From the sequence record MH791411.1: DNA of 64,000 nt; one strand, written 5' to 3'. The notes beneath the pieces are model-generated. The model had not been told where the DNA came from and searched no databases. It saw only the letters and a program-made list of their open reading frames with translations. A program made the position numbers and the translations under genes. Positions 1 to 64,000 of this stretch are shown here, piece after piece. How positions within the stretch are numbered: position 1 is the stretch's first letter; the number at the start of each line of letters is the position of its first letter. Origin of the DNA: Escherichia phage Ecwhy_1.

Positions 1-53
1 AGTACTACGTTGTCGTATACGTGTGCATTGATAGTGATTTCGATAGTGTTCAT
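1..53 (-). CDS. hypothetical protein, N-terminal part only (gene runs off window start)
   Basis: ATG at 53 with AGGAG SD upstream; reads MNTIEITINAHVYDNVV; PeSL-like cassette upstream. Confidence 0.4.
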   Translation of the reverse strand, partial: MNTIEITINAHVYDNVV

Positions 54-140
54 GGTGTATCTCCTGGACTTGAGGGGAAACCATTTCCCCCTCTCGATAT
101 AAAACATTATACGTTAATCTAACTACAATGCAAGTACTTT
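54..140 (-). promoter_or_regulatory. PeSL-like cassette: early promoter + stem-loop + SD
   Basis: minus strand TTGCAT/TTGACA -35, TATAAT -10, then GGGGGAAATGGTTTCCCC hairpin just upstream of ATG. Confidence 0.6.
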
Positions 141-332
141 TTAAATTTTATTTCCGATATAGTCCGGCATGTTCTTTTCAGTCATACGCTTTGCTAATGT
201 CTGCATATGGCTTATAGCGTTCAAGGTGTCTTCCTCCAGGGATGAATCGAGATAATCAGGATCATTCTTCACCTTGCAATGATTATGATAGCGTAGTACT
301 GCCAGTACTTTTTTAACTTCTTCTACTGTCAT
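141..332 (-). CDS. hypothetical protein (63 aa)
   Basis: ORF track; ATG overlaps stop of upstream gene (ATGA coupling). Confidence 0.6.
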   Translation of the reverse strand: MTVEEVKKVLAVLRYHNHCKVKNDPDYLDSSLEEDTLNAISHMQTLAKRMTEKNMPDYIGNKI

Positions 333-601
333 AATAAGTACCCCACTTCGTTAGCTTTCAGGTTAGTATCAATCATCAGTGGATTTTTGTAGTTCACAAA
401 ACGAGTAGTTTTCTCGATAGCGAATCCCATATAATCCAGCTTACTAACAGTACATTCATTCTTAAAAACTTCTTTCGCTGCATCGATGGCTGATTGCATG
501 GATAACCGACCATCTAAATTAATGTTTCCAAATGATCCACCAGCAGAAGTAGGATTACCGTTCATATCTTTAATGATCATAGTAGCGGAGTAGCTGGACA
601 T
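329..601 (-). CDS. hypothetical protein (90 aa)
   Basis: ORF track; ATG preceded by AAAGGAAAC SD and PeSL-like cassette. Confidence 0.65.
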   Translation of the reverse strand: MSSYSATMIIKDMNGNPTSAGGSFGNINLDGRLSMQSAIDAAKEVFKNECTVSKLDYMGFAIEKTTRFVNYKNPLMIDTNLKANEVGYLL

Positions 602-690
602 AATTTTGTTTCCTTTTATTGGTGTGGGGAGAACTATTCTCCCCTTGATGTAAACTATTATACAGTACTAAAATACTTTGTCAAATACTT
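602..690 (-). promoter_or_regulatory. PeSL-like cassette
   Basis: TTGACA-17-TATAAT then GGGGAGAATAGTTCTCCCC hairpin (minus strand). Confidence 0.65.
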
Positions 691-1098
691 TTATTCGCCC
701 ATATAGATTAGATTATCATCGCCTACATAGGGATCGCAAACGTTGATTTCTTCACAGTACTTCGTGAATACATCGCCATAGTGACCTAAACCACGATCCC
801 AAAAACCAGTTCCGTGACCTTCGCGGGTAAGGAACAGATCATGACCAGCTTGCTCATAACCGTAATCAATAAACATACCGCGAACTACTTCCAGATCATT
901 ACCGTGTTTCTCAATGAAGCGAGAACATGCAATCACCGCCGCTTGACGTGCTTCATCAGATAACTCATAATCTTCCAGGTAATCGCCGTTATCATTATGT
1001 ACAGTACTGAATTGCATAGCTTCAATGTAAGCTACAACCATTGCAGCATGATTTTTATCGTTAGTGATGTTCCGAGCGAGATTAGTAGTAGTAGACAT
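691..1098 (-). CDS. hypothetical protein (135 aa)
   Basis: ORF track; ATG start; PeSL-like cassette upstream. Confidence 0.65.
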   Translation of the reverse strand: MSTTTNLARNITNDKNHAAMVVAYIEAMQFSTVHNDNGDYLEDYELSDEARQAAVIACSRFIEKHGNDLEVVRGMFIDYGYEQAGHDLFLTREGHGTGFWDRGLGHYGDVFTKYCEEINVCDPYVGDDNLIYMGE

Positions 1099-1181
1099 GA
1101 TTTTATTCCTTATTGTATTGGGGAGAACTATTCTCCCCTTGATGTAAACTATTATACAGTACTGATATACTTTGTCAATAC
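1099..1181 (-). promoter_or_regulatory. PeSL-like cassette
   Basis: TTGACA-17-TATAAT + GGGGAGAA..TTCTCCCC hairpin. Confidence 0.65.
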
Positions 1182-1403
1182 TTAATTACGTTTAAAATGA
1201 TATGTGCCTTTATCATCCTGTACGCCCCATACTGATTTACCATCAACACCAGTGAAGCCGGATTGTAATTCAATATGGAAACCATTATTATCAACTACAA
1301 AAACTTTTTTATTTTCATCCCGATAACATTGATATTCTGAATCAACATTAAAGGCCGCATCATTCAGACGATTGGAAGCGTAAATGCAAGTCATTGTAGT
1401 CAT
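1182..1403 (-). CDS. hypothetical protein (73 aa)
   Basis: track ORF trimmed: first 11 codons are read-through of the hairpin; start MTTMTC after SD. Confidence 0.55.
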   Translation of the reverse strand: MTTMTCIYASNRLNDAAFNVDSEYQCYRDENKKVFVVDNNGFHIELQSGFTGVDGKSVWGVQDDKGTYHFKRN

Positions 1404-1500
1404 GATTTTATTCCTTAATATACCAGGGAGAACCATTCCCCCTCTCGATATAAAACATTATACTTGATTCTAAGTACAATGCAAGTACTTTTTTAAAAAT
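1404..1500 (-). promoter_or_regulatory. PeSL-like cassette
   Basis: TTGCAT-N17-TATAAT + GGGGGAATGGTTCTCCC hairpin. Confidence 0.6.
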
Positions 1501-1504
1501 AGTT

Positions 1505-1627
1505 TTCAGTACTGAATACTTATATAATAGATACACTTCCGCACCCTATGGGTCAGTGAGTTATCTCTCAATGGATATATAATAGCAAAGGGACTGACCG
1601 GAGTCAATCCCTTTTTTTAATCTTTTT
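1505..1627. repeat. conserved ~120-bp intergenic element, copy 1
   Basis: shares AGATACACTnnnGCACCCTRTGGG box and GGGACTGACCGGAGTCAATCCC hairpin + T7 run with copies at 4785 and 8785. Confidence 0.6.
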
Positions 1628-2212
1628 TTATCGTGTTACCTTACTTGCTGCCACATCACGCTTTTTATAGTACTGATTCCAGATATTGCTGGTTAAACCG
1701 TAATCAAGTACTTTAATAAGTCCATTACGATCCTGGCCGATATTCTGTTTTCTGATATCTCTTATCGTTAGTGTTGATAATGTATCATCAACGTGTTGTA
1801 GTGCATCAGCAAAGCGGTGCTGGCGTTCGATTGCATTACGTTTAATATTGTACTTTAATTCATTGCACGCGTTTACGTGCTTCACACTGCCTTTGCTTGC
1901 AGTACTCAACCGATCCATAACGATAAACATATTATCAGGATCGCATAAATGCATATGCACCTTTGCAAAGTACTGTTTCAATTGAGGGCGGTCATAGTCT
2001 AAAAAATTCCATACCTTACATTCAGTTTCATTTTGTTCTACACCCGCATCACAATTCGCGACCTTAATCACTAACCGATCATTTAAAGCGAAAACTATAC
2101 GGGAAGAACCAGCACCGATGATCTCCAGGCCAGCTAACCGACAAGCTGAAAGGATCTCTTTGTTGGTTTCCATTTCTGACAGTGTACGGATGAATTTAGT
2201 ATAATTACGCAT
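1628..2212 (-). CDS. protein kinase-like protein (194 aa)
   Basis: track ORF starts at TTG inside promoter; ATG (MRNYTKF) follows AAGGAG; IGAGSSRIVF..VIKVA and RDIRKQN..VLDYG resemble kinase G-loop/Lys/catalytic loop/DFG. Confidence 0.5.
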   Translation of the reverse strand: MRNYTKFIRTLSEMETNKEILSACRLAGLEIIGAGSSRIVFALNDRLVIKVANCDAGVEQNETECKVWNFLDYDRPQLKQYFAKVHMHLCDPDNMFIVMDRLSTASKGSVKHVNACNELKYNIKRNAIERQHRFADALQHVDDTLSTLTIRDIRKQNIGQDRNGLIKVLDYGLTSNIWNQYYKKRDVAASKVTR

Positions 2213-2243
2213 TGCATGTTCTCCTTGAGTTAATGAAACTATA

Positions 2244-2486
2244 TTACAGTACTTTACTATCAATGGCAACTACTTTTTTAACATTAACGGCGTGGATCAC
2301 TTCCTTCGTGTTTTTAGTACTGAATACTTTCGCCGCTCCTTGTTCGACCGTGATACGATAGCGACCATTAACATCAACCATATTAATAAAGTCCGGCGTG
2401 CTGAATGGTGTTGTTTTACATTTGAGTACTGTTAACAGTTCCACCAGCGATGTAGTTTCTTTGATACGTTTTTCTAAAGTAATCAT
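2244..2486 (-). CDS. hypothetical protein (80 aa)
   Basis: track ORF trimmed to MITLEKR; upstream 19 codons are promoter read-through. Confidence 0.5.
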   Translation of the reverse strand: MITLEKRIKETTSLVELLTVLKCKTTPFSTPDFINMVDVNGRYRITVEQGAAKVFSTKNTKEVIHAVNVKKVVAIDSKVL

Positions 2487-2543
2487 TTTGTTTCCCCCGT
2501 GTTGGTATGTACATATAGTACTAAAACATTTGAGTACTGTCAA

Positions 2544-2762
2544 TTAGATAATATTATATTTCTTAAAATAAAATGCGTCCTGTGTTGGTTGATACTCGAT
2601 ACCGTTACCGTTATTGACTTCAACTAATAAACCTTTGTCAATTAGTTTTTTAATAGTACGATACCCTTGTTGAAAATTGGTAAAATGTGAATCATTACGA
2701 AAGGTATAACCGTGCTTAACTGCTTCATCAATAGTTTTCTTTTCGATTTTAGATAATTTCAT
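2544..2762 (-). CDS. hypothetical protein (72 aa)
   Basis: track ORF trimmed to MKLSKIEK; promoter-leader duplicated from the 2244 gene. Confidence 0.5.
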   Translation of the reverse strand: MKLSKIEKKTIDEAVKHGYTFRNDSHFTNFQQGYRTIKKLIDKGLLVEVNNGNGIEYQPTQDAFYFKKYNII

Positions 2763-2815
2763 TTTGTTTCTCCCGTGTTGGTATGTGTACATAGTACTAA
2801 AACAATTGAGTACTG

Positions 2816-3070
2816 TCAACGTGATATTAGTTTTATTTTCTTATTGTATTGTTGATGCTCATAAAGGTTTATCTTTCCTGTGTTCTCGATTACTATCCTG
2901 TTGTTAGTGTCCACGTCGATTACACGCAGTTTCCCGTTGCTTAACTTCCTAGGTAATAGGTTACCATTAATAAACTCATTAGCAAGCTGTACGGCCTTTG
3001 TGATGATTCTCTGAGGTGCTTTATAGTGTACCCGTAAGATGTTATCTTTATATAGTTGAACCTTAATCAT
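2816..3070 (-). CDS. hypothetical protein (84 aa)
   Basis: ORF track; ATG after AGGACAAACAAA. Confidence 0.55.
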   Translation of the reverse strand: MIKVQLYKDNILRVHYKAPQRIITKAVQLANEFINGNLLPRKLSNGKLRVIDVDTNNRIVIENTGKINLYEHQQYNKKIKLISR

Positions 3071-3084
3071 TTTGTTTGTCCTAT

Positions 3085-3115
3085 AAAAAAGGCGGGAACT
3101 GATCCCGCCGTGTTG
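3085..3115 (-). terminator. rho-independent terminator candidate
   Basis: GGCGGGATCAGTTCCCGCC hairpin followed by TTTTTT on minus strand after stop of 3132 gene. Confidence 0.6.
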
Positions 3116-3131
3116 TTAGTACTGCAAGTTA

Positions 3132-3527
3132 TTAGATAACCTGGCGGCGTTTACTGTATACTGTTACACGATTACCCTTACGATCATGTCGGATCTCTTT
3201 CTGGTTGCGAATCAGTTCACTTGGACGCTTAAGGTTTGCCAGGTGATCCGCGTGAGTCCATGCGGTGTGGTTTACCTGTACTTTGATATCAGAATCAGCG
3301 ATAAACTCATCTTGTGCGTCAAGTATTGCCGCCAGCATATCCGCTCGTTTTAGTTCTGCTGCTGTCAGTACTGGCTCAGGTGAATTCACAATATCAGAGA
3401 TTTCTTTGAACTGTACGGCCCAGCGTTGACCTTTCGTTGCATCTTTGCCCATGTCTTTAAATGCTGCTCCTTCCTCGCGTGCAACAATACGGGCAGCTTC
3501 ACGGGTAGCGTAGAATTTAGTAATCAT
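3132..3527 (-). CDS. hypothetical protein; paralog of 16542-16808
   Basis: shared KYFATREQARIAAR..GATFKDMG..DRKGNRVTVY; start set at MITKF after AGGA. Confidence 0.6.
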   Translation of the reverse strand: MITKFYATREAARIVAREEGAAFKDMGKDATKGQRWAVQFKEISDIVNSPEPVLTAAELKRADMLAAILDAQDEFIADSDIKVQVNHTAWTHADHLANLKRPSELIRNQKEIRHDRKGNRVTVYSKRRQVI

Positions 3528-3622
3528 GGTATACATCCTATTAGTTGAGTTAGTACTACAAGTTAGAGTCTATTATAAAGTACTATCTGGGCAATGTCAA
3601 ATAGTACTTTAAATGGATTCTA

Positions 3623-3946
3623 TTACATGTCTTTCTTACGTTTTACATCGTGGTAGCGAACTGTTATTTCTTTGTTGATCTCTTCCTCGATGCGATGAAT
3701 AACTTTTTCTTTCGGGTTGAAACCTATAACGGTTTCTTTAATGATCTCCAAGCCCGTGTATTCGCCTTGTGTACCGTAACCGTATGTAAAGGTTTCGTGT
3801 CCCAGGTCTTCCCAGCGGTCGCCAATTAACGCAGACACGTAGCAAGAGTGGTAAGTATTGCCGTGTGAATCAGTCCACCGATTAACGTTAATGTCAAAGG
3901 AGGTTACAATTTTCAATTCTACTTTCTGGGCAAGGATCATAGCCAT
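3623..3946 (-). CDS. hypothetical protein; paralog of 10466-10789
   Basis: shared RWTDSxGNTYHSCxVS..TYGY..VKRKKD; ATG start. Confidence 0.65.
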   Translation of the reverse strand: MAMILAQKVELKIVTSFDINVNRWTDSHGNTYHSCYVSALIGDRWEDLGHETFTYGYGTQGEYTGLEIIKETVIGFNPKEKVIHRIEEEINKEITVRYHDVKRKKDM

Positions 3947-4033
3947 TTTTATTTCTCTCTCTTTGTTAGGAGGGGAACCATTCCCCTCGCTTGATGTAAA
4001 CTATTATACAGTACTAAGATACTTTGTCAATAC
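3947..4033 (-). promoter_or_regulatory. PeSL-like cassette
   Basis: TTGACA-17-TATAAT + GGGGAATGGTTCCCC hairpin. Confidence 0.65.
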
Positions 4034-4216
4034 TTATTTTTTGGAAAGTTTACGCATTAATTCTACGCTTTCTTGTGAACGTTTTGCTACCTGGCAAGCT
4101 GTATGGGCAGTAAACATTTTTGTATAGTCTGACGCTTTGCCACCGAACCGAGCGGCACGTTCACGGGCACTTGGAACTAATACTATTTCTTTATTACAGA
4201 TAGTGCACTTAGCCAT
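4034..4216 (-). CDS. hypothetical small Cys-containing protein (60 aa)
   Basis: trimmed to MAKCTICNK; CxxC near N-terminus. Confidence 0.55.
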   Translation of the reverse strand: MAKCTICNKEIVLVPSARERAARFGGKASDYTKMFTAHTACQVAKRSQESVELMRKLSKK

Positions 4217-4304
4217 TTTTATTTCTCTCTCTTTGTTAGGAGGGGAACCGTTTCCCCTCACTTGATGTAAACTATTATACAGTACTAAGATACTTTGTCA
4301 ATAC
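4217..4304 (-). promoter_or_regulatory. PeSL-like cassette
   Basis: TTGACA-17-TATAAT + GGGGAAACGGTTCCCC hairpin. Confidence 0.65.
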
Positions 4305-4580
4305 TTAAGTATTGTAAATGTCGTGAATAGTGATAAAGTTTTTACGACCGTAAACATGTAAATCAGTATCAATGTAGTGCTTATCAAGTACATCCTCGAC
4401 GCTTAAAGACGTGTCGTGAATATCTTCATAAAATTGTGGATCAACAATCGTGCTTAAGTCATCTGGCGTTAACTTATCGTTAAGGCATTGAACCGCCTGG
4501 ATATCTGCTTCACGTTTCCATTGTTCCAGATTAGTAGTCAGTACTTGCTCGATTTCGTTAGCTGTAAGTAAAGTCCGCAT
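4305..4580 (-). CDS. hypothetical protein (91 aa)
   Basis: ORF track; ATG after AAGGAAAC. Confidence 0.6.
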   Translation of the reverse strand: MRTLLTANEIEQVLTTNLEQWKREADIQAVQCLNDKLTPDDLSTIVDPQFYEDIHDTSLSVEDVLDKHYIDTDLHVYGRKNFITIHDIYNT

Positions 4581-4600
4581 TTTAATGTTTCCTTATCAGT

Positions 4601-4740
4601 GGTTGATGTAAGTATTATACTCGTTTACTTTCTATTGTCAAACTATTTTATCAGGGGAGTTTTTCGTATGTCTTACTCCTGGACTACTTAACGGGGTTAC
4701 TTATTTCGTTCCCCGTCCTGATGTAAAACATTATACTTGA
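4601..4740 (-). repeat. duplicated structured leader, copy A (copy B at 15826-15960)
   Basis: ~140 bp near-identical; two hairpins (ACGGGG..CCCCGT; CAGGAGT..ACTCCCCTG) between tandem promoters. Confidence 0.6.
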
Positions 4741-4784
4741 TTCTAAGTACAATGCAAGTACTTTTTTAAAAATAGTTTTCAGTA

Positions 4785-4895
4785 CTAGCCACCAGCAAAC
4801 AATAGATACATTTATGCACCCTGTGGGCTAATTTGTTTCTATGCGTATATAATAGCAAAGGGACTGACCGGAGTCAATCCCTTTTTCAAATATTT
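4785..4895. repeat. conserved ~120-bp intergenic element, copy 2
   Basis: GCACCCTGTGGGC box + GGGACTGACCGGAGTCAATCCC hairpin + T-run. Confidence 0.6.
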
Positions 4896-5045
4896 TTAAA
4901 CTTCTTTCGGGTTGCGATATGTGATAGCGTTCGGGTACATTTGTTTAATGTTATTCCATGCCTGGTTAACATTATAACCACTTGATCGAATCAGTTGGTT
5001 ATTACCGACACCTTGAAACACTACTTCAAATAAGAATTCTTTCAT
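4896..5045 (-). CDS. hypothetical small protein (49 aa; below track cutoff)
   Basis: ATG overlaps stop of 5042 gene (ATGA); reads MKEFLFEVVFQGVGNNQLIR. Confidence 0.4.
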   Translation of the reverse strand: MKEFLFEVVFQGVGNNQLIRSSGYNVNQAWNNIKQMYPNAITYRNPKEV

Positions 5046-5215
5046 GCTTTCACCTCTCGATCTGCTTTGCCTTTACGCCAGGCCGTTGCTAATTGTTCGC
5101 GTTGCCATAAGTCGAGTGATACGTAAAGTTTTGCATTATCACCCTTCGGATATTCGCCAGTAGTACCAATCCGATAAAACAGATCTTTCAGTACTGTTAA
5201 TTCTACCTGGACCAT
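5042..5215 (-). CDS. hypothetical protein (57 aa)
   Basis: trimmed to MVQVELT after hairpin read-through. Confidence 0.5.
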   Translation of the reverse strand: MVQVELTVLKDLFYRIGTTGEYPKGDNAKLYVSLDLWQREQLATAWRKGKADREVKA

Positions 5216-5302
5216 TATACTTTCCTCTTTGTTAGGAGGGGAACTATTCCCCTTCCGATATAAAACATTATACACTTTATTCAGTACTGTGCAAGTACTT
5301 TT
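5216..5302 (-). promoter_or_regulatory. PeSL-like cassette
   Basis: promoter + GGGGAATAGTTCCCC hairpin. Confidence 0.6.
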
Positions 5303-5515
5303 TTAATCTTTCAGCCAATGATCCTGAATGAATTTTTCACCGGAACCTTGCTGCATTGATTGTAACAGACGTTCGCGATGAGCGGCGGCGAATTGCTCAG
5401 TACTATGCGTTACACCTGGTTGATATCTGGATTCACCATTTGGGGCGATGTATTGTACATCCCACGGTTTTTCGTTAGTATCAGACCATTTACGAACGAT
5501 TAGTTGACCTTGCAT
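5303..5515 (-). CDS. hypothetical protein (70 aa)
   Basis: ORF track; ATG start. Confidence 0.6.
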   Translation of the reverse strand: MQGQLIVRKWSDTNEKPWDVQYIAPNGESRYQPGVTHSTEQFAAAHRERLLQSMQQGSGEKFIQDHWLKD

Positions 5516-5598
5516 TTTTCTTTCCTCTTAGTGGGGAGAATCATTTCTCCCCTTCATGTAAACTATTATACAGTACTGGATTGCATTGTCAATAGTTT
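5516..5598 (-). promoter_or_regulatory. PeSL-like cassette
   Basis: TTGACA-17-TATAAT + GGGGAGAAATGATTCTCCCC hairpin. Confidence 0.65.
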
Positions 5599-5922
5599 TT
5601 ATTCACCTTGTTTGAATATAGTTTTCTCCATTGATTCCATGATTGCAACCAATACAGCATGGATCTCACTTAACGCGGCATCACTAAAAGCATTAATGAA
5701 TAGGCAATCATTCTCGCGAATATTTTTAATGTACTTATCAGCAGTGGTTGCGAATTCATTCAACGGCAGATCAAATGCTTTATCCCATAATGGATGGCGT
5801 AACTGTAACAGTACTGGATTATCACGATCACCAGGGGAAAACGTACCAGTGATGAAACATACGCCCGGAATACTTTCGAACTGGCAACGGACTTCCTTTG
5901 TGATAGTAGTATGAATGTACAT
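5599..5922 (-). CDS. hypothetical protein (107 aa)
   Basis: ORF track; GAGGA SD. Confidence 0.6.
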   Translation of the reverse strand: MYIHTTITKEVRCQFESIPGVCFITGTFSPGDRDNPVLLQLRHPLWDKAFDLPLNEFATTADKYIKNIRENDCLFINAFSDAALSEIHAVLVAIMESMEKTIFKQGE

Positions 5923-5949
5923 TTATTGTTATCCTCTATTAAATTAATA

Positions 5950-6138
5950 TTACAGTTTATGAATTAATTCTTTATCTAAGCGATAGCGTACATTATTAAT
6001 GGTAACAGCATTATTTTTAATGCTACGCTGTACGGGTCCACCAGCAATAACAAACGTTGCTTTATTGCCCCGAACAATGATAGCACTTCCAGGATTACCG
6101 AAATCATCTTGTACTAAAATACTTGATAAGTTTTCCAT
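5950..6138 (-). CDS. hypothetical protein (62 aa)
   Basis: ORF track. Confidence 0.55.
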   Translation of the reverse strand: MENLSSILVQDDFGNPGSAIIVRGNKATFVIAGGPVQRSIKNNAVTINNVRYRLDKELIHKL

Positions 6139-6216
6139 TTTTATTTCCTCTTAGTAGGGGAAGATGTTTCCCCTTGATGCAAGTACTATAACAGTACTGA
6201 AAACTAAATGCAAGTA
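6139..6216 (-). promoter_or_regulatory. PeSL-like cassette
   Basis: promoter + GGGGAAACATCTTCCCC hairpin. Confidence 0.6.
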
Positions 6217-6573
6217 CTATGATAAAATCATGATAGGATATTCACTATCTATCAATACCTCGAATCCGAAACCTTCGTACCATTCTTTAAGATTAAAGGC
6301 GTTATCTTCTCCCGTATCGCATTCTAAGATGATACAATCTGAATCATCGGCGGCATCAATAAAGGCATTCATTAATTCGTTACCTTCACCATTGCCCCGA
6401 CTATCAGGATCAACATAAAGAGAATCAATAAACGCTACACGGTCATAATCAAGATCCGGTGCAATGATTCCACGTTTAACAAACCAGTACTGCAATTGTG
6501 CTACTTTGCCCTGTACTTGATAGCCAGTGATCTCGCCATTGTCAGTAGTACGCGTGATATGTTGTATTCCCAT
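6217..6573 (-). CDS. hypothetical protein (118 aa)
   Basis: ORF track; TTGACA-17-TATAAT promoter and GAGGAT SD upstream. Confidence 0.6.
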   Translation of the reverse strand: MGIQHITRTTDNGEITGYQVQGKVAQLQYWFVKRGIIAPDLDYDRVAFIDSLYVDPDSRGNGEGNELMNAFIDAADDSDCIILECDTGEDNAFNLKEWYEGFGFEVLIDSEYPIMILS

Positions 6574-6636
6574 GATTACTATCCTCAGTTAAGATATAAA
6601 ACATTATACACTATCTTTCAGTACTGTCAATACTTT

Positions 6637-6894
6637 TTATCTCATAGATCTATGCCAACAATTACGCGGATCTCTTTTAAAAGTACTATCATGATCCTCC
6701 TGGCAAGTAATACAATACATGCACCCTATAACGGCCTGGCGTCGATTCTCAGGGATTTTATCGCCGCAGTCGAGGCAATGTACAAGTGATTCTCTTTGTG
6801 CGTTAATTTGCTTTCTAGCGTGGTTAACGGCGGCCTGAATCACTGCATGAATCTCGTCTTGTTCGGCCCCGTCTTTCGCGTATCCTACTGCCAT
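6637..6894 (-). CDS. TraR/DksA-family C4 zinc-finger protein (85 aa)
   Basis: CLDCGDKIPENRRQAVIGCMYCITC = CxxC-x17-CxxC with conserved IPxxRR. Confidence 0.65.
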   Translation of the reverse strand: MAVGYAKDGAEQDEIHAVIQAAVNHARKQINAQRESLVHCLDCGDKIPENRRQAVIGCMYCITCQEDHDSTFKRDPRNCWHRSMR

Positions 6895-7056
6895 TATTTT
6901 AACCTCATTATAAAAATACTATAGTACTGTAATGCTACAATAATACTACTAGTGTTTATCTTATTCAAACCATATGATACTACATATCCACCAGCATTAC
7001 CACGAATAGTAACGCCTTTGTACTGTCTATATAAATTCAACTGCGTATATTGCCTT

Positions 7057-7129
7057 TGATCAAGAATTGATCAGAATTATACGCCTTATGCTAAATTGAT
7101 CCAGTACTTTTTTGATCATTTATTGATCG
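7057..7129. promoter_or_regulatory. cluster of five TGATC(A) / GATC sites
   Basis: five GATC within ~73 bp in an intergenic region. Confidence 0.5.
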
Positions 7130-7223
7130 ATATTATATAGTTACATTTGTGCACCCTATGGGTTAGTGACGTTCTCGTCTTGATGTAAGTATTATGCCAG
7201 TACTGGAGGATATTGTCAATAGA

Positions 7224-7421
7224 TTATTTTAATTTTTTTCTGTCATTGATTAATGCTTTCAGTACTATACTAATAACTTGCAATGATTCATCAATGACAA
7301 TGAAATTATTCTCTTTCATTAGATGATAGTTACCATTGATTGTATATTCTAACGAGTACTGTTTACGTTTAATTTTTGATAATGTTTCTATTTGTTTTTG
7401 TACTGATTTCATGCTAATCAT
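7224..7421 (-). CDS. hypothetical protein (65 aa)
   Basis: track ORF starts at TTG; ATG (MISMKS) two codons downstream. Confidence 0.5.
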   Translation of the reverse strand: MISMKSVQKQIETLSKIKRKQYSLEYTINGNYHLMKENNFIVIDESLQVISIVLKALINDRKKLK

Positions 7422-7489
7422 TGTCAAACGTCCTGTAACGCATTCTAACGAGATAAACGGTTTAGTACTGGCATTGTATAGGGTAAATG

Positions 7490-7527
7490 ATTAAAGCCCA
7501 CCAGCGTTAACCAGTGGGCTATAATAT
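7490..7527 (-). terminator. rho-independent terminator candidate
   Basis: AGCCCACTGG..CTGGTGGGCT hairpin + T-run (minus). Confidence 0.5.
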
Positions 7528-8023
7528 TACATCTTGCGGATAATCTTAACAGTATCTTTCACCGATTTACCGTTTTGCTGACATTGCTCGATCATCGCGT
7601 ATTGTTCTGCGGTCAGATCCTCGCCAGTTTTTGCCAGTACTGCGTCGATGAATGAATCCAGTGCGATCATTTTATTTCTCTCTTAGGTTAAGTTAACTAC
7701 TGTTTATAAAACTTATTATACAGTACTATCAATCTATGTCAATAGTACTGGTAATATATTTTAGCGGTAGTCGTCGTATGCTTTATTCACCTGGCGAATA
7801 TAACTTTCAAAGGCTTCGTCTACCGTTTCATACTCCCGAACATAATCACCATATGAAACTACATACATACCTTTTTGATCTTCAAACGTCATGATGATAG
7901 AATCCAGACCAACGATTTCAGTTTTTGCGATGATAGCCATTTTTTAATTCCTTAGTAGTGTAGTTGATAAAAGTTATTATGTCAGTACTATCAAACTATG
8001 TCAATAGTACTGTGATAATATTT

Positions 8024-8236
8024 TTAGTTAATGATAGTCAGTGTAAAATTGTAATCACCGCAGCGATATAGCACGTTATTCCCAAATGTCCCAACTAATC
8101 GCACATCACACAAAACGCCGGTTTTTTCTTTTACTTCCTTGATACTTGTAACTCCTGTAATATCTTTATTAAAGTATTCATGATCTGAAAATAAAACTTG
8201 TTTTGCATTTTTTAATTTCGACCGGATATTAGCCAT
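8024..8236 (-). CDS. hypothetical protein (70 aa)
   Basis: ORF track; PeSL-like cassette upstream. Confidence 0.6.
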   Translation of the reverse strand: MANIRSKLKNAKQVLFSDHEYFNKDITGVTSIKEVKEKTGVLCDVRLVGTFGNNVLYRCGDYNFTLTIIN

Positions 8237-8332
8237 TTTGTTTTCTCTCTCTGTTAGTGGGGAGAAGTTTTTCTCCCCTTGATGTAAACTATTATACAGT
8301 ACTATAATCTATTGTCAAACTATTTTTTTATA
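8237..8332 (-). promoter_or_regulatory. PeSL-like cassette
   Basis: TTGACA-17-TATAAT + GGGGAGAAAAACTTCTCCCC hairpin. Confidence 0.65.
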
Positions 8333-8674
8333 TTATTCGAAATCTTCTGGACCGGACTGATAATCATCTTCACCGTATGCACTTTCTAACCGCTCGCCAG
8401 TGTGATCATCAGTTAGTGAGTCATCCTCATAGTTCACGTCTACGCCAGTGATGTAAAACTGGCTATCGTCTGGATCATTGAAATTAATTTTCTGTATGTT
8501 TACAATAACTGTATTGATGCCCAGGACACCGCCATCAGCCGTTACAAAGTACTGATAGTTTTCGCAACCGCCTGAATTGAAACCGTAATTAATTTCGGCC
8601 CGACCATCATTTAAACGCAGTGCCTGGGCGATGATTTCGTTTTCAAAGTTAGATTGAGCAATTGAGATAGTCAT
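8333..8674 (-). CDS. hypothetical protein (113 aa)
   Basis: trimmed to MTISIAQ after hairpin read-through. Confidence 0.55.
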   Translation of the reverse strand: MTISIAQSNFENEIIAQALRLNDGRAEINYGFNSGGCENYQYFVTADGGVLGINTVIVNIQKINFNDPDDSQFYITGVDVNYEDDSLTDDHTGERLESAYGEDDYQSGPEDFE

Positions 8675-8760
8675 GATTTGTTTCCTTATTACCAGGGGAA
8701 ACCGTTTCCCCCTCTCGATGTAAAACATTATACGCTTATTGAGATAGTTTGCAAGTACTT
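8675..8760 (-). promoter_or_regulatory. PeSL-like cassette
   Basis: promoter + GGGGGAAACGGTTTCCCC hairpin. Confidence 0.6.
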
Positions 8761-8784
8761 TCTACAAATACTTTTAAAATAGTT

Positions 8785-8905
8785 TTCAGTACTCAATACT
8801 CATATAATAGATACACTTATGCACCCTGTGGGCTAGTGAGCTATCTCTCAATGAATATATAATAGCAAAATGGCTGACCGGAGTCAACCACTTTTTTCAT
8901 TTATT
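8785..8905. repeat. conserved ~120-bp intergenic element, copy 3
   Basis: GCACCCTGTGGGC box + TGGCTGACCGGAGTCAACCA hairpin + T6. Confidence 0.6.
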
Positions 8906-9126
8906 TTTAGCTTTTAGAATCGCCGCCTTTCGCGTCATGCCTTGCTTGATGTATTCTTGTACTTTCGCTTTACGTGCATTCGCTTTATTTGCTTTCGTAA
9001 ATGCCGAACAACTTTTATAGTTTAAACCTGTTGGATTCATTTAAATCACCATAAAGAATAGATAGGTTACTAACAACGCCGCGATCAATGCACCGACCAG
9101 GGCCGAACTATAGTAAGCTAATGTTT

Positions 9127-9279
9127 TCATTTTTTAGCCTGAAAGTAATGTTTAATTTGAGCGGCGGTCAGTGCACAATTACGCAGGAAGTTTTCTGTAT
9201 AACTGCGGCGAGTACTGAAAGAGAATTGACCTTTGCCGTTACCGATAGTAACATCAAACCGAGCGTTGTATTGTTTCAT
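9127..9279 (-). CDS. hypothetical protein (50 aa)
   Basis: trimmed to MKQYNARFD. Confidence 0.45.
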   Translation of the reverse strand: MKQYNARFDVTIGNGKGQFSFSTRRSYTENFLRNCALTAAQIKHYFQAKK

Positions 9280-9363
9280 TTTGATTCTCCTGTTATTGGG
9301 GAGAATCATTTCTCCCCTTCATGTAAAACATTATACAGTACTAAAAACTAATTGCAAGTACTA
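9280..9363 (-). promoter_or_regulatory. PeSL-like cassette
   Basis: promoter + GGGGAGAAATGATTCTCCCC hairpin. Confidence 0.6.
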
Positions 9364-9507
9364 TTTTTTAGATTTACGCAAACTTTCTACCATCTCAGGA
9401 GTAAGGCCCGGCGGGTAGGAAACTACTTCATCAACGAAACGTAAAGGGAATACCCCAGCGAAAGGTGAACGTGCTTTCTTAGTATTACTCTTTTTTGATG
9501 CTTTCAT

Positions 9508-9576
9508 TTCATATTCCTTAATTAGTGGGGAGAATCATTTCTCCCCTTCATGTAAAACATTATACGCGTTTAAAAA
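9508..9576 (-). promoter_or_regulatory. PeSL-like cassette
   Basis: same hairpin as 9280 cassette; precedes an unannotated ~48-aa ORF (MKASKKSN..) at ~9364-9507. Confidence 0.5.
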
Positions 9577-9786
9577 CTAATTGCAAGTACTATTTGAAAG
9601 TAAATGCTCATACGCTGCATTAACTACGTTTTCAATAACCGACTGTACAGAAAGATCCCCCACGTCCTGGCTATAGTAGAAATCGCTTACAGTGGTGTCA
9701 TCGTATGCAAATACTTTACCAGGTACTGCATCAATCACATACATATTAACCTTTAAGATGTCGATCTTATCCTGTACAGTAAGCAT
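9577..9786 (-). CDS. hypothetical protein (69 aa)
   Basis: ORF track. Confidence 0.55.
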   Translation of the reverse strand: MLTVQDKIDILKVNMYVIDAVPGKVFAYDDTTVSDFYYSQDVGDLSVQSVIENVVNAAYEHLLSNSTCN

Positions 9787-9791
9787 ATTAA

Positions 9792-10064
9792 TTAACCTTT
9801 TAAGTACTGGCTTAAGTAGTCTTGTTGATCTTCGGTGATTGCAGCCATCTTCCCTAGTACTGGATTAATGATATAATCCCCTGTAACGTCCTGTAACGCA
9901 TTCTCAGGCGGTTTAACGGCTGGGGTAGCCATAGCCATCGCCTGGACTTGTTCGACGCTATAACGCTCATATAGGCGGCATTCTTCCGGTGTTAACATAG
10001 CATCAATGCGTTTCATTGGTTTAATGATGCTTTCAACTTCATTCAGTACTTGATTAACGTTCAT
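9792..10064 (-). CDS. hypothetical protein (90 aa)
   Basis: ORF track; ATG. Confidence 0.6.
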   Translation of the reverse strand: MNVNQVLNEVESIIKPMKRIDAMLTPEECRLYERYSVEQVQAMAMATPAVKPPENALQDVTGDYIINPVLGKMAAITEDQQDYLSQYLKG

Positions 10065-10115
10065 GGTATAATCCCCAATATAAGCGGCCTGAATCGACCG
10101 CTAACGATGTTTTGA

Positions 10116-10385
10116 TTAATAGGTGTATGGTTGACGTTCAAACAATGATTGCACGTTGTACGCCCCACTAATGGGCTTTGCTGGTAAATCAATTTTATAT
10201 TGCTCACGCTTAAAGATAATAAAACGGCAATTGTTTTTAACATCAAAATTGATTGAACGTTCCAGTAGTTTACCATCGTGCACAAATACAAGATAACCGC
10301 TCGCTACTTGTTTTGTAGTACTGGTTGCAACCATAGACCGCCGAACATGTGTACCTGCGTCGATTAAAGTACTGATATTTTTCAT
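10116..10385 (-). CDS. hypothetical protein (89 aa)
   Basis: ORF track; AAGAGGAA SD; preferred over overlapping 10061-10291. Confidence 0.55.
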   Translation of the reverse strand: MKNISTLIDAGTHVRRSMVATSTTKQVASGYLVFVHDGKLLERSINFDVKNNCRFIIFKREQYKIDLPAKPISGAYNVQSLFERQPYTY

Positions 10386-10465
10386 TATACGTTCCTCTTA
10401 AGTTAATTTAATTTCTTTCCCCTATGCAGACACTATATCAAAGTATCTGCATAAAGTAAAGCTAA

Positions 10466-10789
10466 TTAAAGATCTTTTTTGCGTTTAACATTCTGTACAG
10501 TACAATGCAACGGGATATTAAGATCATTGCACAAACGAGTAAGGGAGGTTTCATCAGTATTAAGCCCGTCTACTGATTCCTTTAATAGATCTAACGCCGT
10601 TTGTTGATATGCATCTTCATAGCCATAAGTAAATGATTCAACCGCCAGATCATTCAAACCGTTATCCAGTTCGACGCTTACATGACAAGAATGATAAGTA
10701 TTGCCATATGAATCAGTCCAACGTTTACCGTCAACATTGATTGCACGGATTGCAGCCAGGGAAACGGTGTTAATGATAGTTTTAGCCAT
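10466..10789 (-). CDS. hypothetical protein; paralog of 3623-3946
   Basis: shared RWTDSYGNTYHSC..TYGY..VKRKKD. Confidence 0.65.
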   Translation of the reverse strand: MAKTIINTVSLAAIRAINVDGKRWTDSYGNTYHSCHVSVELDNGLNDLAVESFTYGYEDAYQQTALDLLKESVDGLNTDETSLTRLCNDLNIPLHCTVQNVKRKKDL

Positions 10790-10878
10790 TTTTGTATTCC
10801 TTAAATTAATATGTTGTCTTGATAAAATCTATTATGCCAGTACTATCAAACTATGTCAATAGTACTGTGATAATATTT

Positions 10879-11091
10879 TTACTTACTTTCTTTCGCTGCT
10901 TTGTGCGTTGCCACTGCCATAACCACATCAGCACGAACAAAGTTTTTAACCGTGTCGCTGTAATAATTGATCGCTTCATCAATATCTGCGAACATCCGAT
11001 ACATACCGCACCACGATACTTTATAACCTGCTTTCACTTCTTCCAGCTTAACCAGTGATTTGTTAACTTTGATTTTAGTAATGATAGCCAT
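10879..11091 (-). CDS. hypothetical protein (70 aa)
   Basis: ORF track; upstream promoter cassette identical to the one at 10790-10878. Confidence 0.6.
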   Translation of the reverse strand: MAIITKIKVNKSLVKLEEVKAGYKVSWCGMYRMFADIDEAINYYSDTVKNFVRADVVMAVATHKAAKESK

Positions 11092-11319
11092 TTTATTTTC
11101 CTCAGTTGTCTTGATAAAATCTATTATGCCAGTACTATCAAACTATGTCAATAGCACTGTGATAATATTTTTACTTACTTTTTGCTTTCTTGATTGCTTC
11201 CACCTGGTCGGCCCATTCTTTACCCCATACTTGTAAATTATAATGGTACTGGCAAAGAGCAACGCCCCGCTTTAAACCCGTAATAGATTTCTGACCACAT
11301 TGACAAGTTTTCATTTTAG

Positions 11320-11400
11320 TTTCCTTGTAGTGGGGAGAACCATTTTCTCCCCTTGATGTAATGTATTATACTTTATTCGATTTACTTTGCAAGTACTTTT
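11320..11400 (-). promoter_or_regulatory. PeSL-like cassette
   Basis: promoter + GGGGAGAAAATGGTTCTCCCC hairpin; precedes unannotated ~47-aa Cys-containing ORF (MKTCQCGQK..) at ~11176-11319. Confidence 0.5.
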
Positions 11401-11628
11401 TTAATTTAATTCATCAAGGCAAAGGATACGCTCAACGCCCAAATCAGTTAAACTAATCGACGGCACTTGATAGGTTTCAATGTATGCTACACTTGCCCAC
11501 TGACCGAACTCATTAACGGCCCAGGTATTCATTGCATTTTGCAATTCCGCACCTTCCTTGTTGGTAATGACTGCAACTACTTGTTCGTTGCCAGTAGTAC
11601 CAGATACGCGAGTAATGATAATAGCCAT
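11401..11628 (-). CDS. hypothetical protein (75 aa)
   Basis: trimmed to MAIIITRV. Confidence 0.55.
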   Translation of the reverse strand: MAIIITRVSGTTGNEQVVAVITNKEGAELQNAMNTWAVNEFGQWASVAYIETYQVPSISLTDLGVERILCLDELN

Positions 11629-11720
11629 TGTTTTGATTCCTTTGATTTGGAAGGAGAACCGTTTCCCCCTCTCGATGTAAAACATTATACGCTAATCTCT
11701 TAATCGTGCAAGTACTTTTT
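11629..11720 (-). promoter_or_regulatory. PeSL-like cassette
   Basis: promoter + GGGGGAAACGGTTCTCC hairpin. Confidence 0.6.
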
Positions 11721-11869
11721 ATTACTTTTTGCAAAATACTTTAAACGCTCTCAATCGCGTTCTTACAGCCTTAACGCCACCAGCTAGGGCAATGCATCAG
11801 ATAATCAGTTTAATGCGTTAGAATCGTTTCTAGGCGGTGCTGGTGGCATGGTAAACGATAAACACAAAA

Positions 11870-11913
11870 AAGCCCACCGTTTAAGGTGGGCTAGTGATTC
11901 AGTACTTTAATTG
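11870..11913 (-). terminator. rho-independent terminator
   Basis: GCCCACC-TTAAAC-GGTGGGC hairpin + TTTTTT on minus strand after stop. Confidence 0.7.
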
Positions 11914-12396
11914 TTATGCTTCAACTTTGCGATGAGATTCGATCCATTCCTCGCGAGTCATACCGCTGGCGTTAATCGCGTCCAGTACTACCGCAATGCA
12001 GTTACCACGCACCGGAATCAGATATTCTTCCCCGTTGTCCAGTACTACCGCTACGCGTTCCTGAATCCATTTTTTGGCTTTTACTTCTGGCTTGTCTTCC
12101 CCATACTTAACCGCCAGGGCTTTTTGTGCCATCTCTGTAACTACTTCCAGATCCAATCCAACTACTGCCGCCTGAATACTTTCGATTGTTGCTTGTAGTT
12201 CTGCTTCACGGGCCGCCTTTGCCGCTTCAATTTCTGCCGCTTTATTTGCTTGTAGTTCTTTCGCAGTACTGTACGCGATGTTAAAATTATTGCGTACCGC
12301 TTTCATGGTATCGTTATCCAGTTCAGCCAGGATCTCAGCCGCGACGTTAGTTTCATTTGCTACCAGTGCTTTGATGAATGATTTTACATTAGCCAT
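11914..12396 (-). CDS. hypothetical protein (160 aa), Ala/Glu-rich
   Basis: track ORF starts at TTG; ATG (MANVKSF) follows GAGGA SD. Confidence 0.6.
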   Translation of the reverse strand: MANVKSFIKALVANETNVAAEILAELDNDTMKAVRNNFNIAYSTAKELQANKAAEIEAAKAAREAELQATIESIQAAVVGLDLEVVTEMAQKALAVKYGEDKPEVKAKKWIQERVAVVLDNGEEYLIPVRGNCIAVVLDAINASGMTREEWIESHRKVEA

Positions 12397-12599
12397 TTTA
12401 TAAATCCTCAATTAAAGTTTAGTTTACGTTTATTAGTGTATCAAAGTTTTCTCGACGTGTCCAGTTTTTCGTTCGACTTACTGGCGGTCTACTTAGTGCT
12501 CCCCGTCTTGATGTAATACATTCTACGCTTTTCTGCGGTAATGTCAACTACTTTCTTAAAACTATTTTCAAAGTATCTCAGTACTACGATACTACAAAA

Positions 12600-12629
12600 A
12601 CAAAAAAGCCCACCAGGTGGGCTATGTAC
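12600..12629 (-). terminator. rho-independent terminator
   Basis: GCCCACC-TGGTGGGC hairpin + T-run (minus). Confidence 0.65.
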
Positions 12630-12860
12630 TTAATCAGTGAGTAAAATATTAAACACTTTACCATTTAACGTTATTGGTGCACTGCTACCAGGCACAAGAT
12701 CCGTTAGTATACCTGCAATCGCTTTATCATTGGCTACCTTTCCAGTGTCCAACAGTACTACAGTACTGATAAGATTAACGCTCGTTTCAATATCATAATG
12801 CACGGCGTTAAGTAGTTGTGTAGTACTGCTTTCGTTAAGTAAAACAATTCGCTTAGTCAT
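12630..12860 (-). CDS. hypothetical protein (76 aa)
   Basis: ORF track. Confidence 0.55.
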   Translation of the reverse strand: MTKRIVLLNESSTTQLLNAVHYDIETSVNLISTVVLLDTGKVANDKAIAGILTDLVPGSSAPITLNGKVFNILLTD

Positions 12861-12881
12861 GATGTTACCCCGTAGTATCTA

Positions 12882-13181
12882 TCAACGGCAATTAATAACG
12901 CCGGTATGAGTTACTTTCTCGGTATCCATTACAGTGACCGAACCGCGTTTAGCACTGGCATCATAATAAATTGTCGTGCTACCGTTTTCGTCTTCTTCAT
13001 GGAACGGGCCGTTTTTAAATGCTTCCGGCTGGATCTCTAAATCCTTTAATACAATCTCGCCAGTTCTTTCATCGGTCATTGCAACAGTGCACTGAATGAA
13101 TTTTTCACTACTTACATCTAATGACGCATTAACAGCGAAAGAGGAAACAGATAAAGCCAGGGCGATGATTGCAATTTTCAT
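12882..13181 (-). CDS. secreted hypothetical protein (99 aa)
   Basis: N-terminal signal-peptide-like MKIAIIALALSVSSFAVNAS. Confidence 0.6.
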   Translation of the reverse strand: MKIAIIALALSVSSFAVNASLDVSSEKFIQCTVAMTDERTGEIVLKDLEIQPEAFKNGPFHEEDENGSTTIYYDASAKRGSVTVMDTEKVTHTGVINCR

Positions 13182-13265
13182 TTGATTATCCTTAGTTACC
13201 AGGGGAAACCGTTTCCCCTTGCGATGTAAAATATTATACAGTACTAAAAACTAATTGCAAGTACT
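13182..13265 (-). promoter_or_regulatory. PeSL-like cassette
   Basis: promoter + GGGGAAACGGTTTCCCC hairpin. Confidence 0.6.
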
Positions 13266-13502
13266 TTATGATTTTTTATAAAACATTTCAGCAGTGATAT
13301 TTTTACCCGTTGGCTGTACTTTATCCAGAATTTTTTGATGCCCTGGTCGTCCAAAGGAATATGATCCGTAAACAGTAAACCAGTAGTTACCCTCAGTGTT
13401 TACATGTACAGCACAATAAGGAACACCACGCGATTCATCACTAGTAAAGTGTGATACCGTTCCCGTTACATTCGCAGACGTTGATTTGATTTGTTCGACC
13501 AT
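13266..13502 (-). CDS. hypothetical protein (78 aa)
   Basis: ORF track. Confidence 0.6.
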   Translation of the reverse strand: MVEQIKSTSANVTGTVSHFTSDESRGVPYCAVHVNTEGNYWFTVYGSYSFGRPGHQKILDKVQPTGKNITAEMFYKKS

Positions 13503-13580
13503 TTTCTTATTCCTTAGTTACCAGGGGAACCGCTCCCCCTATGCAAAACATTATACGCGTTTAAAAACTAATTGCAAGTA
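13503..13580 (-). promoter_or_regulatory. PeSL-like cassette
   Basis: promoter + GGGGGAGCGGTTCCCC hairpin. Confidence 0.6.
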
Positions 13581-13610
13581 TTTTAATAAAAAGTATTTGA
13601 AAAATAGTTG

Positions 13611-13680
13611 TTGACAAGTGCATCCAGTACTGGCATAATTACTACATCAAGACGAAACAGTCACTAACCCACCGGGTGCC
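13611..13680 (+). promoter_or_regulatory. plus-strand sigma70-type promoter + conserved box
   Basis: TTGACA-N17-CATAAT on plus strand, ACCCACCGGGTGC box ~30 nt downstream. Confidence 0.5.
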
Positions 13681-13745
13681 GAGATCCGTCTATTAAATGA
13701 TTCAGTACTGAAAAAGTAACGGGGAGTTATTATCTCCCCGTGTTG

Positions 13746-13967
13746 TTATTTTGTAAGGTATAAACAGAAGTCGCCTTTATTTGCTACGCCGCCAGTGTAA
13801 CGCGAGGAATAGTTAGAAACGTCCTGGACTTCTGCTATTACCAGGGTATCATCATTCAATTCGTCGCAGAAGCAAACGGCTGGATCTTGTACGCCGATTT
13901 TGTCGGCATGTTCCCGCATAGATTTAACCAGTGCTTCCAGTTGGGAAAGAGTAGTGATATTAGCCAT
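13746..13967 (-). CDS. hypothetical protein (73 aa)
   Basis: trimmed to MANITTL. Confidence 0.55.
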   Translation of the reverse strand: MANITTLSQLEALVKSMREHADKIGVQDPAVCFCDELNDDTLVIAEVQDVSNYSSRYTGGVANKGDFCLYLTK

Positions 13968-14051
13968 TTTATTTTCCTCATTACCAGGGAGAACCATTTC
14001 TCCCTTTGATGTAAACCATTATACAGTACTGAAAACTAATTGCAAGTACTT
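13968..14051 (-). promoter_or_regulatory. PeSL-like cassette
   Basis: promoter + GGGAGAAATGGTTCTCCC hairpin. Confidence 0.6.
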
Positions 14052-14240
14052 TTAATTAAATTCCATAAAATCATTTTCAACGTGCACAACAATCTGATTA
14101 TTTTTAAAGGACGCAGAAAACTCTATACAATCATAAACCGCTTTTTCTGTTACCAGACTATGAGCACCAATCGGATTAATTGGGGATTGAATTGTTTCAA
14201 TCTCGTTACCTTGTTCATTAACGATTAAAATATTAAACAT
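14052..14240 (-). CDS. hypothetical protein (62 aa)
   Basis: ORF track. Confidence 0.5.
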   Translation of the reverse strand: MFNILIVNEQGNEIETIQSPINPIGAHSLVTEKAVYDCIEFSASFKNNQIVVHVENDFMEFN

Positions 14241-14279
14241 TGCCGTTACTCCTGGATAGTGTTAACTCGATATAAAGTA

Positions 14280-14462
14280 TTATACGCCTTTATTGCTTAG
14301 TGTCCAGTGATCACGCATCATACGCCCCGCACGATCCCAGCTAGTAGGCATGGGTATGCCTTGCAATTCGTTAGGGGAGATCTCGACCTCGATCCCTACA
14401 TCAATAACAGTCATTCCAGCTTTCGCAGCTTGCTCGCGGATAACCTCAGATAATGTTGTCAT
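14280..14462 (-). CDS. hypothetical protein (60 aa)
   Basis: ORF track; leader duplicated from the 14052 gene. Confidence 0.5.
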   Translation of the reverse strand: MTTLSEVIREQAAKAGMTVIDVGIEVEISPNELQGIPMPTSWDRAGRMMRDHWTLSNKGV

Positions 14463-14536
14463 GATTAAAGCTCCTGGATAGTGTTAACTCGATATAAAGT
14501 ATTATACAGTACTGAAAACTAATTGCAAGTACTTTT

Positions 14537-14797
14537 TTAATATTGTTTGTCGTCGTCTTCCTCGATGAATTGACCGACGAAATGATCTACTTTCGCTTTG
14601 AGGCTTTTATAATCTTCTTCTACTTCCGTTAAACGTTCCTGGTAGTATTCCAATGCTTCAAGATACGCCGCCTCAGCAGTTTTTGCACGCATAGCTAAAT
14701 TCATTCCACGCGTTTCATCAAATAGCCAATAACCATCGGTGCACTGGCTAATAGATAATGACTTGCTTAGTACTGTATAGCTAATTACTTTACTCAT
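14537..14797 (-). CDS. hypothetical protein (86 aa)
   Basis: ORF track; GAGGG SD after GGCGGGTAATAGTTCCCGCC hairpin. Confidence 0.6.
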   Translation of the reverse strand: MSKVISYTVLSKSLSISQCTDGYWLFDETRGMNLAMRAKTAEAAYLEALEYYQERLTEVEEDYKSLKAKVDHFVGQFIEEDDDKQY

Positions 14798-14854
14798 TAG
14801 ATAACCCTCAGTAAAGGCGGGAACTATTACCCGCCATTATCTCAGTACTGAATA

Positions 14855-15094
14855 TTACATTCCAACCATTGCAGCACGGATCGCAGTAGTGCTATACTTA
14901 AAGCCGTCCGGCGTTGTAGTAGTACCGTTGGCTTTTAATCTGCGGTACATACATTCCGCAGCAATATCTTTAGTTCTACTTTGTGCGATGCAACTTTGAG
15001 CAAGCCGATACAATGACTCACCGTTATTAATCCAAAGGCTTACATTCCAATGAGTTTTGTTTTTGTGTCCGTTGTAAGTTTTAGTACTAGCCAT
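14855..15094 (-). CDS. hypothetical protein; paralog of 16895-17134
   Basis: shared HKNKTHWNVSLWINN..PDGFKYSTTAIRAAMVGM; trimmed to MASTK. Confidence 0.6.
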   Translation of the reverse strand: MASTKTYNGHKNKTHWNVSLWINNGESLYRLAQSCIAQSRTKDIAAECMYRRLKANGTTTTPDGFKYSTTAIRAAMVGM

Positions 15095-15184
15095 TTTTAA
15101 ATCCTCGTTTGAGCGGGGAACCACTCCCCGCCTCGATATAAAGTATTATACGCTTTTAAACTTAGTTTGCAAGTACTTTTTAAA
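15095..15184 (-). promoter_or_regulatory. PeSL-like cassette
   Basis: promoter + CGGGGAGTGGTTCCCCG hairpin. Confidence 0.6.
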
Positions 15185-15796
15185 TTAATATTCGATTGAT
15201 TCCACTACGCCATCAATAACATTGAATTGATACTCGTTACCCTCAATCAGTGCCGTAATGTTTTCAGTAGTGAATTGATCCTCATATGCATTCTCTAAAT
15301 CACGGTACAACTTGCGGGACAATTCACGAATAGTTTCAGTGAGTAGTTCCTCAAGCTCATTAACTAACGTTTCTTGTTTTGCGGTTAAATCAGTGTAAGC
15401 CGATTCAATGTACCCGCTTACAGTATTCTCATGCGAGTAGTGGGAGTGCGAACGTTTTACACTCATCGCCAAATCATCTTCATTCAGCAAGTGACGGATT
15501 GAGCGATACTTAGTTAATGCTCTTACCTTGCGTAAAAACTTCACTGCGTCAACGTGGTCAGTACTGATTGATGCACCGTCACCCTGGGACCAAAAACCAC
15601 TGAATTGTATTTCAGCGTCATTAATGCCATATTCCGGTAGTACTGTTTCTTTATAGTATTCAATTTCACTTTCAGAAAAATAATTGTCGTTTGAGTTTTT
15701 TTCACGTTCCCGAACCAGTTCGATAGCTGACGTTTGTTGTTCTGCGTTCAATTCAGAAAAAGCCATAACATAAGTAGTAGTAGTGATAGTTTTCAT
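15185..15796 (-). CDS. hypothetical protein (203 aa)
   Basis: ORF track; ATG after GAGGGT SD. Confidence 0.65.
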   Translation of the reverse strand: MKTITTTTYVMAFSELNAEQQTSAIELVREREKNSNDNYFSESEIEYYKETVLPEYGINDAEIQFSGFWSQGDGASISTDHVDAVKFLRKVRALTKYRSIRHLLNEDDLAMSVKRSHSHYSHENTVSGYIESAYTDLTAKQETLVNELEELLTETIRELSRKLYRDLENAYEDQFTTENITALIEGNEYQFNVIDGVVESIEY

Positions 15797-15825
15797 TTTG
15801 TAACCCTCATTCAGTAGTTGATGTA

Positions 15826-15960
15826 AGTATTATACGCTTTTAAAAACATTTGTCAAACTATTTTATCAGGGGAGTTTTTCGTGTGCCTTACTCCTGGGCT
15901 ACTTAACGGGAAGTTACTTATTTCGTTCCCCGTCCTGATGTAAAACATTATACGCCTTTA
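15826..15960 (-). repeat. duplicated structured leader, copy B
   Basis: near-identical to 4601-4740. Confidence 0.6.
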
Positions 15961-16020
15961 AACATAGTTTGCAAGTACTTTTTAAAAATAGTTTTCAGTA
16001 CTGAATAGTAAAAAAAAGTA

Positions 16021-16081
16021 TTGACAGCATTATCAAGTACTGGTATAATATACCCCATGACAACAGCTAACCCACCGGGTG
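16021..16081 (+). promoter_or_regulatory. plus-strand consensus sigma70 promoter + conserved box
   Basis: TTGACA-N17-TATAAT (perfect consensus), ACCCACCGGGTGC box downstream. Confidence 0.6.
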
Positions 16082-16223
16082 CACAATTGTAACTATACTA
16101 AACTAATTTTTCTATAGATACACTCCCGCACCCTATGGGCTACGGCTTATCTGCCAATGAATACATTATGCCAGTACTGACAAAATAAGTCAATACCGGC
16201 AATTGTAAAGATTTGTAAACTGC

Positions 16224-16460
16224 TTATACTGCAATCGCGTCCAGGCTATAATAATAATAAGTGCCGTATTGGTGTACTTTATTACCTTTTATTTCAGTAC
16301 TGAATGAATCCGAACGGTTTGCATATGATGTTAATTTAAAGTACTTTGATTTGCTGATACGTTGCCATACACCACAGATCCGCTGTAAGTAAGTAGTTTT
16401 ATTCGTGGTAGTATCTTTTACGGTTTTAACTTCAGTCATATACATATTAGTCATTTTCAT
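16224..16460 (-). CDS. hypothetical protein (78 aa)
   Basis: ORF track; GGAG SD. Confidence 0.55.
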   Translation of the reverse strand: MKMTNMYMTEVKTVKDTTTNKTTYLQRICGVWQRISKSKYFKLTSYANRSDSFSTEIKGNKVHQYGTYYYYSLDAIAV

Positions 16461-16541
16461 TACTCCAGGTTATAGGCGGGAAGAGTTCCCGCTCTCGATG
16501 TAAAACATTATACGCCATTAAACATAGTTTGCAAGTACTTT
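16461..16541 (-). promoter_or_regulatory. PeSL-like cassette
   Basis: promoter + GCGGGAACTCTTCCCGC hairpin. Confidence 0.6.
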
Positions 16542-16808
16542 TTATTCAAGTACTGCAATCTTTTTAGTACGGTACACGGTCACGCGGTTGCCCTTTCGGT
16601 CGAGCTTTATTTCTACCACTCGACGCGATACACTATCGGGACTTTTTAAGGCCGCTAACCAGTACTGTAATGATCTGGCGGTACTACGCTTTACAATGGC
16701 CCAACGTTTACCACGTTCCGATTGTACGCCCATATCTTTAAACGTTGCCCCGTCCTGGCGTGCGGCGATCCGAGCTTGTTCACGCGTCGCAAAATACTTA
16801 ATTTTCAT
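16542..16808 (-). CDS. hypothetical protein; paralog of 3132-3527
   Basis: trimmed to MKIKYFATREQ. Confidence 0.6.
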   Translation of the reverse strand: MKIKYFATREQARIAARQDGATFKDMGVQSERGKRWAIVKRSTARSLQYWLAALKSPDSVSRRVVEIKLDRKGNRVTVYRTKKIAVLE

Positions 16809-16894
16809 GCTGTTGCCCTTATCGTTGGTGTATGAATAAAACACTATTATAAAGTACTATCGCAAAAAAATGATAGTACTTTAAATAAATTCTA

Positions 16895-17134
16895 TTACAT
16901 TCCAACCATCGCCGCACGGATCGCAGTAGTGCTATATTTGAATCCGTCCGGTGTTTTATCTTGTCCAGTCTGTTCTAAAAATAACATCATATGACGGGCC
17001 GCATCATTGCGATTAGTGCTATCGTTAATAAAGTCCTGGGCCAACCGATACAATCCCTCATCGTTATTAATCCAAAGGCTTACATTCCAATGAGTTTTGT
17101 TTTTGTGACCTAAGAACATTTTTGATTTAGCCAT
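16895..17134 (-). CDS. hypothetical protein; paralog of 14855-15094
   Basis: trimmed to MAKSKMF. Confidence 0.6.
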   Translation of the reverse strand: MAKSKMFLGHKNKTHWNVSLWINNDEGLYRLAQDFINDSTNRNDAARHMMLFLEQTGQDKTPDGFKYSTTAIRAAMVGM

Positions 17135-17227
17135 TTTTTTAATCCTCTTATATAGTGGGGAACTATTCCCCACCTGATGTAAAACATTATACGCCATTAA
17201 ACATAGTTTGCAAGTACTTTATTAAAC
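17135..17227 (-). promoter_or_regulatory. PeSL-like cassette
   Basis: promoter + GGGGAATAGTTCCCC hairpin. Confidence 0.6.
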
Positions 17228-17590
17228 TTATTTGTAAATTTTGCCACTGTCAGCCCATACCAGGAAACGAGGCATATTATCCCATGCATCTTGTTTTAAG
17301 TTTAAGCCGTGCAATTCCTCAGTTGTTGCCATCCCTGGTACTGGCTTACTACACACCGCGAAATTTTCGCCCATATACTGATAAACCATCGTCAAATCAT
17401 TTGAGATCATTATATGGATCATTGAATCCAGCATCAAAGTAGCGGCGTATTGTTCACGCTTAAGCGGCAACATTGCAATAAGTTCCCGATAAGCTGCAAT
17501 GTGAATTTTTACAGTTTCAGCCGGAAGACCTTTCATCTCATCGCGGAAGTTTACCAGGTTAAGCATGATTTTATTGATTTGAGTCGCCAT
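17228..17590 (-). CDS. hypothetical protein (120 aa)
   Basis: trimmed to MATQINK. Confidence 0.6.
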   Translation of the reverse strand: MATQINKIMLNLVNFRDEMKGLPAETVKIHIAAYRELIAMLPLKREQYAATLMLDSMIHIMISNDLTMVYQYMGENFAVCSKPVPGMATTEELHGLNLKQDAWDNMPRFLVWADSGKIYK

Positions 17591-17650
17591 CGTTTTAATC
17601 TCTCTTAATGTGTAGCGGGAAGTGTTCCCGCTCTCGATGTAAAACATTAT
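17591..17650 (-). promoter_or_regulatory. PeSL-like cassette
   Basis: promoter + GCGGGAACACTTCCCGC hairpin. Confidence 0.6.
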
Positions 17651-17702
17651 ACGCTTTTATCAGTACGGTGCAAGTACTTTCTACAAATACTTTTAAAATA
17701 GT

Positions 17703-17795
17703 TTTCTTTCTATATAGGAGTACTATTATTCAGTACTGCAATCATCCAGGGGAACTATCTTTCTATATAGGAGTACTATTATTCAGTACTGAATC
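17703..17795. repeat. two tandem copies of a ~33-bp direct repeat
   Basis: CTTTCTATATAGGAGTACTATTATTCAGTACTG repeated with ~53-bp period. Confidence 0.7.
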
Positions 17796-17953
17796 AATCC
17801 ACTAAATCATCCCTATACCCCGTAAAACGTCCTCAGACGCATTCTAACGCATTAATACACATAAGCTATACATTTGCACCATTCCAATCATTCCAGGGCT
17901 TTACAGGCCGTTTAAACGCGTTAAATTATTTTCAATTATTTTGTTTTTAGGTA

Positions 17954-18025
17954 TTGACTTGATCCTGAAAAAGCGTATAATTACTACATAGACGCGAGAA
18001 AGCGGATACCCCAGGGGGTGGGAAG
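17954..18025 (+). promoter_or_regulatory. plus-strand sigma70-type promoter
   Basis: TTGACT-N16/17-TATAAT. Confidence 0.5.
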
Positions 18026-18169
18026 ATCCGTCCAAAATTCAAGATATAAAAAAAGGATACACTCCCGCACCCTAGCAGGTAAACGCACTTTCTCAGTACT
18101 GAAATATAGTACCATAGTCCGGCCCAGGATAGCAAGCAAATTAATTAAAACTTTTTTGCTTCCAGGGTA

Positions 18170-18237
18170 TTGCTTTATTTTTCCAGTACTGTATAATAGT
18201 TCCATCAAGTCGAGAAAGACTCAAGCCCACCGGGTGC
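18170..18237 (+). promoter_or_regulatory. plus-strand sigma70-type promoter + conserved box
   Basis: TTGCTT-N16-TATAAT, GCCCACCGGGTGC box downstream. Confidence 0.5.
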
Positions 18238-18294
18238 ATAGTTACGCCCAAAATTCAGTACTGAAAAAATTTTTAAAAATATCCGGCCAGGCCG

Positions 18295-18323
18295 TTGACA
18301 TTGCCCCCAGTTTATAAGATAAT
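18295..18323 (+). promoter_or_regulatory. plus-strand sigma70-type promoter
   Basis: TTGACA-N17-GATAAT. Confidence 0.45.
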
Positions 18324-18420
18324 GATTCCAGATTCAGAAAAATCTAACACCAGATACTGCGGGGAAACTATCCCCACGCGGTAGGGGAACTATTGGAAAA
18401 AACAAAATAAAATTTTGATT

Positions 18421-18612
18421 TAGCCGTCTATACTTCCAGACGTGTAACCATCTAGCCGTTTAGCCGTCCAAACGTCTAGCCATCCAGCCATCCAGAAATC
18501 TAGCCGTTTAGCCGTCTAGATGGATAGCCATCTTTACTTCCAGACTTCTGGAGGGCTAGACATATCTACGCCCAAAATCCATCCAGGGTAACTACGCCCA
18601 AAATCCGTCAGT
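18421..18612. repeat. iteron-like array of interleaved short direct repeats
   Basis: TAGCCGT x5, CCATCCAG x3, CTACGCCCAAAATCC x2, ACTTCCAGAC x2; locally GC-richer. Confidence 0.65.
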
Positions 18613-19629
18613 ACTATACCATAGATCTATCTTTTGAAAGGGAGTATTCAGTACTGCCATCATAGCCCTCACTATGTTACCCTAGGAGGATGAAGACCAT
18701 CATGTAGTACTGAATACTGTTAGAGGGAATCCACCAGCTTGTGCTGGTGGCATAATGCTTTAGATTAAAATCAGTACTGACACCATTCTGTTAATATCAG
18801 TACTGTTATTACGATTTTCATATGAGGTTCAAAAAGATGTACCACCACAGGAGGAACTATCTTTTCTGTACTGTCTCACGACAGGAGGTAGAGTAAATGA
18901 ATTGTTCGCAGCAACTCATCACCCTATGTAGAACATTATACAGTACTGAATCATAAAGTCAATAACTTTCTTTCATCTTTCAGTACTGATATTCTTGAGA
19001 ACTACCCGACTACAAACATCATTATATCCCACAAATCATAAACGTCCCAACGTAAATTTCAACTTTCGAAGATCCAACTTTTATTTCATAGGTACTCCAA
19101 AATTTTTAGGATCGAGATTTAGGATGGAGTACTAACCAACTTTTTGCTGGAGCCTCAAGGGGTAATGGAATTTTACCCCGAAGGGTAAAGGGGTAATTGA
19201 AATTAAGGTGAAAGTAATAATTCAGTACTAATCATTGCGTGATTACTTTTGATTACATTTGATGTAATTTGCAAAATGGAAAAGGAGCTTGGAAACTACA
19301 AAGTACGGCAGACTTCCTCTGCCTACTTAGTGGGATATCGCCACCTTCAGTACTGAATACTTTTAGGGCAGTACTGAATCCTTCCCTAGCATTCTTGAGT
19401 AATCTTGTCTATAATAATCAGTACTGAATCATATATAATCATTCTGTGATTCTACGGTGCTCATATAAATGTTTATATATGATTACTTATGACTACATAT
19501 GATTACGGGGTTTAGCCTGGGGAGAATCCTAGTGATCGCATTTGTCCAGGCTGAATTTTAACAATTCTTCTAATTGTTAAAGCCTGTCCAATGCTTTCCC
19601 TGCGGAGCTTCCCCTGTCTATATGTTGAA

Positions 19630-19836
19630 TTACTTCCTATATATAAGCATTAACATATAGTAGTACTGATTATGCTGTACATTCTCTTTAATATTATAAG
19701 GGTCTATAGCAATCTCGGTACATCTGTTAAATGCATATCTATTAAATGCCAGTACTATTATAGATCTAATCCATGCTTGGTCAGTCGGTGGTAGTTTACT
19801 TATATAGTACTCTTTATAGTTTTTTATGTTCTGCAT
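19630..19836 (-). CDS. small paralog family member (68 aa)
   Basis: family: N-term M-N-x-K-E-(F/Y)-Y, C-term hydrophobic ..LIYR-like. Confidence 0.6.
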   Translation of the reverse strand: MQNIKNYKEYYISKLPPTDQAWIRSIIVLAFNRYAFNRCTEIAIDPYNIKENVQHNQYYYMLMLIYRK

Positions 19837-19847
19837 AGTATACCTTA

Positions 19848-20039
19848 TTATTTCAAAGTACCATATAGTACTCTTAATAGGAAGTAGTACGTATTAGAGA
19901 TATCATTAGTAGTTAAAACAATCTTTGTACACATATTAAATTCGTATTGAGTCATTGCCAGGGGGATTAAATTGTTAACCCATGCTTGTTCGTTTTCTTT
20001 TAGTTTACTTATATAGAAATCTTTATGTTCTTTATTCAT
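19848..20039 (-). CDS. small paralog family member (63 aa)
   Basis: MNKEHKDFY..; tightly packed with neighbours. Confidence 0.6.
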   Translation of the reverse strand: MNKEHKDFYISKLKENEQAWVNNLIPLAMTQYEFNMCTKIVLTTNDISNTYYFLLRVLYGTLK

Positions 20040-20241
20040 ATAGGAATAGTATACCTATGATGCCGGAGTACATATTAGTACTGTTATTATTGTCGTTTGC
20101 GTTTAAAGTCATTTGAATACAATTATTGTAGCATACTCTGCCGAAATAAGTATCAGTACTTAAAGGTGCTGTAGTCCTTAGAAACATTTGTTCTGTGGGG
20201 CTGAGGTGTTTGGAGTAGAATTCTTTATGTTCTTTATTCAT
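20032..20241 (-). CDS. small paralog family member (69 aa)
   Basis: MNKEHKEFY.. Confidence 0.6.
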   Translation of the reverse strand: MNKEHKEFYSKHLSPTEQMFLRTTAPLSTDTYFGRVCYNNCIQMTLNANDNNNSTNMYSGIIGILFLYE

Positions 20242-20246
20242 ATTAG

Positions 20247-20432
20247 TTAGTGTCTGTATATAAGTAATAGTAAGAATACGTACTGCACCTGTTCATCTTT
20301 AGTATTGAGTACTGTACGTATTGCGTCATGGAACAAGAATATAGTACTTGGGTCATTAGAATTTAAGGGGTTTACGGGGACGGCGTGTTTGTAGTTCCCT
20401 TTAACAAATTGTGTGTAGTATTCTCTATGCAT
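20247..20432 (-). CDS. small paralog family member (61 aa)
   Basis: MHREYYTQF.. Confidence 0.6.
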   Translation of the reverse strand: MHREYYTQFVKGNYKHAVPVNPLNSNDPSTIFLFHDAIRTVLNTKDEQVQYVFLLLLIYRH

Positions 20433-20433
20433 A

Positions 20434-20622
20434 TCAGTACCTATATATTAGGGCGAGAATGTAGTACAGTTTATATGTATTATAATCTGGGTTGATAGCA
20501 CATAGTGTGTGGTAGTGGAATTGTTTGGTATTTTTCTTATCCTTGATATCTATTGGGTTTAGTGGTATAAGCATTTGGGAGTTTAGTTCCAGATGGTTTA
20601 AGTAGAATTCTTTGTTATTCAT
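20434..20622 (-). CDS. small paralog family member (62 aa)
   Basis: MNNKEFYLNHL.. Confidence 0.6.
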   Translation of the reverse strand: MNNKEFYLNHLELNSQMLIPLNPIDIKDKKNTKQFHYHTLCAINPDYNTYKLYYILALIYRY

Positions 20623-20821
20623 AGAAGAATATTAGTCCCATTACGCCTGAGTACTGAATATTTTTGTTATTGTTTTCTAAAGCTTCTAGAGTAATACGTA
20701 TACAATTATTAAAGCAATCTCTGGCGTGTGGTGTATCTAAACTTAAAGGTGATACACTCCTTAGAAACATTTGTTCTGATGCACTGAGGTGTTTGGTGTA
20801 AAATTCTTTCTGTTCGTTCAT
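20615..20821 (-). CDS. small paralog family member (68 aa)
   Basis: MNEQKEFYTKHL.. close paralog of 20032 gene. Confidence 0.6.
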   Translation of the reverse strand: MNEQKEFYTKHLSASEQMFLRSVSPLSLDTPHARDCFNNCIRITLEALENNNKNIQYSGVMGLIFFYE

Positions 20822-20831
20822 ATTGGCCTCT

Positions 20832-21020
20832 TTAGTACACGAAAGCTAGGTACAGGGTATGATACAGTACTCGATGATAGCTATCAAAATCTAGTATACA
20901 TGCTTTAGTGCACATAGTAAAGTACACTTTATCGTTTTGAGCATTGATACCGCGAGGTTTATCTAATAGATTAGTACTGAGGTACATTGGGAAATATTTT
21001 GTGTAGTATTCTTTATGCAT
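20832..21020 (-). CDS. small paralog family member (62 aa)
   Basis: trimmed to MHKEYYTKYF. Confidence 0.55.
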   Translation of the reverse strand: MHKEYYTKYFPMYLSTNLLDKPRGINAQNDKVYFTMCTKACILDFDSYHRVLYHTLYLAFVY

Positions 21021-21021
21021 A

Positions 21022-21210
21022 TTAGTACCTGAATATAAGTAGGATAGTGTTATATAATTGGTCATAGCTACTACTATTTTCTATACTGCGTTCTATGCAA
21101 TTATTGAATCCCAGTACTGCCAAATCGTTATCCAGGGGGACTTTATATCTGGCGTAGTGTTCAAAAATACTGGGGAGAAATTGTGTGTAGTATTCTTTGT
21201 GGTTGTTCAT
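21022..21210 (-). CDS. small paralog family member (62 aa)
   Basis: MNNHKEYYTQF.. Confidence 0.6.
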   Translation of the reverse strand: MNNHKEYYTQFLPSIFEHYARYKVPLDNDLAVLGFNNCIERSIENSSSYDQLYNTILLIFRY

Positions 21211-21211
21211 A

Positions 21212-21403
21212 TTAGTACTTATATATTAGTAAAAGGATGTGATACAGTACTCTATTATAGTCCTCAATATCTATCGAGGATTTAGTGCACTTAATGAAAT
21301 AGTCTTTTTCGTAGTCTTTTTCTATACTCAATTGTTTTGTTGGTACAAGGTGTTGGAGATACATTGGGAGTTTCTCTATGTAGTATTCTTTGTGGTTATT
21401 CAT
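21212..21403 (-). CDS. small paralog family member (63 aa)
   Basis: MNNHKEYYIEKL.. Confidence 0.6.
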   Translation of the reverse strand: MNNHKEYYIEKLPMYLQHLVPTKQLSIEKDYEKDYFIKCTKSSIDIEDYNRVLYHILLLIYKY

Positions 21404-21411
21404 ATTATGTG

Positions 21412-21585
21412 TTATTTCGTGAAAACAAGGGTTAGTACTGCATAGTACAAGTCATACGTATCTTTAGGGTTAATAGCACCTTTAATACATTCTTTCATTA
21501 CTTCATTATAGATAATTTTAGTACTGAATGTATTGGATGTTACTATATCGGAATTAAGGTACGAGAGGTAGAATTCTTTATACAT
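21412..21585 (-). CDS. small paralog family member (57 aa)
   Basis: trimmed to MYKEFYLSYL. Confidence 0.5.
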   Translation of the reverse strand: MYKEFYLSYLNSDIVTSNTFSTKIIYNEVMKECIKGAINPKDTYDLYYAVLTLVFTK

Positions 21586-22237
21586 AGTTTGTAATATACG
21601 TAATGAGGTGATGAAATTTCTTATCAGTACTGATAAGTTCCTGTACATGTTTTGTTAGTTTGTACGCGTTTTTATAGAGTCCTGGATTATCGATTACAGT
21701 ACTGTACATGAATTCTTCTTCCTCGGATAATTCTTTGTGTTCTAGTTCTTTGAGGAATTGCAGTACTGTATCAGTTTCGTTAGTACGTTGCTTTTGGAAG
21801 AAGTGCATGTTATCGTGTATTTTTTCTGAACCCATGCAGTACATATCGCCGATTTGGAATTGTGCAGTACTGATATCATGGGTGCTATTACAATTCCCGA
21901 AGAAGTATACATTCCCGAAAGATAGAATTATAGTGCACGGGATATTATCCATGTGTATATAGATAGATGCATTCTTTAGTGCTTTTGTGCTGGTATTAGT
22001 ACTCAATACTTTTAAATCAGTATTATAGATATTAATAAAAGCAAGAGCTATATTATTTTTCTTCAAGTACGATTTGAGGTTCTTAGATACGAGAACATTT
22101 CTGGATTTTTTCTTTTTATTTCGTTTCTTTAGTACATTTGGGTCGTAAGTATATACTGGTGTAAAAGATTCTGCTTGAATACTGTTGAGGTATTTAAAGT
22201 GCTTAAGGTATTGTTTACTGTGTGCATTAAGTTTCAT
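21578..22237 (-). CDS. hypothetical protein (219 aa) embedded in small-paralog array
   Basis: ORF track; no recognisable motif. Confidence 0.55.
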   Translation of the reverse strand: MKLNAHSKQYLKHFKYLNSIQAESFTPVYTYDPNVLKKRNKKKKSRNVLVSKNLKSYLKKNNIALAFINIYNTDLKVLSTNTSTKALKNASIYIHMDNIPCTIILSFGNVYFFGNCNSTHDISTAQFQIGDMYCMGSEKIHDNMHFFQKQRTNETDTVLQFLKELEHKELSEEEEFMYSTVIDNPGLYKNAYKLTKHVQELISTDKKFHHLITYITNYV

Positions 22238-22248
22238 TTGGTTTTCCT

Positions 22249-22428
22249 TTATACAGATGCGAGAGCGAGGATTTCCCTGAAGGGATTATCTTTTGTTAGT
22301 GCGTGATGAATGCAGCTATTGAGATTAATATTTTTAGTACTGTTAGTTGCCAGGTTGTAGTACTTCACGAAGGTGTCGTACATGAAACGGTCTTTAATGC
22401 TTATGTGTTCTATATAGTATTCTTGCAT
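22249..22428 (-). CDS. small paralog family member (59 aa; below track cutoff)
   Basis: MQEYYIEHISIKDRF..; AAGGA SD; coordinates anchored to neighbouring ORF. Confidence 0.45.
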   Translation of the reverse strand: MQEYYIEHISIKDRFMYDTFVKYYNLATNSTKNINLNSCIHHALTKDNPFREILALASV

Positions 22429-22436
22429 ATTATTCC

Positions 22437-22625
22437 TTACATAGAGATGAGTTTCAGTACATCAATATACATATAACGTTCAGATGACATTACACGGGTA
22501 GTGATAATCTCAATCGATATATTTTTAATTCCATGTGCAGATGATTGATGGTGCTGAATAAATGAGTTGTGCATACTTTGTTCTATGTGGTTTAGTTTAT
22601 TGAAGTAGTACTCAAAAGTGTTCAT
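22437..22625 (-). CDS. small paralog family member (62 aa)
   Basis: MNTFEYYFNKL..YIDVLKLISM. Confidence 0.6.
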   Translation of the reverse strand: MNTFEYYFNKLNHIEQSMHNSFIQHHQSSAHGIKNISIEIITTRVMSSERYMYIDVLKLISM

Positions 22626-22632
22626 GTCTACC

Positions 22633-22812
22633 TTAGATTGAGATTAGTTTAAGTACTTCTCTGTACGTGTACTTTTCGTTTTGTGCTTCTACTGTACATG
22701 ATAGTAGGTATCGTTTTTTATCTCTTTTGTTCCCGACTGTGTAGTACCTTTGGAATTTATTATAGTTGTATCTATCTTTGTGCTGGAGGTTATAGATATA
22801 GAATTCTTGCAT
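22633..22812 (-). CDS. small paralog family member (59 aa; below track cutoff)
   Basis: MQEFYIYNLQHKDRY..YREVLKLISI. Confidence 0.45.
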   Translation of the reverse strand: MQEFYIYNLQHKDRYNYNKFQRYYTVGNKRDKKRYLLSCTVEAQNEKYTYREVLKLISI

Positions 22813-22820
22813 AGAGTACC

Positions 22821-23006
22821 TTATATTGCTATCAGTTTGAGTACTTCAATATATGTGCGGTACTCTGCTTTAATTAAATTTGTACACACTGTAAGGGAAT
22901 TTCTTTGTATAAGTTTATTGCCGCTTTTATACGCATTTCTCCACACATAGAGATGAGATCTTTCAGGCATAGATAGTTTATTTGTATAGTACTCAAATGT
23001 ATTCAT
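22821..23006 (-). CDS. small paralog family member (61 aa)
   Basis: MNTFEYYTNKL..YIEVLKLIAI. Confidence 0.6.
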   Translation of the reverse strand: MNTFEYYTNKLSMPERSHLYVWRNAYKSGNKLIQRNSLTVCTNLIKAEYRTYIEVLKLIAI

Positions 23007-23014
23007 ATATTACC

Positions 23015-23197
23015 TCAAATAGAGATTAGTTTAAGTACTTCTCTGTATGTGTACTTTTCGTTTTGTGCATCTCTTGTGCTTGTATATAGGTATCCTCGAC
23101 GATATTTGTTGCTCCCGTTCTTGTAGTTGAATTCGAACTTATTGTAGATGAATCTATCGCCAGGCTGTAATTTACTTAAGTACAATTCAATGCTCAT
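23015..23197 (-). CDS. small paralog family member (60 aa)
   Basis: trimmed to MSIELYLSKL; ..YREVLKLISI. Confidence 0.55.
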   Translation of the reverse strand: MSIELYLSKLQPGDRFIYNKFEFNYKNGSNKYRRGYLYTSTRDAQNEKYTYREVLKLISI

Positions 23198-23207
23198 AGT
23201 ATTCTCT

Positions 23208-23393
23208 TTACATATCAATAAGTTTCAGTACTGCTCTGTACGTGTACTTAGTTGTTAGTGCTTCTTTTATAGCAATACAGAAGTAATGTTGTTTGTCTCT
23301 TATACTACCGCGTTTGTAGTACCATACATTGGAGTTGTGGGTGTACTTGTCCCTGTCGGATAGATTTAGGTAATAGTATAATATATGATTCAT
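23208..23393 (-). CDS. small paralog family member (61 aa)
   Basis: ..YTYRAVLKLIDM. Confidence 0.6.
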   Translation of the reverse strand: MNHILYYYLNLSDRDKYTHNSNVWYYKRGSIRDKQHYFCIAIKEALTTKYTYRAVLKLIDM

Positions 23394-23602
23394 GGTAATG
23401 TAATTAGCCTTATTATGTTAAAGTACTCGGTCCCTGGTACACCTTGTAGAATATTATCAACTACATTTTCTTGGTGCAGGATTAATACATTCGGTGCGGT
23501 TCTTTTAAGGTTTTTTAAAGTACTGTATTCTTGTTTAAGGATGAACTGTACATCTTTAGGGAGAATATCTAAGTAGTACTGGTGTATGTTCATAGTTTTC
23601 AT
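23390..23602 (-). CDS. small paralog family member (70 aa)
   Basis: MKTMNIHQYY.. Confidence 0.55.
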   Translation of the reverse strand: MKTMNIHQYYLDILPKDVQFILKQEYSTLKNLKRTAPNVLILHQENVVDNILQGVPGTEYFNIIRLITLP

Positions 23603-23613
23603 ATAGTACTCTT

Positions 23614-23799
23614 TTAGAACTTAAAGATGAGGTTCATGATAGATAAGTACTTAGTTTCAGGAAATTGATGTTCTATTGCATAACGTGTCTCCAGTCTGAA
23701 GTCAAATTTATAAAAGGGACTATTCATATCCATAGGTTCATTGGGAAATGAATCTCTGTATTGTTTGTGCAGCTTACTACAGTAGAATTCTTTATACAT
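23614..23799 (-). CDS. small paralog family member (61 aa)
   Basis: MYKEFYCSKL.. Confidence 0.6.
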   Translation of the reverse strand: MYKEFYCSKLHKQYRDSFPNEPMDMNSPFYKFDFRLETRYAIEHQFPETKYLSIMNLIFKF

Positions 23800-23800
23800 A

Positions 23801-24013
23801 TTAGTGCTCGATTAAAAGGGTTAGGATGTAATAGTATTGCATACTTTCTACCCCTTGTACAGCATTTCTTATTTTATTATTCCTGTACGAGTTCAAGAGT
23901 TTAGGACAATGTTTGAAGTTTATATAATTATTTTGTGTATACAGTAGGCTTTCTCGTAGACCTTTTGTTGGTAGTGCATCGATGTAGTACTGTTCAATGT
24001 TCATAGTGTTCAT
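23801..24013 (-). CDS. small paralog family member (70 aa)
   Basis: MNTMNIEQYY.. Confidence 0.6.
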   Translation of the reverse strand: MNTMNIEQYYIDALPTKGLRESLLYTQNNYINFKHCPKLLNSYRNNKIRNAVQGVESMQYYYILTLLIEH

Positions 24014-24237
24014 AGAGCTACCAGTACTAAGATTTTTGATAATTGTTTGTTTCTATCCCCGCAGATGTTGTTGTGTAAAATGCTCACTACAAGGGTATCA
24101 AGTGCATTGTTCAGCATAAGGTTACATCCAGTACTGTTATATTTTTTTAGCTCAATTAGCCACGAACAATCCGCGAGAAATTTCCCGTACTCTAGTTCAT
24201 TTAGCGTATTAATGTAGTACTTAAGTGTAGTTGTCAT
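24010..24237 (-). CDS. small paralog family member (75 aa), first gene of array
   Basis: MTTTLKYYINTL..; AAGGAG SD; early-type promoter upstream. Confidence 0.6.
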   Translation of the reverse strand: MTTTLKYYINTLNELEYGKFLADCSWLIELKKYNSTGCNLMLNNALDTLVVSILHNNICGDRNKQLSKILVLVAL

Positions 24238-24300
24238 GTGTAGTTCTCCTTATATTCCTTCTATAGTACACCAGTACTGAAAGGATGTCAAGGGTTTTGT
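24238..24300 (-). promoter_or_regulatory. early-type promoter of small-paralog array
   Basis: minus strand TTGACA-N17-TACTAT then AAGGAG. Confidence 0.55.
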
Positions 24301-24343
24301 TTATGGGGTATAAATATGATATAATGAATAAAGGAGAAGAAAT
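24301..24343 (+). promoter_or_regulatory. late-type promoter candidate of RCC1-like array
   Basis: TATAAATA (T4 late -10 consensus) ~28 nt before ATG, then AAGGAG. Confidence 0.5.
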
Positions 24344-25492
24344 ATGTTACCTTTTGTTAGAATGTTTGATTATGGGAATGAAGCACCTACCAACTCTGGG
24401 CGTTTTAAAATATATTCCAGTGATTCTATGTATCTTCATGATACTTATACTGACAAGTTGTATGCATCTTCTGCGACGAATTGGGGTACTGGTACAGGTG
24501 TAGCATCGAGTAAATTTATTCTTTGTGCGGAGAATGTTAAACGAGTTCTATTGGAAGATAACAGTAGTGATTGTCAATTGTATGAAGAGAAAGGTACTGG
24601 AAAAGTTTTTATCACTGGTAACACGAAGGCATTCACTGGTGTAACTGATAGAAAAACTTTGTGGACGGACTGTACTACGTGGATAACATCAAGTGGTATT
24701 AATGTTTCTGATATAAAATACATGAGTAGTTTTTATGATATGAAGGTGAATTTGATAACAAACGATGGTACATTGTATTGTTGTGGAGCTAACAATATAT
24801 CGAACATATCATCATTTGGTGATGGCACAAACATTAATTCTTTTAACACATTCAAAAGAGTAGATACTATAACTTCGGTTAAAAAGGCAGTTGGTAACAT
24901 TTATTTGCGAGAAGATAATACTTTATGGGGTTGTGGTTTTAACTATTACTACCAGTTGGGCACGGGTAATCAAACTTCTATTACTGGGGTGACGATGATT
25001 TCTTCGGATGTTATAGATTTTAATGTAAGTTATCAGAGTACATTTTTTATCAAATCGGATAATAATTTGTACGCTTGTGGTAAACAGTTCGGTGCACAAT
25101 ATGGGAACGAATTTGGTACAGGTGGTACTTCTACATCTACAGATATACAATATAAAACTCCCACATTATTGAGTGCAGGTGTTTATAGTTTATATACTTG
25201 TGTTGGTAACATGGCATCACATATAGTTAAAGGTGATGAAGTACTTTATGCATCTGGAAGCAACTCGTCTGGTCAATTAGGTGTTGGTAATAATAATAAT
25301 CAGTACTCCTATACTCCTTCATATACTTCGTTTAATACCTCTTGTAATTTGGTACGCACCCCATCTGGTTCACTTATACTTACTGATACTGGAAAATTAT
25401 ATTATTGTGGCCTTGCAATAGTAGTAATGGGTGGTATTTCTGGACAGAACGTTCTTAATTATACAGAAGTCGATATGTCATTTTTGCAGTAA
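24344..25492 (+). CDS. RCC1-like beta-propeller repeat protein, array member 1
   Basis: N-term MLPFVRMFDYGN; YYYQLGTGN and GQLGVGNN blade motifs. Confidence 0.85.
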   Translation: MLPFVRMFDYGNEAPTNSGRFKIYSSDSMYLHDTYTDKLYASSATNWGTGTGVASSKFILCAENVKRVLLEDNSSDCQLYEEKGTGKVFITGNTKAFTGVTDRKTLWTDCTTWITSSGINVSDIKYMSSFYDMKVNLITNDGTLYCCGANNISNISSFGDGTNINSFNTFKRVDTITSVKKAVGNIYLREDNTLWGCGFNYYYQLGTGNQTSITGVTMISSDVIDFNVSYQSTFFIKSDNNLYACGKQFGAQYGNEFGTGGTSTSTDIQYKTPTLLSAGVYSLYTCVGNMASHIVKGDEVLYASGSNSSGQLGVGNNNNQYSYTPSYTSFNTSCNLVRTPSGSLILTDTGKLYYCGLAIVVMGGISGQNVLNYTEVDMSFLQ

Positions 25493-25559
25493 ATTAATAT
25501 GCCAGTACTTGATACTGGCTTTTTTGATTAAATATAGTATAATGAATAAAGGAGGAAAT
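25493..25559 (+). promoter_or_regulatory. array intergenic cassette: terminator hairpin + TATAAT + AGGAGG
   Basis: GCCAGTAC-TTGA-TACTGGC + T-run, TTGATTAAATATAGTATAAT, AAAGGAGG. Confidence 0.65.
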
Positions 25560-36577: not shown

Positions 36578-37714
36578 ATGTTACCTTTTGCAAGAATGGT
36601 TAAGTACGGGAATATAAAAGTAAAGAGTACTATACAAAAAGTTATACTTGGTGGTGGTGGTCAATGTGTGGTAACATTACTCAGTGATGGTAGAGTGTAT
36701 GGACGTGGTTACAACACTACACATGGGTTAGGTACTGGTACAACAACATTCGTAAGTGATTGGGTATTAATGGGAGATAATATTGTTGATATCCATTCAA
36801 ATGGTGTTACTGGAACATTCCTTATTACCAAAGAAAATAGAATATTGTATTCTGGTTTTGCGACACCAATCAATGGCACAACATCACATTATACACGTTT
36901 CACTGATTTAACATCAACTGTATTTGCTGCGGTGGATGTTAGTAATATTAAAACAATTACGGGAAATGGTAATGTTACAATGGTTCTTTTGAATGATGGT
37001 TCACTTTATGGGAGTGGTGCAAATATAGGGGTTATAGGTAATGGTAGTAACGTTGCATTATCAACACAAACATATGTGACTAATGATGTGCGTGATGTGA
37101 AAACATATCCATCAATGAACACTATAACAAAAAATAATAATCAAATATTGGCTAGTGGTATTTTATACCAAGGCGTGAACGGTACAAATTCATCAATAAA
37201 CACGTCTTCATATACATTACTGTACACATTACCGAGTTCTGATTGTTTTCAATTTGCATTTGATACATATACATTTGGATATGTTGACCCTAGTACTAAC
37301 ACTTCTTATATAAGAGGTATACCAATAAATGGTTCATTAGGTAATGGCGTTACTAATAATACAGCAGTTACAACATGGGTTACTAAAGTTTGGAATACAC
37401 CAATTGATAGTTCTATACCTAATAAATCATATACAACTAACCATGTCTCCTTGTTCAATGATGGAAACTTATGGACAACTGGTGCATCTAGTGTAGGTTA
37501 TTCCAATGGTACAAATAGCACAACAGCTAATACATGGACCAGTTCATCTAATTTACCATTCAACACTAATAACATAACAGACTATGCTTTTGGTGGTAGT
37601 ATTACTGTAGTGGTAATCGACTACAGGACTATGTACATACTAGCTAACAACGCCATTGCTGGTACTGCTACGACAACTTATAAATTTGAGCCATATAATT
37701 CTCCACCAGTTTAA
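36578..37714 (+). CDS. RCC1-like repeat protein, array member 11
   Basis: MLPFARMVKYGN. Confidence 0.8.
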   Translation: MLPFARMVKYGNIKVKSTIQKVILGGGGQCVVTLLSDGRVYGRGYNTTHGLGTGTTTFVSDWVLMGDNIVDIHSNGVTGTFLITKENRILYSGFATPINGTTSHYTRFTDLTSTVFAAVDVSNIKTITGNGNVTMVLLNDGSLYGSGANIGVIGNGSNVALSTQTYVTNDVRDVKTYPSMNTITKNNNQILASGILYQGVNGTNSSINTSSYTLLYTLPSSDCFQFAFDTYTFGYVDPSTNTSYIRGIPINGSLGNGVTNNTAVTTWVTKVWNTPIDSSIPNKSYTTNHVSLFNDGNLWTTGASSVGYSNGTNSTTANTWTSSSNLPFNTNNITDYAFGGSITVVVIDYRTMYILANNAIAGTATTTYKFEPYNSPPV

Positions 37715-37746
37715 TATAATGCCAGTACTATGTACTGGCTTTTCTT
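37715..37746. terminator. terminator hairpin between convergent genes
   Basis: GCCAGTACTATGTACTGGC + T-run. Confidence 0.6.
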
Positions 37747-38397
37747 TTACATATTATATAATGTGAATGCAGTCACTTTACCAGTTGTTGTTAGTTCATT
37801 ATAAAGATACTCCAAGATTCTCGCACACTCTAAGTATATCTCGATATCATCATGAATAAGTGAGTACTGAAATAGCTGTTCTTCAGGTAATTTGTATTGA
37901 CTTCCTTTTAATGAATTGAGAATATCTTTCACATCATCAAGTACTGGGTAAAGTACGAAATCTTCATCATATTTTGAAGCAATAAATTCAAATCCACCAC
38001 CATCAGTACTAGATATACCAATCAGTACTTTATCAATCAAGTTAATGTTTATATAACGGTTGTGATTTGGGTGAATTGAAATCTCAAACATAAGAGTACT
38101 GTTACAATCAACATCAATATACAAATATACATCATTGAATTTATAAGTTAAGCAACCGTACTCAAGAAAATCAGAGCAAATAATTGATGAGTTTTTTCTC
38201 GTCTCTGCGTAATGCATCTTGATATTCTTTTCACGCATAAGTAATTCGAACTTTGCACTAAACTTGCCACCAGCAAGATAGTTAGTATTAGGACGTTTGT
38301 AACTTGCAACTGGTCGGTGGGATGATGTAAAGTATTTTTTTGTGAATCGTTTATGTTTAGTGAAATATTCTTGATAGAACTTACTTCTTTTATTCAT
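37747..38397 (-). CDS. hypothetical protein (216 aa), opposite strand inside array
   Basis: ORF track; GAGGT SD; divergent from array member 12. Confidence 0.6.
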   Translation of the reverse strand: MNKRSKFYQEYFTKHKRFTKKYFTSSHRPVASYKRPNTNYLAGGKFSAKFELLMREKNIKMHYAETRKNSSIICSDFLEYGCLTYKFNDVYLYIDVDCNSTLMFEISIHPNHNRYININLIDKVLIGISSTDGGGFEFIASKYDEDFVLYPVLDDVKDILNSLKGSQYKLPEEQLFQYSLIHDDIEIYLECARILEYLYNELTTTGKVTAFTLYNM

Positions 38398-38474
38398 GAG
38401 TACCTCAATTAAATCGCTGTAAAATTGTACATTATAAAATGATTAAATAAAGTATAACACAAGGAGATTTTATC

Positions 38475-39599
38475 ATGTTACCTTTCGTATTGTTATTTGA
38501 TTATGGGAACGAAAAACAAGAAAGTTCTTATGATGTTAGTGTATATGGAAACAATAACTACATTTTAAATAAACAAACTGGAAACCTTTTTGCATCCGGT
38601 GCTGCGGCATTCATGGGTGATAACACAGTTAAGTATTATATTACCCAAATAGAATCAAATGTTCATAGCTGTGAGATAGGTTTCCTATCATCATGGATAA
38701 TTAAGAAGGACAAAACTGTTTTCATTTTAGGAAACAAAAGCAGTATAGGATTAACTGGTTCGACAACATCATGGTTCGAAATTACAAATTTATTTTCTGC
38801 TGTTCCTGAAATATGGGACAACCTATTTGAATGTAAAGTTCAATTGGGATATAACTGTATACGTGTTATGACACCACTAGGATCAATCTATGCGATTGGT
38901 ACAAACACTTATGGTGCATTGGGTACTGGTACTACATCCTCATCAACTTCGTTCGTTAAAAGTGGTGCTGTGGATGCTGTACGCATGGAATCAACAGAAC
39001 GTTCAGTGTTCTATCAAAACAGTTCTGGACAATGGTTTGGATGTGGTGATAACACATATGGTATACTAGGTCTAGGAACTACCGCGAGTCGTGTAAACTC
39101 ATACACCGCACCAGTATGGACTAATGCAGAAGCTGTTAGCTTCTCTAACCGTGGGATCATATACAGCCTCAATGGTACTCTATACTCATGTGGTGACAAA
39201 GTTAATGGTCAGCTAGGGGATGGATATACACAAAGCATAGACGCTGCCAGGAGCACACCATACACCATAGGAACCGCATTCCAAATTGGTAAGGCAATAA
39301 CATCAGCTACACAAGCATCAGCCAACGTATTCATTGGTAAAGATAATAAGTTCTATGGTACTGGTAGTATTGCTGCTGGTATAAATGGTAGTGCTAGTGC
39401 TGCATTAAGTAAAGTTACTGCGTTATCAGCATCACTACCACCTGACATTACATACAATGATATTATAACATTTAATACAGGGACCGTAACTTTTATTCAA
39501 GCAAAAGGACAACTATATTATGTTGGTAGAAGAACTTACATAGATAATAGTTCAGACGTTACCACACAGTTCAGTGTAATTGGTGGCTTAGATAATTAA
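38475..39599 (+). CDS. RCC1-like repeat protein, array member 12
   Basis: MLPFVLLFDYGN; NTYGALGTGTT, NTYGILGLGTT, VNGQLGDGY. Confidence 0.85.
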   Translation: MLPFVLLFDYGNEKQESSYDVSVYGNNNYILNKQTGNLFASGAAAFMGDNTVKYYITQIESNVHSCEIGFLSSWIIKKDKTVFILGNKSSIGLTGSTTSWFEITNLFSAVPEIWDNLFECKVQLGYNCIRVMTPLGSIYAIGTNTYGALGTGTTSSSTSFVKSGAVDAVRMESTERSVFYQNSSGQWFGCGDNTYGILGLGTTASRVNSYTAPVWTNAEAVSFSNRGIIYSLNGTLYSCGDKVNGQLGDGYTQSIDAARSTPYTIGTAFQIGKAITSATQASANVFIGKDNKFYGTGSIAAGINGSASAALSKVTALSASLPPDITYNDIITFNTGTVTFIQAKGQLYYVGRRTYIDNSSDVTTQFSVIGGLDN

Positions 39600-39635
39600 A
39601 ATTAATCCAGTACTATTATAGTACTGGATTTTTTA
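39600..39635. terminator. bidirectional terminator candidate
   Basis: TCCAGTACTATTATAGTACTGGA hairpin flanked by T-runs between convergent genes. Confidence 0.6.
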
Positions 39636-40007
39636 TTATAACATACGTTTTTTACGAATAGTATTGTGGATATTTTTTAAGTAGTTCACACCTTTACACA
39701 ACCCATAAAATACACCAGCACATACACCAAATGCAGGTATCATACATGCAAACATCGTTATCAATTCCCACATCTCCATGCCATCTTGATTCGGTCCAAG
39801 GTCAAAGATAACAACCGAAACCAAACCTGTGATACTTAGCATATAATATGCCATGAAGATAATAAAAGAAACAATACCAACGTCAGATTTTACTGAATTT
39901 AGCATATTATATACTGGGGTTACACAGAAGTAATACAATAACCAAATCAAAGAACCTAAACTAAACACAATAATAGTAATGATTGAAAATATTTCACGAT
40001 AACTCAT
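39636..40007 (-). CDS. small polytopic membrane protein family, member (123 aa)
   Basis: 3-4 hydrophobic segments; basic C-terminus. Confidence 0.65.
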   Translation of the reverse strand: MSYREIFSIITIIVFSLGSLIWLLYYFCVTPVYNMLNSVKSDVGIVSFIIFMAYYMLSITGLVSVVIFDLGPNQDGMEMWELITMFACMIPAFGVCAGVFYGLCKGVNYLKNIHNTIRKKRML

Positions 40008-40008
40008 T

Positions 40009-40371
40009 TTAGTCCCTCGTGCCTAAACGCTCATGGATTTCGGAAATCTTATGATACATCCACGCCAGCAACTCAACGGATGCACAGAGAATAACCACAC
40101 ACAGTGTTAGTGAACATACCATAATACCAAATGTTATAAAATTCGAACTCGATGTTAATAATGCAACCAGCATTAGAATAAAACCAAAATTGAATGCTGT
40201 ACTCAACACAGTATATGCTGGACTATATCTCCTTTGTATTACATCATATATATTTGATAATGGTCGCTTATGGAAGTACTTCCCAATGCACACGAATGCA
40301 TTCAGTGAGAAGATAAATGTATACGCCATTACCATTAATTGACCAATAAAAGATAATTCAATATTATTCAT
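40009..40371 (-). CDS. small membrane protein family member (120 aa)
   Basis: hydrophobic segments; tightly coupled. Confidence 0.65.
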   Translation of the reverse strand: MNNIELSFIGQLMVMAYTFIFSLNAFVCIGKYFHKRPLSNIYDVIQRRYSPAYTVLSTAFNFGFILMLVALLTSSSNFITFGIMVCSLTLCVVILCASVELLAWMYHKISEIHERLGTRD

Positions 40372-40372
40372 G

Positions 40373-40744
40373 TTATCCTCGTTTGCGGTATTTGATGCTT
40401 TGGTGCATTCTCTGAAAATGTGGAACTAATACATATTGTACGGTTTGCCAAATTACCATCAGATTATGGACAGCACCACCGAGTAGACCAAACACTACAC
40501 AGATAATTGCCAGTACTGGATCACCATCTACCATACCCCATTTGAATATATGTAAAATCCATACAGTGATAAGTAGTAATAAACTAATCCAATACGTAGT
40601 AAAAAATCCTGCATGTAATTCATAGTCATCAGCAATTTCATCGTATACGGTTTCCAAGAAGGATACACAGAAGAACTTGCCAATAATAACAATTGTACTA
40701 ATAAACAACATAGCAGTTAATATAATAAGTGCAATTTCCATCAC
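40373..40744 (-). CDS. small membrane protein family member (123 aa)
   Basis: hydrophobic segments; tightly coupled. Confidence 0.65.
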   Translation of the reverse strand: MMEIALIILTAMLFISTIVIIGKFFCVSFLETVYDEIADDYELHAGFFTTYWISLLLLITVWILHIFKWGMVDGDPVLAIICVVFGLLGGAVHNLMVIWQTVQYVLVPHFQRMHQSIKYRKRG

Positions 40745-41055
40745 ATCCCTCGTTTACGCTTTTGATTGCGTCTAAATTCGGTTAGCCCACGAGTAATCGG
40801 TGGCATCAGACTACATAAAAAAATAACAGTTGTTGGTAATAACATGAAGTCAATCATTGCTGTATTAACAGGTGGTTCACATATCAAATAATACAAGCAA
40901 GTAATACTAATTATGGTTGACCCAATAAAAGGAATACAAAATTCTTTTATCTGTTTTTCAACATAATCAAACATCTTCAGTACAAATAAAAATCCAACCC
41001 AACACATAATAAAATAGAATGAATAAAGCGTGTAAATCAATGTTACGATATCCAT
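40741..41055 (-). CDS. small membrane protein family member (104 aa)
   Basis: hydrophobic segments; overlapping stop/start. Confidence 0.65.
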   Translation of the reverse strand: MDIVTLIYTLYSFYFIMCWVGFLFVLKMFDYVEKQIKEFCIPFIGSTIISITCLYYLICEPPVNTAMIDFMLLPTTVIFLCSLMPPITRGLTEFRRNQKRKRGM

Positions 41056-41393
41056 TAGTACCTCGCATCAGGAACTTTAGCACGTAATTTATGAACGACT
41101 GGGAACAACAACAAACTTACATATGCAATAGTTGAACCCCAATAGAATACTAATATAATTGGTTCACCATTGGAACGGAACCCTCTACTAATCATTGAGT
41201 AGTGAATAATTGGCATAATCATCGCCATACCAAACCATGCGTGTAATTTTAATTGCAACAGGTGTTCAGAGATGAATACTGAAATTGGTCGTTTGAAGAA
41301 CCACATAAGAAAGTAGAATCCAGCACTAAGAATATAGTACATAATACTAACTTTCATATACCACGGCAGTAAGTGTAAAAAATATTCCATCAT
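41055..41393 (-). CDS. small membrane protein family member (112 aa)
   Basis: C-term LRAKVPDARY. Confidence 0.65.
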   Translation of the reverse strand: MMEYFLHLLPWYMKVSIMYYILSAGFYFLMWFFKRPISVFISEHLLQLKLHAWFGMAMIMPIIHYSMISRGFRSNGEPIILVFYWGSTIAYVSLLLFPVVHKLRAKVPDARY

Positions 41394-41737
41394 TCCTCCG
41401 GTATCTTGTTTCGAAGTTCAATCATAACACAACAAATTTTAATGGTCAAGTAAAAAACTACACATATCATACCCAATGTACCGTAAACTGCGGAGAATGC
41501 TGGCAGTACCTTTCCTGTGAGTGTTGCTACAATACATGCTATCAATGTTGATGCAAACAACGATTGATTAATGAAAGAATTCATAAAATCTTCACCATTA
41601 CGCTTATAGAATTGTCGTTTAAAATACCATCCTAGAAACATAACTACCCAAAATGTTACATAACCTGTTAGAATAATCCCTGCAATTGAATGTGCAACAG
41701 AACTACTCTTTAAAAACTCAAGATAAGATTCAAACAT
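41390..41737 (-). CDS. small membrane protein family member (115 aa)
   Basis: C-term LRNKIPEE. Confidence 0.65.
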   Translation of the reverse strand: MFESYLEFLKSSSVAHSIAGIILTGYVTFWVVMFLGWYFKRQFYKRNGEDFMNSFINQSLFASTLIACIVATLTGKVLPAFSAVYGTLGMICVVFYLTIKICCVMIELRNKIPEE

Positions 41738-42075
41738 TAGAAGTCCCCACGAATTTTTGCTCTACCATTAATGATGAGATTAAACAAGTATATCAGCACC
41801 CAAATTAGTAATCCAAGGAATACAATATATTGTGATATTGAGTTCAACTGTGGATTAGCACAATAAATTAAGTGTGCGATAAGACCAACAATTGCAAACA
41901 TACCTTGGATAATAGTGAAAAGAAGTAGTGAAATGTTTCCATCAGGATACAGTTTGAAAACGATTTTCTTTTTAAAATACCATAGTACTACAACTAGTGC
42001 ATGATAAAAGAAAAAACCAAACAGATAAATCAAAGTAATACTAAGCATTGTATCTGAATTAAAAAACTCAAGCAT
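41737..42075 (-). CDS. small membrane protein family member (112 aa), first of operon
   Basis: AGGAG SD; TTGACA..TATAAC promoter upstream. Confidence 0.65.
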   Translation of the reverse strand: MLEFFNSDTMLSITLIYLFGFFFYHALVVVLWYFKKKIVFKLYPDGNISLLLFTIIQGMFAIVGLIAHLIYCANPQLNSISQYIVFLGLLIWVLIYLFNLIINGRAKIRGDF

Positions 42076-42142
42076 ATCGTATCTCCTGTGGTGAATATTA
42101 AGTTATAGTACTACACTATGGTAGTACTGTCAATACATGTAA
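42076..42142 (-). promoter_or_regulatory. promoter of membrane-protein operon
   Basis: minus strand TTGACA ~N19 TATAAC + AGGAG. Confidence 0.5.
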
Positions 42143-42913
42143 TTAAATTTTCTCAAGGAACAAGTTTTCGCACTGCTCTTCCCAATCATACGGATTGTTG
42201 TTGTATACTGCTGAAATCAACAGAGGCATACGCAGTGAAGGAGCACGAAGTGCATCTTCATGTTTCAGCATCCAATTCAGGATTGCTTTGCTACCATTAC
42301 TATTAACACCTTTAGTTGACAGGATGTTGGTCTTGTTCATTACGTTTTCAATGTGAATCATGATATCGCTTTTAGTCTGGATCTGTAAGTCAACATACAC
42401 AGAGCGAGACATAAGAGCAGCATAGTGAGCAGACATTTTGGTTTTAGCTTTAGCATTCAGTGCTAAATCTTTGTTAGTAATGAATACGATACGACCGTTA
42501 AAATCAAAGCTGTTAGGGATACCGTTGGTAGTTAAGTACTTAGAGCTAGTCATGTAAGACACAGTACGTTTACCGCTGTCCAGTACAGCTTTGAGCAGGT
42601 TCATACCGTCTTCTGAATCAAAGATGCTGTCCATATCATCCAGTACTAATACGTTGGTGCTGTGACGATTCTTGTACAGAACTTCATACAGAGCAAGAGT
42701 AGTCATCTTACCACTGATAGTAGCTACGTTCCATTCTGCTGCGTCATGAGCTTTCTGGAGGCGTTGTGACAGGGTGTAAGTCTTACCAACACCAGGTGCA
42801 CCGCTGACAACCATACTTTTTACAGTACTGTTATCGTCGAGCAAACACTCAAGAGCAACCATCATGGAGTTGAAGTTTTTCTGAATTTGAATGCTACGTG
42901 CTTCTCTGGTCAT
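42143..42913 (-). CDS. P-loop NTPase (AAA-type ATPase-like), 256 aa
   Basis: Walker A GAPGVGKT; Walker B-like VLVLDDMD. Confidence 0.75.
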   Translation of the reverse strand: MTREARSIQIQKNFNSMMVALECLLDDNSTVKSMVVSGAPGVGKTYTLSQRLQKAHDAAEWNVATISGKMTTLALYEVLYKNRHSTNVLVLDDMDSIFDSEDGMNLLKAVLDSGKRTVSYMTSSKYLTTNGIPNSFDFNGRIVFITNKDLALNAKAKTKMSAHYAALMSRSVYVDLQIQTKSDIMIHIENVMNKTNILSTKGVNSNGSKAILNWMLKHEDALRAPSLRMPLLISAVYNNNPYDWEEQCENLFLEKI

Positions 42914-42980
42914 TTCGTTATCCTCATCAATTGATGAAATAATTATAGCAAAAAGGGCTGACCTAAGTCAACCCTTTTGT
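42914..42980 (-). promoter_or_regulatory. class-B cassette: terminator hairpin overlapping promoter
   Basis: GGGTTGAC-loop-GTCAGCCC hairpin + T-run; TTGACT (in stem) ~N18 TATAAT; GAGGA SD. Confidence 0.6.
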
Positions 42981-44324
42981 TTAGTTTTGTTTCACCCCAC
43001 CCCATTTTTCATAGATGGCAATAATTTTATCTATGTTGTTTGGTGTAGTTGTTTCTGTATACCCATCCCCCACCTCTCTTTTAGTGAAGATTGGACAAAA
43101 CTGCCTTTTACATTCATTTTCTGCGTTAGTACAATTTCCAACACTTGGAAAGCGATACGAATACATTGGTTTTATATCAAAAATACTATTCAAATTTTGT
43201 TTTGAAACTCGATTGCCCTTTACTGTTTCTTTTCCATATTTCACACCAACACATACCCCGCTGTCCATTATTACATGAATATATGTATATGTTGCACACT
43301 TTCCGGCATCATATGGGTTACCTTGATGTTTATCTAAAAAGTTCGTTATAGATGTTTTATATGGTAAATTATTACTACTCCCCATCAACATTATGTTAGT
43401 TTTCTGATTTGGTTTTTCTGGATTGTGTTCAAACCCTATAAATTTATCATTTGAATTACGAAATTCTAATTCCTTTTTTATACGATATACATACTGTGAT
43501 TTAGTCCAGTGGAAATTAGTTGAACACCTACACGGTATAATATGTGCAGATGATAAATCATTTAGTGTTGCGTAGAATACACCATCACATACACCAGCTT
43601 GTACATATTCATCATAACTACACTTCGCACACACAAATTTGTATAAACGATAATTTCCCCTCATCTTTTCTGATGGTTGAATTGTAAATTCATTAGTTAA
43701 ATGACCATTATTATTAATTTTATCTATATGATATTGTAGTGGTTTAGAGTTAGTTTTAGTTATTGACTCTTTTTTACATTTCATACAACCAAATGTTTTA
43801 TTTTTTGATGTTAACGTATTAATATTAGAAATCGAACAAAACACATTATGTTTGTTACAATAAATTAGTATCTCAGTGTTGGTAGCATTAATTTTATCAT
43901 AAGAACCAAGACCCAATAATGTATATATCCCACCACTGAATTTTTTGAATTGTTCAATAATAGTCATAATATGTTGTGTATTTGTTTTCTTTGTCCACTT
44001 TGTTGCAGATTTCTTTTTAGTAATATGTATGGAGTTTATTCCCAATCCATATATTAAACCATTCGGGACATCATATTTTTTAAGATAGTGTTTACTATTA
44101 TTGTAAATGAAATATCCCAAAATCGAGTTATCATTATTGGAAAAATCATCTTGGGGTAATTTATTAAAATCCATATGGTTGAAATCTTTTGTTGGATGGC
44201 GTTCTGATAAAATAATACGAGTTATTTTATCAGAATCGACCATTTTTGAACAAATTGTAATTCTAACATCTTGTATGAAATTCAATTTGGTACATTTAAA
44301 AGGTACTTTAATATCAACACGCAT
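42981..44324 (-). CDS. Cys-rich hypothetical protein (447 aa)
   Basis: ORF track; several CxxC/CxC pairs; no confident family assignment. Confidence 0.65.
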   Translation of the reverse strand: MRVDIKVPFKCTKLNFIQDVRITICSKMVDSDKITRIILSERHPTKDFNHMDFNKLPQDDFSNNDNSILGYFIYNNSKHYLKKYDVPNGLIYGLGINSIHITKKKSATKWTKKTNTQHIMTIIEQFKKFSGGIYTLLGLGSYDKINATNTEILIYCNKHNVFCSISNINTLTSKNKTFGCMKCKKESITKTNSKPLQYHIDKINNNGHLTNEFTIQPSEKMRGNYRLYKFVCAKCSYDEYVQAGVCDGVFYATLNDLSSAHIIPCRCSTNFHWTKSQYVYRIKKELEFRNSNDKFIGFEHNPEKPNQKTNIMLMGSSNNLPYKTSITNFLDKHQGNPYDAGKCATYTYIHVIMDSGVCVGVKYGKETVKGNRVSKQNLNSIFDIKPMYSYRFPSVGNCTNAENECKRQFCPIFTKREVGDGYTETTTPNNIDKIIAIYEKWGGVKQN

Positions 44325-44553
44325 TACTTAAAACTCCTTTCCAGTACTGAACCCGTCCAGCACCATTAATCTTAGCTTGAATCTTATCTTTTTCGACAAG
44401 ACCTTCTTTGTAATCGATGGAAGTATTATCGCACTGAATTACATCTAAGTCAAGTACTTCTTGTGTACTTAATGAAGTATTGTCTGCAATTTGTTGTAAT
44501 GTAATGATATCAGTACCGAAGAATTCTGCTAAACGTATAAAAGATAGTTTCAT
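44314..44553 (-). CDS. hypothetical protein (79 aa)
   Basis: ORF track; overlaps start of 447-aa gene. Confidence 0.55.
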   Translation of the reverse strand: MKLSFIRLAEFFGTDIITLQQIADNTSLSTQEVLDLDVIQCDNTSIDYKEGLVEKDKIQAKINGAGRVQYWKGVLSNAC

Positions 44554-44673
44554 GTATTGCCTCTTGAGATGATGAAATAATTATAGCAAAAAGGGCTGAC
44601 CTAAGTCAACCCTGTTTTAAAGTTTTTTTAATATGTTGATAACGACGGTATGTATTCACCATCTGTCATCATT
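44554..44673 (-). promoter_or_regulatory. class-B cassette
   Basis: same ~45 bp as 42925-42975. Confidence 0.6.
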
Positions 44674-45411
44674 TCACACGATATCCCCATATGGTTTAAT
44701 TGTTTTTAGACACCAAGGAATAGGAATCCCATATTCAGAACCCCATAAATCTGAATAAGAATTATAGAGTTCACCAAGTTCTTTCATCTGTTCATAGTTG
44801 TTCAACAACTGATATTGAAAGTCTAAGCCTTCATCCCCAACTGGTACAAACTTATTACCAAGTAGGTTATTTTTTACTTTACCTATATGTATGCCATGTG
44901 TCGCATCAGATATCGTCCCATCACTTTCTAACCAAAACGATCCATCATATGATCCACTACCTCTACGAATATAAATTCTTTCTCCATATGGAACAATAGC
45001 TGGAGTTGTCATATCATGCAATGCATTATTGTACTTATTATCTTTATCAAAAGTATTAATACTACCTTCAGAAAAAGATTTATTATTAGAAAGAATAAAG
45101 TATGCCATATCATTTATTAATTGTGATGGAACCCATCCATGCGAATCACCATCAGAACCTACGTTGTAATAAGTAATTTCGTTTCCTAATTTATCAACTG
45201 TAATATCAATATCATATACAGGAAATGACCCACTATAACGTTCATAACCATGAGCATCGAATGTTAAATATCCATTATTATCTAATATCATACTATAAGT
45301 ACTATTATTAATAACAATAGTAAGTTCTTTTTGTTTTCCACATTTTAAGGTAGTTCGCGAATAAGTTAATTCATAATATGTTTTGTATAAGTAATGTTCT
45401 TCTATCAACAT
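44674..45411 (-). CDS. hypothetical protein (245 aa)
   Basis: ORF track. Confidence 0.6.
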   Translation of the reverse strand: MLIEEHYLYKTYYELTYSRTTLKCGKQKELTIVINNSTYSMILDNNGYLTFDAHGYERYSGSFPVYDIDITVDKLGNEITYYNVGSDGDSHGWVPSQLINDMAYFILSNNKSFSEGSINTFDKDNKYNNALHDMTTPAIVPYGERIYIRRGSGSYDGSFWLESDGTISDATHGIHIGKVKNNLLGNKFVPVGDEGLDFQYQLLNNYEQMKELGELYNSYSDLWGSEYGIPIPWCLKTIKPYGDIV

Positions 45412-45609
45412 TTAAATATCCTTGTTGGATAATCATAACGTTAGTTCGTTAATGATTATTATATAAAGGATGATAACTAACTATTTTTCAAGTTAATATA
45501 TTCACCCCATAAATTATATATATTGTTTTCAACACAATCATCATCGCTTAATTCTATCATTGACGATATAAGTACTGAATAGTTCATTACACATCTGTCA
45601 CTACATCAA

Positions 45610-45804
45610 CTAATCCTCACTGAAAACAACAATAAGGAATGACACGAACAATGCCGCATAACAAGGAGCTATCTTCATGTACCACGGGACTTCATAATAC
45701 CATGTACCCAATTCATCCCACGAAAAGAGTATACTCACACCGAAGCCGATTAGCGATAGTACAATAAAAGAAATCCAGAAACGCTTTGAATATACTAATA
45801 ACAT
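45610..45804 (-). CDS. small membrane peptide (64 aa)
   Basis: two hydrophobic segments. Confidence 0.5.
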   Translation of the reverse strand: MLLVYSKRFWISFIVLSLIGFGVSILFSWDELGTWYYEVPWYMKIAPCYAALFVSFLIVVFSED

Positions 45805-45842
45805 GTTATGTTCCTTTGTGTGACCGAAGTTAACCCTTACCT

Positions 45843-46358
45843 TTAATAATTATTCATTTCATCTTTGATTTGTTCTTCAATTTCGTCGAACATATCAGTA
45901 CTAGATTCTATATTACTACTTACGTCCTGCATATCTTTAACGTACTGTGGGCGTTCAACGTCAGTAAATTTATACCACATAGGCTTCATATGGAGCTTCT
46001 CAATCAAACGCTCACGAGACATTTTAATCTCTGACTCCGATGGTACGTAGTCATTACAAAACTCAGCAGGGAAGCCGCTAATGTCGTTTACTTCAGTGTT
46101 TTGAATCTTCATCCCACGACGCAAACATTCGTTAACAATATCAATATGACGCTTCTGTAAGTACAATAACTTGTTGTAGAAGAATGTTACATGACCTGAA
46201 CCTAACAGGTAAGTACTGTTAATTTTGAAATCACGGACTCGCTTACGTGCTTGAACATGTTTTTGTACAGCACCAAACACACGTGGGAGTTCACGATATT
46301 CAGCCATCAGATGTTGGTCAGCAAGTTCTTTAACGTGTACTAAGTTAATGCGTGTCAT
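45843..46358 (-). CDS. denV: endonuclease V (pyrimidine-dimer DNA glycosylase), T4 DenV homolog
   Basis: [42 protein letters not shown] recalled T4 DenV signature; extra ~33-aa acidic C-terminus. Confidence 0.85.
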
Positions 46359-46430
46359 GTATTCATCCTCTCGTTTCGATGAAATGATTATAGCAAAAAG
46401 GGCTGACCGAAGTCAACCCGTTTTGAAAGG
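46359..46430 (-). promoter_or_regulatory. class-B cassette
   Basis: GGGTTGACTTCGGTCAGCCC hairpin + T-run + TATAAT. Confidence 0.6.
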
Positions 46431-46700
46431 ATTTTTTAATGGTTTTCGTACTGTATGTATTTTGCTTTGTAGTTCTTCTTCCCACAAAACATTTATATTA
46501 TAAACTAAATCATTGTAGTCACTGTTCACAAAGATAAAATCATACTTCTCATTAAAAGTATGAGAAATCAATTGCATTTTCATAAGTATTATTGAACTTT
46601 TAAATTTATATGTTTCTTTTTCTTCTCCAGTTTTTGAACTTTGTATATTTTTTATAAATTCCATGAATTCATCATTGGTCATTGTTTCAGCATCCAACAA
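46413..46700 (-). CDS. hypothetical protein (95 aa)
   Basis: ORF track; 3-prime end runs into cassette hairpin. Confidence 0.5.
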   Translation of the reverse strand: MLDAETMTNDEFMEFIKNIQSSKTGEEKETYKFKSSIILMKMQLISHTFNEKYDFIFVNSDYNDLVYNINVLWEEELQSKIHTVRKPLKNPFKTG

Positions 46701-46977
46701 TACCCAACTTCACAATCTCATACCCATCCAAATATCCATATGAACACTCAGGCGTTTCATAAGATGAACCATCATGGATGCCCTGGCATTGACTTTTGGA
46801 ATTCTCAAGCAATCGTTGCAGTACTGATACGTCATCAAGAACGTAATACAAGTTAGCATATAGGTCCGTTACAATACAGTACTCCAACATGTCAAATGTA
46901 TCAATCGAAATTTCAACCTTAGCAAATTGTTTCTTTTCTTTATTATACAGTGCGTACATATTAATCTCCATAATCAA
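46687..46977 (-). CDS. hypothetical protein (96 aa)
   Basis: ORF track. Confidence 0.5.
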   Translation of the reverse strand: MIMEINMYALYNKEKKQFAKVEISIDTFDMLEYCIVTDLYANLYYVLDDVSVLQRLLENSKSQCQGIHDGSSYETPECSYGYLDGYEIVKLGIVGC

Positions 46978-47332
46978 GTTTAACTAACTTACCACCCAGA
47001 TACCCAAAGTTTTCTGGCTTCGCATCTGAATAGAAGAAGTCAGTACTCAACTCTGAATCCAATGCTAAAGCACACAACTCCACCCAAAATAAACCCCTAT
47101 GTTGTACTGGCTTACAACGTTTCTGTACAGTTACTAGTCCAGTACATGATGACCACAACGTAGGGCAGATACCACTATCACTACGCTTGGAGTACTGCAT
47201 CCAAGAACGTTCATTGAGGTTAGCTATCATCCCTGTTAAGAATAGCTTCCAACTTTTAAAGGTTGGAATCTTGATAGCATATTCCCCAATGAGTATGACA
47301 GTTCGTGTTGCACCTTTCAAATCTATATTCAT
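46961..47332 (-). CDS. hypothetical protein with kinase-like catalytic motifs (123 aa)
   Basis: DAKPENFGY..KLVKLDYGD resembles kinase catalytic loop + DFG; too short for full kinase. Confidence 0.45.
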   Translation of the reverse strand: MNIDLKGATRTVILIGEYAIKIPTFKSWKLFLTGMIANLNERSWMQYSKRSDSGICPTLWSSCTGLVTVQKRCKPVQHRGLFWVELCALALDSELSTDFFYSDAKPENFGYLGGKLVKLDYGD

Positions 47333-47341
47333 ATTTTTTAA

Positions 47342-47593
47342 TTAGAAGAACACAAACCAAGTCCAGAATAAATTCCACACTACAAATAAAGACATAGTGG
47401 TTTTATGTACAATATCAGCAGTACTGGTCCATCCTCCACCGTGTCCTATTCCATTTATGAATAGAACTAAGAACAAGATACCATTTACTACAATAGTACA
47501 TAGTAAGTACACAAACACATTCCATGCAAGTTCAGGGGATACTAACGTAAATGGTAAAACAATTAGTAGTATTAGAACTAATAAAATTTTCAT
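47342..47593 (-). CDS. small membrane protein (83 aa)
   Basis: hydrophobic throughout. Confidence 0.55.
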   Translation of the reverse strand: MKILLVLILLIVLPFTLVSPELAWNVFVYLLCTIVVNGILFLVLFINGIGHGGGWTSTADIVHKTTMSLFVVWNLFWTWFVFF

Positions 47594-47809
47594 TTATCGC
47601 CTCACTTAATTAACGTGACAATTAGTACGAATCAGATTCCCAGTACTCGATTGCTTCTTTCAGCAATTCTTTAGCACGTTGTTTTGCAATGCGAGCGGGT
47701 AACAGATATGTGTACATTAACTGACGCTTCACTTCATTCAGTGAAAGCTGTTCATGGTACAGTGCATCCATCAGTCGATTACGAGTACGTAGTTTCATAT
47801 AAGTTATCC

Positions 47810-48364
47810 TTATTTCAAAGAATCATAGTAAGCAGTGTCAAAGATTGGAGTCATAATAACATAGTCAATACGGTCAATGTAAGTTGAACTCCACATTTCT
47901 GGTTTGTCATAAAATTGACGCTCGCGTTCATTCATACGAGTCAGTACTTCTTCCAATTTACTACGTGAAGCCATCAATGTATTACGCGATCCATAAGTGA
48001 AGTACTCAGTCCATTGATATTCATATTCAGTACTGATAGATTGAATAGTACCATCTTTGAAATGAGCTAAGGCATATCCTTTCTCTACAAAGTTATCAGG
48101 TGGAAGAACACTATCTGGATTAGTTTTCAATGCTTTGGTTAACTTTTCTTTAATTTCAGTTAACGTGCATACTGAACGAATGTTCTTCAGGTTTGATACT
48201 TGAAAATCACTGTACTTTCCAAAGAAAAATACACGCCAATCTTTAGGTTCATTATCAGATACGGTAATATTCGGATGATGGGCGAGTAAACGAAGAAGGC
48301 CAGCTTTGTGACCGTTAATGTAGATCTCATGGATGTGGTTAGCAGTTTTCTTAAAAGTAATCAT
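47810..48364 (-). CDS. hypothetical protein (184 aa)
   Basis: ORF track. Confidence 0.6.
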   Translation of the reverse strand: MITFKKTANHIHEIYINGHKAGLLRLLAHHPNITVSDNEPKDWRVFFFGKYSDFQVSNLKNIRSVCTLTEIKEKLTKALKTNPDSVLPPDNFVEKGYALAHFKDGTIQSISTEYEYQWTEYFTYGSRNTLMASRSKLEEVLTRMNERERQFYDKPEMWSSTYIDRIDYVIMTPIFDTAYYDSLK

Positions 48365-48440
48365 GACAATTCCTCGATTGTGGGGATGAGAAGTTCATCC
48401 CCTTGATAAACATTATACAGTACTGAATGAGTTTGTCAAC

Positions 48441-48821
48441 TCAAAATAAATTCATTTCATGTGCGTATTGTGGTTCAAGATGCGATAAGTTTTTGAAGCT
48501 TTCTTTCAACTCAGCATCATCTACATACACCGTGCCTGGTACATTCCCCATAGTGAAACCTACCCACACAGTCATGTCACCAGTCCCTAAGCGTGGCATT
48601 GATAGCGAACCATCAGGTGAAACATCAAACGCTACACTGAAGTCATCAGTAACAACGTCAGAACCATTTTCGAGAATAATACATCCACTATCTTTAAGCT
48701 TCTGAATGTGGATAGCAGCCTCTACAGCACGTTTGAAGTTATAGTAAGACTCTTTATCCTCAAACATTGATTGTTTAATCAGACGCTTGTTTAGCTCGGT
48801 TACTTTGTGCATTTGACGCAT
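48441..48821 (-). CDS. hypothetical protein (126 aa)
   Basis: ORF track. Confidence 0.55.
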   Translation of the reverse strand: MRQMHKVTELNKRLIKQSMFEDKESYYNFKRAVEAAIHIQKLKDSGCIILENGSDVVTDDFSVAFDVSPDGSLSMPRLGTGDMTVWVGFTMGNVPGTVYVDDAELKESFKNLSHLEPQYAHEMNLF

Positions 48822-49078
48822 TACTTATCCATCTCCCACAGTTGTAGAATTTCATAAGAGCCTGGTGGTGCAGGATTCCTGATCTCAGGGAATTGAGTAC
48901 TTTTAGGATTTCCACCAGCATTAAATTCGTCAAGTAATGATTCCAGTTCGCGACGATCCTGAACAACATAAACACAATCACCTGAACCTTCTTCGAGAAT
49001 CATTTCACTTCCTGCACAATCCCATACTATTGAGATACATAGAATCTCTTTTGTATTTTTATTACGCAATGCAAACAT
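48821..49078 (-). CDS. hypothetical protein (85 aa)
   Basis: ORF track. Confidence 0.55.
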   Translation of the reverse strand: MFALRNKNTKEILCISIVWDCAGSEMILEEGSGDCVYVVQDRRELESLLDEFNAGGNPKSTQFPEIRNPAPPGSYEILQLWEMDK

Positions 49079-49087
49079 AGCAATCCC

Positions 49088-49456
49088 CTATCGATTTGGC
49101 ATTTTATCTCGTAATTTCACAAGATAATCAATCACGGTACATCCTGAAATAAAGGTAATATAAGTACTGAAAAATCCTACCAGAATAAAGGCAACAAGCG
49201 TACTCCCATTTGGTTCTTCAGCTTTAATACCAATGATACCATCAGATGCAGTGAAAAATGTAGACATAAACGTTAGACAGATGTACATCACTAATAAGAA
49301 TTCATGTTCTAATGACGGATAAAAACGGTCAAAGAGTTTATAAAATTTAAAGTACAGTAGGAGTATACCAACAAAGGCATAGAAAGTAAACAGTGTTGTT
49401 ATGATATATGATATTAAATTTAAATTATACATCTCAACGCTCCGGTAGATTATCAC
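49088..49456 (-). CDS. small membrane protein family member (122 aa)
   Basis: same family as 39636-42075; C-term LRDKMPNR. Confidence 0.65.
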   Translation of the reverse strand: MIIYRSVEMYNLNLISYIITTLFTFYAFVGILLLYFKFYKLFDRFYPSLEHEFLLVMYICLTFMSTFFTASDGIIGIKAEEPNGSTLVAFILVGFFSTYITFISGCTVIDYLVKLRDKMPNR

Positions 49457-49781
49457 GTAATGTTTTGATTCGATTATACAATTTCATTGCTACATTTCCA
49501 AATAAACCAAAACCCATTACTAAAATGTATGCGATGAACATAGTAATAATCACAATAGTACCTAGACTGTAATGTACTGCACTAATACCCATTATTGTTT
49601 CTACAATGATGTGAGCAACAGAAATAATCAAAAGTACTACTACAATTGGATGATTTGGATACATTCGGTTAAACAATGTTTTGTACTTAAAGAAGTACAG
49701 TACTCCACCAAATAAGAAGTACACAATGTAGATTGATGCAATAGCATAAGCAAAAGCATTAGTGTAGAAAATCATTATCAA
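49434..49781 (-). CDS. small membrane protein family member (115 aa)
   Basis: C-term LRDNLPER. Confidence 0.65.
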   Translation of the reverse strand: MIMIFYTNAFAYAIASIYIVYFLFGGVLYFFKYKTLFNRMYPNHPIVVVLLIISVAHIIVETIMGISAVHYSLGTIVIITMFIAYILVMGFGLFGNVAMKLYNRIKTLRDNLPER

Positions 49782-49784
49782 TCC

Positions 49785-50123
49785 TTACTTTTCAGGGATT
49801 TTATCACGCCACTCATCAATACGATGAAGCAGTTTAAAGAGCAAAAATATCGGAACAGTAGCTATCATAATGGCAATTGTTAGTAATGTCAACCCCGATA
49901 CGAGATTTAATTCGTCAGTACTATATCCACATACCAGTGCTTCAATTATCCCCCACGTACATGCACAGAACATCATAAATGAAATGGGTGCATCGTAGTA
50001 TATGCGTTGATACAAGGTTGTGTATCGGAAGAATGCAATAATGTAACAAAACATGTAATACACCCAAATTAACGATACTACATAAAATGATACCTTATTA
50101 ATTAATTCAAAATGTTGTTCCAT
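49785..50123 (-). CDS. small membrane protein family member (112 aa)
   Basis: C-term WRDKIPEK. Confidence 0.65.
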   Translation of the reverse strand: MEQHFELINKVSFYVVSLIWVYYMFCYIIAFFRYTTLYQRIYYDAPISFMMFCACTWGIIEALVCGYSTDELNLVSGLTLLTIAIMIATVPIFLLFKLLHRIDEWRDKIPEK

Positions 50124-50133
50124 TTTTTTACCC

Positions 50134-50436
50134 CTACATATATTCTAAGAATAATGTATTAGCTTCGTCTATGTTCTTAAGATAATACATGTAATACAGA
50201 TTTGGTTGTCCGTCTTTTGAACTCAAATCAAAGTACTTTAAACTATGCACCTTCATGACAAAAACAAATAATGACTTAAAACCAATCTCACCGTACTTAA
50301 TAAACAGTTCATCTAAATGAATGTAACTCTTAGTTTCAGATAATTCCTTCACATCAGCTTCAATTTCTTGTAAGCGAAGTTTACCGATTAAGTTTTCAAA
50401 TGAACGCATGATGTTGTTCCTTATGCTGGTACACAA
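50134..50436 (-). CDS. hypothetical protein (100 aa)
   Basis: ORF track. Confidence 0.55.
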   Translation of the reverse strand: MCTSIRNNIMRSFENLIGKLRLQEIEADVKELSETKSYIHLDELFIKYGEIGFKSLFVFVMKVHSLKYFDLSSKDGQPNLYYMYYLKNIDEANTLFLEYM

Positions 50437-50834
50437 TTTTTTATAATGAATACACGTTTCATGAATGAACTTTCATATACGTACTTCAGTTTACCATTTT
50501 CACGCATACGATGAAACACATCTTTACCACTAGTACTCCATGTTGAACCAGTCTCTGCATCAACATTGTTCATTACACCAGATGTTACGTTCACCCCGTA
50601 CTTGAAGCTAAAGGTACTGCCTTCTTCTACTAGAGGGATTGGTGTACTACGTTCATGTTCCAGTACAAGTTTACTGCCGATGATGTTGTACGAAGTTAGC
50701 TTGCATTTTAAAACACCCATCTCTTGTGCAGTTGGGTAATTCTTCTCAAATAAATCAGATACTTCATTTGCATAACAAACTGAACTAATCATAAGAAGTA
50801 ATGAACTGATAGAACGGAAAATAACTTTTAACAT
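50421..50834 (-). CDS. secreted hypothetical protein (137 aa)
   Basis: signal-peptide-like N-terminus. Confidence 0.6.
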   Translation of the reverse strand: MLKVIFRSISSLLLMISSVCYANEVSDLFEKNYPTAQEMGVLKCKLTSYNIIGSKLVLEHERSTPIPLVEEGSTFSFKYGVNVTSGVMNNVDAETGSTWSTSGKDVFHRMRENGKLKYVYESSFMKRVFIIKNCVPA

Positions 50835-50900
50835 GTTTGCCTCCAGTAGTTGATGAAATGATTATAGCAAAAAGGGCCGACCGAAGTCAACCCTTTTCTT
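50835..50900 (-). promoter_or_regulatory. class-B cassette
   Basis: GGGTTGACTTCGGTCGGCCC hairpin + T-run + TATAAT. Confidence 0.6.
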
Positions 50901-51251
50901 TTATATTTTACATGTCATGTCTGGTTTTGGCTTTTCATTCTTTGGCTTTTCAAATGGATTTGGCTTAGGGGACTTTTTATCTTTGTCATCTTTAGCTTTC
51001 TTTTTGTTTTCTTTTTTATCCGATTTGTCAGCTTTGTCTTTCTTATCTTTTGAATCTTTGTCAGCTTTAGATTGTGGTTCCTCACATACAGCAGTTTTTG
51101 GCTCCGGCATATCACATGAGTTATCCACAGGTTTAATGAACTCTTTACAGTTGTAGAAGTATAAACTTTCATTGGTAGTAAGATTGTGGAATCTAAAAGT
51201 ATTTTCACCATTAGTATATACTTTCTTAGTACTCTCAATATCATTACACAT
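50901..51251 (-). CDS. Lys/Asp-rich Cys-containing protein; possibly C-terminal part of a frameshifted secreted protein
   Basis: track ORF starts at GTG; first ATG at 51251; no own signal peptide; upstream ORF with signal peptide ends 13 nt away in another frame. Confidence 0.4.
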   Translation of the reverse strand: MCNDIESTKKVYTNGENTFRFHNLTTNESLYFYNCKEFIKPVDNSCDMPEPKTAVCEEPQSKADKDSKDKKDKADKSDKKENKKKAKDDKDKKSPKPNPFEKPKNEKPKPDMTCKI

Positions 51252-51261
51252 TGCAACCGTG

Positions 51262-51513
51262 TCACCGGAATTCACGCTCGATACCTAGTATATCCGACTT
51301 ACGTTCAGATAGTATTCCAGACGTATATCGATCTTTGTTATCAAATGCATTGAACCCTATAGTTTTATAATTGTCATGTACCAATCCTCTAGTGTAAGAC
51401 TTGGTATAGAACTCACCGTTTCTAAACTCCTGTCTAGCAATGGAGCACTGGTATTCAGTACTATAAACTATATCAGTAAACAATACAAGTGAAAATAAAA
51501 CATATTTAAACAT
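51262..51513 (-). CDS. secreted hypothetical protein (83 aa)
   Basis: signal peptide MFKYVLFSLVLFTDIVYS. Confidence 0.55.
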   Translation of the reverse strand: MFKYVLFSLVLFTDIVYSTEYQCSIARQEFRNGEFYTKSYTRGLVHDNYKTIGFNAFDNKDRYTSGILSERKSDILGIEREFR

Positions 51514-51584
51514 TGCATTACCTCTTATAAAACCCTCTACAATATTTACAAAAAAAGGTTGACCGAAGTCAACCTTTTAAATGT
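51514..51584 (-). promoter_or_regulatory. class-B cassette
   Basis: perfect GGTTGAC-TTCG-GTCAACC hairpin + T7. Confidence 0.6.
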
Positions 51585-53096
51585 TTATTTTTTATCCTTT
51601 CCAACACCACGGTCGTACTCTTTGAATGAGTTATCAAGTGTAGTTAGTGCATACTCATATGCTTCTGGTGATTCAATGTCAACATCATCTGCACCATTTA
51701 CTAAATCAGCCCAAGCCTTTTGAAGTTTACGAGCATTGTTACCAACATTATCTTTAATCCAACTAATGTTTTTGTTGATACTTTTACTATCAGCACCTGC
51801 TTTTTTACCAATCTCGGATATCCACATCATTAGCTTTTGAAGTTCATGAATTGATTTATCGGTCATTTCAAGATGTTCTTCTTCCATACCTTCGGAATCA
51901 GATGAACCAACGTCAATTCCATGTTTAGCTAATAGTTTACCAAGTTCAAAGAATGCAGCTTCAGCAGGGAAGTCATAACCTTTGTCTTTATAGTTATTCC
52001 ATGCACTATCAAACTCGTCAACAAAACGGTTAGCATAATCTGGATTTTTAACTAATGCTTTATATACTGCCATTGCATGTTCAAAACCTTCTTTATCTGA
52101 CCCAAACTCTTCCATCTCAGGACGATGAATGTATCCATCCATATCAACGGTATCAGGTAGATCTTCTTGCTCAGGCTCAACATCTTTCTGTTCAACTGCA
52201 CCTTCTTCATCTTTACGTAGTAGATATCCATCAGGTGTCACTTTCTCACCATGTTCTGCTTCATACTTTTTCATAGTGTTGAATGCAGCATCCATAGCTG
52301 TTACGAAGCGACTTTTCTCACCTTGTACATAAGATTTAAGTGCACTGTTAACTGCATCTGATACGAGCTTAACCTTATCATCTTTACCTTCTAAACGGTT
52401 TTCAAGTTTAGCCAGTACATTCTTGACTTGCTGGGCATTAGCACGTTCTGCTTTACCAATACTATCAAAAATTTTAAGAATACCATCAAGACTTGCTTCA
52501 CCCTGTTCAGGTTCTTTGGAATCTTCTTTGTGTGTACCTTCAAGTGCACGCATGATAGTACTGAATACTTCAGTAGGTTCAGTGCTCTTATTACCTTTCA
52601 TTGCATCAAGTACAGCTTGTGCTTTACCTTTGAGTTCTTCTTTAGGAACTGCCTGTAGTGCTTTGACAATACCCTGAATCAACTGTGGTTTGTTAGCAAA
52701 GATCTTACCTAAGTTATCAGATAACTCTTTAACAGGGTTAGCAGCTTTAGGAGCTTCTGGTTTTGGTTCTTCTTTAGGAACTGCTTGTTCTTTCTCAGCA
52801 CGTTCCATATCAGCAAGGCGTTGTTTCTGTGTTGCGTTAAGAAGACCTAATGAGTTAACATAACGTAGCTTTTCTAGCTCAGTCATGTTCTCAGTACTCT
52901 TAACTTCACCTGCTTCTGCGTTTGCCTTACCAGCTAAACCTGTCCCTTGATTACGTGAACCACGTGACCCCTGTCCTGCTTGGTAGCTATTTTGACGACG
53001 ATTGCGTTCACTCCATTTATCAGAGTGACCTGCCATGTTCCCGCCATTTTTATCAGTAAATTGACCTGGCATTTGATTTCTCTCCATAGATTTCAT
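51585..53096 (-). CDS. hypothetical 503-aa protein, candidate late/virion protein
   Basis: TATAAATA ~27 nt upstream; shares N-terminal domain with 53944-54327. Confidence 0.7.
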   Translation of the reverse strand: MKSMERNQMPGQFTDKNGGNMAGHSDKWSERNRRQNSYQAGQGSRGSRNQGTGLAGKANAEAGEVKSTENMTELEKLRYVNSLGLLNATQKQRLADMERAEKEQAVPKEEPKPEAPKAANPVKELSDNLGKIFANKPQLIQGIVKALQAVPKEELKGKAQAVLDAMKGNKSTEPTEVFSTIMRALEGTHKEDSKEPEQGEASLDGILKIFDSIGKAERANAQQVKNVLAKLENRLEGKDDKVKLVSDAVNSALKSYVQGEKSRFVTAMDAAFNTMKKYEAEHGEKVTPDGYLLRKDEEGAVEQKDVEPEQEDLPDTVDMDGYIHRPEMEEFGSDKEGFEHAMAVYKALVKNPDYANRFVDEFDSAWNNYKDKGYDFPAEAAFFELGKLLAKHGIDVGSSDSEGMEEEHLEMTDKSIHELQKLMMWISEIGKKAGADSKSINKNISWIKDNVGNNARKLQKAWADLVNGADDVDIESPEAYEYALTTLDNSFKEYDRGVGKDKK

Positions 53097-53177
53097 ATTG
53101 TTTATTCTCTATGACTATATTTATAGTATAAAGAAAAGGTTGACCGAAGTCAACCCTATTTTCACTGTACTATACCA
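53097..53177 (-). promoter_or_regulatory. class-B hairpin + late-type promoter
   Basis: GGGTTGACTTCGGTCAACC hairpin then TATAAATA on minus strand. Confidence 0.6.
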
Positions 53178-53474
53178 TTAGTAGTTACAGTCAGCTTTCG
53201 CTGTGAATGTTTTACTTTCACCTCGTTGTGTGGTGATTCGTCCGAGTAAAGTAGTTTTGTCAATAGTCATTGTAGTTAGTACTGGAACATTACCTTCAAA
53301 GTCAATAGCTTTGAAATTGTAGGTGGTTTCATTCTCCACTACACTTGGACCAAAGAGTTCATATGTGTTGATTTCAAGTGTGTCACCATCTGAACGCAAC
53401 AGTGTGCAGTCCAGATTAGGAGTAGCCAGTACTGGGAAAGCCAAAAACATCATCATTACAATAATTAATTTCAT
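53178..53474 (-). CDS. secreted hypothetical protein (98 aa)
   Basis: signal peptide MKLIIVMMMFLAFPVLATP. Confidence 0.6.
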   Translation of the reverse strand: MKLIIVMMMFLAFPVLATPNLDCTLLRSDGDTLEINTYELFGPSVVENETTYNFKAIDFEGNVPVLTTMTIDKTTLLGRITTQRGESKTFTAKADCNY

Positions 53475-53734
53475 TTCACTTCTCCTGTTTTTTTCTTAGG
53501 ATCAACCAATGACCAAATGAAGAATCCGAGAATTACAAGTACCCACAGAATCATGATAAAGAAAGCGAACAGTACAATAGTGTTTGTCAAAAAGAAATAC
53601 AATAGAATGTTCGACCCAATACTACATACAATCAATGCAGCTTCATGTTTAACAACACGAATGGCTGTAATGAGTGCAGGAAGAAATCCGACAAATAACA
53701 GTACTAACGCATATAGTGATAATGTTTCAGCCAT
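53471..53734 (-). CDS. small membrane protein (87 aa)
   Basis: two hydrophobic segments. Confidence 0.6.
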   Translation of the reverse strand: MAETLSLYALVLLFVGFLPALITAIRVVKHEAALIVCSIGSNILLYFFLTNTIVLFAFFIMILWVLVILGFFIWSLVDPKKKTGEVK

Positions 53735-53860
53735 GATATCCCTTATTTGGTTTGTTCAAAACTAGGTGTATTGATATAGGTGTCAATTGAATAACATACT
53801 GTACCCACTACAACAGCAGCGATTAGGGCAGCGATGATGAATTTAGTACCTTGCATAATT

Positions 53861-53943
53861 TAATACCTCACGTTGTTTGTATTTTGTATCACTTGATGAA
53901 AATATTATACGACAAAGGGCTGACTGAAGTCAACCCCTTTTAA
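53861..53943 (-). promoter_or_regulatory. class-B cassette
   Basis: GGGGTTGACTTCAGTCAGCCC hairpin + TATAAT. Confidence 0.6.
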
Positions 53944-54327
53944 TTATTTTTTAAACTTATGTTTTTCGCCTTCAATAGAGTTCACGATGTCATCATGAAT
54001 CTTGCGAAGGTTATGAGTTTTCTTTAGTGCTTCATGTAGTGCACGGAATGCTGCGTGTACTGTTGCCTTGAAGTGCTCTTTAGGAGTCACTTTAAGTTTC
54101 TCAATGATATCACGTACATAAATTGGATGATCTTCAAATACACGATTCAATTCATGGCCTAGTGATTCTAAACTGAAAGCTTTTTCGCGTGAAGGACGAT
54201 CATGTGCAAGACTTTGGTCAGGCTTTAGTAGACCTAGTGAATCAAGATACTTATGCTTATGTGCATTATCAATTCCAGAAATATCCACATCATGCGATGG
54301 ATCTTTCTTATTCCATTTATCAACCAT
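53944..54327 (-). CDS. hypothetical 127-aa protein, paralog of N-terminal part of 503-aa protein
   Basis: KYLDSLGLLKPDQS vs RYVNSLGLLNATQK; TATAAATA + AAGGAG upstream. Confidence 0.65.
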   Translation of the reverse strand: MVDKWNKKDPSHDVDISGIDNAHKHKYLDSLGLLKPDQSLAHDRPSREKAFSLESLGHELNRVFEDHPIYVRDIIEKLKVTPKEHFKATVHAAFRALHEALKKTHNLRKIHDDIVNSIEGEKHKFKK

Positions 54328-54375
54328 TTCATACTCCTTAAAGAGATAAATTACTTTAATATTTATACTTCATGT
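54328..54375 (-). promoter_or_regulatory. late-type promoter candidate
   Basis: TATAAATA ~30 nt upstream of ATG on minus strand. Confidence 0.5.
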
Positions 54376-54438
54376 GCTGTTTATTTCAACAGACACTTAA
54401 GATTATATCACATATGAAATGGTTGTTCCAAAGTCAAA

Positions 54439-54882
54439 TCAGTACTGTTTAAGTTCTGAACTGAAGATAAAGGAATCCATATCTTCTAGTGTTAACTTCA
54501 AGTTCGGTGTGTACTTTAATATCACACATTCAGGTTTCTTAATGGCAGCTTGATAGGCAGCAATTGCCAACTGTTGAAGCTGCTCTGGTGTGTAGTTCAT
54601 GCGTTCTGCATTGAATACGATGTTCTTAATATCACCACCTGGCAGCTTCTCAAACTCACGCATAACAGCAGCCATCACATCATCAGATGTATTCTTATAA
54701 GCCCAATGAGGTAGTTGCATAACGTCATAAATCTCGCCATTGTCGTTCATAAGAGAGATCCATTTTTTACCGTCCGATGAACTAAACAGACGACCTTTAA
54801 TAGCAATGTTCTCTACCAAATTAACAAAGGCAAATATGTCTTGCTCATTTAGTTCAATGCTATTAACGTTAATCCAACCCAT
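54439..54882 (-). CDS. hypothetical protein (147 aa)
   Basis: trimmed to MGWINVN after GGAG SD. Confidence 0.55.
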   Translation of the reverse strand: MGWINVNSIELNEQDIFAFVNLVENIAIKGRLFSSSDGKKWISLMNDNGEIYDVMQLPHWAYKNTSDDVMAAVMREFEKLPGGDIKNIVFNAERMNYTPEQLQQLAIAAYQAAIKKPECVILKYTPNLKLTLEDMDSFIFSSELKQY

Positions 54883-54895
54883 ACTACATCTCCAG

Positions 54896-55468
54896 TTATA
54901 AATCACGAACGACATTCATTAAACACAATTTGGGCTTTATCGCATTCAAAACCCATATGCATTCTTTGTAAGTTGCTATTATAGCATCTAAATGCTCAGT
55001 TACAATGCTTTCTTGAAAATATTCTTCTTCATTGAGCTTTGCTAAATTAGTCACATCACATGTAGGTACTATAGGTCTGGATTGTACACCCATTCCATTA
55101 TTGATATTGGTAAAATGTAAAAAATTGTACTTCACCACACCGTTATCTACACTTATGATACATGTCAAATGTTCCAACTCAGTTAGTTCGGTATTACAAG
55201 TGACATGAATGAATCCAGCATTATAGGCTCTATAATCATCTACTAATATCTCAAAATCATTACGTTTAAATATAAGTGAAATGAGTTTGTCTTGTGGTTT
55301 AACCTTCTGAAATTTTACCGAATTTACGTATGATACTTTAATCTTAGATGAAATTATCTTTTTACTAAGTGCAGTTAATTCTTCTTTAGCCTTAAAAGTT
55401 AAAGTTATAGGTCTAAATCTAGAACTTTTGTTCTTCTTTGATACTTTGAACTTACCTTTTCTATTCAT
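54896..55468 (-). CDS. hypothetical protein (190 aa)
   Basis: ORF track. Confidence 0.6.
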   Translation of the reverse strand: MNRKGKFKVSKKNKSSRFRPITLTFKAKEELTALSKKIISSKIKVSYVNSVKFQKVKPQDKLISLIFKRNDFEILVDDYRAYNAGFIHVTCNTELTELEHLTCIISVDNGVVKYNFLHFTNINNGMGVQSRPIVPTCDVTNLAKLNEEEYFQESIVTEHLDAIIATYKECIWVLNAIKPKLCLMNVVRDL

Positions 55469-55522
55469 TAATTAAACCCCACATAAAGTAAAAGGGTTGG
55501 AATAATACCAACCCTATATCTT

Positions 55523-55759
55523 TTATTTTTTAATAGATTCATAAAGCAGAAACAACCAAATAAACATTGATGAACAAACTACTACTGGGATTAATGTAAA
55601 TTCAGTAAAGAATAAAAGTATTCCATAAGTTAGTATGCAACATAAGTTTACGTACATAATTGCTTCTGCATTTTTATTTTTCATTTTATATGCAATGAAT
55701 GTTGGTGACCACATTACCAAAAATGCAAACAACGCACATATGATGATTATAGTTTCCAT
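55523..55759 (-). CDS. small membrane protein (78 aa)
   Basis: hydrophobic segments. Confidence 0.55.
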   Translation of the reverse strand: METIIIICALFAFLVMWSPTFIAYKMKNKNAEAIMYVNLCCILTYGILLFFTEFTLIPVVVCSSMFIWLFLLYESIKK

Positions 55760-55829
55760 ATTACACCTCCGTAAAATAATGTTCTGTACTGCTATTATTT
55801 ACAGAGAATATCTGAAAAATTGATCTAGA

Positions 55830-56054
55830 TCAATTTTTAGTCACTTTACAATTTGAATCTTTTTTGTACTGAACAATCACATTGTTCTTAAGGAAGATGA
55901 TGGTCCCATAGGAACCTTGGGCTGCAACTTCAACAATATGGTTCTTATATGTTTCAGTATATCCTTCCATCTCGTTGATACACACTACATGATACTTTGG
56001 TTTAGCACATACAACAGTACTCAAGAATAGCAGTACTAGTACTAGATATTTCAT
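55830..56054 (-). CDS. secreted hypothetical protein (74 aa)
   Basis: signal peptide MKYLVLVLLFLSTVVCA. Confidence 0.6.
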   Translation of the reverse strand: MKYLVLVLLFLSTVVCAKPKYHVVCINEMEGYTETYKNHIVEVAAQGSYGTIIFLKNNVIVQYKKDSNCKVTKN

Positions 56055-56104
56055 TTTATTACCTTATAAACAAGAACAGGAATCCTTTTACGGATTCCTA
56101 TAAT

Positions 56105-56398
56105 TTAGTCCTTTAATGTACCATTGTGTAAACGATTATACACATCATTGCGACGCAACTCAACAATATCTTCAGCGTACTTCATTGTAAACGCCCATGC
56201 TTTTGGATGCACATTAAGCTTCATACGAATGCGATTCTTCATCAATTCACCGCTTAGGCGAACAAACTCATGAACACCACGACTTCCGTACTCTGAAATC
56301 AAATCATTGATGTACATGTTGCGAAGGGTTTCGTCTGTACATTCTTTAACCATTTCTACGTCTGCCACGATGCTTGCATTTACTGAAGTACTGATCAT
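56105..56398 (-). CDS. hypothetical protein (97 aa)
   Basis: ORF track. Confidence 0.55.
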   Translation of the reverse strand: MISTSVNASIVADVEMVKECTDETLRNMYINDLISEYGSRGVHEFVRLSGELMKNRIRMKLNVHPKAWAFTMKYAEDIVELRRNDVYNRLHNGTLKD

Positions 56399-56409
56399 TT
56401 TAAGTTACC

Positions 56410-56676
56410 TTATTTGAATTGGACTGTAATTTTATCACCTTCAACTACGAACTTACAGTCGTAGCGACGGGCCATATCCATATACATATGCTCAGAATAC
56501 CACGGAACATCAATAACTGGATGCTCTGCGTATTGTAGCACTTCACGGTCACCAACAGTAGTGATGACGAAAGGAATGTTCATCTCTCGCAAAAACAACT
56601 CGGCACCTGGTGAACGATTGACAAACTCAGTGTCGTTACGCAAAGTAAAACCATTGTATTGTAATTTAAGCTTCAT
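56410..56676 (-). CDS. hypothetical protein (88 aa)
   Basis: ORF track. Confidence 0.55.
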   Translation of the reverse strand: MKLKLQYNGFTLRNDTEFVNRSPGAELFLREMNIPFVITTVGDREVLQYAEHPVIDVPWYSEHMYMDMARRYDCKFVVEGDKITVQFK

Positions 56677-56690
56677 GATTATCCTCTAAG

Positions 56691-57047
56691 TTAATACCAT
56701 TCTTTTAAACCATCAAGTTCGGCTATGTGAGTAATTATAACACAGATAACACTCAGGTCAAGCATTATTTGCTCATAATTTAATTTTATTCTATCATCAC
56801 TGTATGCTCTAAAAACAACATCAAAGTCAAAGTAGTTATCGTTTTCATCATTCATTGGAATGATTCTATATCTACGTCTACCATCATCATTGAATACAGT
56901 CAAACATTGTTTGAATTTCTTCATTAACTGTGTAGTCAATGCATTGTAATATGCAACATCATATTGTGTACAACGTGGGTCATTGGGTAGATAAAACGAT
57001 ACAAATTTTTTTAATTCTATTTGAGTCTTATCCATATACAGCCTCAT
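56691..57047 (-). CDS. hypothetical protein (118 aa)
   Basis: ORF track. Confidence 0.55.
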   Translation of the reverse strand: MRLYMDKTQIELKKFVSFYLPNDPRCTQYDVAYYNALTTQLMKKFKQCLTVFNDDGRRRYRIIPMNDENDNYFDFDVVFRAYSDDRIKLNYEQIMLDLSVICVIITHIAELDGLKEWY

Positions 57048-57468
57048 GTATTACTCTTTTACTTTGGCGGTACTCATCCTTTGCTTCTCTCACTGACATG
57101 ATACGAACCAGATTGGCACTACCACAATAGTACTGAACCTGACTACGACCAATGTCAACATGATTATCAGGAACTTCATATACTGATACAGCAAACCCTG
57201 CACGATGTAATTTACCCAAGTCCATAGTAAAGAACTTAAACAAATCATTCAAACTCTGACAGCCAAATGCCCAGCCACGTTTGATTGAATAGATTCCATC
57301 TTCAGTTGGTTCTGGTTGGAATTGCGAAGGCGTGGTCATGCACAAACGGTCAAATCCATTTTTAGTACTGTATCGTGAAGAGTACCGTGCGAACGGCCCT
57401 ACTGTTTTTGCTGGATCTAAGTTAGGTTCAATATAACTGAATTTAAGTTCAAAACGATATACGTACAT
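57028..57468 (-). CDS. hypothetical protein (146 aa)
   Basis: ORF track. Confidence 0.6.
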   Translation of the reverse strand: MYVYRFELKFSYIEPNLDPAKTVGPFARYSSRYSTKNGFDRLCMTTPSQFQPEPTEDGIYSIKRGWAFGCQSLNDLFKFFTMDLGKLHRAGFAVSVYEVPDNHVDIGRSQVQYYCGSANLVRIMSVREAKDEYRQSKRVIHEAVYG

Positions 57469-57523
57469 AATTAAAATCCCCAGTAGTTGATGAAATAATT
57501 ATAACAAAAAAGGTTGACCGAAG
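57469..57523 (-). promoter_or_regulatory. class-B cassette
   Basis: GGTTGACTTCGGTCAACC hairpin + T7 + TATAAT. Confidence 0.6.
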
Positions 57524-57745
57524 TCAACCTTTATTTTGAAGTTCTTGAACTAATTGTCGTACTTCTTTGATGTTATGACACTGCTTTACAGTGAAGTAAT
57601 CATACTTACGACCATAGGTTCTTGGATCATCACCTTCCATATACTGCTGCACATCAAAGATTTGTAAGTAGGGATGCTGCATAACACGAATGTTACCACA
57701 TTGATAAATCAACATATGTTTAGTCCTCATATTTACACAAGCCAC
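57524..57745 (-). CDS. hypothetical protein (73 aa)
   Basis: ORF track. Confidence 0.5.
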   Translation of the reverse strand: MACVNMRTKHMLIYQCGNIRVMQHPYLQIFDVQQYMEGDDPRTYGRKYDYFTVKQCHNIKEVRQLVQELQNKG

Positions 57746-58070
57746 CGAATGTTGCCTGTTTTGCTGCCTTACGCATCATCACAAGTTTAACATACTGTTC
57801 GCCATTACTTTCTTCATATACATCAACTTGAAGAAATGCAAGCATATTGGGATCAGTATCGTTCGAGTACTGCGTAAAACTAATGTCACCTACAGTATGT
57901 TCTTTAACAAAATTATACACTTCACCATCGATATAAACGATAGTATGGTCATCGCTATCACCTTGGTAAATGTGTTTAATATCACCTTCAGTACAGACTA
58001 GTCCAGGTAATGGTTCTGCATAAGACATACCACATATAATCATACAAACAAAAAACAAAATTACTTTCAT
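57720..58070 (-). CDS. secreted hypothetical protein (116 aa)
   Basis: signal peptide MKVILFFVCMIICGMSYA. Confidence 0.6.
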   Translation of the reverse strand: MKVILFFVCMIICGMSYAEPLPGLVCTEGDIKHIYQGDSDDHTIVYIDGEVYNFVKEHTVGDISFTQYSNDTDPNMLAFLQVDVYEESNGEQYVKLVMMRKAAKQATFGGLCKYED

Positions 58071-58450
58071 GATTTGTTTCCTTTGGATAAAATGGATTTC
58101 TTCACTTTGTACTGCTTGTAGTTATTATACCAAACATCGATTACATAAATCAAGTACCAAAGTGATGGATATAATGATAGACCAATAAAAACTGAAAAAA
58201 TACTTGTATTAATAAAACCAATACAGTGCAGTGTAAATGCAACGATTAGAATACCAATCGTAATCATACTAGCTGAATATGGTACGCTATCAGATGCGAA
58301 CCATGAATCAACCTTACTAATTAAAGTATACTTCCCAGTACTAACAGCATAAACAATTGCTACTATACCAAATAATGCCATTGAAATAGTTATTACTGAG
58401 TTAATAAGAATCGGAGTAATTAATACATAAAGCATTACATCGTTTATCAT
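58067..58450 (-). CDS. membrane protein (127 aa)
   Basis: multiple hydrophobic segments. Confidence 0.6.
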   Translation of the reverse strand: MINDVMLYVLITPILINSVITISMALFGIVAIVYAVSTGKYTLISKVDSWFASDSVPYSASMITIGILIVAFTLHCIGFINTSIFSVFIGLSLYPSLWYLIYVIDVWYNNYKQYKVKKSILSKGNKS

Positions 58451-58460
58451 TTGTTATACC

Positions 58461-58826
58461 TTAAAGTTCACAATGAATATTCAATTTATCAATATCCTGA
58501 TCGCGTTTGTTCGACGAATCTTGATAAATGACTATGTAAATATCCCCATCCTTTGTCTTGGGGTCCACTATCAATATTACATTTGCTATTATACCAGCAT
58601 CTGATTTATATGTCGATACCTTTTTATTCCCAATCAAACTCTCGGCCCTGAAACGGTAAACCTCATTATCTACGACAATATTGTTTCCATTTTGTGGGTC
58701 ATTAGAAAGTACATGCCATGTTCCATCGTTTCCCATACAATCAAGGTAAGCAGGTACGGCTGTACTGAACCTTGAATAAAGCATGAATACTACAAACACC
58801 ATTATCATTCTTATATATTTTTTCAT
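58461..58826 (-). CDS. secreted hypothetical protein (121 aa)
   Basis: trimmed to MKKYIRMIMVFVVFML after AGAGG SD. Confidence 0.55.
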   Translation of the reverse strand: MKKYIRMIMVFVVFMLYSRFSTAVPAYLDCMGNDGTWHVLSNDPQNGNNIVVDNEVYRFRAESLIGNKKVSTYKSDAGIIANVILIVDPKTKDGDIYIVIYQDSSNKRDQDIDKLNIHCEL

Positions 58827-58904
58827 TATAACCTCTAACGAGCAATACTTCTGCACATATTATTTGTACAGAAGTATTTAATACTATTAGAGACTTTTTG
58901 AACG

Positions 58905-59231
58905 TTACTTCTTACTAGTTAGTTTATCTTTCAAGATATCAAACCAAATGGAAACTTTACCAGCAAACAATGCATTAGTAAACCACACAATACCAACAAT
59001 GTTCTCAACTAAATTCATAATTGAAACAAATGGTCCAATTGGTAATACAAAACTTACTAACCATGACAGTACTGAAATAAGTACTACAACGAAGAAGATT
59101 CGTACAATGGGTGAGTCTAACATAAACAACTCACGAAACTCATCACGCTCGGTTTCGTCTTTAATGAAGAATTCGAAAACCATAACCCATAACAGAATTA
59201 GAGCAGGAATTGAAATTAGAACTGATAACAT
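58905..59231 (-). CDS. membrane protein (108 aa)
   Basis: hydrophobic segments. Confidence 0.6.
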   Translation of the reverse strand: MLSVLISIPALILLWVMVFEFFIKDETERDEFRELFMLDSPIVRIFFVVVLISVLSWLVSFVLPIGPFVSIMNLVENIVGIVWFTNALFAGKVSIWFDILKDKLTSKK

Positions 59232-59289
59232 GTTTTATATCCTCAAGTTTAAGTGTTAAGTTTCAGACTACAAGAACCATTATACAGTA

Positions 59290-59532
59290 CTACAAACGTT
59301 TGTCAACAGGTTTTTCTTCAATAAGCATAAGATAACTGAAGACGAATAGTAATACAGATGCCATATCAATAACCGTAAAGCTCACGGGAATGATAATAGA
59401 CACTAGAATGAGTGCCACGTTTAGCAAGAATACAGTAGTGATATCCACCAGCTTTCGTTTAGTGGCTACTGCTACTAGTGTAGGGTAGAACATAAACAAT
59501 AATGCAACTACAAAACTCAATACTAGATACAT
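59290..59532 (-). CDS. small membrane protein (80 aa)
   Basis: hydrophobic segments. Confidence 0.55.
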   Translation of the reverse strand: MYLVLSFVVALLFMFYPTLVAVATKRKLVDITTVFLLNVALILVSIIIPVSFTVIDMASVLLFVFSYLMLIEEKPVDKRL

Positions 59533-60185
59533 TTCTTTTTCACCTTAAGAAAATTATAACATAAAACAACCTCAACATCTGGCTCATCATACAAGTACTC
59601 AAAGCGTTCTTTACTACGCTTAGTACCGATGTACTCACCATTCTTATGCCAACGCCACCCACCACTCTCTGGTTGGTCAGACTTCAGTACTGGATGATAG
59701 CACATGACAATTTCTTCTGGACCTTCAATAAGGTTCTTGTACTTCGTCAAAATCTGTTCAAGCGTATCTGCTACACCATAAGACGAGTGCATAAGATAAG
59801 ACTCAGGACGTGGACGACCACTTGGTAGAATGTCATCAGTACTATTAAAGATAGCACGGAAGTCTTCTGACGTGTATAAACTTCCATCTTCATGGATCAT
59901 TGGATACTCATCTACTACATCATAATCAGTGAAGTGTTCAATCGCATGTCCTGGTCTGTAACCTGCGAGGATACCTGTATGTTTCGTCTGTACAATAGTC
60001 ATAACAGATGTACTATTGTTTACATTAGGATCATGAATTTCAGCCCAAAAAGGATGATGAGGATCAAATTTAGCATTAACTAAAGTACAATCACCAATGT
60101 AGTCGAAATTAGTTTCTTTAAAGTTCAAAGAAACACCACGCAATGCCCAATCAGGAGAAGTGATGAAATTAAGATTAACTAACAT
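59523..60185 (-). CDS. hypothetical protein (220 aa)
   Basis: ORF track; ATG verified. Confidence 0.65.
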   Translation of the reverse strand: MLVNLNFITSPDWALRGVSLNFKETNFDYIGDCTLVNAKFDPHHPFWAEIHDPNVNNSTSVMTIVQTKHTGILAGYRPGHAIEHFTDYDVVDEYPMIHEDGSLYTSEDFRAIFNSTDDILPSGRPRPESYLMHSSYGVADTLEQILTKYKNLIEGPEEIVMCYHPVLKSDQPESGGWRWHKNGEYIGTKRSKERFEYLYDEPDVEVVLCYNFLKVKKKCI

Positions 60186-60219
60186 AGTATCCTCAGTTGC
60201 GGTTGTTTTGATACAGTTA

Positions 60220-60540
60220 TTATATCAAAGACGTGTCAATTTGTACAACATTTATTGTAACTATTTCGTACATAAAATCAATTGCATTGAACTCTGCATA
60301 CCACTCTACAATCTCACAAGCAGCATCAACTTGGTTTTTCGCATTAACACGTCTGGCATAGGTGCTGCTCATTTTGAATCTACCATATTCATAGACATTG
60401 TAGACACCATGACACCACCACATCTTAGTCATTAATGCTAGGCCATACAGTGAATTGTAAGTCTTGGTATTCAAATTTACCAATATCATTCTTCTTACGG
60501 AATGATTCTTCAACCTGAATTTCTGCGTCGTACTGACCAT
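60220..60540 (-). CDS. hypothetical protein; start uncertain
   Basis: overlaps 60425-60643 in another frame; internal ATGs at 60432/60423 possible. Confidence 0.35.
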   Translation of the reverse strand: MVSTTQKFRLKNHSVRRMILVNLNTKTYNSLYGLALMTKMWWCHGVYNVYEYGRFKMSSTYARRVNAKNQVDAACEIVEWYAEFNAIDFMYEIVTINVVQIDTSLI

Positions 60541-60643
60541 CGGCCTTTACTACGTACTTAAAATATTCTACATGTGAAAAACGATACCCTTCTCCGTCTT
60601 GCTTGGATACTTGTACTGACCCTTCAACTAGATATAAATTCAT
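60425..60643 (-). CDS. hypothetical protein (72 aa)
   Basis: ORF track. Confidence 0.5.
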   Translation of the reverse strand: MNLYLVEGSVQVSKQDGEGYRFSHVEYFKYVVKADGQYDAEIQVEESFRKKNDIGKFEYQDLQFTVWPSIND

Positions 60644-60646
60644 TTG

Positions 60647-60868
60647 TCATTCTCCATCATATTCAGTGAGTATTACACTATGTACTGTTTCAATATAGCG
60701 TTGTGTTTTTGGTGTGTTGTACTTAGTTACTTCATCAAACAATTTAAATAGTGCATGTGTTGGACTTAATGCACGAACAAATACATCAATCTTCTGTACT
60801 TCTTTCTTATAACCACGTACATTATTAAACTCAGATACATGCTCATACACAATGTAGTAACGATTCAT
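60647..60868 (-). CDS. hypothetical protein (73 aa)
   Basis: ORF track. Confidence 0.55.
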   Translation of the reverse strand: MNRYYIVYEHVSEFNNVRGYKKEVQKIDVFVRALSPTHALFKLFDEVTKYNTPKTQRYIETVHSVILTEYDGE

Positions 60869-61380
60869 ATATTAAGTAGTTCCATAAATTCATCGATCAA
60901 GGAAGTTCTAATGCACATAACAAATTCAAAATCAACATCGATAGTATCGAGTAGTTTGAACAACTTTGGTACATTTGGATCATTCAACTGGAAGTTATGA
61001 ATCAAGCTCTGTTGAAACACACTTTCTTCAGTACTGTAATCAATAACAAAATATTCAGCTACACCTGGAGGTGAATAAACATCATATAATATCTGACGTT
61101 TATTGTGTGTTTCTGAACCAGGACAATATATAAGTTCTATTTCATACGAACCTGCCGAGGATCTATCATAAAACACAATCTCAGTACTAGTTATTTCACT
61201 ACCATCACTTCTTTCATAAAAACATACATCGGCATATCGTTTACCATTGGGCTTCAAGATCTCATGAGTTGTTTTACCATAACATTTATCAGTTTCAATG
61301 TGTACTTTGCCTTGATATTCAGAACGTCTTACATCATTTCCACGATTAAACAATATGTTCAACAACTCATTAATATCCAT
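60865..61380 (-). CDS. hypothetical protein (171 aa)
   Basis: ORF track. Confidence 0.6.
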   Translation of the reverse strand: MDINELLNILFNRGNDVRRSEYQGKVHIETDKCYGKTTHEILKPNGKRYADVCFYERSDGSEITSTEIVFYDRSSAGSYEIELIYCPGSETHNKRQILYDVYSPPGVAEYFVIDYSTEESVFQQSLIHNFQLNDPNVPKLFKLLDTIDVDFEFVMCIRTSLIDEFMELLNI

Positions 61381-61619
61381 TATTTCGCCTCGATAACCTT
61401 AAGGTTAACAAAATCACCTTTTACTTTCATACATTTGAATTCAGTGCGTGTTTCATCACCACTATCACGAGGCCAATGAGTTGCAGAGTAGCACTGGTCT
61501 GGTGTTTTATATACACCTTCACCAATAGTACGAATGATTTCACCATTCGTGAGAACTACTGCAAGATATAAAGTAAACATGATATTCGCCTCAGAATAAT
61601 TTATTAATAATAATAGCAC
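61380..61619 (-). CDS. hypothetical protein (79 aa)
   Basis: ORF track. Confidence 0.55.
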   Translation of the reverse strand: MLLLLINYSEANIMFTLYLAVVLTNGEIIRTIGEGVYKTPDQCYSATHWPRDSGDETRTEFKCMKVKGDFVNLKVIEAK

Positions 61620-61733
61620 CTAACGCAAGAACTGCAATAATTACAGATACCCACATTACTGCATTCACTGTACCAGTTAGTTCTTTATCAAACTCCCTGC
61701 ACTTCTTACGGTACTCTTCCCACTCTTTGTTAT

Positions 61734-61949
61734 TCACACTGCCGCTCCTAATAGGTCGGTAGCTTTCTTCAGTACTACGTCAATTGTTTCCAGTACTGCA
61801 CCTTTGTGTTCAATTGATACAATATTATTATAAGTATCAAGGTCCAAGTACTCCATATATTCAGTTTTGAATACACGAACATCAGTACTGGTGATTTTAA
61901 GATCGCAACCTTTATCCCAAATAACCTGCATCATTTCATTGGTAGTCAT
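61734..61949 (-). CDS. hypothetical protein (71 aa)
   Basis: ORF track. Confidence 0.55.
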   Translation of the reverse strand: MTTNEMMQVIWDKGCDLKITSTDVRVFKTEYMEYLDLDTYNNIVSIEHKGAVLETIDVVLKKATDLLGAAV

Positions 61950-62224
61950 TATTCAACCTTATCATAAACAAGTTTGTGTGTGCTTAGTACTTTGTTGAGA
62001 TGACCAGGGCATTCATATACATACAATCGCTCCTGACGTTTTTCCCAACCACCACAGATACGGCCTGATTGTGTACATACCTCATACTCGTTAATAAAAG
62101 ACTTACCTGTGAATGTACAATCCTGACGAACTAAGTCTTTTGCACTAAACCTGCCGTCATCATTACATGCTGTAAGAAACATTGTACAGAATACAAAGAC
62201 AACTGTCAATAGTTTTTTAATCAT
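61949..62224 (-). CDS. putative lipoprotein (91 aa)
   Basis: signal peptide with LTAC lipobox-like motif. Confidence 0.6.
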   Translation of the reverse strand: MIKKLLTVVFVFCTMFLTACNDDGRFSAKDLVRQDCTFTGKSFINEYEVCTQSGRICGGWEKRQERLYVYECPGHLNKVLSTHKLVYDKVE

Positions 62225-62589
62225 TTAACATCACCCCAACGGAAACCTTTCATATAATTCAAATTCACCTCAACGAGTTCATGTGTTTTTGTACACCAAA
62301 TGGAGAGAGTTTTTGTAACATCACCAGGTTCAGATTCATAATTCACACAATAACCTTCAATGCGTAGAGTTTTGTTAGTCCATGACTCCCACTCAATCCA
62401 AATTTCATTTGGATAATAAACCATATCTTCGTTGAACGTATGGAATTGGTCCATTGGTAAGTGACCTTCAACTTCAATTACTTCAGCACTTCGTGCCAGT
62501 TTTTCAAGCTTGTACTTTATTTCAGCAAGAAATTCTTCATTATTCATACGAGTTAATAAATCTGTTGCACGGGTTGTATCAAGGCTCAT
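62221..62589 (-). CDS. hypothetical protein (122 aa)
   Basis: ORF track. Confidence 0.6.
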   Translation of the reverse strand: MSLDTTRATDLLTRMNNEEFLAEIKYKLEKLARSAEVIEVEGHLPMDQFHTFNEDMVYYPNEIWIEWESWTNKTLRIEGYCVNYESEPGDVTKTLSIWCTKTHELVEVNLNYMKGFRWGDVK

Positions 62590-62837
62590 TGTTGTACTCC
62601 ATTAATCACTGAAGTATTGATTCGTGTTTTACCGCTGCTGTATCCAGTACTGGTATTTGCATTAGGGCAATAAACTGTATACAAGGTTACACCAGCACCG
62701 TCCTTTTGCATACGATAAATCTTACATCCTGCTTCTTGTAATTCAATAGGGAGAATAAAATCACTTGTGCGTTCTTTTGTTGAAGCGTCACATGCAGTGA
62801 GTAAAAATGCAACGAGTACTGCTACGATATATTTCAT
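62586..62837 (-). CDS. putative lipoprotein (83 aa)
   Basis: MKYIVAVLVAFLLTAC lipobox-like. Confidence 0.6.
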   Translation of the reverse strand: MKYIVAVLVAFLLTACDASTKERTSDFILPIELQEAGCKIYRMQKDGAGVTLYTVYCPNANTSTGYSSGKTRINTSVINGVQQ

Positions 62838-63145
62838 TAACGAACCTCCACTTCTTGAGAAAGAGCATGAGTCAGTGCATTTGAATTCGAACTATTCATT
62901 TCACGCTGACATACAAACATAATGGCATCTTGTACTGAACCTGCGATTTCATACTCACGACCTTCTGGATCAGTTACCAGATGTTCAACGATACAACCAC
63001 CACGCAGTACAGAAGCACCAGTACTTACACTAATCCTGTAACCTAAAAAATCAAACTGCATACATGCGTCAGTAGGTTTCATCCAATAACCGCTGTTTTG
63101 GTTCAAATCGATGATTACAAAACCTTGAGTGTTAGTTTGAAACAT
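62837..63145 (-). CDS. hypothetical protein (102 aa)
   Basis: ORF track. Confidence 0.55.
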   Translation of the reverse strand: MFQTNTQGFVIIDLNQNSGYWMKPTDACMQFDFLGYRISVSTGASVLRGGCIVEHLVTDPEGREYEIAGSVQDAIMFVCQREMNSSNSNALTHALSQEVEVR

Positions 63146-63363
63146 AGTTAATTCCTCATTTAATTTAAAAGGGTGGAAACGCAGTGACGAGTACGATTAT
63201 GCTGTCTTTCCTTTCACTGCATTCCCTTTTATATAAAACATAATACAGTACTGATATCTTATGTCAAGTATTAATCACCAAAAATCATCAGATACCCAAA
63301 CCAACCCACACAGACGACTAAGCTAACAATACCAAAGACAATCTCTAAAGTCATGTTGCATCC

Positions 63364-63564
63364 TTAATCAATGATTTTATATTCACGATGACCATAGAAT
63401 CCAGCCTCAAGGATGCGATTACCATCAGCATCTTCCAAATCCCACCCACGGGATGTTTCGGCAATAATAGTCATGATGTGACCTCTTGGGAAAATTCCAC
63501 TCAAGGTGGATACATCCTCAAGTAATTGAACCTTCTTACCAACATTTGTATTTGATTTAAACAT
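63364..63564 (-). CDS. hypothetical protein (66 aa)
   Basis: ORF track. Confidence 0.5.
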   Translation of the reverse strand: MFKSNTNVGKKVQLLEDVSTLSGIFPRGHIMTIIAETSRGWDLEDADGNRILEAGFYGHREYKIID

Positions 63565-63573
63565 ACTTTACCC

Positions 63574-63756
63574 TTATTCGTTGATTACGTCAAGTACTTT
63601 GTCCAGTTTCTTACCAATACTATCCTTTGGTTTCTCACCATTCTGGAATACATTAGTACTGCAATACTCAGGACGGGTATTAGGGAACTTCTCGTTCATC
63701 CAGGAGTGACCATATACACCAAGAATGATACCTACGATAAGAATGATGATTTGCAT
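63574..63756 (-). CDS. small membrane protein (60 aa)
   Basis: N-terminal hydrophobic segment. Confidence 0.5.
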   Translation of the reverse strand: MQIIILIVGIILGVYGHSWMNEKFPNTRPEYCSTNVFQNGEKPKDSIGKKLDKVLDVINE

Positions 63757-63770
63757 GATATATCCTCTAA

Positions 63771-63980
63771 TTAAATTACATATGGTTTATAGTAATGAAT
63801 CTCGTTTGATATTACAGCGAAGACTTTGTTATTAAATCTTTCACCATAATCACGAAGAGATTCACCTTCTTCGCTTTCAATAAAGTAATTATATACTGGT
63901 AGACGTGCGGTGTCAACACCTACAAATGATTTCATGTAAATTTGTACTAAACGATTCATTCCTTCATTTAAGCATTGCAC
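63771..63980 (-). CDS. hypothetical protein (69 aa or longer; start near window end)
   Basis: ORF track. Confidence 0.45.
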   Translation of the reverse strand: MQCLNEGMNRLVQIYMKSFVGVDTARLPVYNYFIESEEGESLRDYGERFNNKVFAVISNEIHYYKPYVI

Positions 63981-64000
63981 CTCAAAGTGCTTGATACCTT

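Follow-up and report, generated by a model that had tools for sequence, protein, structure and literature searches.

The window analysed here comprises 64,000 bp of the genome of Escherichia phage Ecwhy_1. It contains a portion of the direct terminal repeat with its early genes, an array of RCC1-like genes and a strain-variable accessory gene, and copies of the hexamer AGTACT are dispersed throughout (Table 1). Positions 3000–9000 align with positions 15,373–9,043 of fEgEco12, whose terminal repeat is 20,993 bp long (PMC13070987).

Table 1. Features of the window associated with AGTACT
Position	Strand	Feature	Details
1..64000	.	Dispersed AGTACT sites, n = 280	Extended consensus TTnC-AGTACT-GnAA; 67 are CAGTACTG
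1..18000	-	Portion of ~21 kb direct terminal repeat	Densely packed very small early genes, one sigma70 promoter per gene
657..684	-	Promoter	TTGACA-N9-(T/C)AGTACTG-TATAAT
1151-1178, 4003-4030, 4274-4301, 5565-5592, 8291-8318, 18935-18962, 48412-48439, 59279-59306		Promoters	As 657..684, with other spacers
7715..7749	-	Early promoter variant	AGTACT-A-TTGACA...GAT-AGTACT-G-TATAAT; box centres 22 bp apart
14501..14533	-	Two-box early promoter	AGTACT-TGCAA (adjoins -35 hexamer) and CAGTACTG-TATAAT (box at about -19 to -14)
14018-14050, 13233-13265, 9330-9362		Further two-box promoters	Design as 14501..14533
18170..18197	+	Sole + strand promoter with AGTACT box	TTGCTT-N9-CAGTACTG-TATAAT
24344..39599	+	Array of RCC1-like genes	0-4 AGTACT per gene, in-frame or out-of-frame (about 2.5 per kb)
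26676..26699	+	Intrinsic terminator after RCC1-like gene	GCCAGTACT-TG-AGTACTGGC, then T-run
27930, 30317-30339, 31569, 32787, 36514-36536, 37721-37743, 39606-39634		Similar terminators
42981..44324	-	Strain-variable accessory gene (CapR-domain protein, GC 29%)	Zero AGTACT sites; P = 0.018

Abundance of AGTACT in the window

Exact counting gave 280 copies of AGTACT in 64 kb (4.4 per kb), together with 619 of GTAC and 67 of CAGTACTG. The original prediction had recognized the strong over-representation, although its estimate of ~3 per kb was too low. In 100 dinucleotide-preserving shuffles, AGTACT occurred 22.1 ± 5.1 times on average and at most 37 times. The comparison with a Markov model proposed in that prediction yielded an order-1 observed-to-expected ratio (O/E) of 12.9, well above 1, ranking AGTACT first among hexamers by a wide margin. 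Because the enrichment is nested, rising from 2.4-fold for GTAC through 5-fold for AGTAC and 12.9-fold for AGTACT to about 70-fold for CAGTACTG, the O/E falls to just 1.19 under a Markov model of maximal order. Sites are most frequent in the terminal-repeat part at 1–18,000 (about 6.7 per kb); density is 6–8 per kb across 1–24 kb and about 3 per kb across 24–64 kb. Spacing is roughly Poisson, with 41 gaps of ≤30 bp between neighbours against 34 expected.

Correction for composition and repeated cassettes did not bring the O/E near 1, the outcome named beforehand as counting against the motif: with intra-window repeats removed, the remaining 57.1 kb hold 204 sites at an O/E of 10.9. It is therefore virtually certain that the excess is not accounted for by composition, by the usage of codons or amino acids, or by duplicated promoter and terminator cassettes: some sites do belong to paralogous cassettes (up to 12 in one context cluster) and the excess of AAGTACTT stems from a repeated -35 cassette, but the synonymous-shuffle, repeat-removal and late-region tests refute this reading, given 235 independent 40-nt contexts around the sites, a 3.6-fold excess over synonymous shuffles and an O/E of 9–16 in late and metabolic regions of phages GAP32, BF and CBB that are not repetitive. 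Having survived corrections for composition, dinucleotides, synonymous codons and repeats, AGTACT is supported as a selected motif, as originally proposed, rather than a product of chance or a tolerated restriction site.

As had also been noted, AGTACT is frequent within coding sequence, which holds 141–143 of the sites. Synonymous-codon shuffles retained 40.2 ± 5.4 against 143 in the real sequence, and each of the three codon phases was enriched 3–4.4-fold over these shuffles, so the signal acts at the DNA level. Late genes gave similar contrasts with their synonymous shuffles in GAP32 (72 versus 15.9) and BF (66 versus 18.9). The flank preference TTnC-AGTACT-GnAA is mirror-symmetric relative to transcription in coding and intergenic DNA alike, which indicates recognition of duplex DNA; the two half-sites behave independently. 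Intergenic counts are inflated because gene calls skip very small open reading frames. An intergenic excess was looked for in the late regions and none was seen, and a promoter role is thus limited to a subset of roughly 35 of the 280 sites.

Promoters, terminators and accessory DNA

In 15 promoters, of which 14 lie on the - strand and one on the + strand, TATAAT is immediately preceded by AGTACTG, the arrangement first predicted for the early promoters; a second AGTACT box adjoins the -35. Positional enrichment relative to promoters was pronounced: AGTACT starts 7 nt upstream of the TATAAT start in 17 cases and 27 nt upstream in 18, each against about 0.7 by chance. These fixed offsets span at least 10 different spacer sequences, and the -7 box is also present in K64-1 and a RaK2-like contig. 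A canonical extended -10 element (TGn) needs TG at -15/-14, separated from the -10 hexamer by a single base; AGTACTG-TATAAT is not such an element because the G after AGTACT falls at -13, placing TG at -14/-13.

The location of AGTACT in terminator stems of the RCC1-like array was likewise borne out. Eight terminators consist of a GCCAGTACT..AGTACTGGC hairpin with AGTACT in the stems and a T-run, with predicted folding energies of -12.4 to -15.7 kcal/mol and z-scores of -5 to -7. AGTACT is sparser in accessory DNA (1.5 versus 3.0 per kb), and the CapR-domain gene exemplifies this reduced density of non-core DNA.

Distribution and conservation among phages

AGTACT enrichment is a defining trait of the enterobacterial RaK2-like jumbo phages, encompassing at least four genera (Asterius-, Alcyoneus-, Mimas- and Eneladusvirus). 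No hexamer is more over-represented than AGTACT at any of the clade loci, its O/E is 11.5 across 212 kb of combined sequence from five lineages, and enrichment within the clade ranges from 11- to 20-fold, the opposite of the depletion expected under restriction-site avoidance. Our search of the accessible literature found no paper reporting the motif. Elsewhere a restriction site is normally avoided, as the original prediction had assumed: phi92 carries 0 copies against 12.6 expected, and the related Pseudomonas phage PA5oct carries 1 against 8.8.

The trait follows lineage, not host. Orthologous genes hold 10 AGTACT sites in GAP32 and 0 in PA5oct; a T4-like phage on the same host, E. coli, was searched for the enrichment and showed none, as phi92 does not show it either; and the locus L068 closely resembles a phage recorded with Xanthomonas as host. 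The phages carry one site per 230–430 bp, compared with about one per 13 kb in E. coli, a contrast drawn from a single 40-kb segment with 3 copies that was the whole host sample. The host has about 0.07 AGTACT and 8 GCGC per kb; GCGC was not found at all in the AGTACT-rich clade.

Third-codon-position identity to phAPEC6 is 86.7% within AGTACT sites and 72.2% elsewhere (p = 2e-5; 2e-3 at one observation per site). In five independent phage pairs, full-site conservation exceeded the all-hexamer background (0.68/0.43, 0.72/0.44, 0.72/0.47, 0.93/0.85 and 0.41/0.27), in agreement with the predicted selection. Across genera, at 58% nucleotide identity, 4 of 22 sites hold their position, against 0.84 expected, while density is maintained (3.0 versus 3.8 per kb). 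Selection on AGTACT works mainly on density, and most positions turn over between genera. Purifying selection on the sites is supported by these data, although selection-like biased repair could also give conservation above background. The clade-wide trait, the selection on density, the two fixed promoter positions and the absence of GCGC all extend the original prediction.

Candidate readings and known systems

From the observed enrichment, symmetry, selection, fixed promoter offsets and clade distribution, we infer that a protein binds AGTACT. Our leading, still tentative reading is that the word, as TTnC-AGTACT-GnAA, is recognized by a clade-specific symmetric protein that binds or modifies DNA and serves as both a self tag and an early-promoter operator; the candidate protein is most likely encoded by the phage. 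Such a two-fold-symmetric factor would read AGTACT in duplex DNA. Because the word saturates the phage genome and is rare in the E. coli segment, the factor would load densely and selectively on phage DNA, and AGTACT would act as a sequence-encoded self tag. At the sigma70 promoters of the terminal repeat, the factor would occupy the boxes adjoining -35 and at about -19 to -14, and this occupancy may occlude or remodel RNA polymerase binding, thereby timing early transcription. The other copies would sit where they cost least, whether through the choice among synonymous codons or as inverted pairs in terminator stems. Against this reading, the operator role covers only the promoter subset, the host contrast comes from one segment, a symmetric methyltransferase, nuclease or topoisomerase would leave identical sequence signatures, and biased repair could likewise produce the conservation. 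None of the ten largest unannotated proteins of the window yielded a DNA-binding candidate in Pfam scans.

It is possible, though less probable, that AGTACT or its GTAC core is a methylation word resembling the highly iterated palindromes (HIPs) of cyanobacteria and that an orphan DNA methyltransferase of the phage acts on it. The mark would be of benefit and so favour a build-up of sites: it could give ScaI-type protection, label strand or age during repair or replication, or serve as an epigenetic switch of early promoters. Alternatively, methyl-directed repair could leave the sites as a by-product, an origin that has been proposed for HIP1 of cyanobacteria. Which palindrome is over-represented as a HIP follows the orphan methyltransferase cognate to it (PMC4390886), and the clade encodes 2–4 DNA methyltransferases (PMC5259590, PMC7247149, PMC3622015, PMC11895373). 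A small Dam-family (PF05869, NPPY motif) N6-adenine methyltransferase of CBB and GAP32 matches Asteriusvirus at about 40% identity, and the PA5oct paper does not mention a methyltransferase. Other phages purge AGTACT, so leaving roughly 1,500 sites unprotected in each genome would carry a risk. Any cognate role of these enzymes is nevertheless putative. The methylation described for RaK2 was of Dam-, Dcm-, CpG- and EcoKI-like type, and bisulfite detected methylated CpG (PMC3622015), whereas AGTACT contains no CpG. One-mismatch neighbours reveal no depleted donor or ratchet (1.0–2.1-fold, with only AGGACT low at 0.44), and the fixed promoter offsets stay unexplained unless methylation regulates those promoters.

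A rather unlikely scheme extends word usage to self/non-self discrimination. An AGTACT-binding or -marking factor would protect, organize or license phage DNA, and a GCGC-cutting phage nuclease would destroy host DNA, with no base hypermodification; ten restriction enzymes cut the DNA of these phages as predicted. In T4, hydroxymethylcytosine marks phage DNA and host DNA is degraded by dC-specific nucleases; here, AGTACT-rich, GCGC-free sequence would take the place of the modified base.

We consider it improbable that a functionless drive, such as a clade-specific repair or recombination bias with mismatch correction towards a nicking-enzyme site, restores AGTACT. It would fit the conservation of density rather than position, the halo of mildly enriched one-off variants and, through gradual amelioration, the lower density in accessory DNA, and Elhai raises a like possibility for alternate HIPs (PMC4390886). 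It does not explain exact promoter offsets in unrelated spacers conserved across genera, nor the excess of cross-genus positions kept. Very-short-patch repair, which depletes CTAG, pairs an enriched product word with a depleted one-mismatch donor; around AGTACT, no particular neighbour shows such depletion, and eight of the nine neighbour classes lie at 1.0–2.1-fold, including the transition neighbours AGTATT (1.40), AGCACT (1.40) and GGTACT (2.09).

Slightly more doubtful is a preferred action site of a two-fold-symmetric phage DNA enzyme, for example a T4-type type II topoisomerase cutting A|GTAC|T with a 4-nt stagger, or a nicking enzyme providing clamp, recombination or replication entry points along the roughly 370-kb genome. 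The symmetric hexamer with its 4-bp core, the near-Poisson spacing and the presence of AGTACT in every region, late genes included, are consistent with this. The fixed promoter positions are left unexplained, however, and the genome would be fragmented if blunt or double nicking took place at about 1,500 palindromes.

Very unlikely is a site for an Enterobacterales-specific host protein, the obvious candidate being the nucleoid-occlusion factor SlmA, recruited to block cell division. The trait occurs in Enterobacterales phages and not in the Pseudomonas relative, and the SlmA site GTGAGTACTCAC has an AGTACT core (PMC3020112). Yet the motif is missing from T4-like and phi92 phages of the same host, and SlmA binds a 12-bp palindrome, GTRAGYRCTYAC, in which G1, T2, A4 and G5 are required along with a purine at position 3 (PMC3020112). 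The full GTRAGYRCTYAC is absent from 233 kb of clade DNA, GTR occurs on only 5 of 560 half-sites, and the preferred flank is TTC, with GAGTACTC at 0 of 280 sites; these results largely refute SlmA.

Among known systems, cyanobacterial HIP1 (GCGATCGC) with the alternate HIPs comes closest (Robinson 1995; Elhai 2015, PMC4390886). Both are short palindromes grossly over-represented genome-wide in genes and spacers, fixed across a clade, replaced or absent in relatives (here PA5oct) and apparently maintained at a characteristic density. AGTACT differs in residing in enterobacterial jumbo phages rather than cyanobacterial chromosomes, in being an AT-rich hexamer/octamer rather than a GC-rich octamer, in its 3–4 times higher density and fixed promoter positions, and in occurring in a genome that otherwise purges palindromes; its methyltransferase link is putative. 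Neisseria DUS and Haemophilus USS are also density-selected words (about 1 per kb) with position turnover, and their inverted pairs double as terminators, as do the eight hairpins of the RCC1-like array. Uptake sequences, however, are asymmetric 9–12-mers read by a competence receptor, whereas AGTACT is a perfect palindrome with symmetric flanks in a lytic phage that has no uptake step, and we rejected this assignment.

E. coli GATC, read by Dam, SeqA and MutH, is likewise a palindrome at about 4 per kb, a genome-wide mark for symmetric proteins with special roles in promoters. As a tetramer it is near chance frequency, whereas the hexamer needed about 12-fold enrichment to reach equal density, and AGTACT methylation is only putative. 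The stoperators of cluster A mycobacteriophages are repressor-site copies similarly spread across the phage genome, also inside transcription units. They number about 25–35 per genome and, unlike AGTACT, are asymmetric 13-mers co-oriented with transcription in temperate phages. ScaI-type type II restriction-modification targets the same hexamer, which phi92 and PA5oct avoid; ScaI-type systems are predicted to be either lethal to the AGTACT-rich phages or specifically countered by them.

Chi, uptake sequences, GATC, KOPS and HIP1 each led to a specific DNA-reading machine. With about 1,500 copies per genome, AGTACT is a very strong case in a large, poorly understood group of therapeutic-candidate jumbo phages, in which >80% of genes have no known function. 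It offers an experimental handle on the sequence-specific factor and on the early-gene control logic of the terminal repeat. These phages, far easier to manipulate than cyanobacteria, could reveal whether HIP-type elements have a function or arise as by-products of repair. AGTACT-rich, GCGC-free composition is also a simple metagenome signature of the clade, as in contig L076. Chi (GCTGGTGG) resembles AGTACT as a host- or lineage-specific word enriched through selection on DNA processing and differs from the palindrome in being asymmetric and orientation-dependent. Chi is also enriched in the window, by about 20-fold.

Excess of AGTACT and its genomic setting

The window has a G+C content of 35.8% and belongs to an Asteriusvirus, being 98–99% identical to the Escherichia jumbo phages WPEC5, fEgEco12 and ECO103 4-12-1 and 82–88% identical to 121Q, PBECO4 and phAPEC6 of the same genus. 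Positions 3000–9000 match fEgEco12 15,373–9,043, inside that phage's experimentally mapped direct terminal repeat of 20,993 bp (PMC13070987); the terminal repeat thus takes up roughly the initial 18 kb of the window. This part carries dozens of tiny minus-strand genes with one sigma70-type promoter apiece. Ten enzymes cut fEgEco12 DNA as predicted (PMC13070987); on the basis of this digestion, phages of the enterobacterial RaK2-like clade, to which the window belongs, are not hypermodified.

The original prediction held that the palindrome AGTACT is strongly over-represented, at roughly three copies per kb by eye. The excess stands and the figure was too low: the window contains 280 copies, or 4.4 per kb. 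Dinucleotide-preserving shuffles yielded 22.1 ± 5.1 copies (maximum 37), and the order-1 Markov ratio of observed to expected copies (O/E) is 12.9 (z ~78). Enrichment is nested, rising from 2.4-fold for GTAC through 5-fold for AGTAC to 12.9-fold for AGTACT; the next-ranking hexamers, CAGTAC and GTACTG, both overlap it, and the extended form CAGTACTG occurs 67 times where ~1 is expected. Masking intra-window repeats removed 10.7% of the window, and the remaining 57.1 kb still hold 204 copies (O/E 10.9). The sites also represent 235 independent 40-nt contexts. The drop to a ratio near 1 that would have spoken against the prediction did not occur, and repeated cassettes are ruled out as the source. 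Spacing is near Poisson except for promoter pairs at 20–22 bp, which rules out clustering or helical phasing elsewhere.

Symmetry, conservation and distribution of the word

Our gene calls (116 genes, with very small ORFs undercounted) place 141 copies in coding sequence (3.0 per kb) and 136 in intergenic DNA (8.2 per kb). As had been predicted, the word is frequent inside genes: they hold 143 copies against 40.2 ± 5.4 (maximum 57) in synonymous-codon shuffles, with all three codon phases enriched (70, 25 and 48 versus 23, 6 and 11). Synonymous shuffles of the late/metabolic regions of GAP32 (72 observed, 15.9 shuffled) and Serratia phage BF (66 observed, 18.9 shuffled) gave the same result, and neither region has an intergenic excess. 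Codon or amino-acid usage is thereby ruled out as the cause.

The flanks follow the consensus TTnC-AGTACT-GnAA. Their preferences are mirror-symmetric relative to transcription, in coding and intergenic DNA alike, leading us to reject an RNA-level signal; nor does a protein-coding signal fit. Statistically, the flanks of one half-site vary independently of those of the other. Judged from these preferences, the symmetry is the apparent signature of duplex-DNA recognition by something two-fold symmetric.

The sites are also conserved. In a 28.8-kb alignment with phAPEC6 (82% identity), 65 of the 96 sites are unchanged, while the figure for hexamers in general is 43%, and third-codon identity is 86.7% inside sites and 72.2% elsewhere (p = 2e-5; 2e-3 with one observation per site). 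Whole-site conservation exceeds the hexamer background between the window and 121Q (0.72 versus 0.44), the window and ph0011 (0.72 versus 0.47), K64-1 and a RaK2-like contig (0.93 versus 0.85), and GAP32 and BF (0.41 versus 0.27). When 19 genes of the window are compared with their K64-1 orthologues, at 58% nucleotide identity, the position is kept by 4 of 22 sites (0.84 expected, p = 0.009); the others have moved while density is retained (3.0 versus 3.8 per kb). In strain-variable DNA the sites are half as dense as in the core. Variants one mismatch away show mild enrichment (1.0–2.1-fold), except AGGACT/AGTCCT (0.44), and with no depleted donor word, very-short-patch-like conversion is ruled out as the source. 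The picture is of selection, or a selection-like drive, whose main target is site number; a minority of the sites are fixed in position. The selective signature is unusually clear.

In each enterobacterial relative sampled, AGTACT ranks first among hexamers, with O/E values of 12.8 in WPEC5, 9.0 in phAPEC6, 10.4 in 121Q, 17.7 in K64-1, 20.4 in the RaK2-like contig, 9.2 in GAP32, 8.7 in BF and 15–16 in Pectobacterium phage CBB; 212 kb pooled from five of the lineages, excluding CBB, contain 711 copies (O/E 11.5). PA5oct, a related phage of Pseudomonas, has 1 copy (8.8 expected), and its orthologues of GAP32 genes with 10 copies carry none. A T4-like coliphage (4 copies, 5.4 expected), 40 kb of the E. 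coli chromosome (3 copies, 3.7 expected) and phi92, an unrelated, palindrome-purging coliphage of similar G+C (0 copies, 12.6 expected in 100–148 kb), all lack the trait, so host-driven composition is rejected. In other phages AGTACT thus behaves like a restriction-type target, making its enrichment in the clade paradoxical.

We scanned IMG/VR for three copies within ~70 bp. Among the matches listed, the dispersed pattern occurred only in clade members and in one uncultivated 31.8-kb contig that barely resembles any known phage (IMGVR_UViG_3300011833_000042); the rest were tandem coding repeats. This contig has 28 copies (3.5 expected), CAGTACTG-type flanks and no GCGC, and probably represents a clade branch not sampled so far. 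A locus recorded as Xanthomonas phage XbC2 (L068, hits H98/H99) also lies in the AGTACT-rich clade; it shares 88% identity with DNA whose own match to Erwinia phage Kaldavass is at 90%, and its host assignment or host range deserves a look. A search for related loci with an nrdC.10-like ATPase gave only two, and the protein was discarded as a clade anchor, since tblastn shows it to be T4-wide.

Promoters, terminators and the putative reader

AGTACT starts at −7 (17 cases) and −27 (18 cases) from the first base of TATAAT, where ~0.7 is expected by chance per offset. The predicted AGTACTG directly before TATAAT in early promoters was thus recovered. The −7 box reads (T/C)AGTACTG-TATAAT and adjoins at least 10 unrelated spacer sequences, inside the terminal repeat and also at 48.4 and 59.3 kb; K64-1 and a RaK2-like contig carry it too. 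Its G lies at −13 and hence does not form a TGn extended −10; by register, as read from the sequences, both a LexA box and an extended −10 are ruled out for ACTGTATAAT. The −27 box directly adjoins the −35 hexamer (AGTACT-TGCAA or AGTACT-A-TTGACA), so that two boxes 20–22 bp apart bracket the −35 element. The word was likewise correctly placed in terminator stems of the RCC1-like array, where eight genes end in a GCCAGTACT..AGTACTGGC hairpin followed by a T-run; four of the eight, when folded, had predicted energies of −12 to −16 kcal/mol (z-scores −5 to −7). Promoters and terminators account for only ~50 of the 280 sites.

A second promoter class, GGGTTGACTTCGGTCAGCCCTTTTTGCTATAAT, has no AGTACT box and consists of a GC-rich terminator-like hairpin with a T-run and the −35 hexamer in its stem. 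A conserved 5′-UTR hairpin, GGGGAGAAnnnnTTCTCCCC, lies just 3′ of many early promoters and 5′ of the ribosome-binding site. A few kb past the right end of the window, phAPEC6 encodes an RpoD-subfamily sigma-70 factor (gp066c, 37860–38825), which might be related to the two promoter classes.

Coordinates of features in the window
Feature	Positions	Strand
RCC1-like gene array	24–40 kb	+
Gene block	40–64 kb	−
Second promoter class GGGTTGACTTCGGTCAGCCCTTTTTGCTATAAT	~42971, 44609, 46416, 50890, 53933, 57527	−
Second promoter class GGGTTGACTTCGGTCAGCCCTTTTTGCTATAAT, further cases	1437–1627, 4581–4895, 8729–8896	
5′-UTR hairpin GGGGAGAAnnnnTTCTCCCC, examples	13190–13215, 9290–9320, 8255–8280, 5530–5555, 1115–1140, 620–645	−
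Chi octamer GCTGGTGG	537, 2441, 4789, 6038, 6988, 7498, 11777, 18731, 38267, 48912, 59445	−
Chi octamer GCTGGTGG	11839, 18743, 25776	+

AGTACT fits best as an AT-rich, viral version of the highly iterated palindromes; unlike cyanobacterial HIP1, it has a promoter connection. The motif does not appear in the accessible papers on the RaK2-like phage group, and full-text searches gave nothing relevant. In the best-supported explanation, AGTACT would be the recognition word of a putative clade-specific symmetric protein acting on duplex DNA. The high density of the word would be kept as a mark separating phage from host DNA, and early promoters would have reused the word as an operator at two fixed positions. 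Among the ten largest window proteins without annotation, Pfam matched only CapR, DenV and, weakly, a DUF.

The main rival follows a proposal made for cyanobacterial HIPs (PMC4390886): the reader would be a DNA methyltransferase. The clade encodes several, including a conserved PF05869 N6-adenine enzyme outside the window. Methylation data have been published for RaK2 only and indicate other sites (PMC3622015). The PF05869 enzyme is exemplified by CBB gp072 (locus L134, 6528–7070), a 180-aa Dam-family protein with an NPPY motif; homologues of ~40% identity occur across the clade genera (for example, Asteriusvirus BF17 60860–61351), none of them in the window. The enzyme is a candidate for reading or modifying AGTACT. 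Beside denV lies a strain-variable island (42981–45411), which in the window encodes a 447-aa CapR-domain protein (GC 29%, no AGTACT), in phAPEC6 a UvrC-like GIY-YIG protein and in ph0011 an N6-adenine methyltransferase; the latter is ruled out as reader, as the island is variable and the gene not clade-wide. A functionless repair drive is possible, as is a topoisomerase or nickase target, but both leave the promoter register unexplained. A host SlmA site is ruled out by the flanks.

Other word biases

GCGC is absent from the window (48.5 expected) and from every clade locus (L001–L006, L008, L133 and L134), and occurs at ordinary frequency in E. coli (8 per kb) as well as in PA5oct, phi92 and a T4-like phage. 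Its absence shares the clade boundary of the AGTACT excess and may result from very strong restriction pressure or from a phage nuclease that targets host DNA. Palindromic hexamers are widely missing: 26 of 64 in the window and 21 in the pooled 212 kb from five lineages. Type IIS-like words are nearly absent from the pooled clade loci (GGTCTC, 1 versus 36 expected; GAGGAG, 2 versus 30), and the window and pooled loci show no avoidance of EcoRI, EcoRV, NdeI or BsrGI sites. Short words read by DNA enzymes have clearly been under selection that shaped the clade genomes. In the phi92 region, 24 palindromic hexamers are absent and GCGC is kept (71 versus 61 expected), which shows that coliphage lineages differ in the word sets they purge.

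CTGCAG, absent from all clade phages, is in excess in PA5oct at 100–130 kb (14 versus 2.8 expected; TCTGCA/TGCAGA, 46 versus 10.9). This CTGCAG/TCTGCAGA excess (~5-fold, 14 sites) is possibly an alternate highly iterated palindrome, or codon-driven. The window has 14 copies of the E. coli Chi octamer GCTGGTGG (0.6–0.8 expected), 11 of them co-oriented with minus-strand genes and several in intergenic DNA of the terminal repeat. These copies may protect linear genome ends against RecBCD.

Follow-up and report, generated by a model that had tools for sequence, protein, structure and literature searches.

A PeSL-like array of putative promoter and 5′ UTR stem-loop cassettes in Escherichia phage Ecwhy_1

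Promoter early stem-loop (PeSL) cassettes have been described in the T4-type phages phi1/RB49, PST/T4 and nt-1/KVP40 (Arbiol et al., 2010, PMC2839356; Comeau et al., 2014, PMC4122927). In these, the stem-loop is 5′ of the promoter, inside it, or immediately before its start. In one subclass, the stem-loop overlaps the −35, and coupled, composite terminator-promoter elements occur in phage and bacterial genomes. The pre-early region of T5, the first-step-transfer DNA, contains very strong σ70 promoters such as N25; we know of no description of a repeated promoter-hairpin-RBS module in T5. T7 A1 is also a strong σ70 early promoter near a genome end, and T7 has three such promoters before one long early operon that is processed by RNase III.

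The window we analyzed is 64,000 nucleotides of Escherichia phage Ecwhy_1 (MH791411.1). It is 98.9% identical to Escherichia phage fEgEco12 and to other Asteriusvirus, which identifies the source as an Asteriusvirus, a PBECO4/121Q-like jumbo myophage of 350 kb. An earlier note on this DNA had reported at least 22 copies of a promoter, stem-loop and RBS cassette in the first 17.6 kb. Direct reading and a regex-plus-stem search confirmed exactly 22 canonical cassettes on the minus strand, between 51 and 17,687, and a single outlier beyond the array (−35 at 48439). They are given below, each named for the first base of its −35, followed by the outlier.

17588–17687, minus strand: c17673, AGTACTTGCAC, 16-nt spacer, TATAAT, leader ACATCGAG, hairpin AGCGGGAA-cac-TTCCCGCT, Shine-Dalgarno, ATG of a 120-aa ORF
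17132–17227, minus strand: c17213, TTGCAA; hairpin GGTGGGGAA-tag-TTCCCCACT
16452–16548, minus strand: c16534, a chimera with a spacer identical to c17213 and a c17673-type stem
15092–15186, minus strand: c15172, hairpin GGCGGGGAG-tgg-TTCCCCGCT with two G·U pairs
13965–14059, minus strand: c14045, two AGTACT; hairpin AGGGAGAA-atgg-TTCTCCCT
13500–13591, minus strand: c13577, the sole cassette without AGTACT
13179–13274, minus strand: c13260, canonical cassette
11626–11725, minus strand: c11711, leader ATCGAGAGGG, a T7 A1-like initial transcribed sequence
11312–11406, minus strand: c11392, canonical cassette
9505–9600, minus strand: c9586, spacer of c13577 and hairpin of c9357 and c5592
9277–9371, minus strand: c9357, spacer of c13260 and hairpin GGGGAGAA-atga-TTCTCCCC
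8672–8768, minus strand: c8754, site of an extra gene in WPEC3 with a 100-bp repeat of c8754 on the flanks
8234–8332, minus strand: c8318, TTGACA class
6136–6227, minus strand: c6213, TTGCAT, 17-nt spacer, TATAGT; left breakpoint of a GNAT-gene indel
5513–5606, minus strand: c5592, TTGACA promoter; hairpin and loop as in c9357 and c9586
5213–5308, minus strand: c5294, canonical cassette
4214–4315, minus strand: c4301, 93% identical to c4030; the intervening gene is missing in UE-S1, with a 97-bp repeat at the junction
3944–4044, minus strand: c4030, canonical cassette
1401–1498, minus strand: c1484, loop ATG giving the false N terminus MVLPG
1096–1192, minus strand: c1178, with c684 brackets a gene absent in UE-S1 and SP27 (96–99 bp repeat)
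599–698, minus strand: c684, canonical cassette
51–147, minus strand: c133, downstream ORF runs past the window start
48362–48453, minus strand: lone cassette with this design beyond the array, hairpin GGGGATGA-acttc-TCATCCCC

These numbers far exceed chance. Within positions 1–19,500, the promoter regex matched 35 times compared to 1.4 in 200 dinucleotide shuffles, and 21 promoter-plus-hairpin composites were observed compared to none in each of the 200. A consensus scan identified 11 perfect 12/12 TTGACA/TATAAT sites on the minus strand. That the unit precedes nearly every minus-strand gene, as first claimed, was an overstatement: among ~49 such genes, 22 have the canonical unit, 13 a hairpin-less σ70-like promoter and 14 no recognizable promoter. 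The cassettes are homologous, and the genes behind them are small and, apart from one pair given below, unrelated.

A cassette opens with an A/T-rich upstream tract, followed by the −35, a spacer of 16 nt and TATAAT; the conserved leader, hairpin, Shine-Dalgarno and ATG come next. The initial description of the unit holds for the promoter, TATAAT, leader, hairpin and Shine-Dalgarno, but the spacer is 16 nt in 21 of 22 cassettes rather than ~17 and ends in AGTACTG in only 10. Likewise, the −35 is TTGACA in 6 cassettes and TTGCAT in 3, the two variants originally named, but also TTGCAA in 10 and TTGCAC in 3. The 25 nt 5′ of the promoters are 79% A+T, compared to 64% window-wide. The AGTACT hexamer, which is conserved and in 13-fold excess, occurs at least once in 21 of 22 cassettes and overlaps the upstream edge of the −35 (AGTACTTGCAA) in 15. 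In comparisons with six relatives, the −10 (0.9%) and −35 (2.6%) diverge least, versus 3.2% in coding sequence. The N termini MFYIERGKRF and MVLPG, suspected to be artefacts, are indeed translated from the TATAAT and leader (TATA-ATG-TTT-TAT-ATC-GAG...) and from a loop ATG (ATG-GTT-CTC-CCT-GG), respectively. We infer promoter activity, including σ70 use, early timing and start sites, from these sequences.

How does this array compare to known systems? The PeSL-like reading of the earlier note is supported, as every sequence-level PeSL feature is present in a gene-variable ORFan region. In both systems, an intergenic unit of ~100 bp recurs, and combines an A/T-rich tract and a σ70-type promoter with a G-run/C-run stem-loop, a Shine-Dalgarno and an ATG. 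The units of both also cluster where gene content varies, amid small ORFans, and bound indels and replacements between close relatives. The parallel to T4-type phages extends to these features but not to the phage, as a 350-kb Asteriusvirus jumbo phage is not strictly T4-type and lies outside the T4 group proper. Further, unlike PeSL stem-loops, the Ecwhy_1 stem-loop is always 3′ of the −10 and the likely start site, and would be transcribed into the 5′ UTR; it exhibits RNA-type covariation and lacks terminator features. Other differences are the AGTACT hexamer built into 21 of 22 promoters, the sharing of related cassettes and cargo with other phage families, and an array that fills a direct terminal repeat (DTR). 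Mapping placed the array region within the annotated 21,525-bp DTR of vB_Ec-M-J, which locates the array inside a DTR of ~21 kb; the Sharanji DTR is 20.7 kb (PMC11895373). The array resembles T5 in having host-takeover genes in a long DTR and near-consensus σ70 promoters with conserved initial transcribed regions, and has no sequence similarity to T5.

A closer likeness in sequence is to T7. In c11711, c8754, c1484 and c133, the leader ATCGAGAGGG is identical to the first 10 transcribed bases of T7 A1 and is the same distance (7 nt) from the −10. Because of this identity, transcription probably starts at the A of ATCGAG or ATCAAG, and the hairpin would begin at about +6 to +8. The −35, spacer and −10 sequences differ from those of A1 and, in contrast to the three promoters of T7, Ecwhy_1 has dozens, one per small gene. 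In three further units (4757, 15974 and 12547), a longer structured leader replaces the simple hairpin. These extended units and the A1-A2 leader (that of the T7-like Yersinia phage phiA1122) both contain TAAGTAGnC...GTAAGnCnnACGAAAAAC, with 33 of 37 bases matching in the 12547 unit, and the flanking stems covary. The extended units, hairpin-less promoters and a canonical terminator are as follows.

4612–4770, minus strand: extended unit, promoter at 4757, ~75-nt structured leader (MFE −21 kcal/mol, z −3.5) and, after it, another TTGACA promoter (4641)
15827–15987, minus strand: second copy of the extended unit, promoters at 15974 and 15856
12400–12560, minus strand: divergent copy of the extended unit, promoter at 12547, including TAAGTAGACCGCCAGTAAGTCGAACGAAAAACTGG, a match to the A1-A2 leader found in T7-like phages
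7668–11185, minus strand: “class C” hairpin-less promoters, AGTACTaTTGACAtagtttgatAGTACTGgCATAAT, extended −10; −35 at 11151, 10859, 8004, 7742 and 7219
2484–15870, minus strand: other hairpin-less σ70-type promoters before genes; −35 at 15856, 14528, 6630, 4641, 3600, 2819 and 2543
3091–3109, minus strand: canonical intrinsic terminator, GGCGGGATCAGTTCCCGCC then TTTTTT

Additional canonical terminators map to 11871–11892 and 12607–12623; those with T-runs in the array region are at 3109, 11892, 12623, 4884, 1614 and 8894. The window also contains a second design, in which GGGTTGACTtcggTCAGCCC is followed by TTTTT and then TATAAT, such that the −35 is inside the terminator stem (minus strand, 57527, 53933, 53153, 50890, 46416, 44609 and 42971; also 8887, 4877 and 1607). 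These units are of the same kind as composite terminator-promoter elements. With a U-tract and no 5′ UTR hairpin, they are distinct from the canonical cassettes.

The cassette hairpin is a perfect G/C stem of 7–9 bp that carries a loop of 3 to 5 nt; its predicted energy ranges from −11 to −15 kcal/mol. Among 38 distinct arm pairs, 96.4% of positions were paired, versus 50–71% in slid controls, although locating the arms with RNAfold biases these counts toward pairing. Double, compensatory changes occurred at all 8 pairs, which none of 500 shuffles reached, and the core 6 pairs contained 15 G·U, no A·C and no other mismatch. Compared to the six relatives, loops diverged by 9.8% versus 3.6–4.7% in the arms, and one stem was found with at least 7 different loops. 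In Klebsiella phage Muenster, the layout is the same and the stem sequences are entirely different. These patterns argue that the hairpin is selected as RNA. It would work in the transcript, as neither a DNA operator nor an intrinsic terminator.

As proposed for PeSLs, the stem-loops could instead terminate or attenuate transcription from upstream cassettes, such that genes are insulated and not stabilized. The stems are intergenic and G/C-rich, with the predicted energies given above, and a PeSL stem-loop decreased downstream lacZ about as much as rrnB T1 (PMC2839356). Since PeSL stem-loops without obvious U-tracts also terminated in that reporter assay (PMC2839356), some attenuation by the hairpin is possible. 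However, a terminator placed 3′ of the promoter would also dampen transcription from its own cassette, the region has separate canonical terminators with T-runs, and no cassette stem is followed by a T-run (the next bases are CACTAA, CCTAAC or TGGTAA). The hairpin is thus not a canonical terminator and, as it lies in the 5′ UTR past the likely start without a U-tract, the PeSL terminator role is not supported here; we consider this explanation unlikely.

We regard as decidedly unlikely that the element acts at initiation rather than on the finished mRNA, with the purine-rich 5′ arm serving as an initial transcribed sequence that aids escape of RNA polymerase at near-consensus promoters and the hairpin blocking backtracking or R-loops. 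The purine arm does come first in all 38 distinct hairpins, in several copies leader plus arm reproduce T7 A1 ATCGAGAGGG, with equal spacing to the −10, and the initial transcribed sequence controls productive escape at the strong T5 N25 promoter (PMC12464699). Yet strict pairing with free loops is left unaccounted for, and the class C promoters in the same array have the same leader (ACATCAAC...) and no hairpin.

It is very improbable that the inverted repeat is a DNA operator at which a dimeric phage or host repressor, bound at ~+8 to +28, jointly closes the early promoters. The repeat has a fixed place just 3′ of the promoter, similar sequence recurs in many copies (GGGGAGAA...TTCTCCCC), and such a phage is expected to have an early shut-off mechanism. 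Already disfavored by changes that are compensatory (G-C to C-G, A-U or U-A) and not conserved, an operator is also at odds with loops of 3 to 5 nt, which shift half-site spacing, with the core excess of 15 G·T over 0 A·C, an imbalance that would not arise from recognition of duplex DNA, and with the unrelated Muenster stems at the same place.

For a hairpin that acts in RNA, the most likely role would be to cap or insulate the 5′ UTR structurally. It may prolong mRNA life while leaving the RBS untouched and, once read-through transcripts are processed, may also shield the upstream message at its 3′ end. We rejected an RBS switch, as the predicted SD-to-AUG unpaired probability is 0.70 both with and without the hairpin. 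The role as mRNA stabilizer is one that we infer. If transcription starts at the T7 A1-like position, 5–6 unpaired nt precede the hairpin. Emory, Bouvet and Belasco reportedly found in 1992 that an E. coli 5′ stem-loop protects mainly if the stem is ~2–4 nt from the 5′ end. The stabilizer role is therefore uncertain.

The phage lacks its own RNA polymerase and probably depends on the host σ70 holoenzyme. The related PA5oct depends on host RNAP, with TTGAC/TATAATA promoters at transcription start sites (PMC7318152). Each cassette would provide an A/T-rich UP-like tract, a near-consensus promoter, a conserved initial transcribed sequence, a hairpin, a Shine-Dalgarno and an ATG, and would express the small, unrelated ORFan genes of the ~21 kb DTR, for the most part from monocistronic transcripts. 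Further predicted cargo includes a GNAT, a DksA/TraR zinc-finger protein and a kinase-like protein.

The prediction that such cassettes shuffle genes was borne out: between close relatives, indels and replacements start and end in cassettes, often with 46–100 bp repeats. Compared to six relatives, 27 of 46 indel ends fell in promoter units, which cover 21% of the region (p = 4e-8), and 7 of 23 events had cassette repeats of this length on their flanks. Part of this association is expected, because viable indels end between genes and the intergenic DNA here is mostly cassette; on non-coding positions only, p was 0.07 with a rough gene set. Modules have probably also been exchanged within cassettes, as the c13577 and c13260 spacers each occur with both hairpin types of c9586 and c9357, passing the four-gamete test. 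That the repeats are upstream regions of tandemly duplicated genes and not an independent regulatory module is scarcely credible: a few adjacent genes are paralogous, such as 2244–2486 with 2544–2762, and the proteins behind c15172 and c17213 share 66% identity, but the latter are the one related pair (E < 1e-3) among 21 cassette-driven proteins, whereas cassettes average 73% identity (maximum 93%; shuffled, 54%), and in other phages the same gene follows different cassette types.

Because the cassettes are ~95 nt long, this similar, and recur every 300–500 bp, they are plausible substrates for homologous recombination. Unequal exchange between adjacent cassettes would delete or duplicate a gene plus one cassette, and exchange within a cassette, among promoter, hairpin and RBS modules, would re-pair genes with new control regions.

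Shuffling extends to unrelated phage families, in which these genes have a different order and follow different cassettes; blocks bounded by cassettes reappear in new arrangements in rV5-like and phi92-like phages. In the Vequintavirinae phage A73, homologues of window genes are ordered 15.9, 11.6, 11.3, 8.2, 17.1 and 8.5 kb. The phi92-like Justusliebigvirus muut shares a 514-bp block with window 4736–4228 (91.4% identity); the junction is inside c4301, and a homologue of the gene at 16895–17134 follows.

We think it likely that, in this Asteriusvirus jumbo phage, each unit is a self-contained cassette for early expression and also a recombination joint, with the hairpin acting in RNA. We describe the units as PeSL-like, in a phage group new to such systems and with a stem-loop located in the 5′ UTR. 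By sequence comparison, the cassettes are joints for the gain, loss and swap of small genes, even between unrelated phage families, and may permit exchange with other coliphages that carry related cassettes.

Exactly 22 canonical units, each consisting of promoter, leader, hairpin, Shine-Dalgarno (SD) sequence and ATG, occupy the minus strand between 51 and 17,687, as determined by direct reading and by a search that combined a regular expression with a stem. This agrees with the earlier note, which had claimed at least 22 copies. We name each unit for the first base of its −35 element (for example, c17673); one further cassette lies outside the array, at 48,439. The 25 nt upstream of the −35 are 79% A+T, compared to 64% for the window. 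The −35 is TTGCAA in 10 units, TTGACA in six, and TTGCAC and TTGCAT in three each. In all units but c6213 (17 nt; TATAGT), the spacer is 16 nt and the −10 is TATAAT. The leader that follows has the pattern (A/G)NTTTACATC(A/G)AG. A perfect stem of 7–9 bp (4–6 G-C pairs; loop of 3–5 nt; predicted energy −11 to −15 kcal/mol) begins 8–14 nt past the −10 hexamer in every unit and is followed by 4–12 nt, a purine-rich SD and the ATG, such that an SD-like purine run and ATG lie 15–24 nt 3′ of the stem in 22/22 units.

These numbers far exceed chance. Between 1 and 19,500, the promoter expression matched 35 times, compared to a mean of 1.4 in 200 dinucleotide shuffles, and promoter-plus-hairpin composites occurred 21 times and in none of the 200 shuffles. 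On the minus strand, an independent consensus scan listed 11 promoters that matched at 12/12 positions. The N-termini that the earlier note called artefactual are genuine reading-frame artefacts, arising from TATA-ATG and from ATG inside loops. Two of its statements were too broad: spacers end in AGTACTG in 10 of the 22 units and not in the remainder, and a unit does not precede nearly every gene, as only 22 of the ~49 minus-strand genes have a canonical unit, while 13 have a hairpin-less sigma70-type promoter and 14 have none that we recognized.

The array genes encode proteins of 47–203 aa, with ~49 genes packed into 17.7 kb. When ten of the larger proteins were compared with Pfam, seven had no match above threshold. 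The other three matches are listed with the remaining features. Five hairpin-less promoters (class C) contain two AGTACT hexamers and an extended −10 (AGTACTaTTGACAtagtttgatAGTACTGgCATAAT). In three extended units, the simple hairpin is replaced by a structured leader of ~75 nt (MFE −21 kcal/mol, z = −3.5) that includes a hairpin carrying a conserved, A-rich loop of 16 nt (UAAGnCnnACGAAAAA), and two of the three have a second TTGACA promoter downstream. The copies of this leader are too alike for covariation to be assessed.

Domain matches, additional promoter designs and terminators in the window
6217–6573: GNAT (Pfam)
6637–6894: DksA/TraR zinc finger (Pfam)
1628–2212: kinase, weak match (Pfam)
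11151, 10859, 8004, 7742, 7219: −35 sites of class C promoters
12400–12560, minus strand: extended unit, promoter at 12547
4612–4770, minus strand: extended unit, promoter at 4757
15827–15987, minus strand: extended unit, promoter at 15974
8887, 4877, 1607: composite terminator-promoters, −35 within the terminator stem
57527, 53933, 53153, 50890, 46416, 44609, 42971, minus strand: −35 sites of composite terminator-promoters at 42–58 kb
3109, 11892, 12623, 4884, 1614, 8894: separate canonical terminators with T-runs (terminator scan)

The seven composite units at 42–58 kb share one design: a terminator hairpin (GGGTTGACTtcggTCAGCCC) with the −35 hexamer in its stem, then TTTTT, TATAAT and the leader cATTTCATCAA. 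They resemble the subclass of promoter-early stem-loop (PeSL) cassettes in which the stem-loop overlaps the −35.

We used megablast to compare positions 1–6,000, 1–19,000 and 30,000–40,000 with deposited phage genomes. Escherichia phages fEgEco12, WPEC3, ph0011, G17, PBECO4 and 121Q are 94–99% identical to the window, which by this measure belongs to Asteriusvirus, a genus of 350-kb jumbo myophages. Coverage of the array region ranges from 94% down to 31% among relatives. Positions 1 to ~19,340 correspond to ~18,900 to 1 of phage vB_Ec-M-J, in which the annotated direct terminal repeat (DTR) spans 1–21,525; the DTR of phage Sharanji is 20.7 kb (PMC11895373). Thus, the cassette array lies wholly within the terminal repeat, with its genes directed inward from the genome end. 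The related phage PA5oct depends on the RNA polymerase of its host, and TTGAC/TATAATA motifs occur at its start sites (PMC7318152), and in CBB, RpoD-like promoters are grouped among short early ORFs beside the terminal repeat (PMC5259590). T4-like core genes have been described for the Asteriusvirus clade (PMC5259590); the clade is not grouped with the T4-type phages on which the definition of PeSLs is based. Our literature search on the promoters of this genus yielded no paper, and the cassette promoters were annotated in no deposited record that we examined and described in no paper that we found.

Next to the array, 17,650–19,600 comprises ~2 kb without plausible ORFs and adjoins the position of the relatives' physical genome end (~19,340). 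Within it are a TTGACT/TATAAT promoter at 18962, whose downstream leader folds strongly (−20 kcal/mol), a long inverted repeat that includes AGTACT (18772–18805) and two Chi sites. Further in (~24,000–40,000, plus strand; ~19,600–24,500, minus strand), the relatives' annotation shows a run of paralogous genes for ~380-aa RCC1-like ("regulator of chromosome condensation") proteins, each followed by a terminator, as well as a head-to-tail run of ~60-aa genes without cassettes.

To examine how the hairpin evolves, we took the hairpins lying close to promoters in the window and in six relatives and aligned 38 distinct arm pairs across a constant linker. Only the arms were aligned, because varying loop length causes whole-cassette MAFFT alignment to misplace the hairpins. 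In the resulting 8-bp helix, 96.4% of cells were paired, a value biased upward by the use of RNAfold to locate the arms, and two-sided changes occurred at 8/8 pairs. None of the helix pairing and covariation measures was reached by any of 500 shuffles, and sliding the partner by 1–3 columns lowered pairing to 50–71%. Apart from 15 G·T, the six core pairs held no mismatch, A·C included. As transitions would create G·T and A·C equally, pairing is being maintained on the mRNA-sense strand, which points to an RNA rather than a duplex operator.

Other comparisons also fit selection of the hairpin as RNA. Orthologous divergence from the six relatives was 0.9% in the −10 and 2.6% in the −35; the arms (3.6–4.7%) and the loop (9.8%) diverged more, and the first 60 coding nt differed by 3.2%. 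At least seven different loops occur on one stem (AGGGGAGAA/TTCTCCCCA). The DTR of the Klebsiella phage Muenster (Alcyoneusvirus) has the same cassette layout, including AGTAC-TTGACA and CAGTACTG-TATAAT, with stems unrelated in sequence to those of the window (GGGAATGAA/TTCATTCCC, GGGGATACA/TGTATCCCC and AGAGATTCCAG/CTGGAATCTCT). Rfam 15 gave no match at gathering score over the whole window and just two chance-level matches at E ≤ 1 over 1–19,500; ARAGORN reported nothing relevant.

The leader also resembles a known promoter. The A1 promoter of the T7-like phage phiA1122 reads GGATACT tacagcc ATCGAGAGGGAGACGG, and c11711, c8754, c1484 and c133 read TATAAT gttttac ATCGAGAGGGGGAAACGG: ten bases are identical and lie at the identical 7-nt distance from the −10. 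The T7 A1 transcript is known to begin at the A that opens these ten shared bases. By analogy, we infer that transcription of the cassettes begins at the A of ATCGAG or ATCAAG; this would place the stem at about +6 to +8, inside the transcript, and give a 5′ UTR of ~45 nt. TAAGTAGnC...GTAAGnCnnACGAAAAAC occurs both in the extended leader and in the A1–A2 leader of T7-like Yersinia phages (35 nt, 91%, E = 3e-4). The loop motif of the extended leader is found in the phiA1122 A1–A2 early leader, in the phi92-like phage muut and in the rV5-like phage A73, and the stems flanking the shared motif vary compensatorily (CCTG/CAGG, CCAG/CTGG, GGAG/CTCC).

What the hairpin does is the weakest step of our explanation. 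We favor an mRNA end-protecting or insulating structure; an alternative is that the hairpin helps promoter escape. A further alternative, proposed for PeSLs, is that it attenuates or terminates transcription arriving from upstream. However, the hairpin is downstream of the cassette's own promoter, and the T-run is absent at cassette hairpins, while distinct canonical terminators lie nearby. A terminator scan of the minus strand listed 0/22 cassette hairpins, with no T-run after the stem, and listed separate T-run terminators in the same region, arguing against an intrinsic (Rho-independent) terminator. A ribosome-binding-site switch is rejected in silico, as the mean unpaired probability from SD to AUG was 0.70 both with the hairpin and with the hairpin deleted; it was 0.56 when only the 5′ arm was destroyed.

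The mean pairwise identity of the 22 units is 73% (54% when shuffled), with a maximum of 93% (c4030/c4301). Gene duplication does not explain these repeats, since the cassettes are homologous, yet only one pair of related proteins was found among the 21 complete downstream products. Rather, parts of the units are shared in different combinations. The spacer of c13577 equals that of c9586, and the spacer of c13260 equals that of c9357; c9586 and c9357 have the same hairpin and loop, and c13577 and c13260 have the same tail. Thus, all four module combinations are present. In c5592, the hairpin of c9586/c9357 is joined to a TTGACA-type promoter, and c16534 unites the c17213 spacer and the c17673 stem. 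The modules of the cassette, judged from these mosaics, recombine.

We also surveyed insertions, deletions and replacements using collinear megablast chains between window 1–19,500 and six relatives (fEgEco12, WPEC3, G17, PBECO4, UE-S1 and SP27), and found 23 distinct events. Promoter units, which make up 21% of the region, hold 27/46 event ends (binomial p = 4e-8), and canonical or extended cassettes, 14% of the region, hold 19/46 (p = 6e-6). Some of this association is trivial, since only indels with intergenic ends would be viable. Restricting the test to non-coding positions gave p = 0.07, a weak result that reflects a rough, quickly made gene set that overlaps the cassettes. The repeat-flanked junctions are stronger evidence. 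In 7/23 events, the ends overlap by 46–100 bp, and the event corresponds to a gene plus one cassette between two cassette copies.

Repeat-flanked events
690|1087
4036|4210
8759/8660
17218/17139
10889|11105
2565|2759
14053|14491

Clean replacements between two cassettes also occurred (for example, 9367|9528 and 11641|11671).

The cassettes extend beyond the genus. A 96-nt cassette query matched 10–25 places per Asteriusvirus genome, as well as Alcyoneusvirus, other RaK2-like jumbo phages, and Vequintavirinae and Justusliebigvirus coliphages of ~140–150 kb. A73 (Vequintavirinae) contains 1.7 kb with cassettes and homologues of the window genes at 15.9, 11.6, 11.3, 8.2, 17.1 and 8.5 kb, in that order. 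In muut (Justusliebigvirus), 514 bp are 91.4% identical to window 4736–4228. The match stops within cassette c4301, and the gene that follows in muut is a homologue of window 16895–17134, which sits behind c17213 in the window. Exact-pattern scans of IMG/VR returned only contigs of Asteriusvirus size and two of ~6.7 kb; for the leader motif, T7-like contigs were found.

The hexamer AGTACT is the commonest in the window, with 280 copies compared to ~22 expected (13-fold), and is densest in 1–24,000. The excess is 17–24-fold in the DTRs of six relatives and of Muenster. Within 1–19,500, its density is 11.8 per kb in intergenic sequence versus 3.2 per kb inside genes, and its distribution over reading frames (16, 13 and 9) shows no preference, arguing against a codon-level cause. 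C and G are the preferred flanks (67 CAGTACTG, 0 GAGTACTC), and its positions peak across the −35 edge and directly beside the −10. In relatives, 89–96% of sites are intact, compared to 75–84% of random hexamers; no regular spacing between sites was found. A DNA-level function is likely. SlmA sites (GTGAGTACTCAC) do not fit, with 0 GTNAGTACTNAC and 0 GAGTACTC among the 280. An extended −10 fits only class C (TGgCATAAT), as the TG of AGTACTG-TATAAT is too close by one base. LexA or TrpR-like readings of AGTACTGTATAAT lack the second half-site. We found no literature on AGTACT.

Two other repeated elements occur in the window. Chi (GCTGGTGG in E. coli) is present in 14 copies, 11 of them on the minus strand, compared to 0.4 expected; terminal repeats of the relatives and Muenster contain 6–12 copies versus 0.1–0.3 expected. 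The excess may protect linear genome ends against RecBCD. A non-coding unit of ~110 nt has a promoter, usually TTGACT within a terminator stem and then TATTAT, followed by a small hairpin with a covarying stem (GAG/CTC, GGC/GCC, AGCA/TGCT, CCAC/GTGG) and an invariant core, CCCAYAGGGTGC-N5-TGTAWCTAT, conserved between two jumbo-phage genera. The Muenster DTR has five copies in 12 kb, and the copies at 16193(−) and 16021(+) of the window face each other. The unit has no Rfam match and may represent either a small RNA or a site bound by protein.

Chi sites and copies of the ~110-nt unit
537, 2441, 4789, 6038, 6988, 7498, 11777, 18731, 38267, 48912, 59445, minus strand: Chi
11839, 18743, 25776, plus strand: Chi
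~4900–4790, 1630–1520, 8912–8800, 7235–7130, 16210–16100, minus strand: ~110-nt unit
16021–16100, plus strand: ~110-nt unit

Among described systems, the nearest is the PeSL found in T4-type phages (PMC2839356, PMC4122927), to which the earlier note had likened the units. The likeness extends to a spaced sigma70-type −35/−10 after an A/T-rich tract (22/22), a stable stem-loop in each unit with covariation at 8/8 pairs, and an SD and start codon at the 3′ end (22/22). It also includes the setting, a hyperplastic region rich in small ORFans (~49 genes in 17.7 kb; 7/10 without Pfam match), and the comparative signature, as indels and replacements are bounded by units (27/46 ends; seven repeat-flanked), consistent with recombination. 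The stem-loop is placed differently. In the five described PeSL subclasses it is upstream of, within or immediately before the promoter start, whereas here it is downstream of the promoter, 8–14 nt past the −10 in all 22 units and in the predicted transcript. Moreover, the terminator function proposed for PeSLs is not supported by the sequence here. Because of these two differences, we treat the units as a PeSL variant from a new phage group rather than as strict members, with the stem-loop a putative 5′ UTR RNA element. Sequence statistics and comparison support well that each unit combines a sigma70 early promoter with a standard 5′ UTR, that the hairpin acts as RNA and that the units mediate recombination. 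The explanation as a whole is, in our judgment, probably correct.

Jumbo phages of this group have hundreds of small genes without annotation. The cassettes provide a simple rule for true early-gene starts, avoiding false N-termini such as MFYIERGKRF, and mark out the likely immediate-early gene set of the terminal repeat. They account for the large differences in the array region between phages that are otherwise 95–99% identical, and represent compact, strong, standardized expression parts. The 514-bp block shared at 91% identity with a phi92-like phage suggests that early host-takeover genes move between unrelated coliphages via shared control modules, a circulation across families that bears on the diversification of therapeutic phages. 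Possibly, though we hold this only tentatively, the cassette is an early-gene "plug" common to several unrelated virulent coliphage lineages, and AGTACT, present in the promoters and across the genome and conserved between genera, is recognized by a factor not yet described, which binds or modifies DNA and acts on this class of promoter. The plug lineages would be Asteriusvirus, Alcyoneusvirus, rV5-like Vequintavirinae and phi92-like Justusliebigvirus, and the leader motifs would extend to T7-like podoviruses. If so, any small host-takeover gene between two plugs could, during co-infection, recombine into a different phage family and be expressed immediately.

Follow-up and report, generated by a model that had tools for sequence, protein, structure and literature searches.

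A repeated terminator and promoter cassette predicted to launch a conserved folded RNA in the early region of jumbo phages

An intergenic element recurring at 1505-1627, 4785-4895 and 8785-8905 of the 64-kb window (the whole stretch of DNA analysed) raises the questions of which strand it is read from and what its product may do. The source of the window is an E. coli jumbo phage resembling Asteriusvirus (PBECO4/121Q/G17-type), whose early region (1-18.3 kb) is dense in promoters and carries its genes on the minus strand. The three copies had been described before, with a degenerate fourth at 16095-16160, as a candidate small RNA or bidirectional control module ending in a plus-strand terminator. 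All three are present as stated and are far from chance, the 24-nt box AGATACAYTNNNGCACCCTRTGGG occurring six times at ≤3 mismatches against 0.00 expected (100 shuffles). The family proved larger, as a covariance model found ten members in the window, one of them partial and nine full (five on the minus strand and four on the plus strand), all within the first 18.3 kb. The supposedly degenerate member is a complete copy in which an ordinary promoter replaces the hairpin promoter, and six window copies of the module lack the GGGACTGACCGGAGTCAATCCC hairpin entirely. The sites are as follows.

1587-1614, minus strand: copy 1, terminator hairpin of the upstream kinase-like gene (1628-2212), with the -35 TTGACT in its 5' arm; terminator-like site on the minus strand only
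1579-1607, minus strand: copy 1, sigma-70-type promoter TTGACT-17-TGcTATTAT with extended -10 (promoter scan, 10/12 matches, TG present)
1523-1573, minus strand: copy 1, box RNA module (covariance model, 64.4 bits, E = 9e-14)
1457-1484, minus strand: copy 1, second, ordinary early promoter TTGCAT-16-TATAAT (read from the sequence; repeat families D1 and D3)
4857-4884, minus strand: copy 2, terminator hairpin with the -35 inside (site scans and folding)
4849-4877, minus strand: copy 2, promoter TTGACT-17-TATTAT (promoter scans)
4798-4843, minus strand: copy 2, box RNA module, a variant with P1 short or missing, AUAGAAACAAAUUAG (covariance model, 36.9 bits, E = 9e-7)
8867-8894, minus strand: copy 3, terminator hairpin with the -35 inside and two G.U pairs on the minus strand (site scan and folding)
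8859-8887, minus strand: copy 3, promoter TTGACT-17-TATTAT (promoter scan)
8803-8853, minus strand: copy 3, box RNA module (covariance model, 57.4 bits)
7133-7219, minus strand: additional copy, promoter TTGACA-17-CATAAT (7191-7219) and box (7133-7182), upstream of a DksA-like zinc-finger gene (promoter scan and covariance model)
16110-16193, minus strand: the copy formerly called degenerate, promoter TTGACT-17-CATAAT (16165-16193) and complete box (16110-16159) (promoter scan and covariance model)
16021-16100, plus strand: copy converging on the preceding one, promoter TTGACA-17-TATAAT (16021-16049; 12/12 matches) and box (16061-16100; covariance model)
13611-13756, plus strand: free-standing small-RNA unit between two minus-strand genes and antisense, promoter 13611-13639, box 13648-13697, bidirectional terminator 13719-13741 with U-tract (scans and covariance model)
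17954-18039, plus strand: class 2 copy (H2 3' strand CCGUCC), promoter 17954-17981, box 17989-18039 (covariance model weak, 16.5 bits, E = 0.13)
18170-18255, plus strand: class 2 copy, promoter TTGCTT-16-TATAAT, box 18206-18255 (covariance model weak, 14.6 bits, E = 0.4)
18055-18074, minus strand: partial decayed copy, H2 only (covariance model, 15.2 bits, E = 0.28)

The repeated element is a minus-strand terminator and promoter cassette that is predicted to launch a conserved folded RNA of ~50 nt, opposite to the strand first proposed. In all copies, 21-30 nt separate the box CCCAYAGGGUGC from a sigma-70-type -10 upstream of it on the same strand. Matches to CC[CT]N3-4GGG[TC]G numbered 109 in the window plus nine related loci, and 99 of them had a same-strand promoter (score of at least 9/12) with its -10 ending 21-30 nt upstream; once overlaps were removed, 80 box copies remained. 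Each of the 80 members examined had a sigma-70-type promoter at a constant spacing from the box. Relative to the predicted transcript start, the element always sets in at +3 to +5. The helix H2 described below is 89% paired on the promoter strand against 47% on the opposite strand, with 226 G.U pairs against 11 A.C mismatches. The original prediction stands as to a repeated intergenic control module, most likely encoding a small structured RNA, and falls as to its strand and transcript model.

That model, a ~90-nt plus-strand small RNA running from a plus-strand TATAAT to the hairpin and T-run and antisense to the neighbours, is hardly credible. There are indeed 5-7 T after the hairpin on the plus strand, TATATAAT lies at a suitable distance in copies 1 and 3, and the hairpin could block stray antisense transcription. 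However, no plus-strand promoter-like site passed the scan at copies 1 and 2, each scanned singly, and none near copy 3 was among the sites listed by the wider scan. The shared TATAAT segment beside the hairpin arises as the reverse complement of TATTAT, the minus-strand -10, while the other plus-strand TATAAT (1523-1528) is absent from copy 2 and from the proposed place in relatives. The six hairpin-less window copies also speak against such a transcript.

The GGGACTGACCGGAGTCAATCCC hairpin is mainly a minus-strand terminator of the upstream gene with the -35 in its 5' arm. The TTGACT had been recognised there before, and the scan found the promoter TTGACT-17-TATTAT to which it belongs. In copies 1, 2 and 3 the hairpin folds at -19.5, -19.5 and -16.9 kcal/mol on the minus strand against -13.2, -13.2 and -6.4 kcal/mol on the plus strand, where it is weaker because G.U pairs turn into C.A mismatches, and on the plus strand that of copy 3 is no better than shuffles (z-score -0.9). 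In phage G17 the ortholog of the copy 1 hairpin carries a terminator annotation on the gene strand. The hairpin is under selection as a minus-strand RNA structure. Of the plus-strand terminator claimed earlier, the hairpin and its T-run are present; the T-run is also the A-rich upstream tract of the minus-strand promoter, and termination in the antisense direction is a secondary role at most. The hairpin forms a separate family of 12 members with box-less occurrences at 42.9-57.5 kb (D10/D16). As hairpin promoters occur there without the box and box promoters occur without the hairpin, the box is a unit in its own right, under separate selection.

A conserved CA marks the start of the predicted RNA, which folds into a 5' hairpin (P1), a second hairpin that pairs CCC with GGG (P2) and a third that is rich in G.U (H2; GGGUGCR/YGUAUCU), the GGG being common to H2 and P2. 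In copy 1 the inferred start is the A of CAT, followed by P1 UGAG/CUCA, CCC-AUA-GGG and H2 GGGUGCG/UGUAUCU. A comparison of structure and covariation across the copies and related phages, which had been proposed as a check, supported this fold on the promoter strand, as 91.7% of the structure as a whole is paired, compared with 76.8% in shuffles (none of 500 as high) and 29-73% in slid controls. In counts from an alignment fitted to the model, and hence biased towards that structure, P1 covaries: all four pairs vary on both sides with 94.6% of cells paired, 32 distinct stems occur, one pair is CG in 26 copies, AU in 17, GC in 13, UA in 1 and never unpaired, and the four column pairs highest in mutual information coincide with the four P1 pairs. 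The P1 stem is small or absent in ~10 copies, and its loops are purine-rich (e.g. GAGAAA, GCGAAA). P2 is 99.5% paired with a loop of 3 or 4 nt; one compensatory CCU/AGG change was counted and a second was seen by eye in a row misaligned by the model. H2 is ~90% paired and changes from G.U to G-C and from U-A to U.G, its 5' strand being invariant, so that its support is compatibility, not true covariation; its shuffle test in Python was not significant (observed value reached in 126 of 2000 shuffles).

These patterns bear on whether the box is instead a DNA-level site, with CCCAYAGGGTGC...TGTATCTAT, at +25 to +50 of some early promoters, serving a DNA-binding protein as operator or roadblock. 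The short palindrome ACCCATAGGGT, the fixed promoter-to-box distance, other over-represented DNA words in these phages (AGTACT, 280 against ~22 expected) and the Fur-like and LexA-like boxes adjoining some copies in relatives would suit such a site. We nevertheless find it quite improbable, as the CCC-GGG half-site spacing is 3 or 4 nt with a free loop sequence, the 3' part varies only by transitions that keep G.U or U.G pairs on one strand, and the P1 covariation is of the RNA type.

The hairpin-promoter part has a counterpart in the PeSLs (promoter-early stem-loops), composite terminator/early-promoter motifs that T4-like phages carry in hyperplastic regions (Arbiol 2010, PMC2839356; Comeau 2014, PMC4122927). 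Both combine a stem-loop terminator with a near-consensus sigma-70 early promoter, occur as many repeats between small ORFan genes of a plastic early region, and exist in near-identical copies that suggest inter-copy recombination. In the jumbo-phage cassette, however, the -35 sits within the hairpin arm and the promoter launches a conserved ~52-nt structured RNA, which PeSLs lack. The element might be a generic PeSL-type cassette that recombination spreads and keeps uniform within a hyperplastic early region; it would then lack a specific RNA function, and its 5' hairpins would merely protect transcripts from 5'-end-dependent decay. Copies 1 and 2 are 90-95% identical over ~200 bp, second promoter included (repeat families D1/D14), ordinary early mRNAs of the phage likewise start with a 5' hairpin (D3/D9), and the flanking small ORFans and indels between relatives agree with this explanation. 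It is unlikely all the same, as recombination leaves unexplained an invariant 12-nt core and a two-state helix kept across genera beside a freely covarying P1, as well as the free-standing copies with their own terminators; box promoters and hairpin promoters moreover each occur without the other.

The module takes three forms, namely a 5' leader before a second promoter and unrelated early genes, a free-standing promoter-box-terminator unit, and a convergent pair. About one third of the family copies are free-standing units and the remainder are 5' leaders, and the genes 3' of the leaders are unrelated to one another. In copy 1 the second promoter is followed by a 5'-UTR hairpin and then by gene 1182-1403. 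The genes flanking box modules are small ORFans, and indels distinguish relatives. Copies antisense to genes carry a GC-rich hairpin and U-tract at +67 to +74 with no ORF 3' of the box, and from their sequence the free-standing units are predicted to yield RNAs of ~100 nt. In the window such a unit (13646-13756) sits with a minus-strand gene on either side. The free-standing units resemble lambda oop RNA in being short units from host-type promoters, ending at a bidirectional terminator that also serves a convergent gene; oop, however, is single-copy and antisense to cII, whereas the box copies are paralogues sharing a conserved structured core.

These arrangements also bear on a cis-acting put- or nut-like modifier, in which the nascent folded 5' RNA would stay on its polymerase, alone or with a phage or host factor, and the polymerase would resist pausing and termination, so that box-promoter transcripts pass the early intergenic terminators. 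The fixed place of the module at the transcript 5' end (+3 to +5) would fit an RNA polymerase-directed element equally well, and the hairpin-promoter would stop incoming transcription and restart it with box-bearing RNA. The purine-rich P1 loops resemble boxB loops, a point in its favour, and the lambda nut site (boxA and boxB) is likewise a promoter-proximal RNA hairpin with a purine-rich loop in early transcripts. However, boxA-like sequence gave 24 matches against 26 expected and none at the elements, the invariant CCCAYAGGGUGC has no nut counterpart, and the host phages of the module are not lambdoid. HK022 putL starts at A3 of the PL transcript and is made of stem-loops (PMC9378689). The HK022 put RNAs (putL/putR), which are cis-acting antiterminators, are similar to the module as structured RNAs starting a few nucleotides into an early sigma-70 transcript, with stem-loops, a -10-like element in the transcribed region and no obvious tie to an adjacent protein gene. 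In 34 of 73 copies a -10-like hexamer comes right after H2 at one constant offset (0-13 at other offsets); it resembles the putL -10-like pause element, and GG-N8-TG inside H2 would match the consensus elemental pause. Yet the module has ~52 nt and helices of 3-7 bp against ~70 nt and long stems in put RNA, with no apparent sequence or structure homology, and is multi-copy (9-10 per window). Free-standing copies run straight into strong terminators with only a gene in antisense beyond, which would defeat the purpose of an antiterminator, and nearly every early gene has its own promoter, so the need for read-through is not obvious. We rate such a modifier as rather doubtful.

Related phages hold more than 120 box-module copies, the covariance model matching 84 times in the first ten sources and another 41 times in additional loci. 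Element identity is 71-81% across jumbo phages of Escherichia, Klebsiella, Salmonella, Pectobacterium, Cronobacter, Erwinia, Serratia and Yersinia, and the phage genera concerned have only ~33-38% of proteins in common (PMC5259590). The element lies within the annotated terminal repeats of vB_Ec-M-J and CBB. There was no match in 185,579 bacterial species genomes and none to the element in Rfam, and the only viral matches were three uncultivated contigs with lengths of 109, 360 and 366 kb, plus six with lengths of 345-378 kb. For the related jumbo phage PA5oct, abundant ncRNAs are reported to arise from the terminal repeat (PMC7318152), an origin shared with the box-module region, but the box was not found in its ncRNA001. 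The box RNA was found only as an early-region, terminal-repeat feature of RaK2-like jumbo phages, outside the catalogued RNA families.

Our tentative preference, a little short of an even chance, is that the module acts as RNA, abundant and immediate-early, which binds a conserved putative partner through its two-state core. The stable UNCG-loop hairpin would terminate the mRNA of the upstream gene, its 5' arm doubling as the -35 (TTGACT) and part of its U-tract as the -10 (TATTAT) of a new sigma-70-type promoter, and this part may operate like the PeSLs. Transcription would initiate at the conserved CA (the inferred start site), and the first ~52 nt would be the conserved structured RNA, comprising in order P1 with a purine/A-rich loop, a YURR linker, the invariant CCC-AYA-GGG-UGC and a near-invariant CUAU after H2. 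In the two-state core, GGG has two alternative partners, CCC to form P2 and the downstream YGUAUCU to form H2. Strong host-type promoters would allow high-copy synthesis at DNA entry, ahead of any phage protein, and the RNA may work as a decoy or regulatory small RNA whose partner is conserved across Enterobacterales hosts or phages. The leader copies may be a source of the same RNA or may couple it to their own mRNAs. With a put-like RNA polymerase modifier as its main rival, our best guess is that the box RNA is a candidate partner-binding immediate-early RNA of these phages.

The three reported copies of the intergenic element (copies 1 to 3) exist as described, and their mutual alignment spans about 230 bp. 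The repeated element is real, but the original prediction of three copies and a degenerate fourth was incomplete, as a covariance model recovered nine full copies plus a fragment, all of them in 1-18.3 kb. Over the remaining 45 kb of the window the model gave zero hits. It was seeded with 12 family members of uniform length and also used for alignment, in place of a MAFFT alignment of all copies that misplaced the 5' hairpin P1. At the level of sequence, the 24-nt box occurs 6 times in the window at no more than 3 mismatches against 0.00 expected by chance, and the 12-nt core 11 times at no more than 2 mismatches against 2.9 expected.

Box copies and the free-standing unit in the window
1505-1627, minus strand: copy 1, box module at 1523-1573
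4785-4895, minus strand: copy 2, box module at 4798-4843
8785-8905, minus strand: copy 3, box module at 8803-8853
7139-7162, orientation as copies 1 to 3: further box copy
16116-16139, orientation as copies 1 to 3: further box copy
13668, reverse orientation to copies 1 to 3: further box copy
16071, reverse orientation: further box copy
18009, reverse orientation: further box copy
18226, reverse orientation: further box copy
13611-13756, plus strand: free-standing unit that contains the box copy listed at 13668, with promoter at 13611-13639, box at 13648-13697 and terminator at 13719-13741

The interval 1-18.3 kb carries small minus-strand genes. The best matches to the first 10 kb of the window were Asteriusvirus jumbo phages, namely fEgEco12 (98.4% identity) and G17, PBECO4, 121Q and others with genomes of 350-385 kb, and alignments to relatives were fragmented. 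The counterpart of this region is part of a long direct terminal repeat in the relatives vB_Ec-M-J and CBB; therefore we regard 1-18.3 kb as the early region, probably the first DNA to be expressed. A consensus scan of 1-18 kb returned 101 promoter-like sites against 63 expected, of which the strongest were mostly on the minus strand and included eleven perfect TTGACA-16/17-TATAAT sites. Apart from the box element, ordinary early mRNAs have a common leader at about 25 sites in 85-17700 (e.g. 1404-1450 and 9277-9330; repeat families D1-D3 and D9), in the order TATAAT-GTTTTACATC, GC-rich hairpin and RBS. The hairpin, GGGGAGAA-loop-TTCTCCCC, occurs in compensatory variants and is a predicted 5'-terminal stem-loop common to the early transcripts of the phage.

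The core, read as CCCAYAGGGTGC, was found downstream of a sigma-70-type promoter on its own strand in every copy. Across the window and nine related loci (253 kb), searched with a loose core pattern and a promoter score of at least 9/12, a same-strand promoter with its -10 ending 21-30 nt upstream was present at 99 of 109 core matches. Removal of overlaps retained 80 copies, all 80 with the promoter at a fixed distance. P1 starts at position +3 to +5 of the predicted transcript. A conserved CA is located 6-7 nt downstream of the -10, so that by standard promoter geometry the RNA is expected to begin there; the transcription start site and the RNA ends of the module are used here as we infer them. 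For copies 1 to 3 the promoter strand is the minus strand, opposite to the ~90-nt plus-strand small RNA that had been proposed to end at the hairpin and T-run. On the plus strand no promoter-like site for such an RNA was detected in 1380-1680 (copy 1) or 4650-4950 (copy 2), and the proposed plus-strand TATAAT is absent in copy 2. The idea of a small RNA is probably right, but it had been placed on the wrong strand and the architecture is different.

Comparison of the copies with one another and with related phages bears out a structured RNA on the promoter strand, where P1 covaries and pairing in the helix H2 is compatible. P1 has 3-5 bp, occurs with 32 distinct stem sequences and has a purine/A-rich loop usually of 6-7 nt. 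On the model alignment 4/4 of its pairs change on both sides with 94.6% of the cells paired, one pair being CG in 26, AU in 17, GC in 13, UA in 1 and unpaired in none, and the four top column pairs of a mutual-information scan are exactly the four P1 pairs. In about ten copies the stem is replaced by an A-rich single strand. As compared with lambda boxB and its GNRA-like purine loop, P1 has the loops GAGAAA, GCGAAA, AGAUAA and AGAACAA on stems that vary in length or are missing. The second hairpin, P2 (CCC-loop-GGG), is invariant and 99.5% paired with a loop of 3 or 4 nt; a single compensatory CCU/AGG was scored in a Yersinia phage, and another was seen by eye in CBB, in a row misaligned by the model.

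The helix H2, GGGUGCR-NNNN-YGUAUCU, is 90% paired, against 47% when read on the opposite strand, with G.U pairs outnumbering A.C mismatches 226 to 11. Its 3' strand varies only in ways that preserve pairing (U/C facing G, A/G facing U), and a second class of copies has CCGUCC as 3' strand. As the 5' strand is invariant, this amounts to compatibility and not covariation, and the shuffle test, which was not significant, is uninformative. Pairing over the whole structure amounts to 91.7%, as against 76.8% for shuffles (0/500 reach the observed value) and 29-73% when slid, on an alignment fitted to the model. P2 uses the same GGG as the three outer pairs of H2, by which the RNA would either have two states or stack P2 on the inner four pairs of H2. 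GGGUG and CCC never change, a constancy that may reflect the need for two pairing partners. A double-stranded DNA operator, in which the box would be conserved as a binding site and not as RNA, is unlikely because the P2 loop varies in length and because substitutions keep wobble pairing on one strand only.

Several other candidates were rejected. For a pseudoknot that would join the P1 loop (AGAUA) to the 3' UAUCU, complementarity is confined to the AGAUAA-loop subclass and there is no mutual-information covariation. A coding role of the box would involve only 3-codon ORFs (by eye), which are unconserved, and class-2 copies are without AUG/GUG in H2. Likeness to a hammerhead-like core, CRISPR I-E/I-F repeats, DnaA, CRP or ops sites was confined to variable positions of some copies, as compared by eye.

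In copies 1 to 3 the hairpin is mainly a terminator of the minus strand, joined to a promoter. The minus-strand folds of copies 1, 2 and 3 reach -19.5, -19.5 and -16.9 kcal/mol (z = -6.2 at -19.5 kcal/mol for GGGAUUGAC-UCCG-GUCAGUCCC), whereas those of the plus strand, on which the U.G pair becomes an internal C.A mismatch, reach -13.2, -13.2 and -6.4 kcal/mol, the last with a z-score of -0.9 that is no better than shuffles. A scan of copies 1 to 3 called the hairpin terminator-like on the minus strand only, and the orthologous hairpins of G17 were entered as gene-strand terminators by the authors of that genome. The T-run reported 3' of the hairpin on the plus strand is indeed there (5-7 T); it doubles as an A-tract upstream of the minus-strand -35, and the hairpin may act as a secondary terminator in the antisense direction. 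As the 5' arm of this terminator-like hairpin carries TTGACT, with TATTAT 17 nt on and TG before it, the same hairpin ends the upstream mRNA and supplies the -35 of the next promoter, which is a very compact design.

A box-less version of this hairpin-promoter occurs nine times at 42.9-57.5 kb (repeat families D10/D14/D16), and 6/9 full box copies of the window have ordinary promoters without the hairpin; thus the cassette consists of two separable parts. The nine hairpin-embedded -35 promoters of 42950-57546 (minus strand; GGGTTGACTTCGGTCAGCCC-TTTTTGC-TATAAT) are placed directly upstream of genes and are without box RNA. The cassette is similar to the PeSL composite terminator/promoter motifs in that the hairpin of copies 1 to 3 is terminator-like and overlaps TTGACT-17-TATTAT on the minus strand, and in that a 12-member hairpin family, flanked by ORFans, is repeated between small variable genes in a promoter-dense region. 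A purely generic PeSL-like cassette (PMC4122927) explains the element in part, as it accounts for the hairpin-promoter and for the near-identity of copies 1 and 2 but leaves the deep conservation of the box unexplained.

The copies occur in distinct contexts. Downstream of those in gene sense come a second promoter (+65 to +105) and then an ORF (+120 to +290), and the genes downstream of these leader copies are unrelated to each other. Gene-antisense copies, including those of relatives, run into a GC-rich hairpin and U-tract at +67 to +74 with no ORF thereafter. The free-standing unit at 13611-13756, with the minus-strand genes 13746-13997 and 13266-13502 as neighbours, has its own promoter, its own intrinsic terminator and no ORF, and its RNA is predicted to be about 105-110 nt; such promoter-box-terminator units are present in every genome. 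A convergent pair, 16021-16100 (plus) facing 16110-16193 (minus), has similar counterparts in G17, CBB, Klebsiella phages, Munch and fHe-Yen9-03.

Regulator-like sites were observed near some of these copies. Near-consensus Fur boxes (GAGAATGATAATCATTTAC, 16/19 positions; GATAATGATAATCATTTAC, 17/19) lie between convergent box promoters in loci of Klebsiella phages, a Salmonella phage and one uncultivated relative (L004 about 7500-7545, L005 about 485-530, L007 about 7425-7450 and 1035-1060, L002 about 1280-1300), and no Fur-like site with fewer than 5 mismatches was found in the window. In the related loci L002, L007 and L009 (e.g. L007 about 11960-11990, minus) several free-standing box copies are followed by TACTGTACAAATAAACAGGG, which conforms to the LexA-box rule CTGT-N8-ACAG; the single match to this rule in the window, at 54377, is unrelated to the elements. 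At 7040-7130 (minus), 3' of the box at 7133-7182, five TGATCAA/GATC motifs surround another TATAAT promoter, and Erwinia phage Hallingskeid has a comparable GATC cluster after its equivalent copy (L009 about 9085-9110). These clusters could be Dam/SeqA-related or a regulator site.

Besides, the palindrome AGTACT occurs 280 times in 1-64000 against about 22 expected (first-order Markov), most densely in 1-24000, and CAGTACTG 67 times in the window. It is found in promoter spacers (CCAGTACTGGCATAAT), just 5' of -35 elements (AAGTACTTGCA), 10-15 nt past many box modules and within terminator stems, and could be bound or modified by a phage factor. The ~2-kb stretch 17650-19630 is without long ORFs and contains two class-2 box copies and a decayed reverse copy, about 12 copies of the 8-bp unit TAGCCGTC (18421-18519) and repeats of ATGATTACAT (19240-19263 and 19469-19506). 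By comparison with vB_Ec-M-J and G17 it is probably near the genome terminus or a terminal-repeat boundary, and is a candidate region for packaging, an origin or the control of injection. The adjoining 19630-24237 (minus) holds about 25 dense, often overlapping ORFs of 59-78 aa and one of 219 aa, with internal duplications (D20 families); these ORFs seem to be without individual promoters, in contrast to the promoter-per-gene arrangement of 1-18 kb, the interval covered by the promoter scan. About 12 paralogous genes of ~1.2 kb (N-terminus MLPFVRM/MLPFARMVKYGN) stand in tandem at 24300-38600, each with its own TATAAT promoter, RBS and preceding GCCAGTACT..AGTACTGGC hairpin (families D4, D5, D12 and D17).

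The box is a new structured-RNA family confined to RaK2-like jumbo phages. The element was detected at 71-81% identity over about 90-120 nt in Klebsiella phages RaK2, K64-1 and Muenster, Salmonella phages Munch and 7t3, Pectobacterium CBB, Cronobacter GAP32, Serratia BF and Erwinia and Yersinia jumbo phages, and the covariance model gave 84 hits in the first ten sources, with a further 41 from additional loci. A 42-bit box+H2 pattern had no match in 185,579 bacterial and archaeal species (one genome each), and in IMG/VR its matches were confined to three uncultivated contigs of 109, 360 and 366 kb and another six of 345-378 kb. A stricter promoter-anchored pattern gave one contig there. No Rfam 15 family matched the whole window at gathering score, nothing was found at the boxes of positions 1-19000 at E up to 5, a tRNA/tmRNA scan found none, and the box is absent from ncRNA001 of the PA5oct terminal repeat. 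The genome papers examined make no mention of the RNA; that of CBB tabulates RpoD-like promoters and no such RNA. Our literature search on RaK2-like and Asteriusvirus phages returned neither an account of the motif nor a transcriptome for any of these phages carrying the element.

That the RNA is the functional product, and how it acts, we infer from these comparisons. We favour an abundant immediate-early RNA that would bind a conserved partner through its invariant core, because free-standing units recur in every genome, because the genes below leader copies have nothing in common, and because the core stays unchanged from host to host as the rest drifts. Its chief competitor is a put- or nut-like element that would act on its own transcribing polymerase. 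Like HK022 putL (PMC9378689), the module is a structured RNA with which an early sigma-70 transcript begins; past H2, 34/73 copies have a -10-like hexamer at a fixed offset, and the hairpin-promoter stops and then restarts transcription. However, free-standing copies run straight into terminators, the genes have abundant promoters of their own, and boxA is missing, the nut-type motif (YGCUCUUUA-like) having 24 matches in the window against 26 expected and none inside an element. Moreover, putL and putR form two long stem-loops of ~70 nt in a V shape (PMC9378689), whereas the box module has about 52 nt and helices of 3-7 bp, and on the architecture described there we saw no resemblance. Beyond the partner-binding RNA that we favour, it is conceivable, though we would not expect it, that the box represents a new class of immediate-early effector RNA, either reprogramming host RNA polymerase in a put-like, protein-independent manner or serving as a high-copy decoy against a conserved host factor or defence before phage proteins are made, with the invariant three-way segment CCC/GGG/UCU as a two-state switch either way.

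Annotators gain from this work a covariance model and a strand assignment for the element, and experimenters exact coordinates and mutations that separate RNA from DNA and cis from trans function. The RaK2-like jumbo phages (about 350 kb) are widely isolated, therapy candidates included, and their early programme is almost all 'hypothetical'; the structured RNA described here, conserved and multi-copy, probably belongs to the earliest products of that programme after DNA entry. If this RNA modifies RNA polymerase or disarms a host factor, it would count among the rare devices by which a virulent phage takes over its host through RNA alone.

Follow-up and report, generated by a model that had tools for sequence, protein, structure and literature searches.

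Two truncated protein-kinase-like proteins encoded by an Asteriusvirus jumbo coliphage, candidate early host-directed kinases

A depletion of Ser, Thr and Tyr residues in early proteins is a signature of T7K, the gp0.7 kinase of bacteriophage T7. T7K acts early, is hyperpromiscuous and, by phosphorylating on a mass scale, disables many of the defence systems of bacteria; it carries a DPV motif in place of DFG, and its homologues in jumbophages lack the shut-off domain (PMC13645617). T7K-like kinases occur in other Asteriusviruses, namely the 'putative protein kinase' of phage G17 and gp144 of phage Sharanji, and hmmscan assigns both T7K and Sharanji gp144 to PHROG 2828/15752. HopBF1 is an effector kinase with a minimal atypical fold that is nonetheless an active protein kinase (PMC9950578). 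OspG is likewise an active effector kinase, solved as a chain of 169 residues, which requires an E2~ubiquitin activator; the OspG/NleH proteins and HopBF1 are secreted into eukaryotic cells. The RIO, Bud32 and ArkI kinases are cellular housekeeping enzymes that act in ribosome maturation, the t6A pathway and tRNA 2'-phosphorylation, respectively.

The two proteins described here, ORF1 and ORF2, are encoded by a stretch of 64,000 nucleotides from Escherichia phage Ecwhy_1 (MH791411.1), referred to below as the window. Megablast matches the window at 92-99% identity to the Asteriusvirus jumbo coliphages (121Q, PBECO4, G17, Sharanji, phAPEC6, BF17 and others), the 121Q/PBECO4/G17 group with genomes of ~350 kb each. 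These matches rule out T4 as the genomic setting, and the remark in the preliminary description of this DNA that a kinase does not belong to the canonical T4 early set is therefore inapplicable. The window contains no late genes, and the genes around ORF1 and around ORF2 are without exception small and encoded on the minus strand. A third kinase, the T7K-like gene known from Sharanji and G17, was sought in the window with tblastn and not found, and the syntenic 1.4-kb segment is replaced. A T7K-like kinase is present in most of the relatives too.

ORF1 lies on the minus strand at 1628..2212 and encodes a minimal protein-kinase-like protein of 194 aa, the same protein as Sharanji WNN14351.1. 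The longest frame spans 1628..2269 from a TTG start and would yield 213 aa, but the internal ATG at 2212 is preferred because a Shine-Dalgarno sequence, AAGGAG, is located 8 nt upstream of it (2221..2226, minus strand) and because every ORF1 homologue begins at this Met. The four sequence strings that the preliminary description had read in kinase order are indeed present, as IGAGSSRIVF at residues 32-41, VIKVA at 48-52, RDIRKQN at 151-157 and VLDYG at 168-172; that description gave no strand for ORF1 or ORF2, both of which are on the minus strand. On the DNA, the Gly-rich loop G33-A-G35-S-S-R38 is encoded at 2099..2116, the region from the β3 Lys50 to the helix-C motif G57-x-x-Q60-N61-x-x-E64 at 2021..2065, the catalytic loop D152-I-R-K-Q-N157, which aligns to HRDIKPSN of MKK4, at 1742..1759 and the DFG-equivalent D170-Y-G172 at 1697..1705, all on the minus strand. 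The AlphaFold2 model of ORF1, computed from a 54-sequence alignment, has a pLDDT of 94.7 and a pTM of 0.89. It begins with two N-terminal helices, which are followed by an N-lobe of strands β1-β3 (residues 30-52), a long helix C (55-73) and one more strand, and then by two helices including helix E (130-145), short strands at 158-160 and 166-168 and a C-terminal helix at 175-193.

ORF2 is found at 46961..47332, also on the minus strand, and encodes a kinase core of 123 aa that ends one residue past the DFG-equivalent. It too had been singled out beforehand for its DAKPEN and LDYGD strings, which are confirmed: SDAKPENFGY occupies residues 102-111 and the protein terminates in KLDYGD followed by TAA. 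The catalytic loop D103-A-K-P-E-N108 (47009..47026, minus strand) is the classic Ser/Thr protein-kinase form, and its residues are retained by most of the 121 sequences in the ORF2 family (D103 in 111 with a further 7 having Glu, K105 in 109, P106 in 98, the Glu in 85 and N108 in 111). The DFG-equivalent D120-Y-G122 at 46967..46975 (minus strand) has its Asp in 118 of the 121 and is followed by nothing but D123 and the stop codon. This end point is a property of the whole type, as 106 of the 121 proteins stop 0-1 residue after the D-x-G, and the position is kept across phages that share only 32-57% identity. The TAA is clean, with the ATG of the next gene directly behind it. A truncated or frameshifted pseudogene and a split kinase completed by the downstream ORF are both rejected on the shared stop, the clean TAA and the downstream genes, which show no mutual similarity in three unrelated contexts. 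No conserved partner gene was seen in the gene neighbourhoods compared. ORF2 is the same protein as Sharanji WNN14422.1 and G17_00098 and is 'hypothetical' in all records examined.

Both proteins belong to PHROG 4301, a family of 'unknown function', which is the only PHROG returned by hmmscan for either of them. ORF1 matches profile positions 13-185 of 225 with an E value of 1.8e-41 and ORF2 positions 40-167 with 1.8e-43; the distant homologues P0097, P0057 and P0026 likewise match PHROG 4301 only. An exhaustive search with the ORF1-family profile recovered 2084 representative clusters at E<=1e-3, 254 of them at <=1e-10. Members are mostly 180-280 aa in length, with some long proteins that contain 3-5 tandem copies of the domain. 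The ORF2-family profile found at least 138 clusters, nearly all of 114-137 aa. In isolated phages the ORF1-type genes are almost confined to jumbo phages; the ORF2-type genes occur in jumbo phages and in phage contigs about 64-69 kb long. An SU10-type portal is encoded on one of these contigs, and on one the ORF2-type gene is situated four genes from a Tad2-like anti-Thoeris gene. Compared directly by BLASTP, ORF1 and ORF2 match only weakly (E 0.011). With the expanded alignments of the two families, hhalign finds a match of 118 columns that runs from the G-loop as far as DYG (97.4%, E 1.4e-11), and the two are thus distant paralogues.

The relationship to T7K is more remote. In hhalign the ORF1 family aligns to a 7-sequence T7K alignment over 147 columns, from the helix that precedes the G-loop to the DFG-equivalent (90.8%, E 1.2e-6), whereas the ORF2 family gives no match to the T7K family. 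Judged from these profiles, the ORF1 family appears to be a remote relative of the T7K family and not a member of it. The resemblance extends to the setting in a phage early gene, which for ORF1 is probable, to the short core with helices before the G-loop ('aGL/F..lGxG') and to the missing activation segment, the domain in each case ending soon after the DFG-equivalent. Against this, ORF1 and ORF2 fall into PHROG 4301 rather than 2828/15752 and have DYG where T7K has DPV. The catalytic loop of T7K follows the pattern D-x-H-x-x-N (the T7K alignment shows FDMHSGN and ITDP), while D-I-R-K-Q-N of ORF1 and D-A-K-P-E-N of ORF2 contain no His. The GSSR of the ORF1 G-loop and the invariant R38, Q60 and N61 are not shared by T7K either.

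ORF1 and ORF2 are members of the protein-kinase-like (PKL) superfamily by fold and catalytic residues. With phmmer, ORF1 matches almost only protein kinases among the PDB sequences; the best is MKK4 (E 0.005), in an alignment that pairs RDIRKQN with RDIKPSN and LDYG with CDFG. With the ORF1-family profile the E value improves to 1.5e-4 for MKK4 and to 2.6e-4 and above for MKK7 (1.5e-4 to 4e-4 for the two kinases together), aligned from the G-loop to beyond DFG, and the number of distinct PDB sequences at E<=1 rises to 250; among the matches listed, almost every one is a kinase. The ORF2 profile has no match among the PDB sequences. In BFVD, Foldseek matches the RaK2 orthologue of ORF1 (E 1.7e-19) and T7-type kinases (E about 1e-6 to 1e-5), along with many proteins from phages that are 140-260 aa long. 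The AlphaFold2 model and the profile searches thus both give a kinase fold, and the PKL bilobal core can be traced as an N-lobe β-sheet with helix C, helix E, the catalytic loop and β7-β8 with DFG. Canonical kinases (PF00069; MKK4/MKK7, PknB) have the same fold in the N-lobe and at the beginning of the C-lobe, and the G-loop, β3 Lys, helix-C Glu, catalytic Asp/Asn and DFG Asp align residue for residue.

The β3 Lys/helix-C Glu pair, the catalytic Asp and the DFG Asp are found in both proteins, and the residues expected for catalysis are near-invariant throughout. Among 186 ORF1-type domains aligned from 155 representative proteins, K50 is present in 186, E64 in 185, D152 in 179 (plus 5 with Glu), D170 in 186, G172 in 184 and G35 in 178. 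Among the 121 ORF2-type proteins, K21 is kept in 119 and E41 in all 121. This conservation spans sequences down to about 20-35% identity, with the catalytic Lys, Glu and DFG Asp at 97-100%. There are also departures from classical kinases. The third Gly of the GxGxxG motif is replaced by a family-invariant Arg (R38 in ORF1, 183/186; R10 in ORF2), which gives the loop the form GxGSSR in ORF1 and GxTR in ORF2. Helix C of the ORF1 family starts with G-x-x-Q-N-x-x-E, in which Q60 is found in 182 and N61 in 181 of the 186 domains. The Lys at D+2 that is typical of Ser/Thr kinases is not conserved across the ORF1 family. ORF1 itself has the D-x4-N spacing (D152...N157), but N157 occurs in only 62 of the 186 domains and is otherwise His, Ser or Gln. 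The substitution of this Mg-binding Asn in about two thirds of the family counts against a kinase reading.

Both proteins lack an activation segment, a P+1/APE region and the helices from F to I. ORF1 has 22 residues after DYG, predicted to form a single helix. They are truncated kinase cores and not complete small Ser/Thr kinases; of the earlier proposal of a small Ser/Thr-type kinase, the kinase core and fold stand, while the missing C-lobe elements and the Pfam score do not fit it. ORF1 scores 17 bits against Pfam Pkinase (PF00069; E 0.004), below the gathering threshold of 31.7 bits, ORF2 has no Pfam match, and only 5 of 54 family members reach Pkinase at E<=0.01. With this sub-threshold score and with subdomains VIII to XI absent, where canonical kinases have them, ORF1 and ORF2 are outside Pfam Pkinase. 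NCBIfam and PADLOC contain no family above threshold, the only match being a weak kinase-type one to PD-T4-6. No sequence-level relationship was detected to OspG/NleH or HopBF1, whose matches score no higher than generic kinases, and none to RIO, Bud32 or ArkI. ORF2, with its 123 aa, is far shorter than the solved chains of OspG or HopBF1 and shorter than the matched solved chains of ArkI, Rio1 and Rio2 (173-269 aa).

The position of both genes is consistent with transcription early in infection. Within positions 1-6000 of the window there are seven perfect 12/12 matches to the sigma-70 consensus (TTGACA-N16/17-TATAAT) on the coding strand. Upstream of the small gene that precedes ORF1 is a sigma-70-like promoter, TTGACA-17-TACTAT (2515..2543, minus strand), a 10/12 consensus match, and no terminator-like site was detected in the interval from there to ORF1. 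A GC-rich hairpin is located 14 nt past the ORF1 stop (1587..1614, minus strand), with a -35-like TTGACT in its stem followed by TATTAT; its sequence suggests a terminator and a promoter in one. Nine such hairpin elements, every one of them on the minus strand, occur in the window, where none is expected by chance. The gene string that includes ORF2 is headed by a perfect sigma-70 consensus match (TTGACA-16-TATAAT; 48412..48439, minus strand) and closed by another of the putative terminator/promoter hairpins (46400..46419, minus strand). The direct terminal repeat annotated in the close relative vB_Ec-M-J is 21.5 kb long and includes the ORF1 orthologue, and the ORF1 matches in fENko-Kae01 and Muenster are likewise under an annotated terminal repeat. 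Phage CBB has two adjacent paralogues, CBB_444 and CBB_445, within the region CBB_390-546, which is rich in RpoD promoters and is suspected by its authors to be an early region for host take-over (PMC5259590). From the consensus promoters, the terminal-repeat position and the CBB region, early and host-polymerase-dependent expression of ORF1 and ORF2 can reasonably be inferred, and the 'early gene' label first given to ORF1 is plausible. A search for transcript data on RaK2-like phages found none. The ORF1 orthologue of phAPEC6, gp500, goes unmentioned where the virion proteome paper presents its results in the main text, which is weak evidence against its packaging.

It is proposed that ORF1 and ORF2 would be transcribed by the host sigma-70 RNA polymerase right after DNA entry; for ORF1 this would be from within the direct terminal repeat. 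The fold and the conservation of the Lys-Glu pair, of the catalytic Asp and of the DFG Asp suggest that the proteins bind Mg-ATP and transfer phosphate, and they are very likely ATP-dependent enzymes of the kinase fold. The lack of an activation loop and the open acceptor side would leave nothing to hold the enzyme off, so that both may act as phosphotransferases that are constitutively 'on', with Ser/Thr residues of host proteins as their most likely targets. By analogy with their remote relative T7K, their role could be in host take-over or in disarming defences. Taken as a whole chain, this reading, in which the kinases are early, always active and directed at the host, with Ser/Thr of proteins as the probable acceptor, is judged somewhat more probable than not, and it is favoured because of the resemblance to T7K and HopBF1. 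The stronger version, in which both proteins are active, unregulated kinases and the ORF2 type of ~120 aa represents the smallest self-sufficient protein-kinase catalytic core known, is possible but rather doubtful. The stand-alone activity of ORF2 is uncertain because it has no helix F or other post-DFG element, which in classical kinases anchors the hydrophobic core.

The acceptor might be something other than a protein, for instance a small molecule, a nucleotide or an immune signalling nucleotide, an envelope sugar or lipid or, as for ArkI, an RNA 2'-OH. The absence of the C-lobe part used for binding protein substrates would suit such an enzyme, as would the matches to SAICAR synthetase, APH and ArkI, the last of these, an archaeal RNA kinase, matching as well as many protein kinases do, and the ORF2 homologue encoded close to a Tad2-like anti-Thoeris gene. 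R38, Q60 and N61 are invariant residues that classical kinase chemistry does not explain, and as they have no counterpart in classical kinases they could reflect a different acceptor. The sequence profiles, however, match MKK4/7, PKC and BTK and not the sequences of APH, choline kinase or ArkI, and the D-x-K-P-E-N loop of ORF2 is that of protein Ser/Thr kinases. Moreover, T7K, the characterised remote homologue that profile comparison places closest, is a protein kinase, and so are the known minimal kinases without a full C-lobe, T7K and HopBF1. A non-protein acceptor is accordingly regarded as unlikely, though worth considering.

Many small anti-defence proteins of phages are sponges, and ORF1 and especially ORF2 could similarly be inert or barely active binders of ATP or nucleotides, pseudokinase-like decoys or sponges that bind a host factor or sequester a nucleotide. 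The termination of ORF2 at DFG, without the elements that normally buttress the catalytic and regulatory spines, and the variable Asn157 of the ORF1 family would fit this picture. Pseudokinases, however, typically lose at least one of the Lys, Glu, catalytic Asp and DFG Asp. Here the catalytic-base Asp, a residue dispensable for mere binding, is kept in 179 of 186 ORF1-type domains and in 111 of 121 ORF2-type proteins (plus 7 with Glu), co-conserved with the Lys, Glu and DFG Asp (97-100%), which makes inert binders improbable. It is barely conceivable that the motifs match by chance in ORFs unrelated to kinases, to which the weak BLASTP comparison and the sub-threshold Pfam scores could be taken to point. 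A regular expression for the ordered motifs, written post hoc, matches only ORF1 and ORF2 among the 577 six-frame ORFs of the window, with a mean of 0.03 matches in residue shuffles.

The resemblance of ORF1 to kinases is already recorded in databases and in one paper. The records of ph0011, SE_PL, fENko-Kae01, Turkey3/5 and fEgEco12 name its orthologues 'putative protein kinase', Ser/Thr kinase or 'protein kinase domain-containing protein', most other records call them 'hypothetical', and the Sharanji publication lists the ORF1 protein as another protein kinase of unknown function (PMC11895373). What is new is that a very large family without a name has been delineated, that ORF2 is homologous to it, that ending at the DFG motif is conserved in the ORF2 type and that some of the invariant residues are specific to the family. 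A literature search for a PHROG 4301-type family or a 'minimal kinase' in phages found nothing.

On the side of annotation, the 'hypothetical' genes of the ORF2 type could be renamed kinase-like. Should the proteins be inactive binders, they would represent a new kind of phage pseudokinase. If they are active, the 123 aa of ORF2 would provide a natural minimal scaffold for what kinase catalysis needs, and everything after DFG would be dispensable for phosphotransfer if this holds for ORF2. Beside the mass-phosphorylating T7K type, ORF1 and ORF2 point to a much larger clade of putative kinase cores that are even smaller. If both proteins are active, large phages would, counting their T7K-like genes, possess several pared-down kinases as a general early armament against the proteins and defences of the host, and phage 'kinase warfare' would extend well beyond the T7-like phages.

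A 225-aa kinase resembling the gp0.7 protein kinase of phage T7 (PHROG 15752) is present in most Asteriusviruses, including G17, 121Q, PBECO4, Sharanji, phAPEC6 and others, where its gene sits approximately 3 kb past the homologue of ORF2, the 123-aa kinase core encoded at 46961-47332 (-). The 1.4-kb segment that carries this kinase in Sharanji (positions 736-2136 of the compared locus L004, which is Sharanji 65400-69000) has no counterpart in the window when compared with 50424-51141, and the T7-like kinase is therefore absent from Ecwhy_1 at the syntenic locus. About 0.7 kb of unrelated sequence takes its place and encodes a 137-aa ORF whose hydrophobic N-terminus is a candidate signal peptide.

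At positions 299204-300313 of its genome, phage CBB encodes two adjoining paralogues of the type of ORF1 (the mini-kinase at 1628-2212 (-) in the window), CBB_444 of 194 aa and CBB_445 of 168 aa, both of which are among the BFVD structural matches. The profile search further retrieved relatives, P0036 (693 aa), P0037 (923 aa), P0042 and P0046, that combine two to five tandem mini-kinase domains in a single polypeptide, each copy having its own GxGSSR...K...QNxxE...D...LDYG set; these are encoded on metagenomic contigs of up to 185 kb. P0084 and P0128 each join one mini-kinase domain to another kinase-like region that is more divergent, and both proteins bear long C-terminal extensions.

A GC-rich hairpin, GGRTTGACTYCGGTCAGYCC, is repeated in the window in nine copies versus none expected by chance, all on the minus strand (1591-1610, 4861-4880, 8871-8890, 42955-42974, 44593-44612, 46400-46419, 50874-50893, 53137-53156 and 53917-53936). 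Its stem includes a -35-like TTGACT, and the copies checked have T-rich sequence and a -10 element (TATTAT/TATAAT) after the hairpin. The repeat looks like a compact terminator-plus-promoter unit separating early genes.

The gene string that contains ORF2 is closely followed by a gene (45843-46358 (-)) for a T4 DenV-type pyrimidine-dimer DNA glycosylase (endonuclease V), identified by annotation in related records, which is probably one reason for the T4 comparison made in the preliminary description. Three ORFs in a row, each 112-122 aa long (49088-49456, 49434-49781 and 49785-50123, all (-)), look like paralogous multi-pass membrane proteins, and each ends in a similar R/KD.(L/I/M)P(E/N)(R/K) tail.

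A very small ORF whose product is strongly hydrophobic and membrane-like directly adjoins the ORF2-type gene in each of three unrelated phage settings (47342-47593 (-) in the window, 3894-4004 in locus L008 and 4381-4590 in locus L010). These ORFs share no mutual sequence similarity, and their position could be a chance feature of accessory regions or could mark a pair of genes that function together. L010, a 64-kb metagenomic phage contig, also encodes a Tad2-like protein (PF11195, anti-Thoeris; 2159-2524) four genes upstream of its ORF2 homologue. Genes for ASCH, DUF4326 and HD-domain proteins are close by, and this neighbourhood has the appearance of an accessory or anti-defence region.
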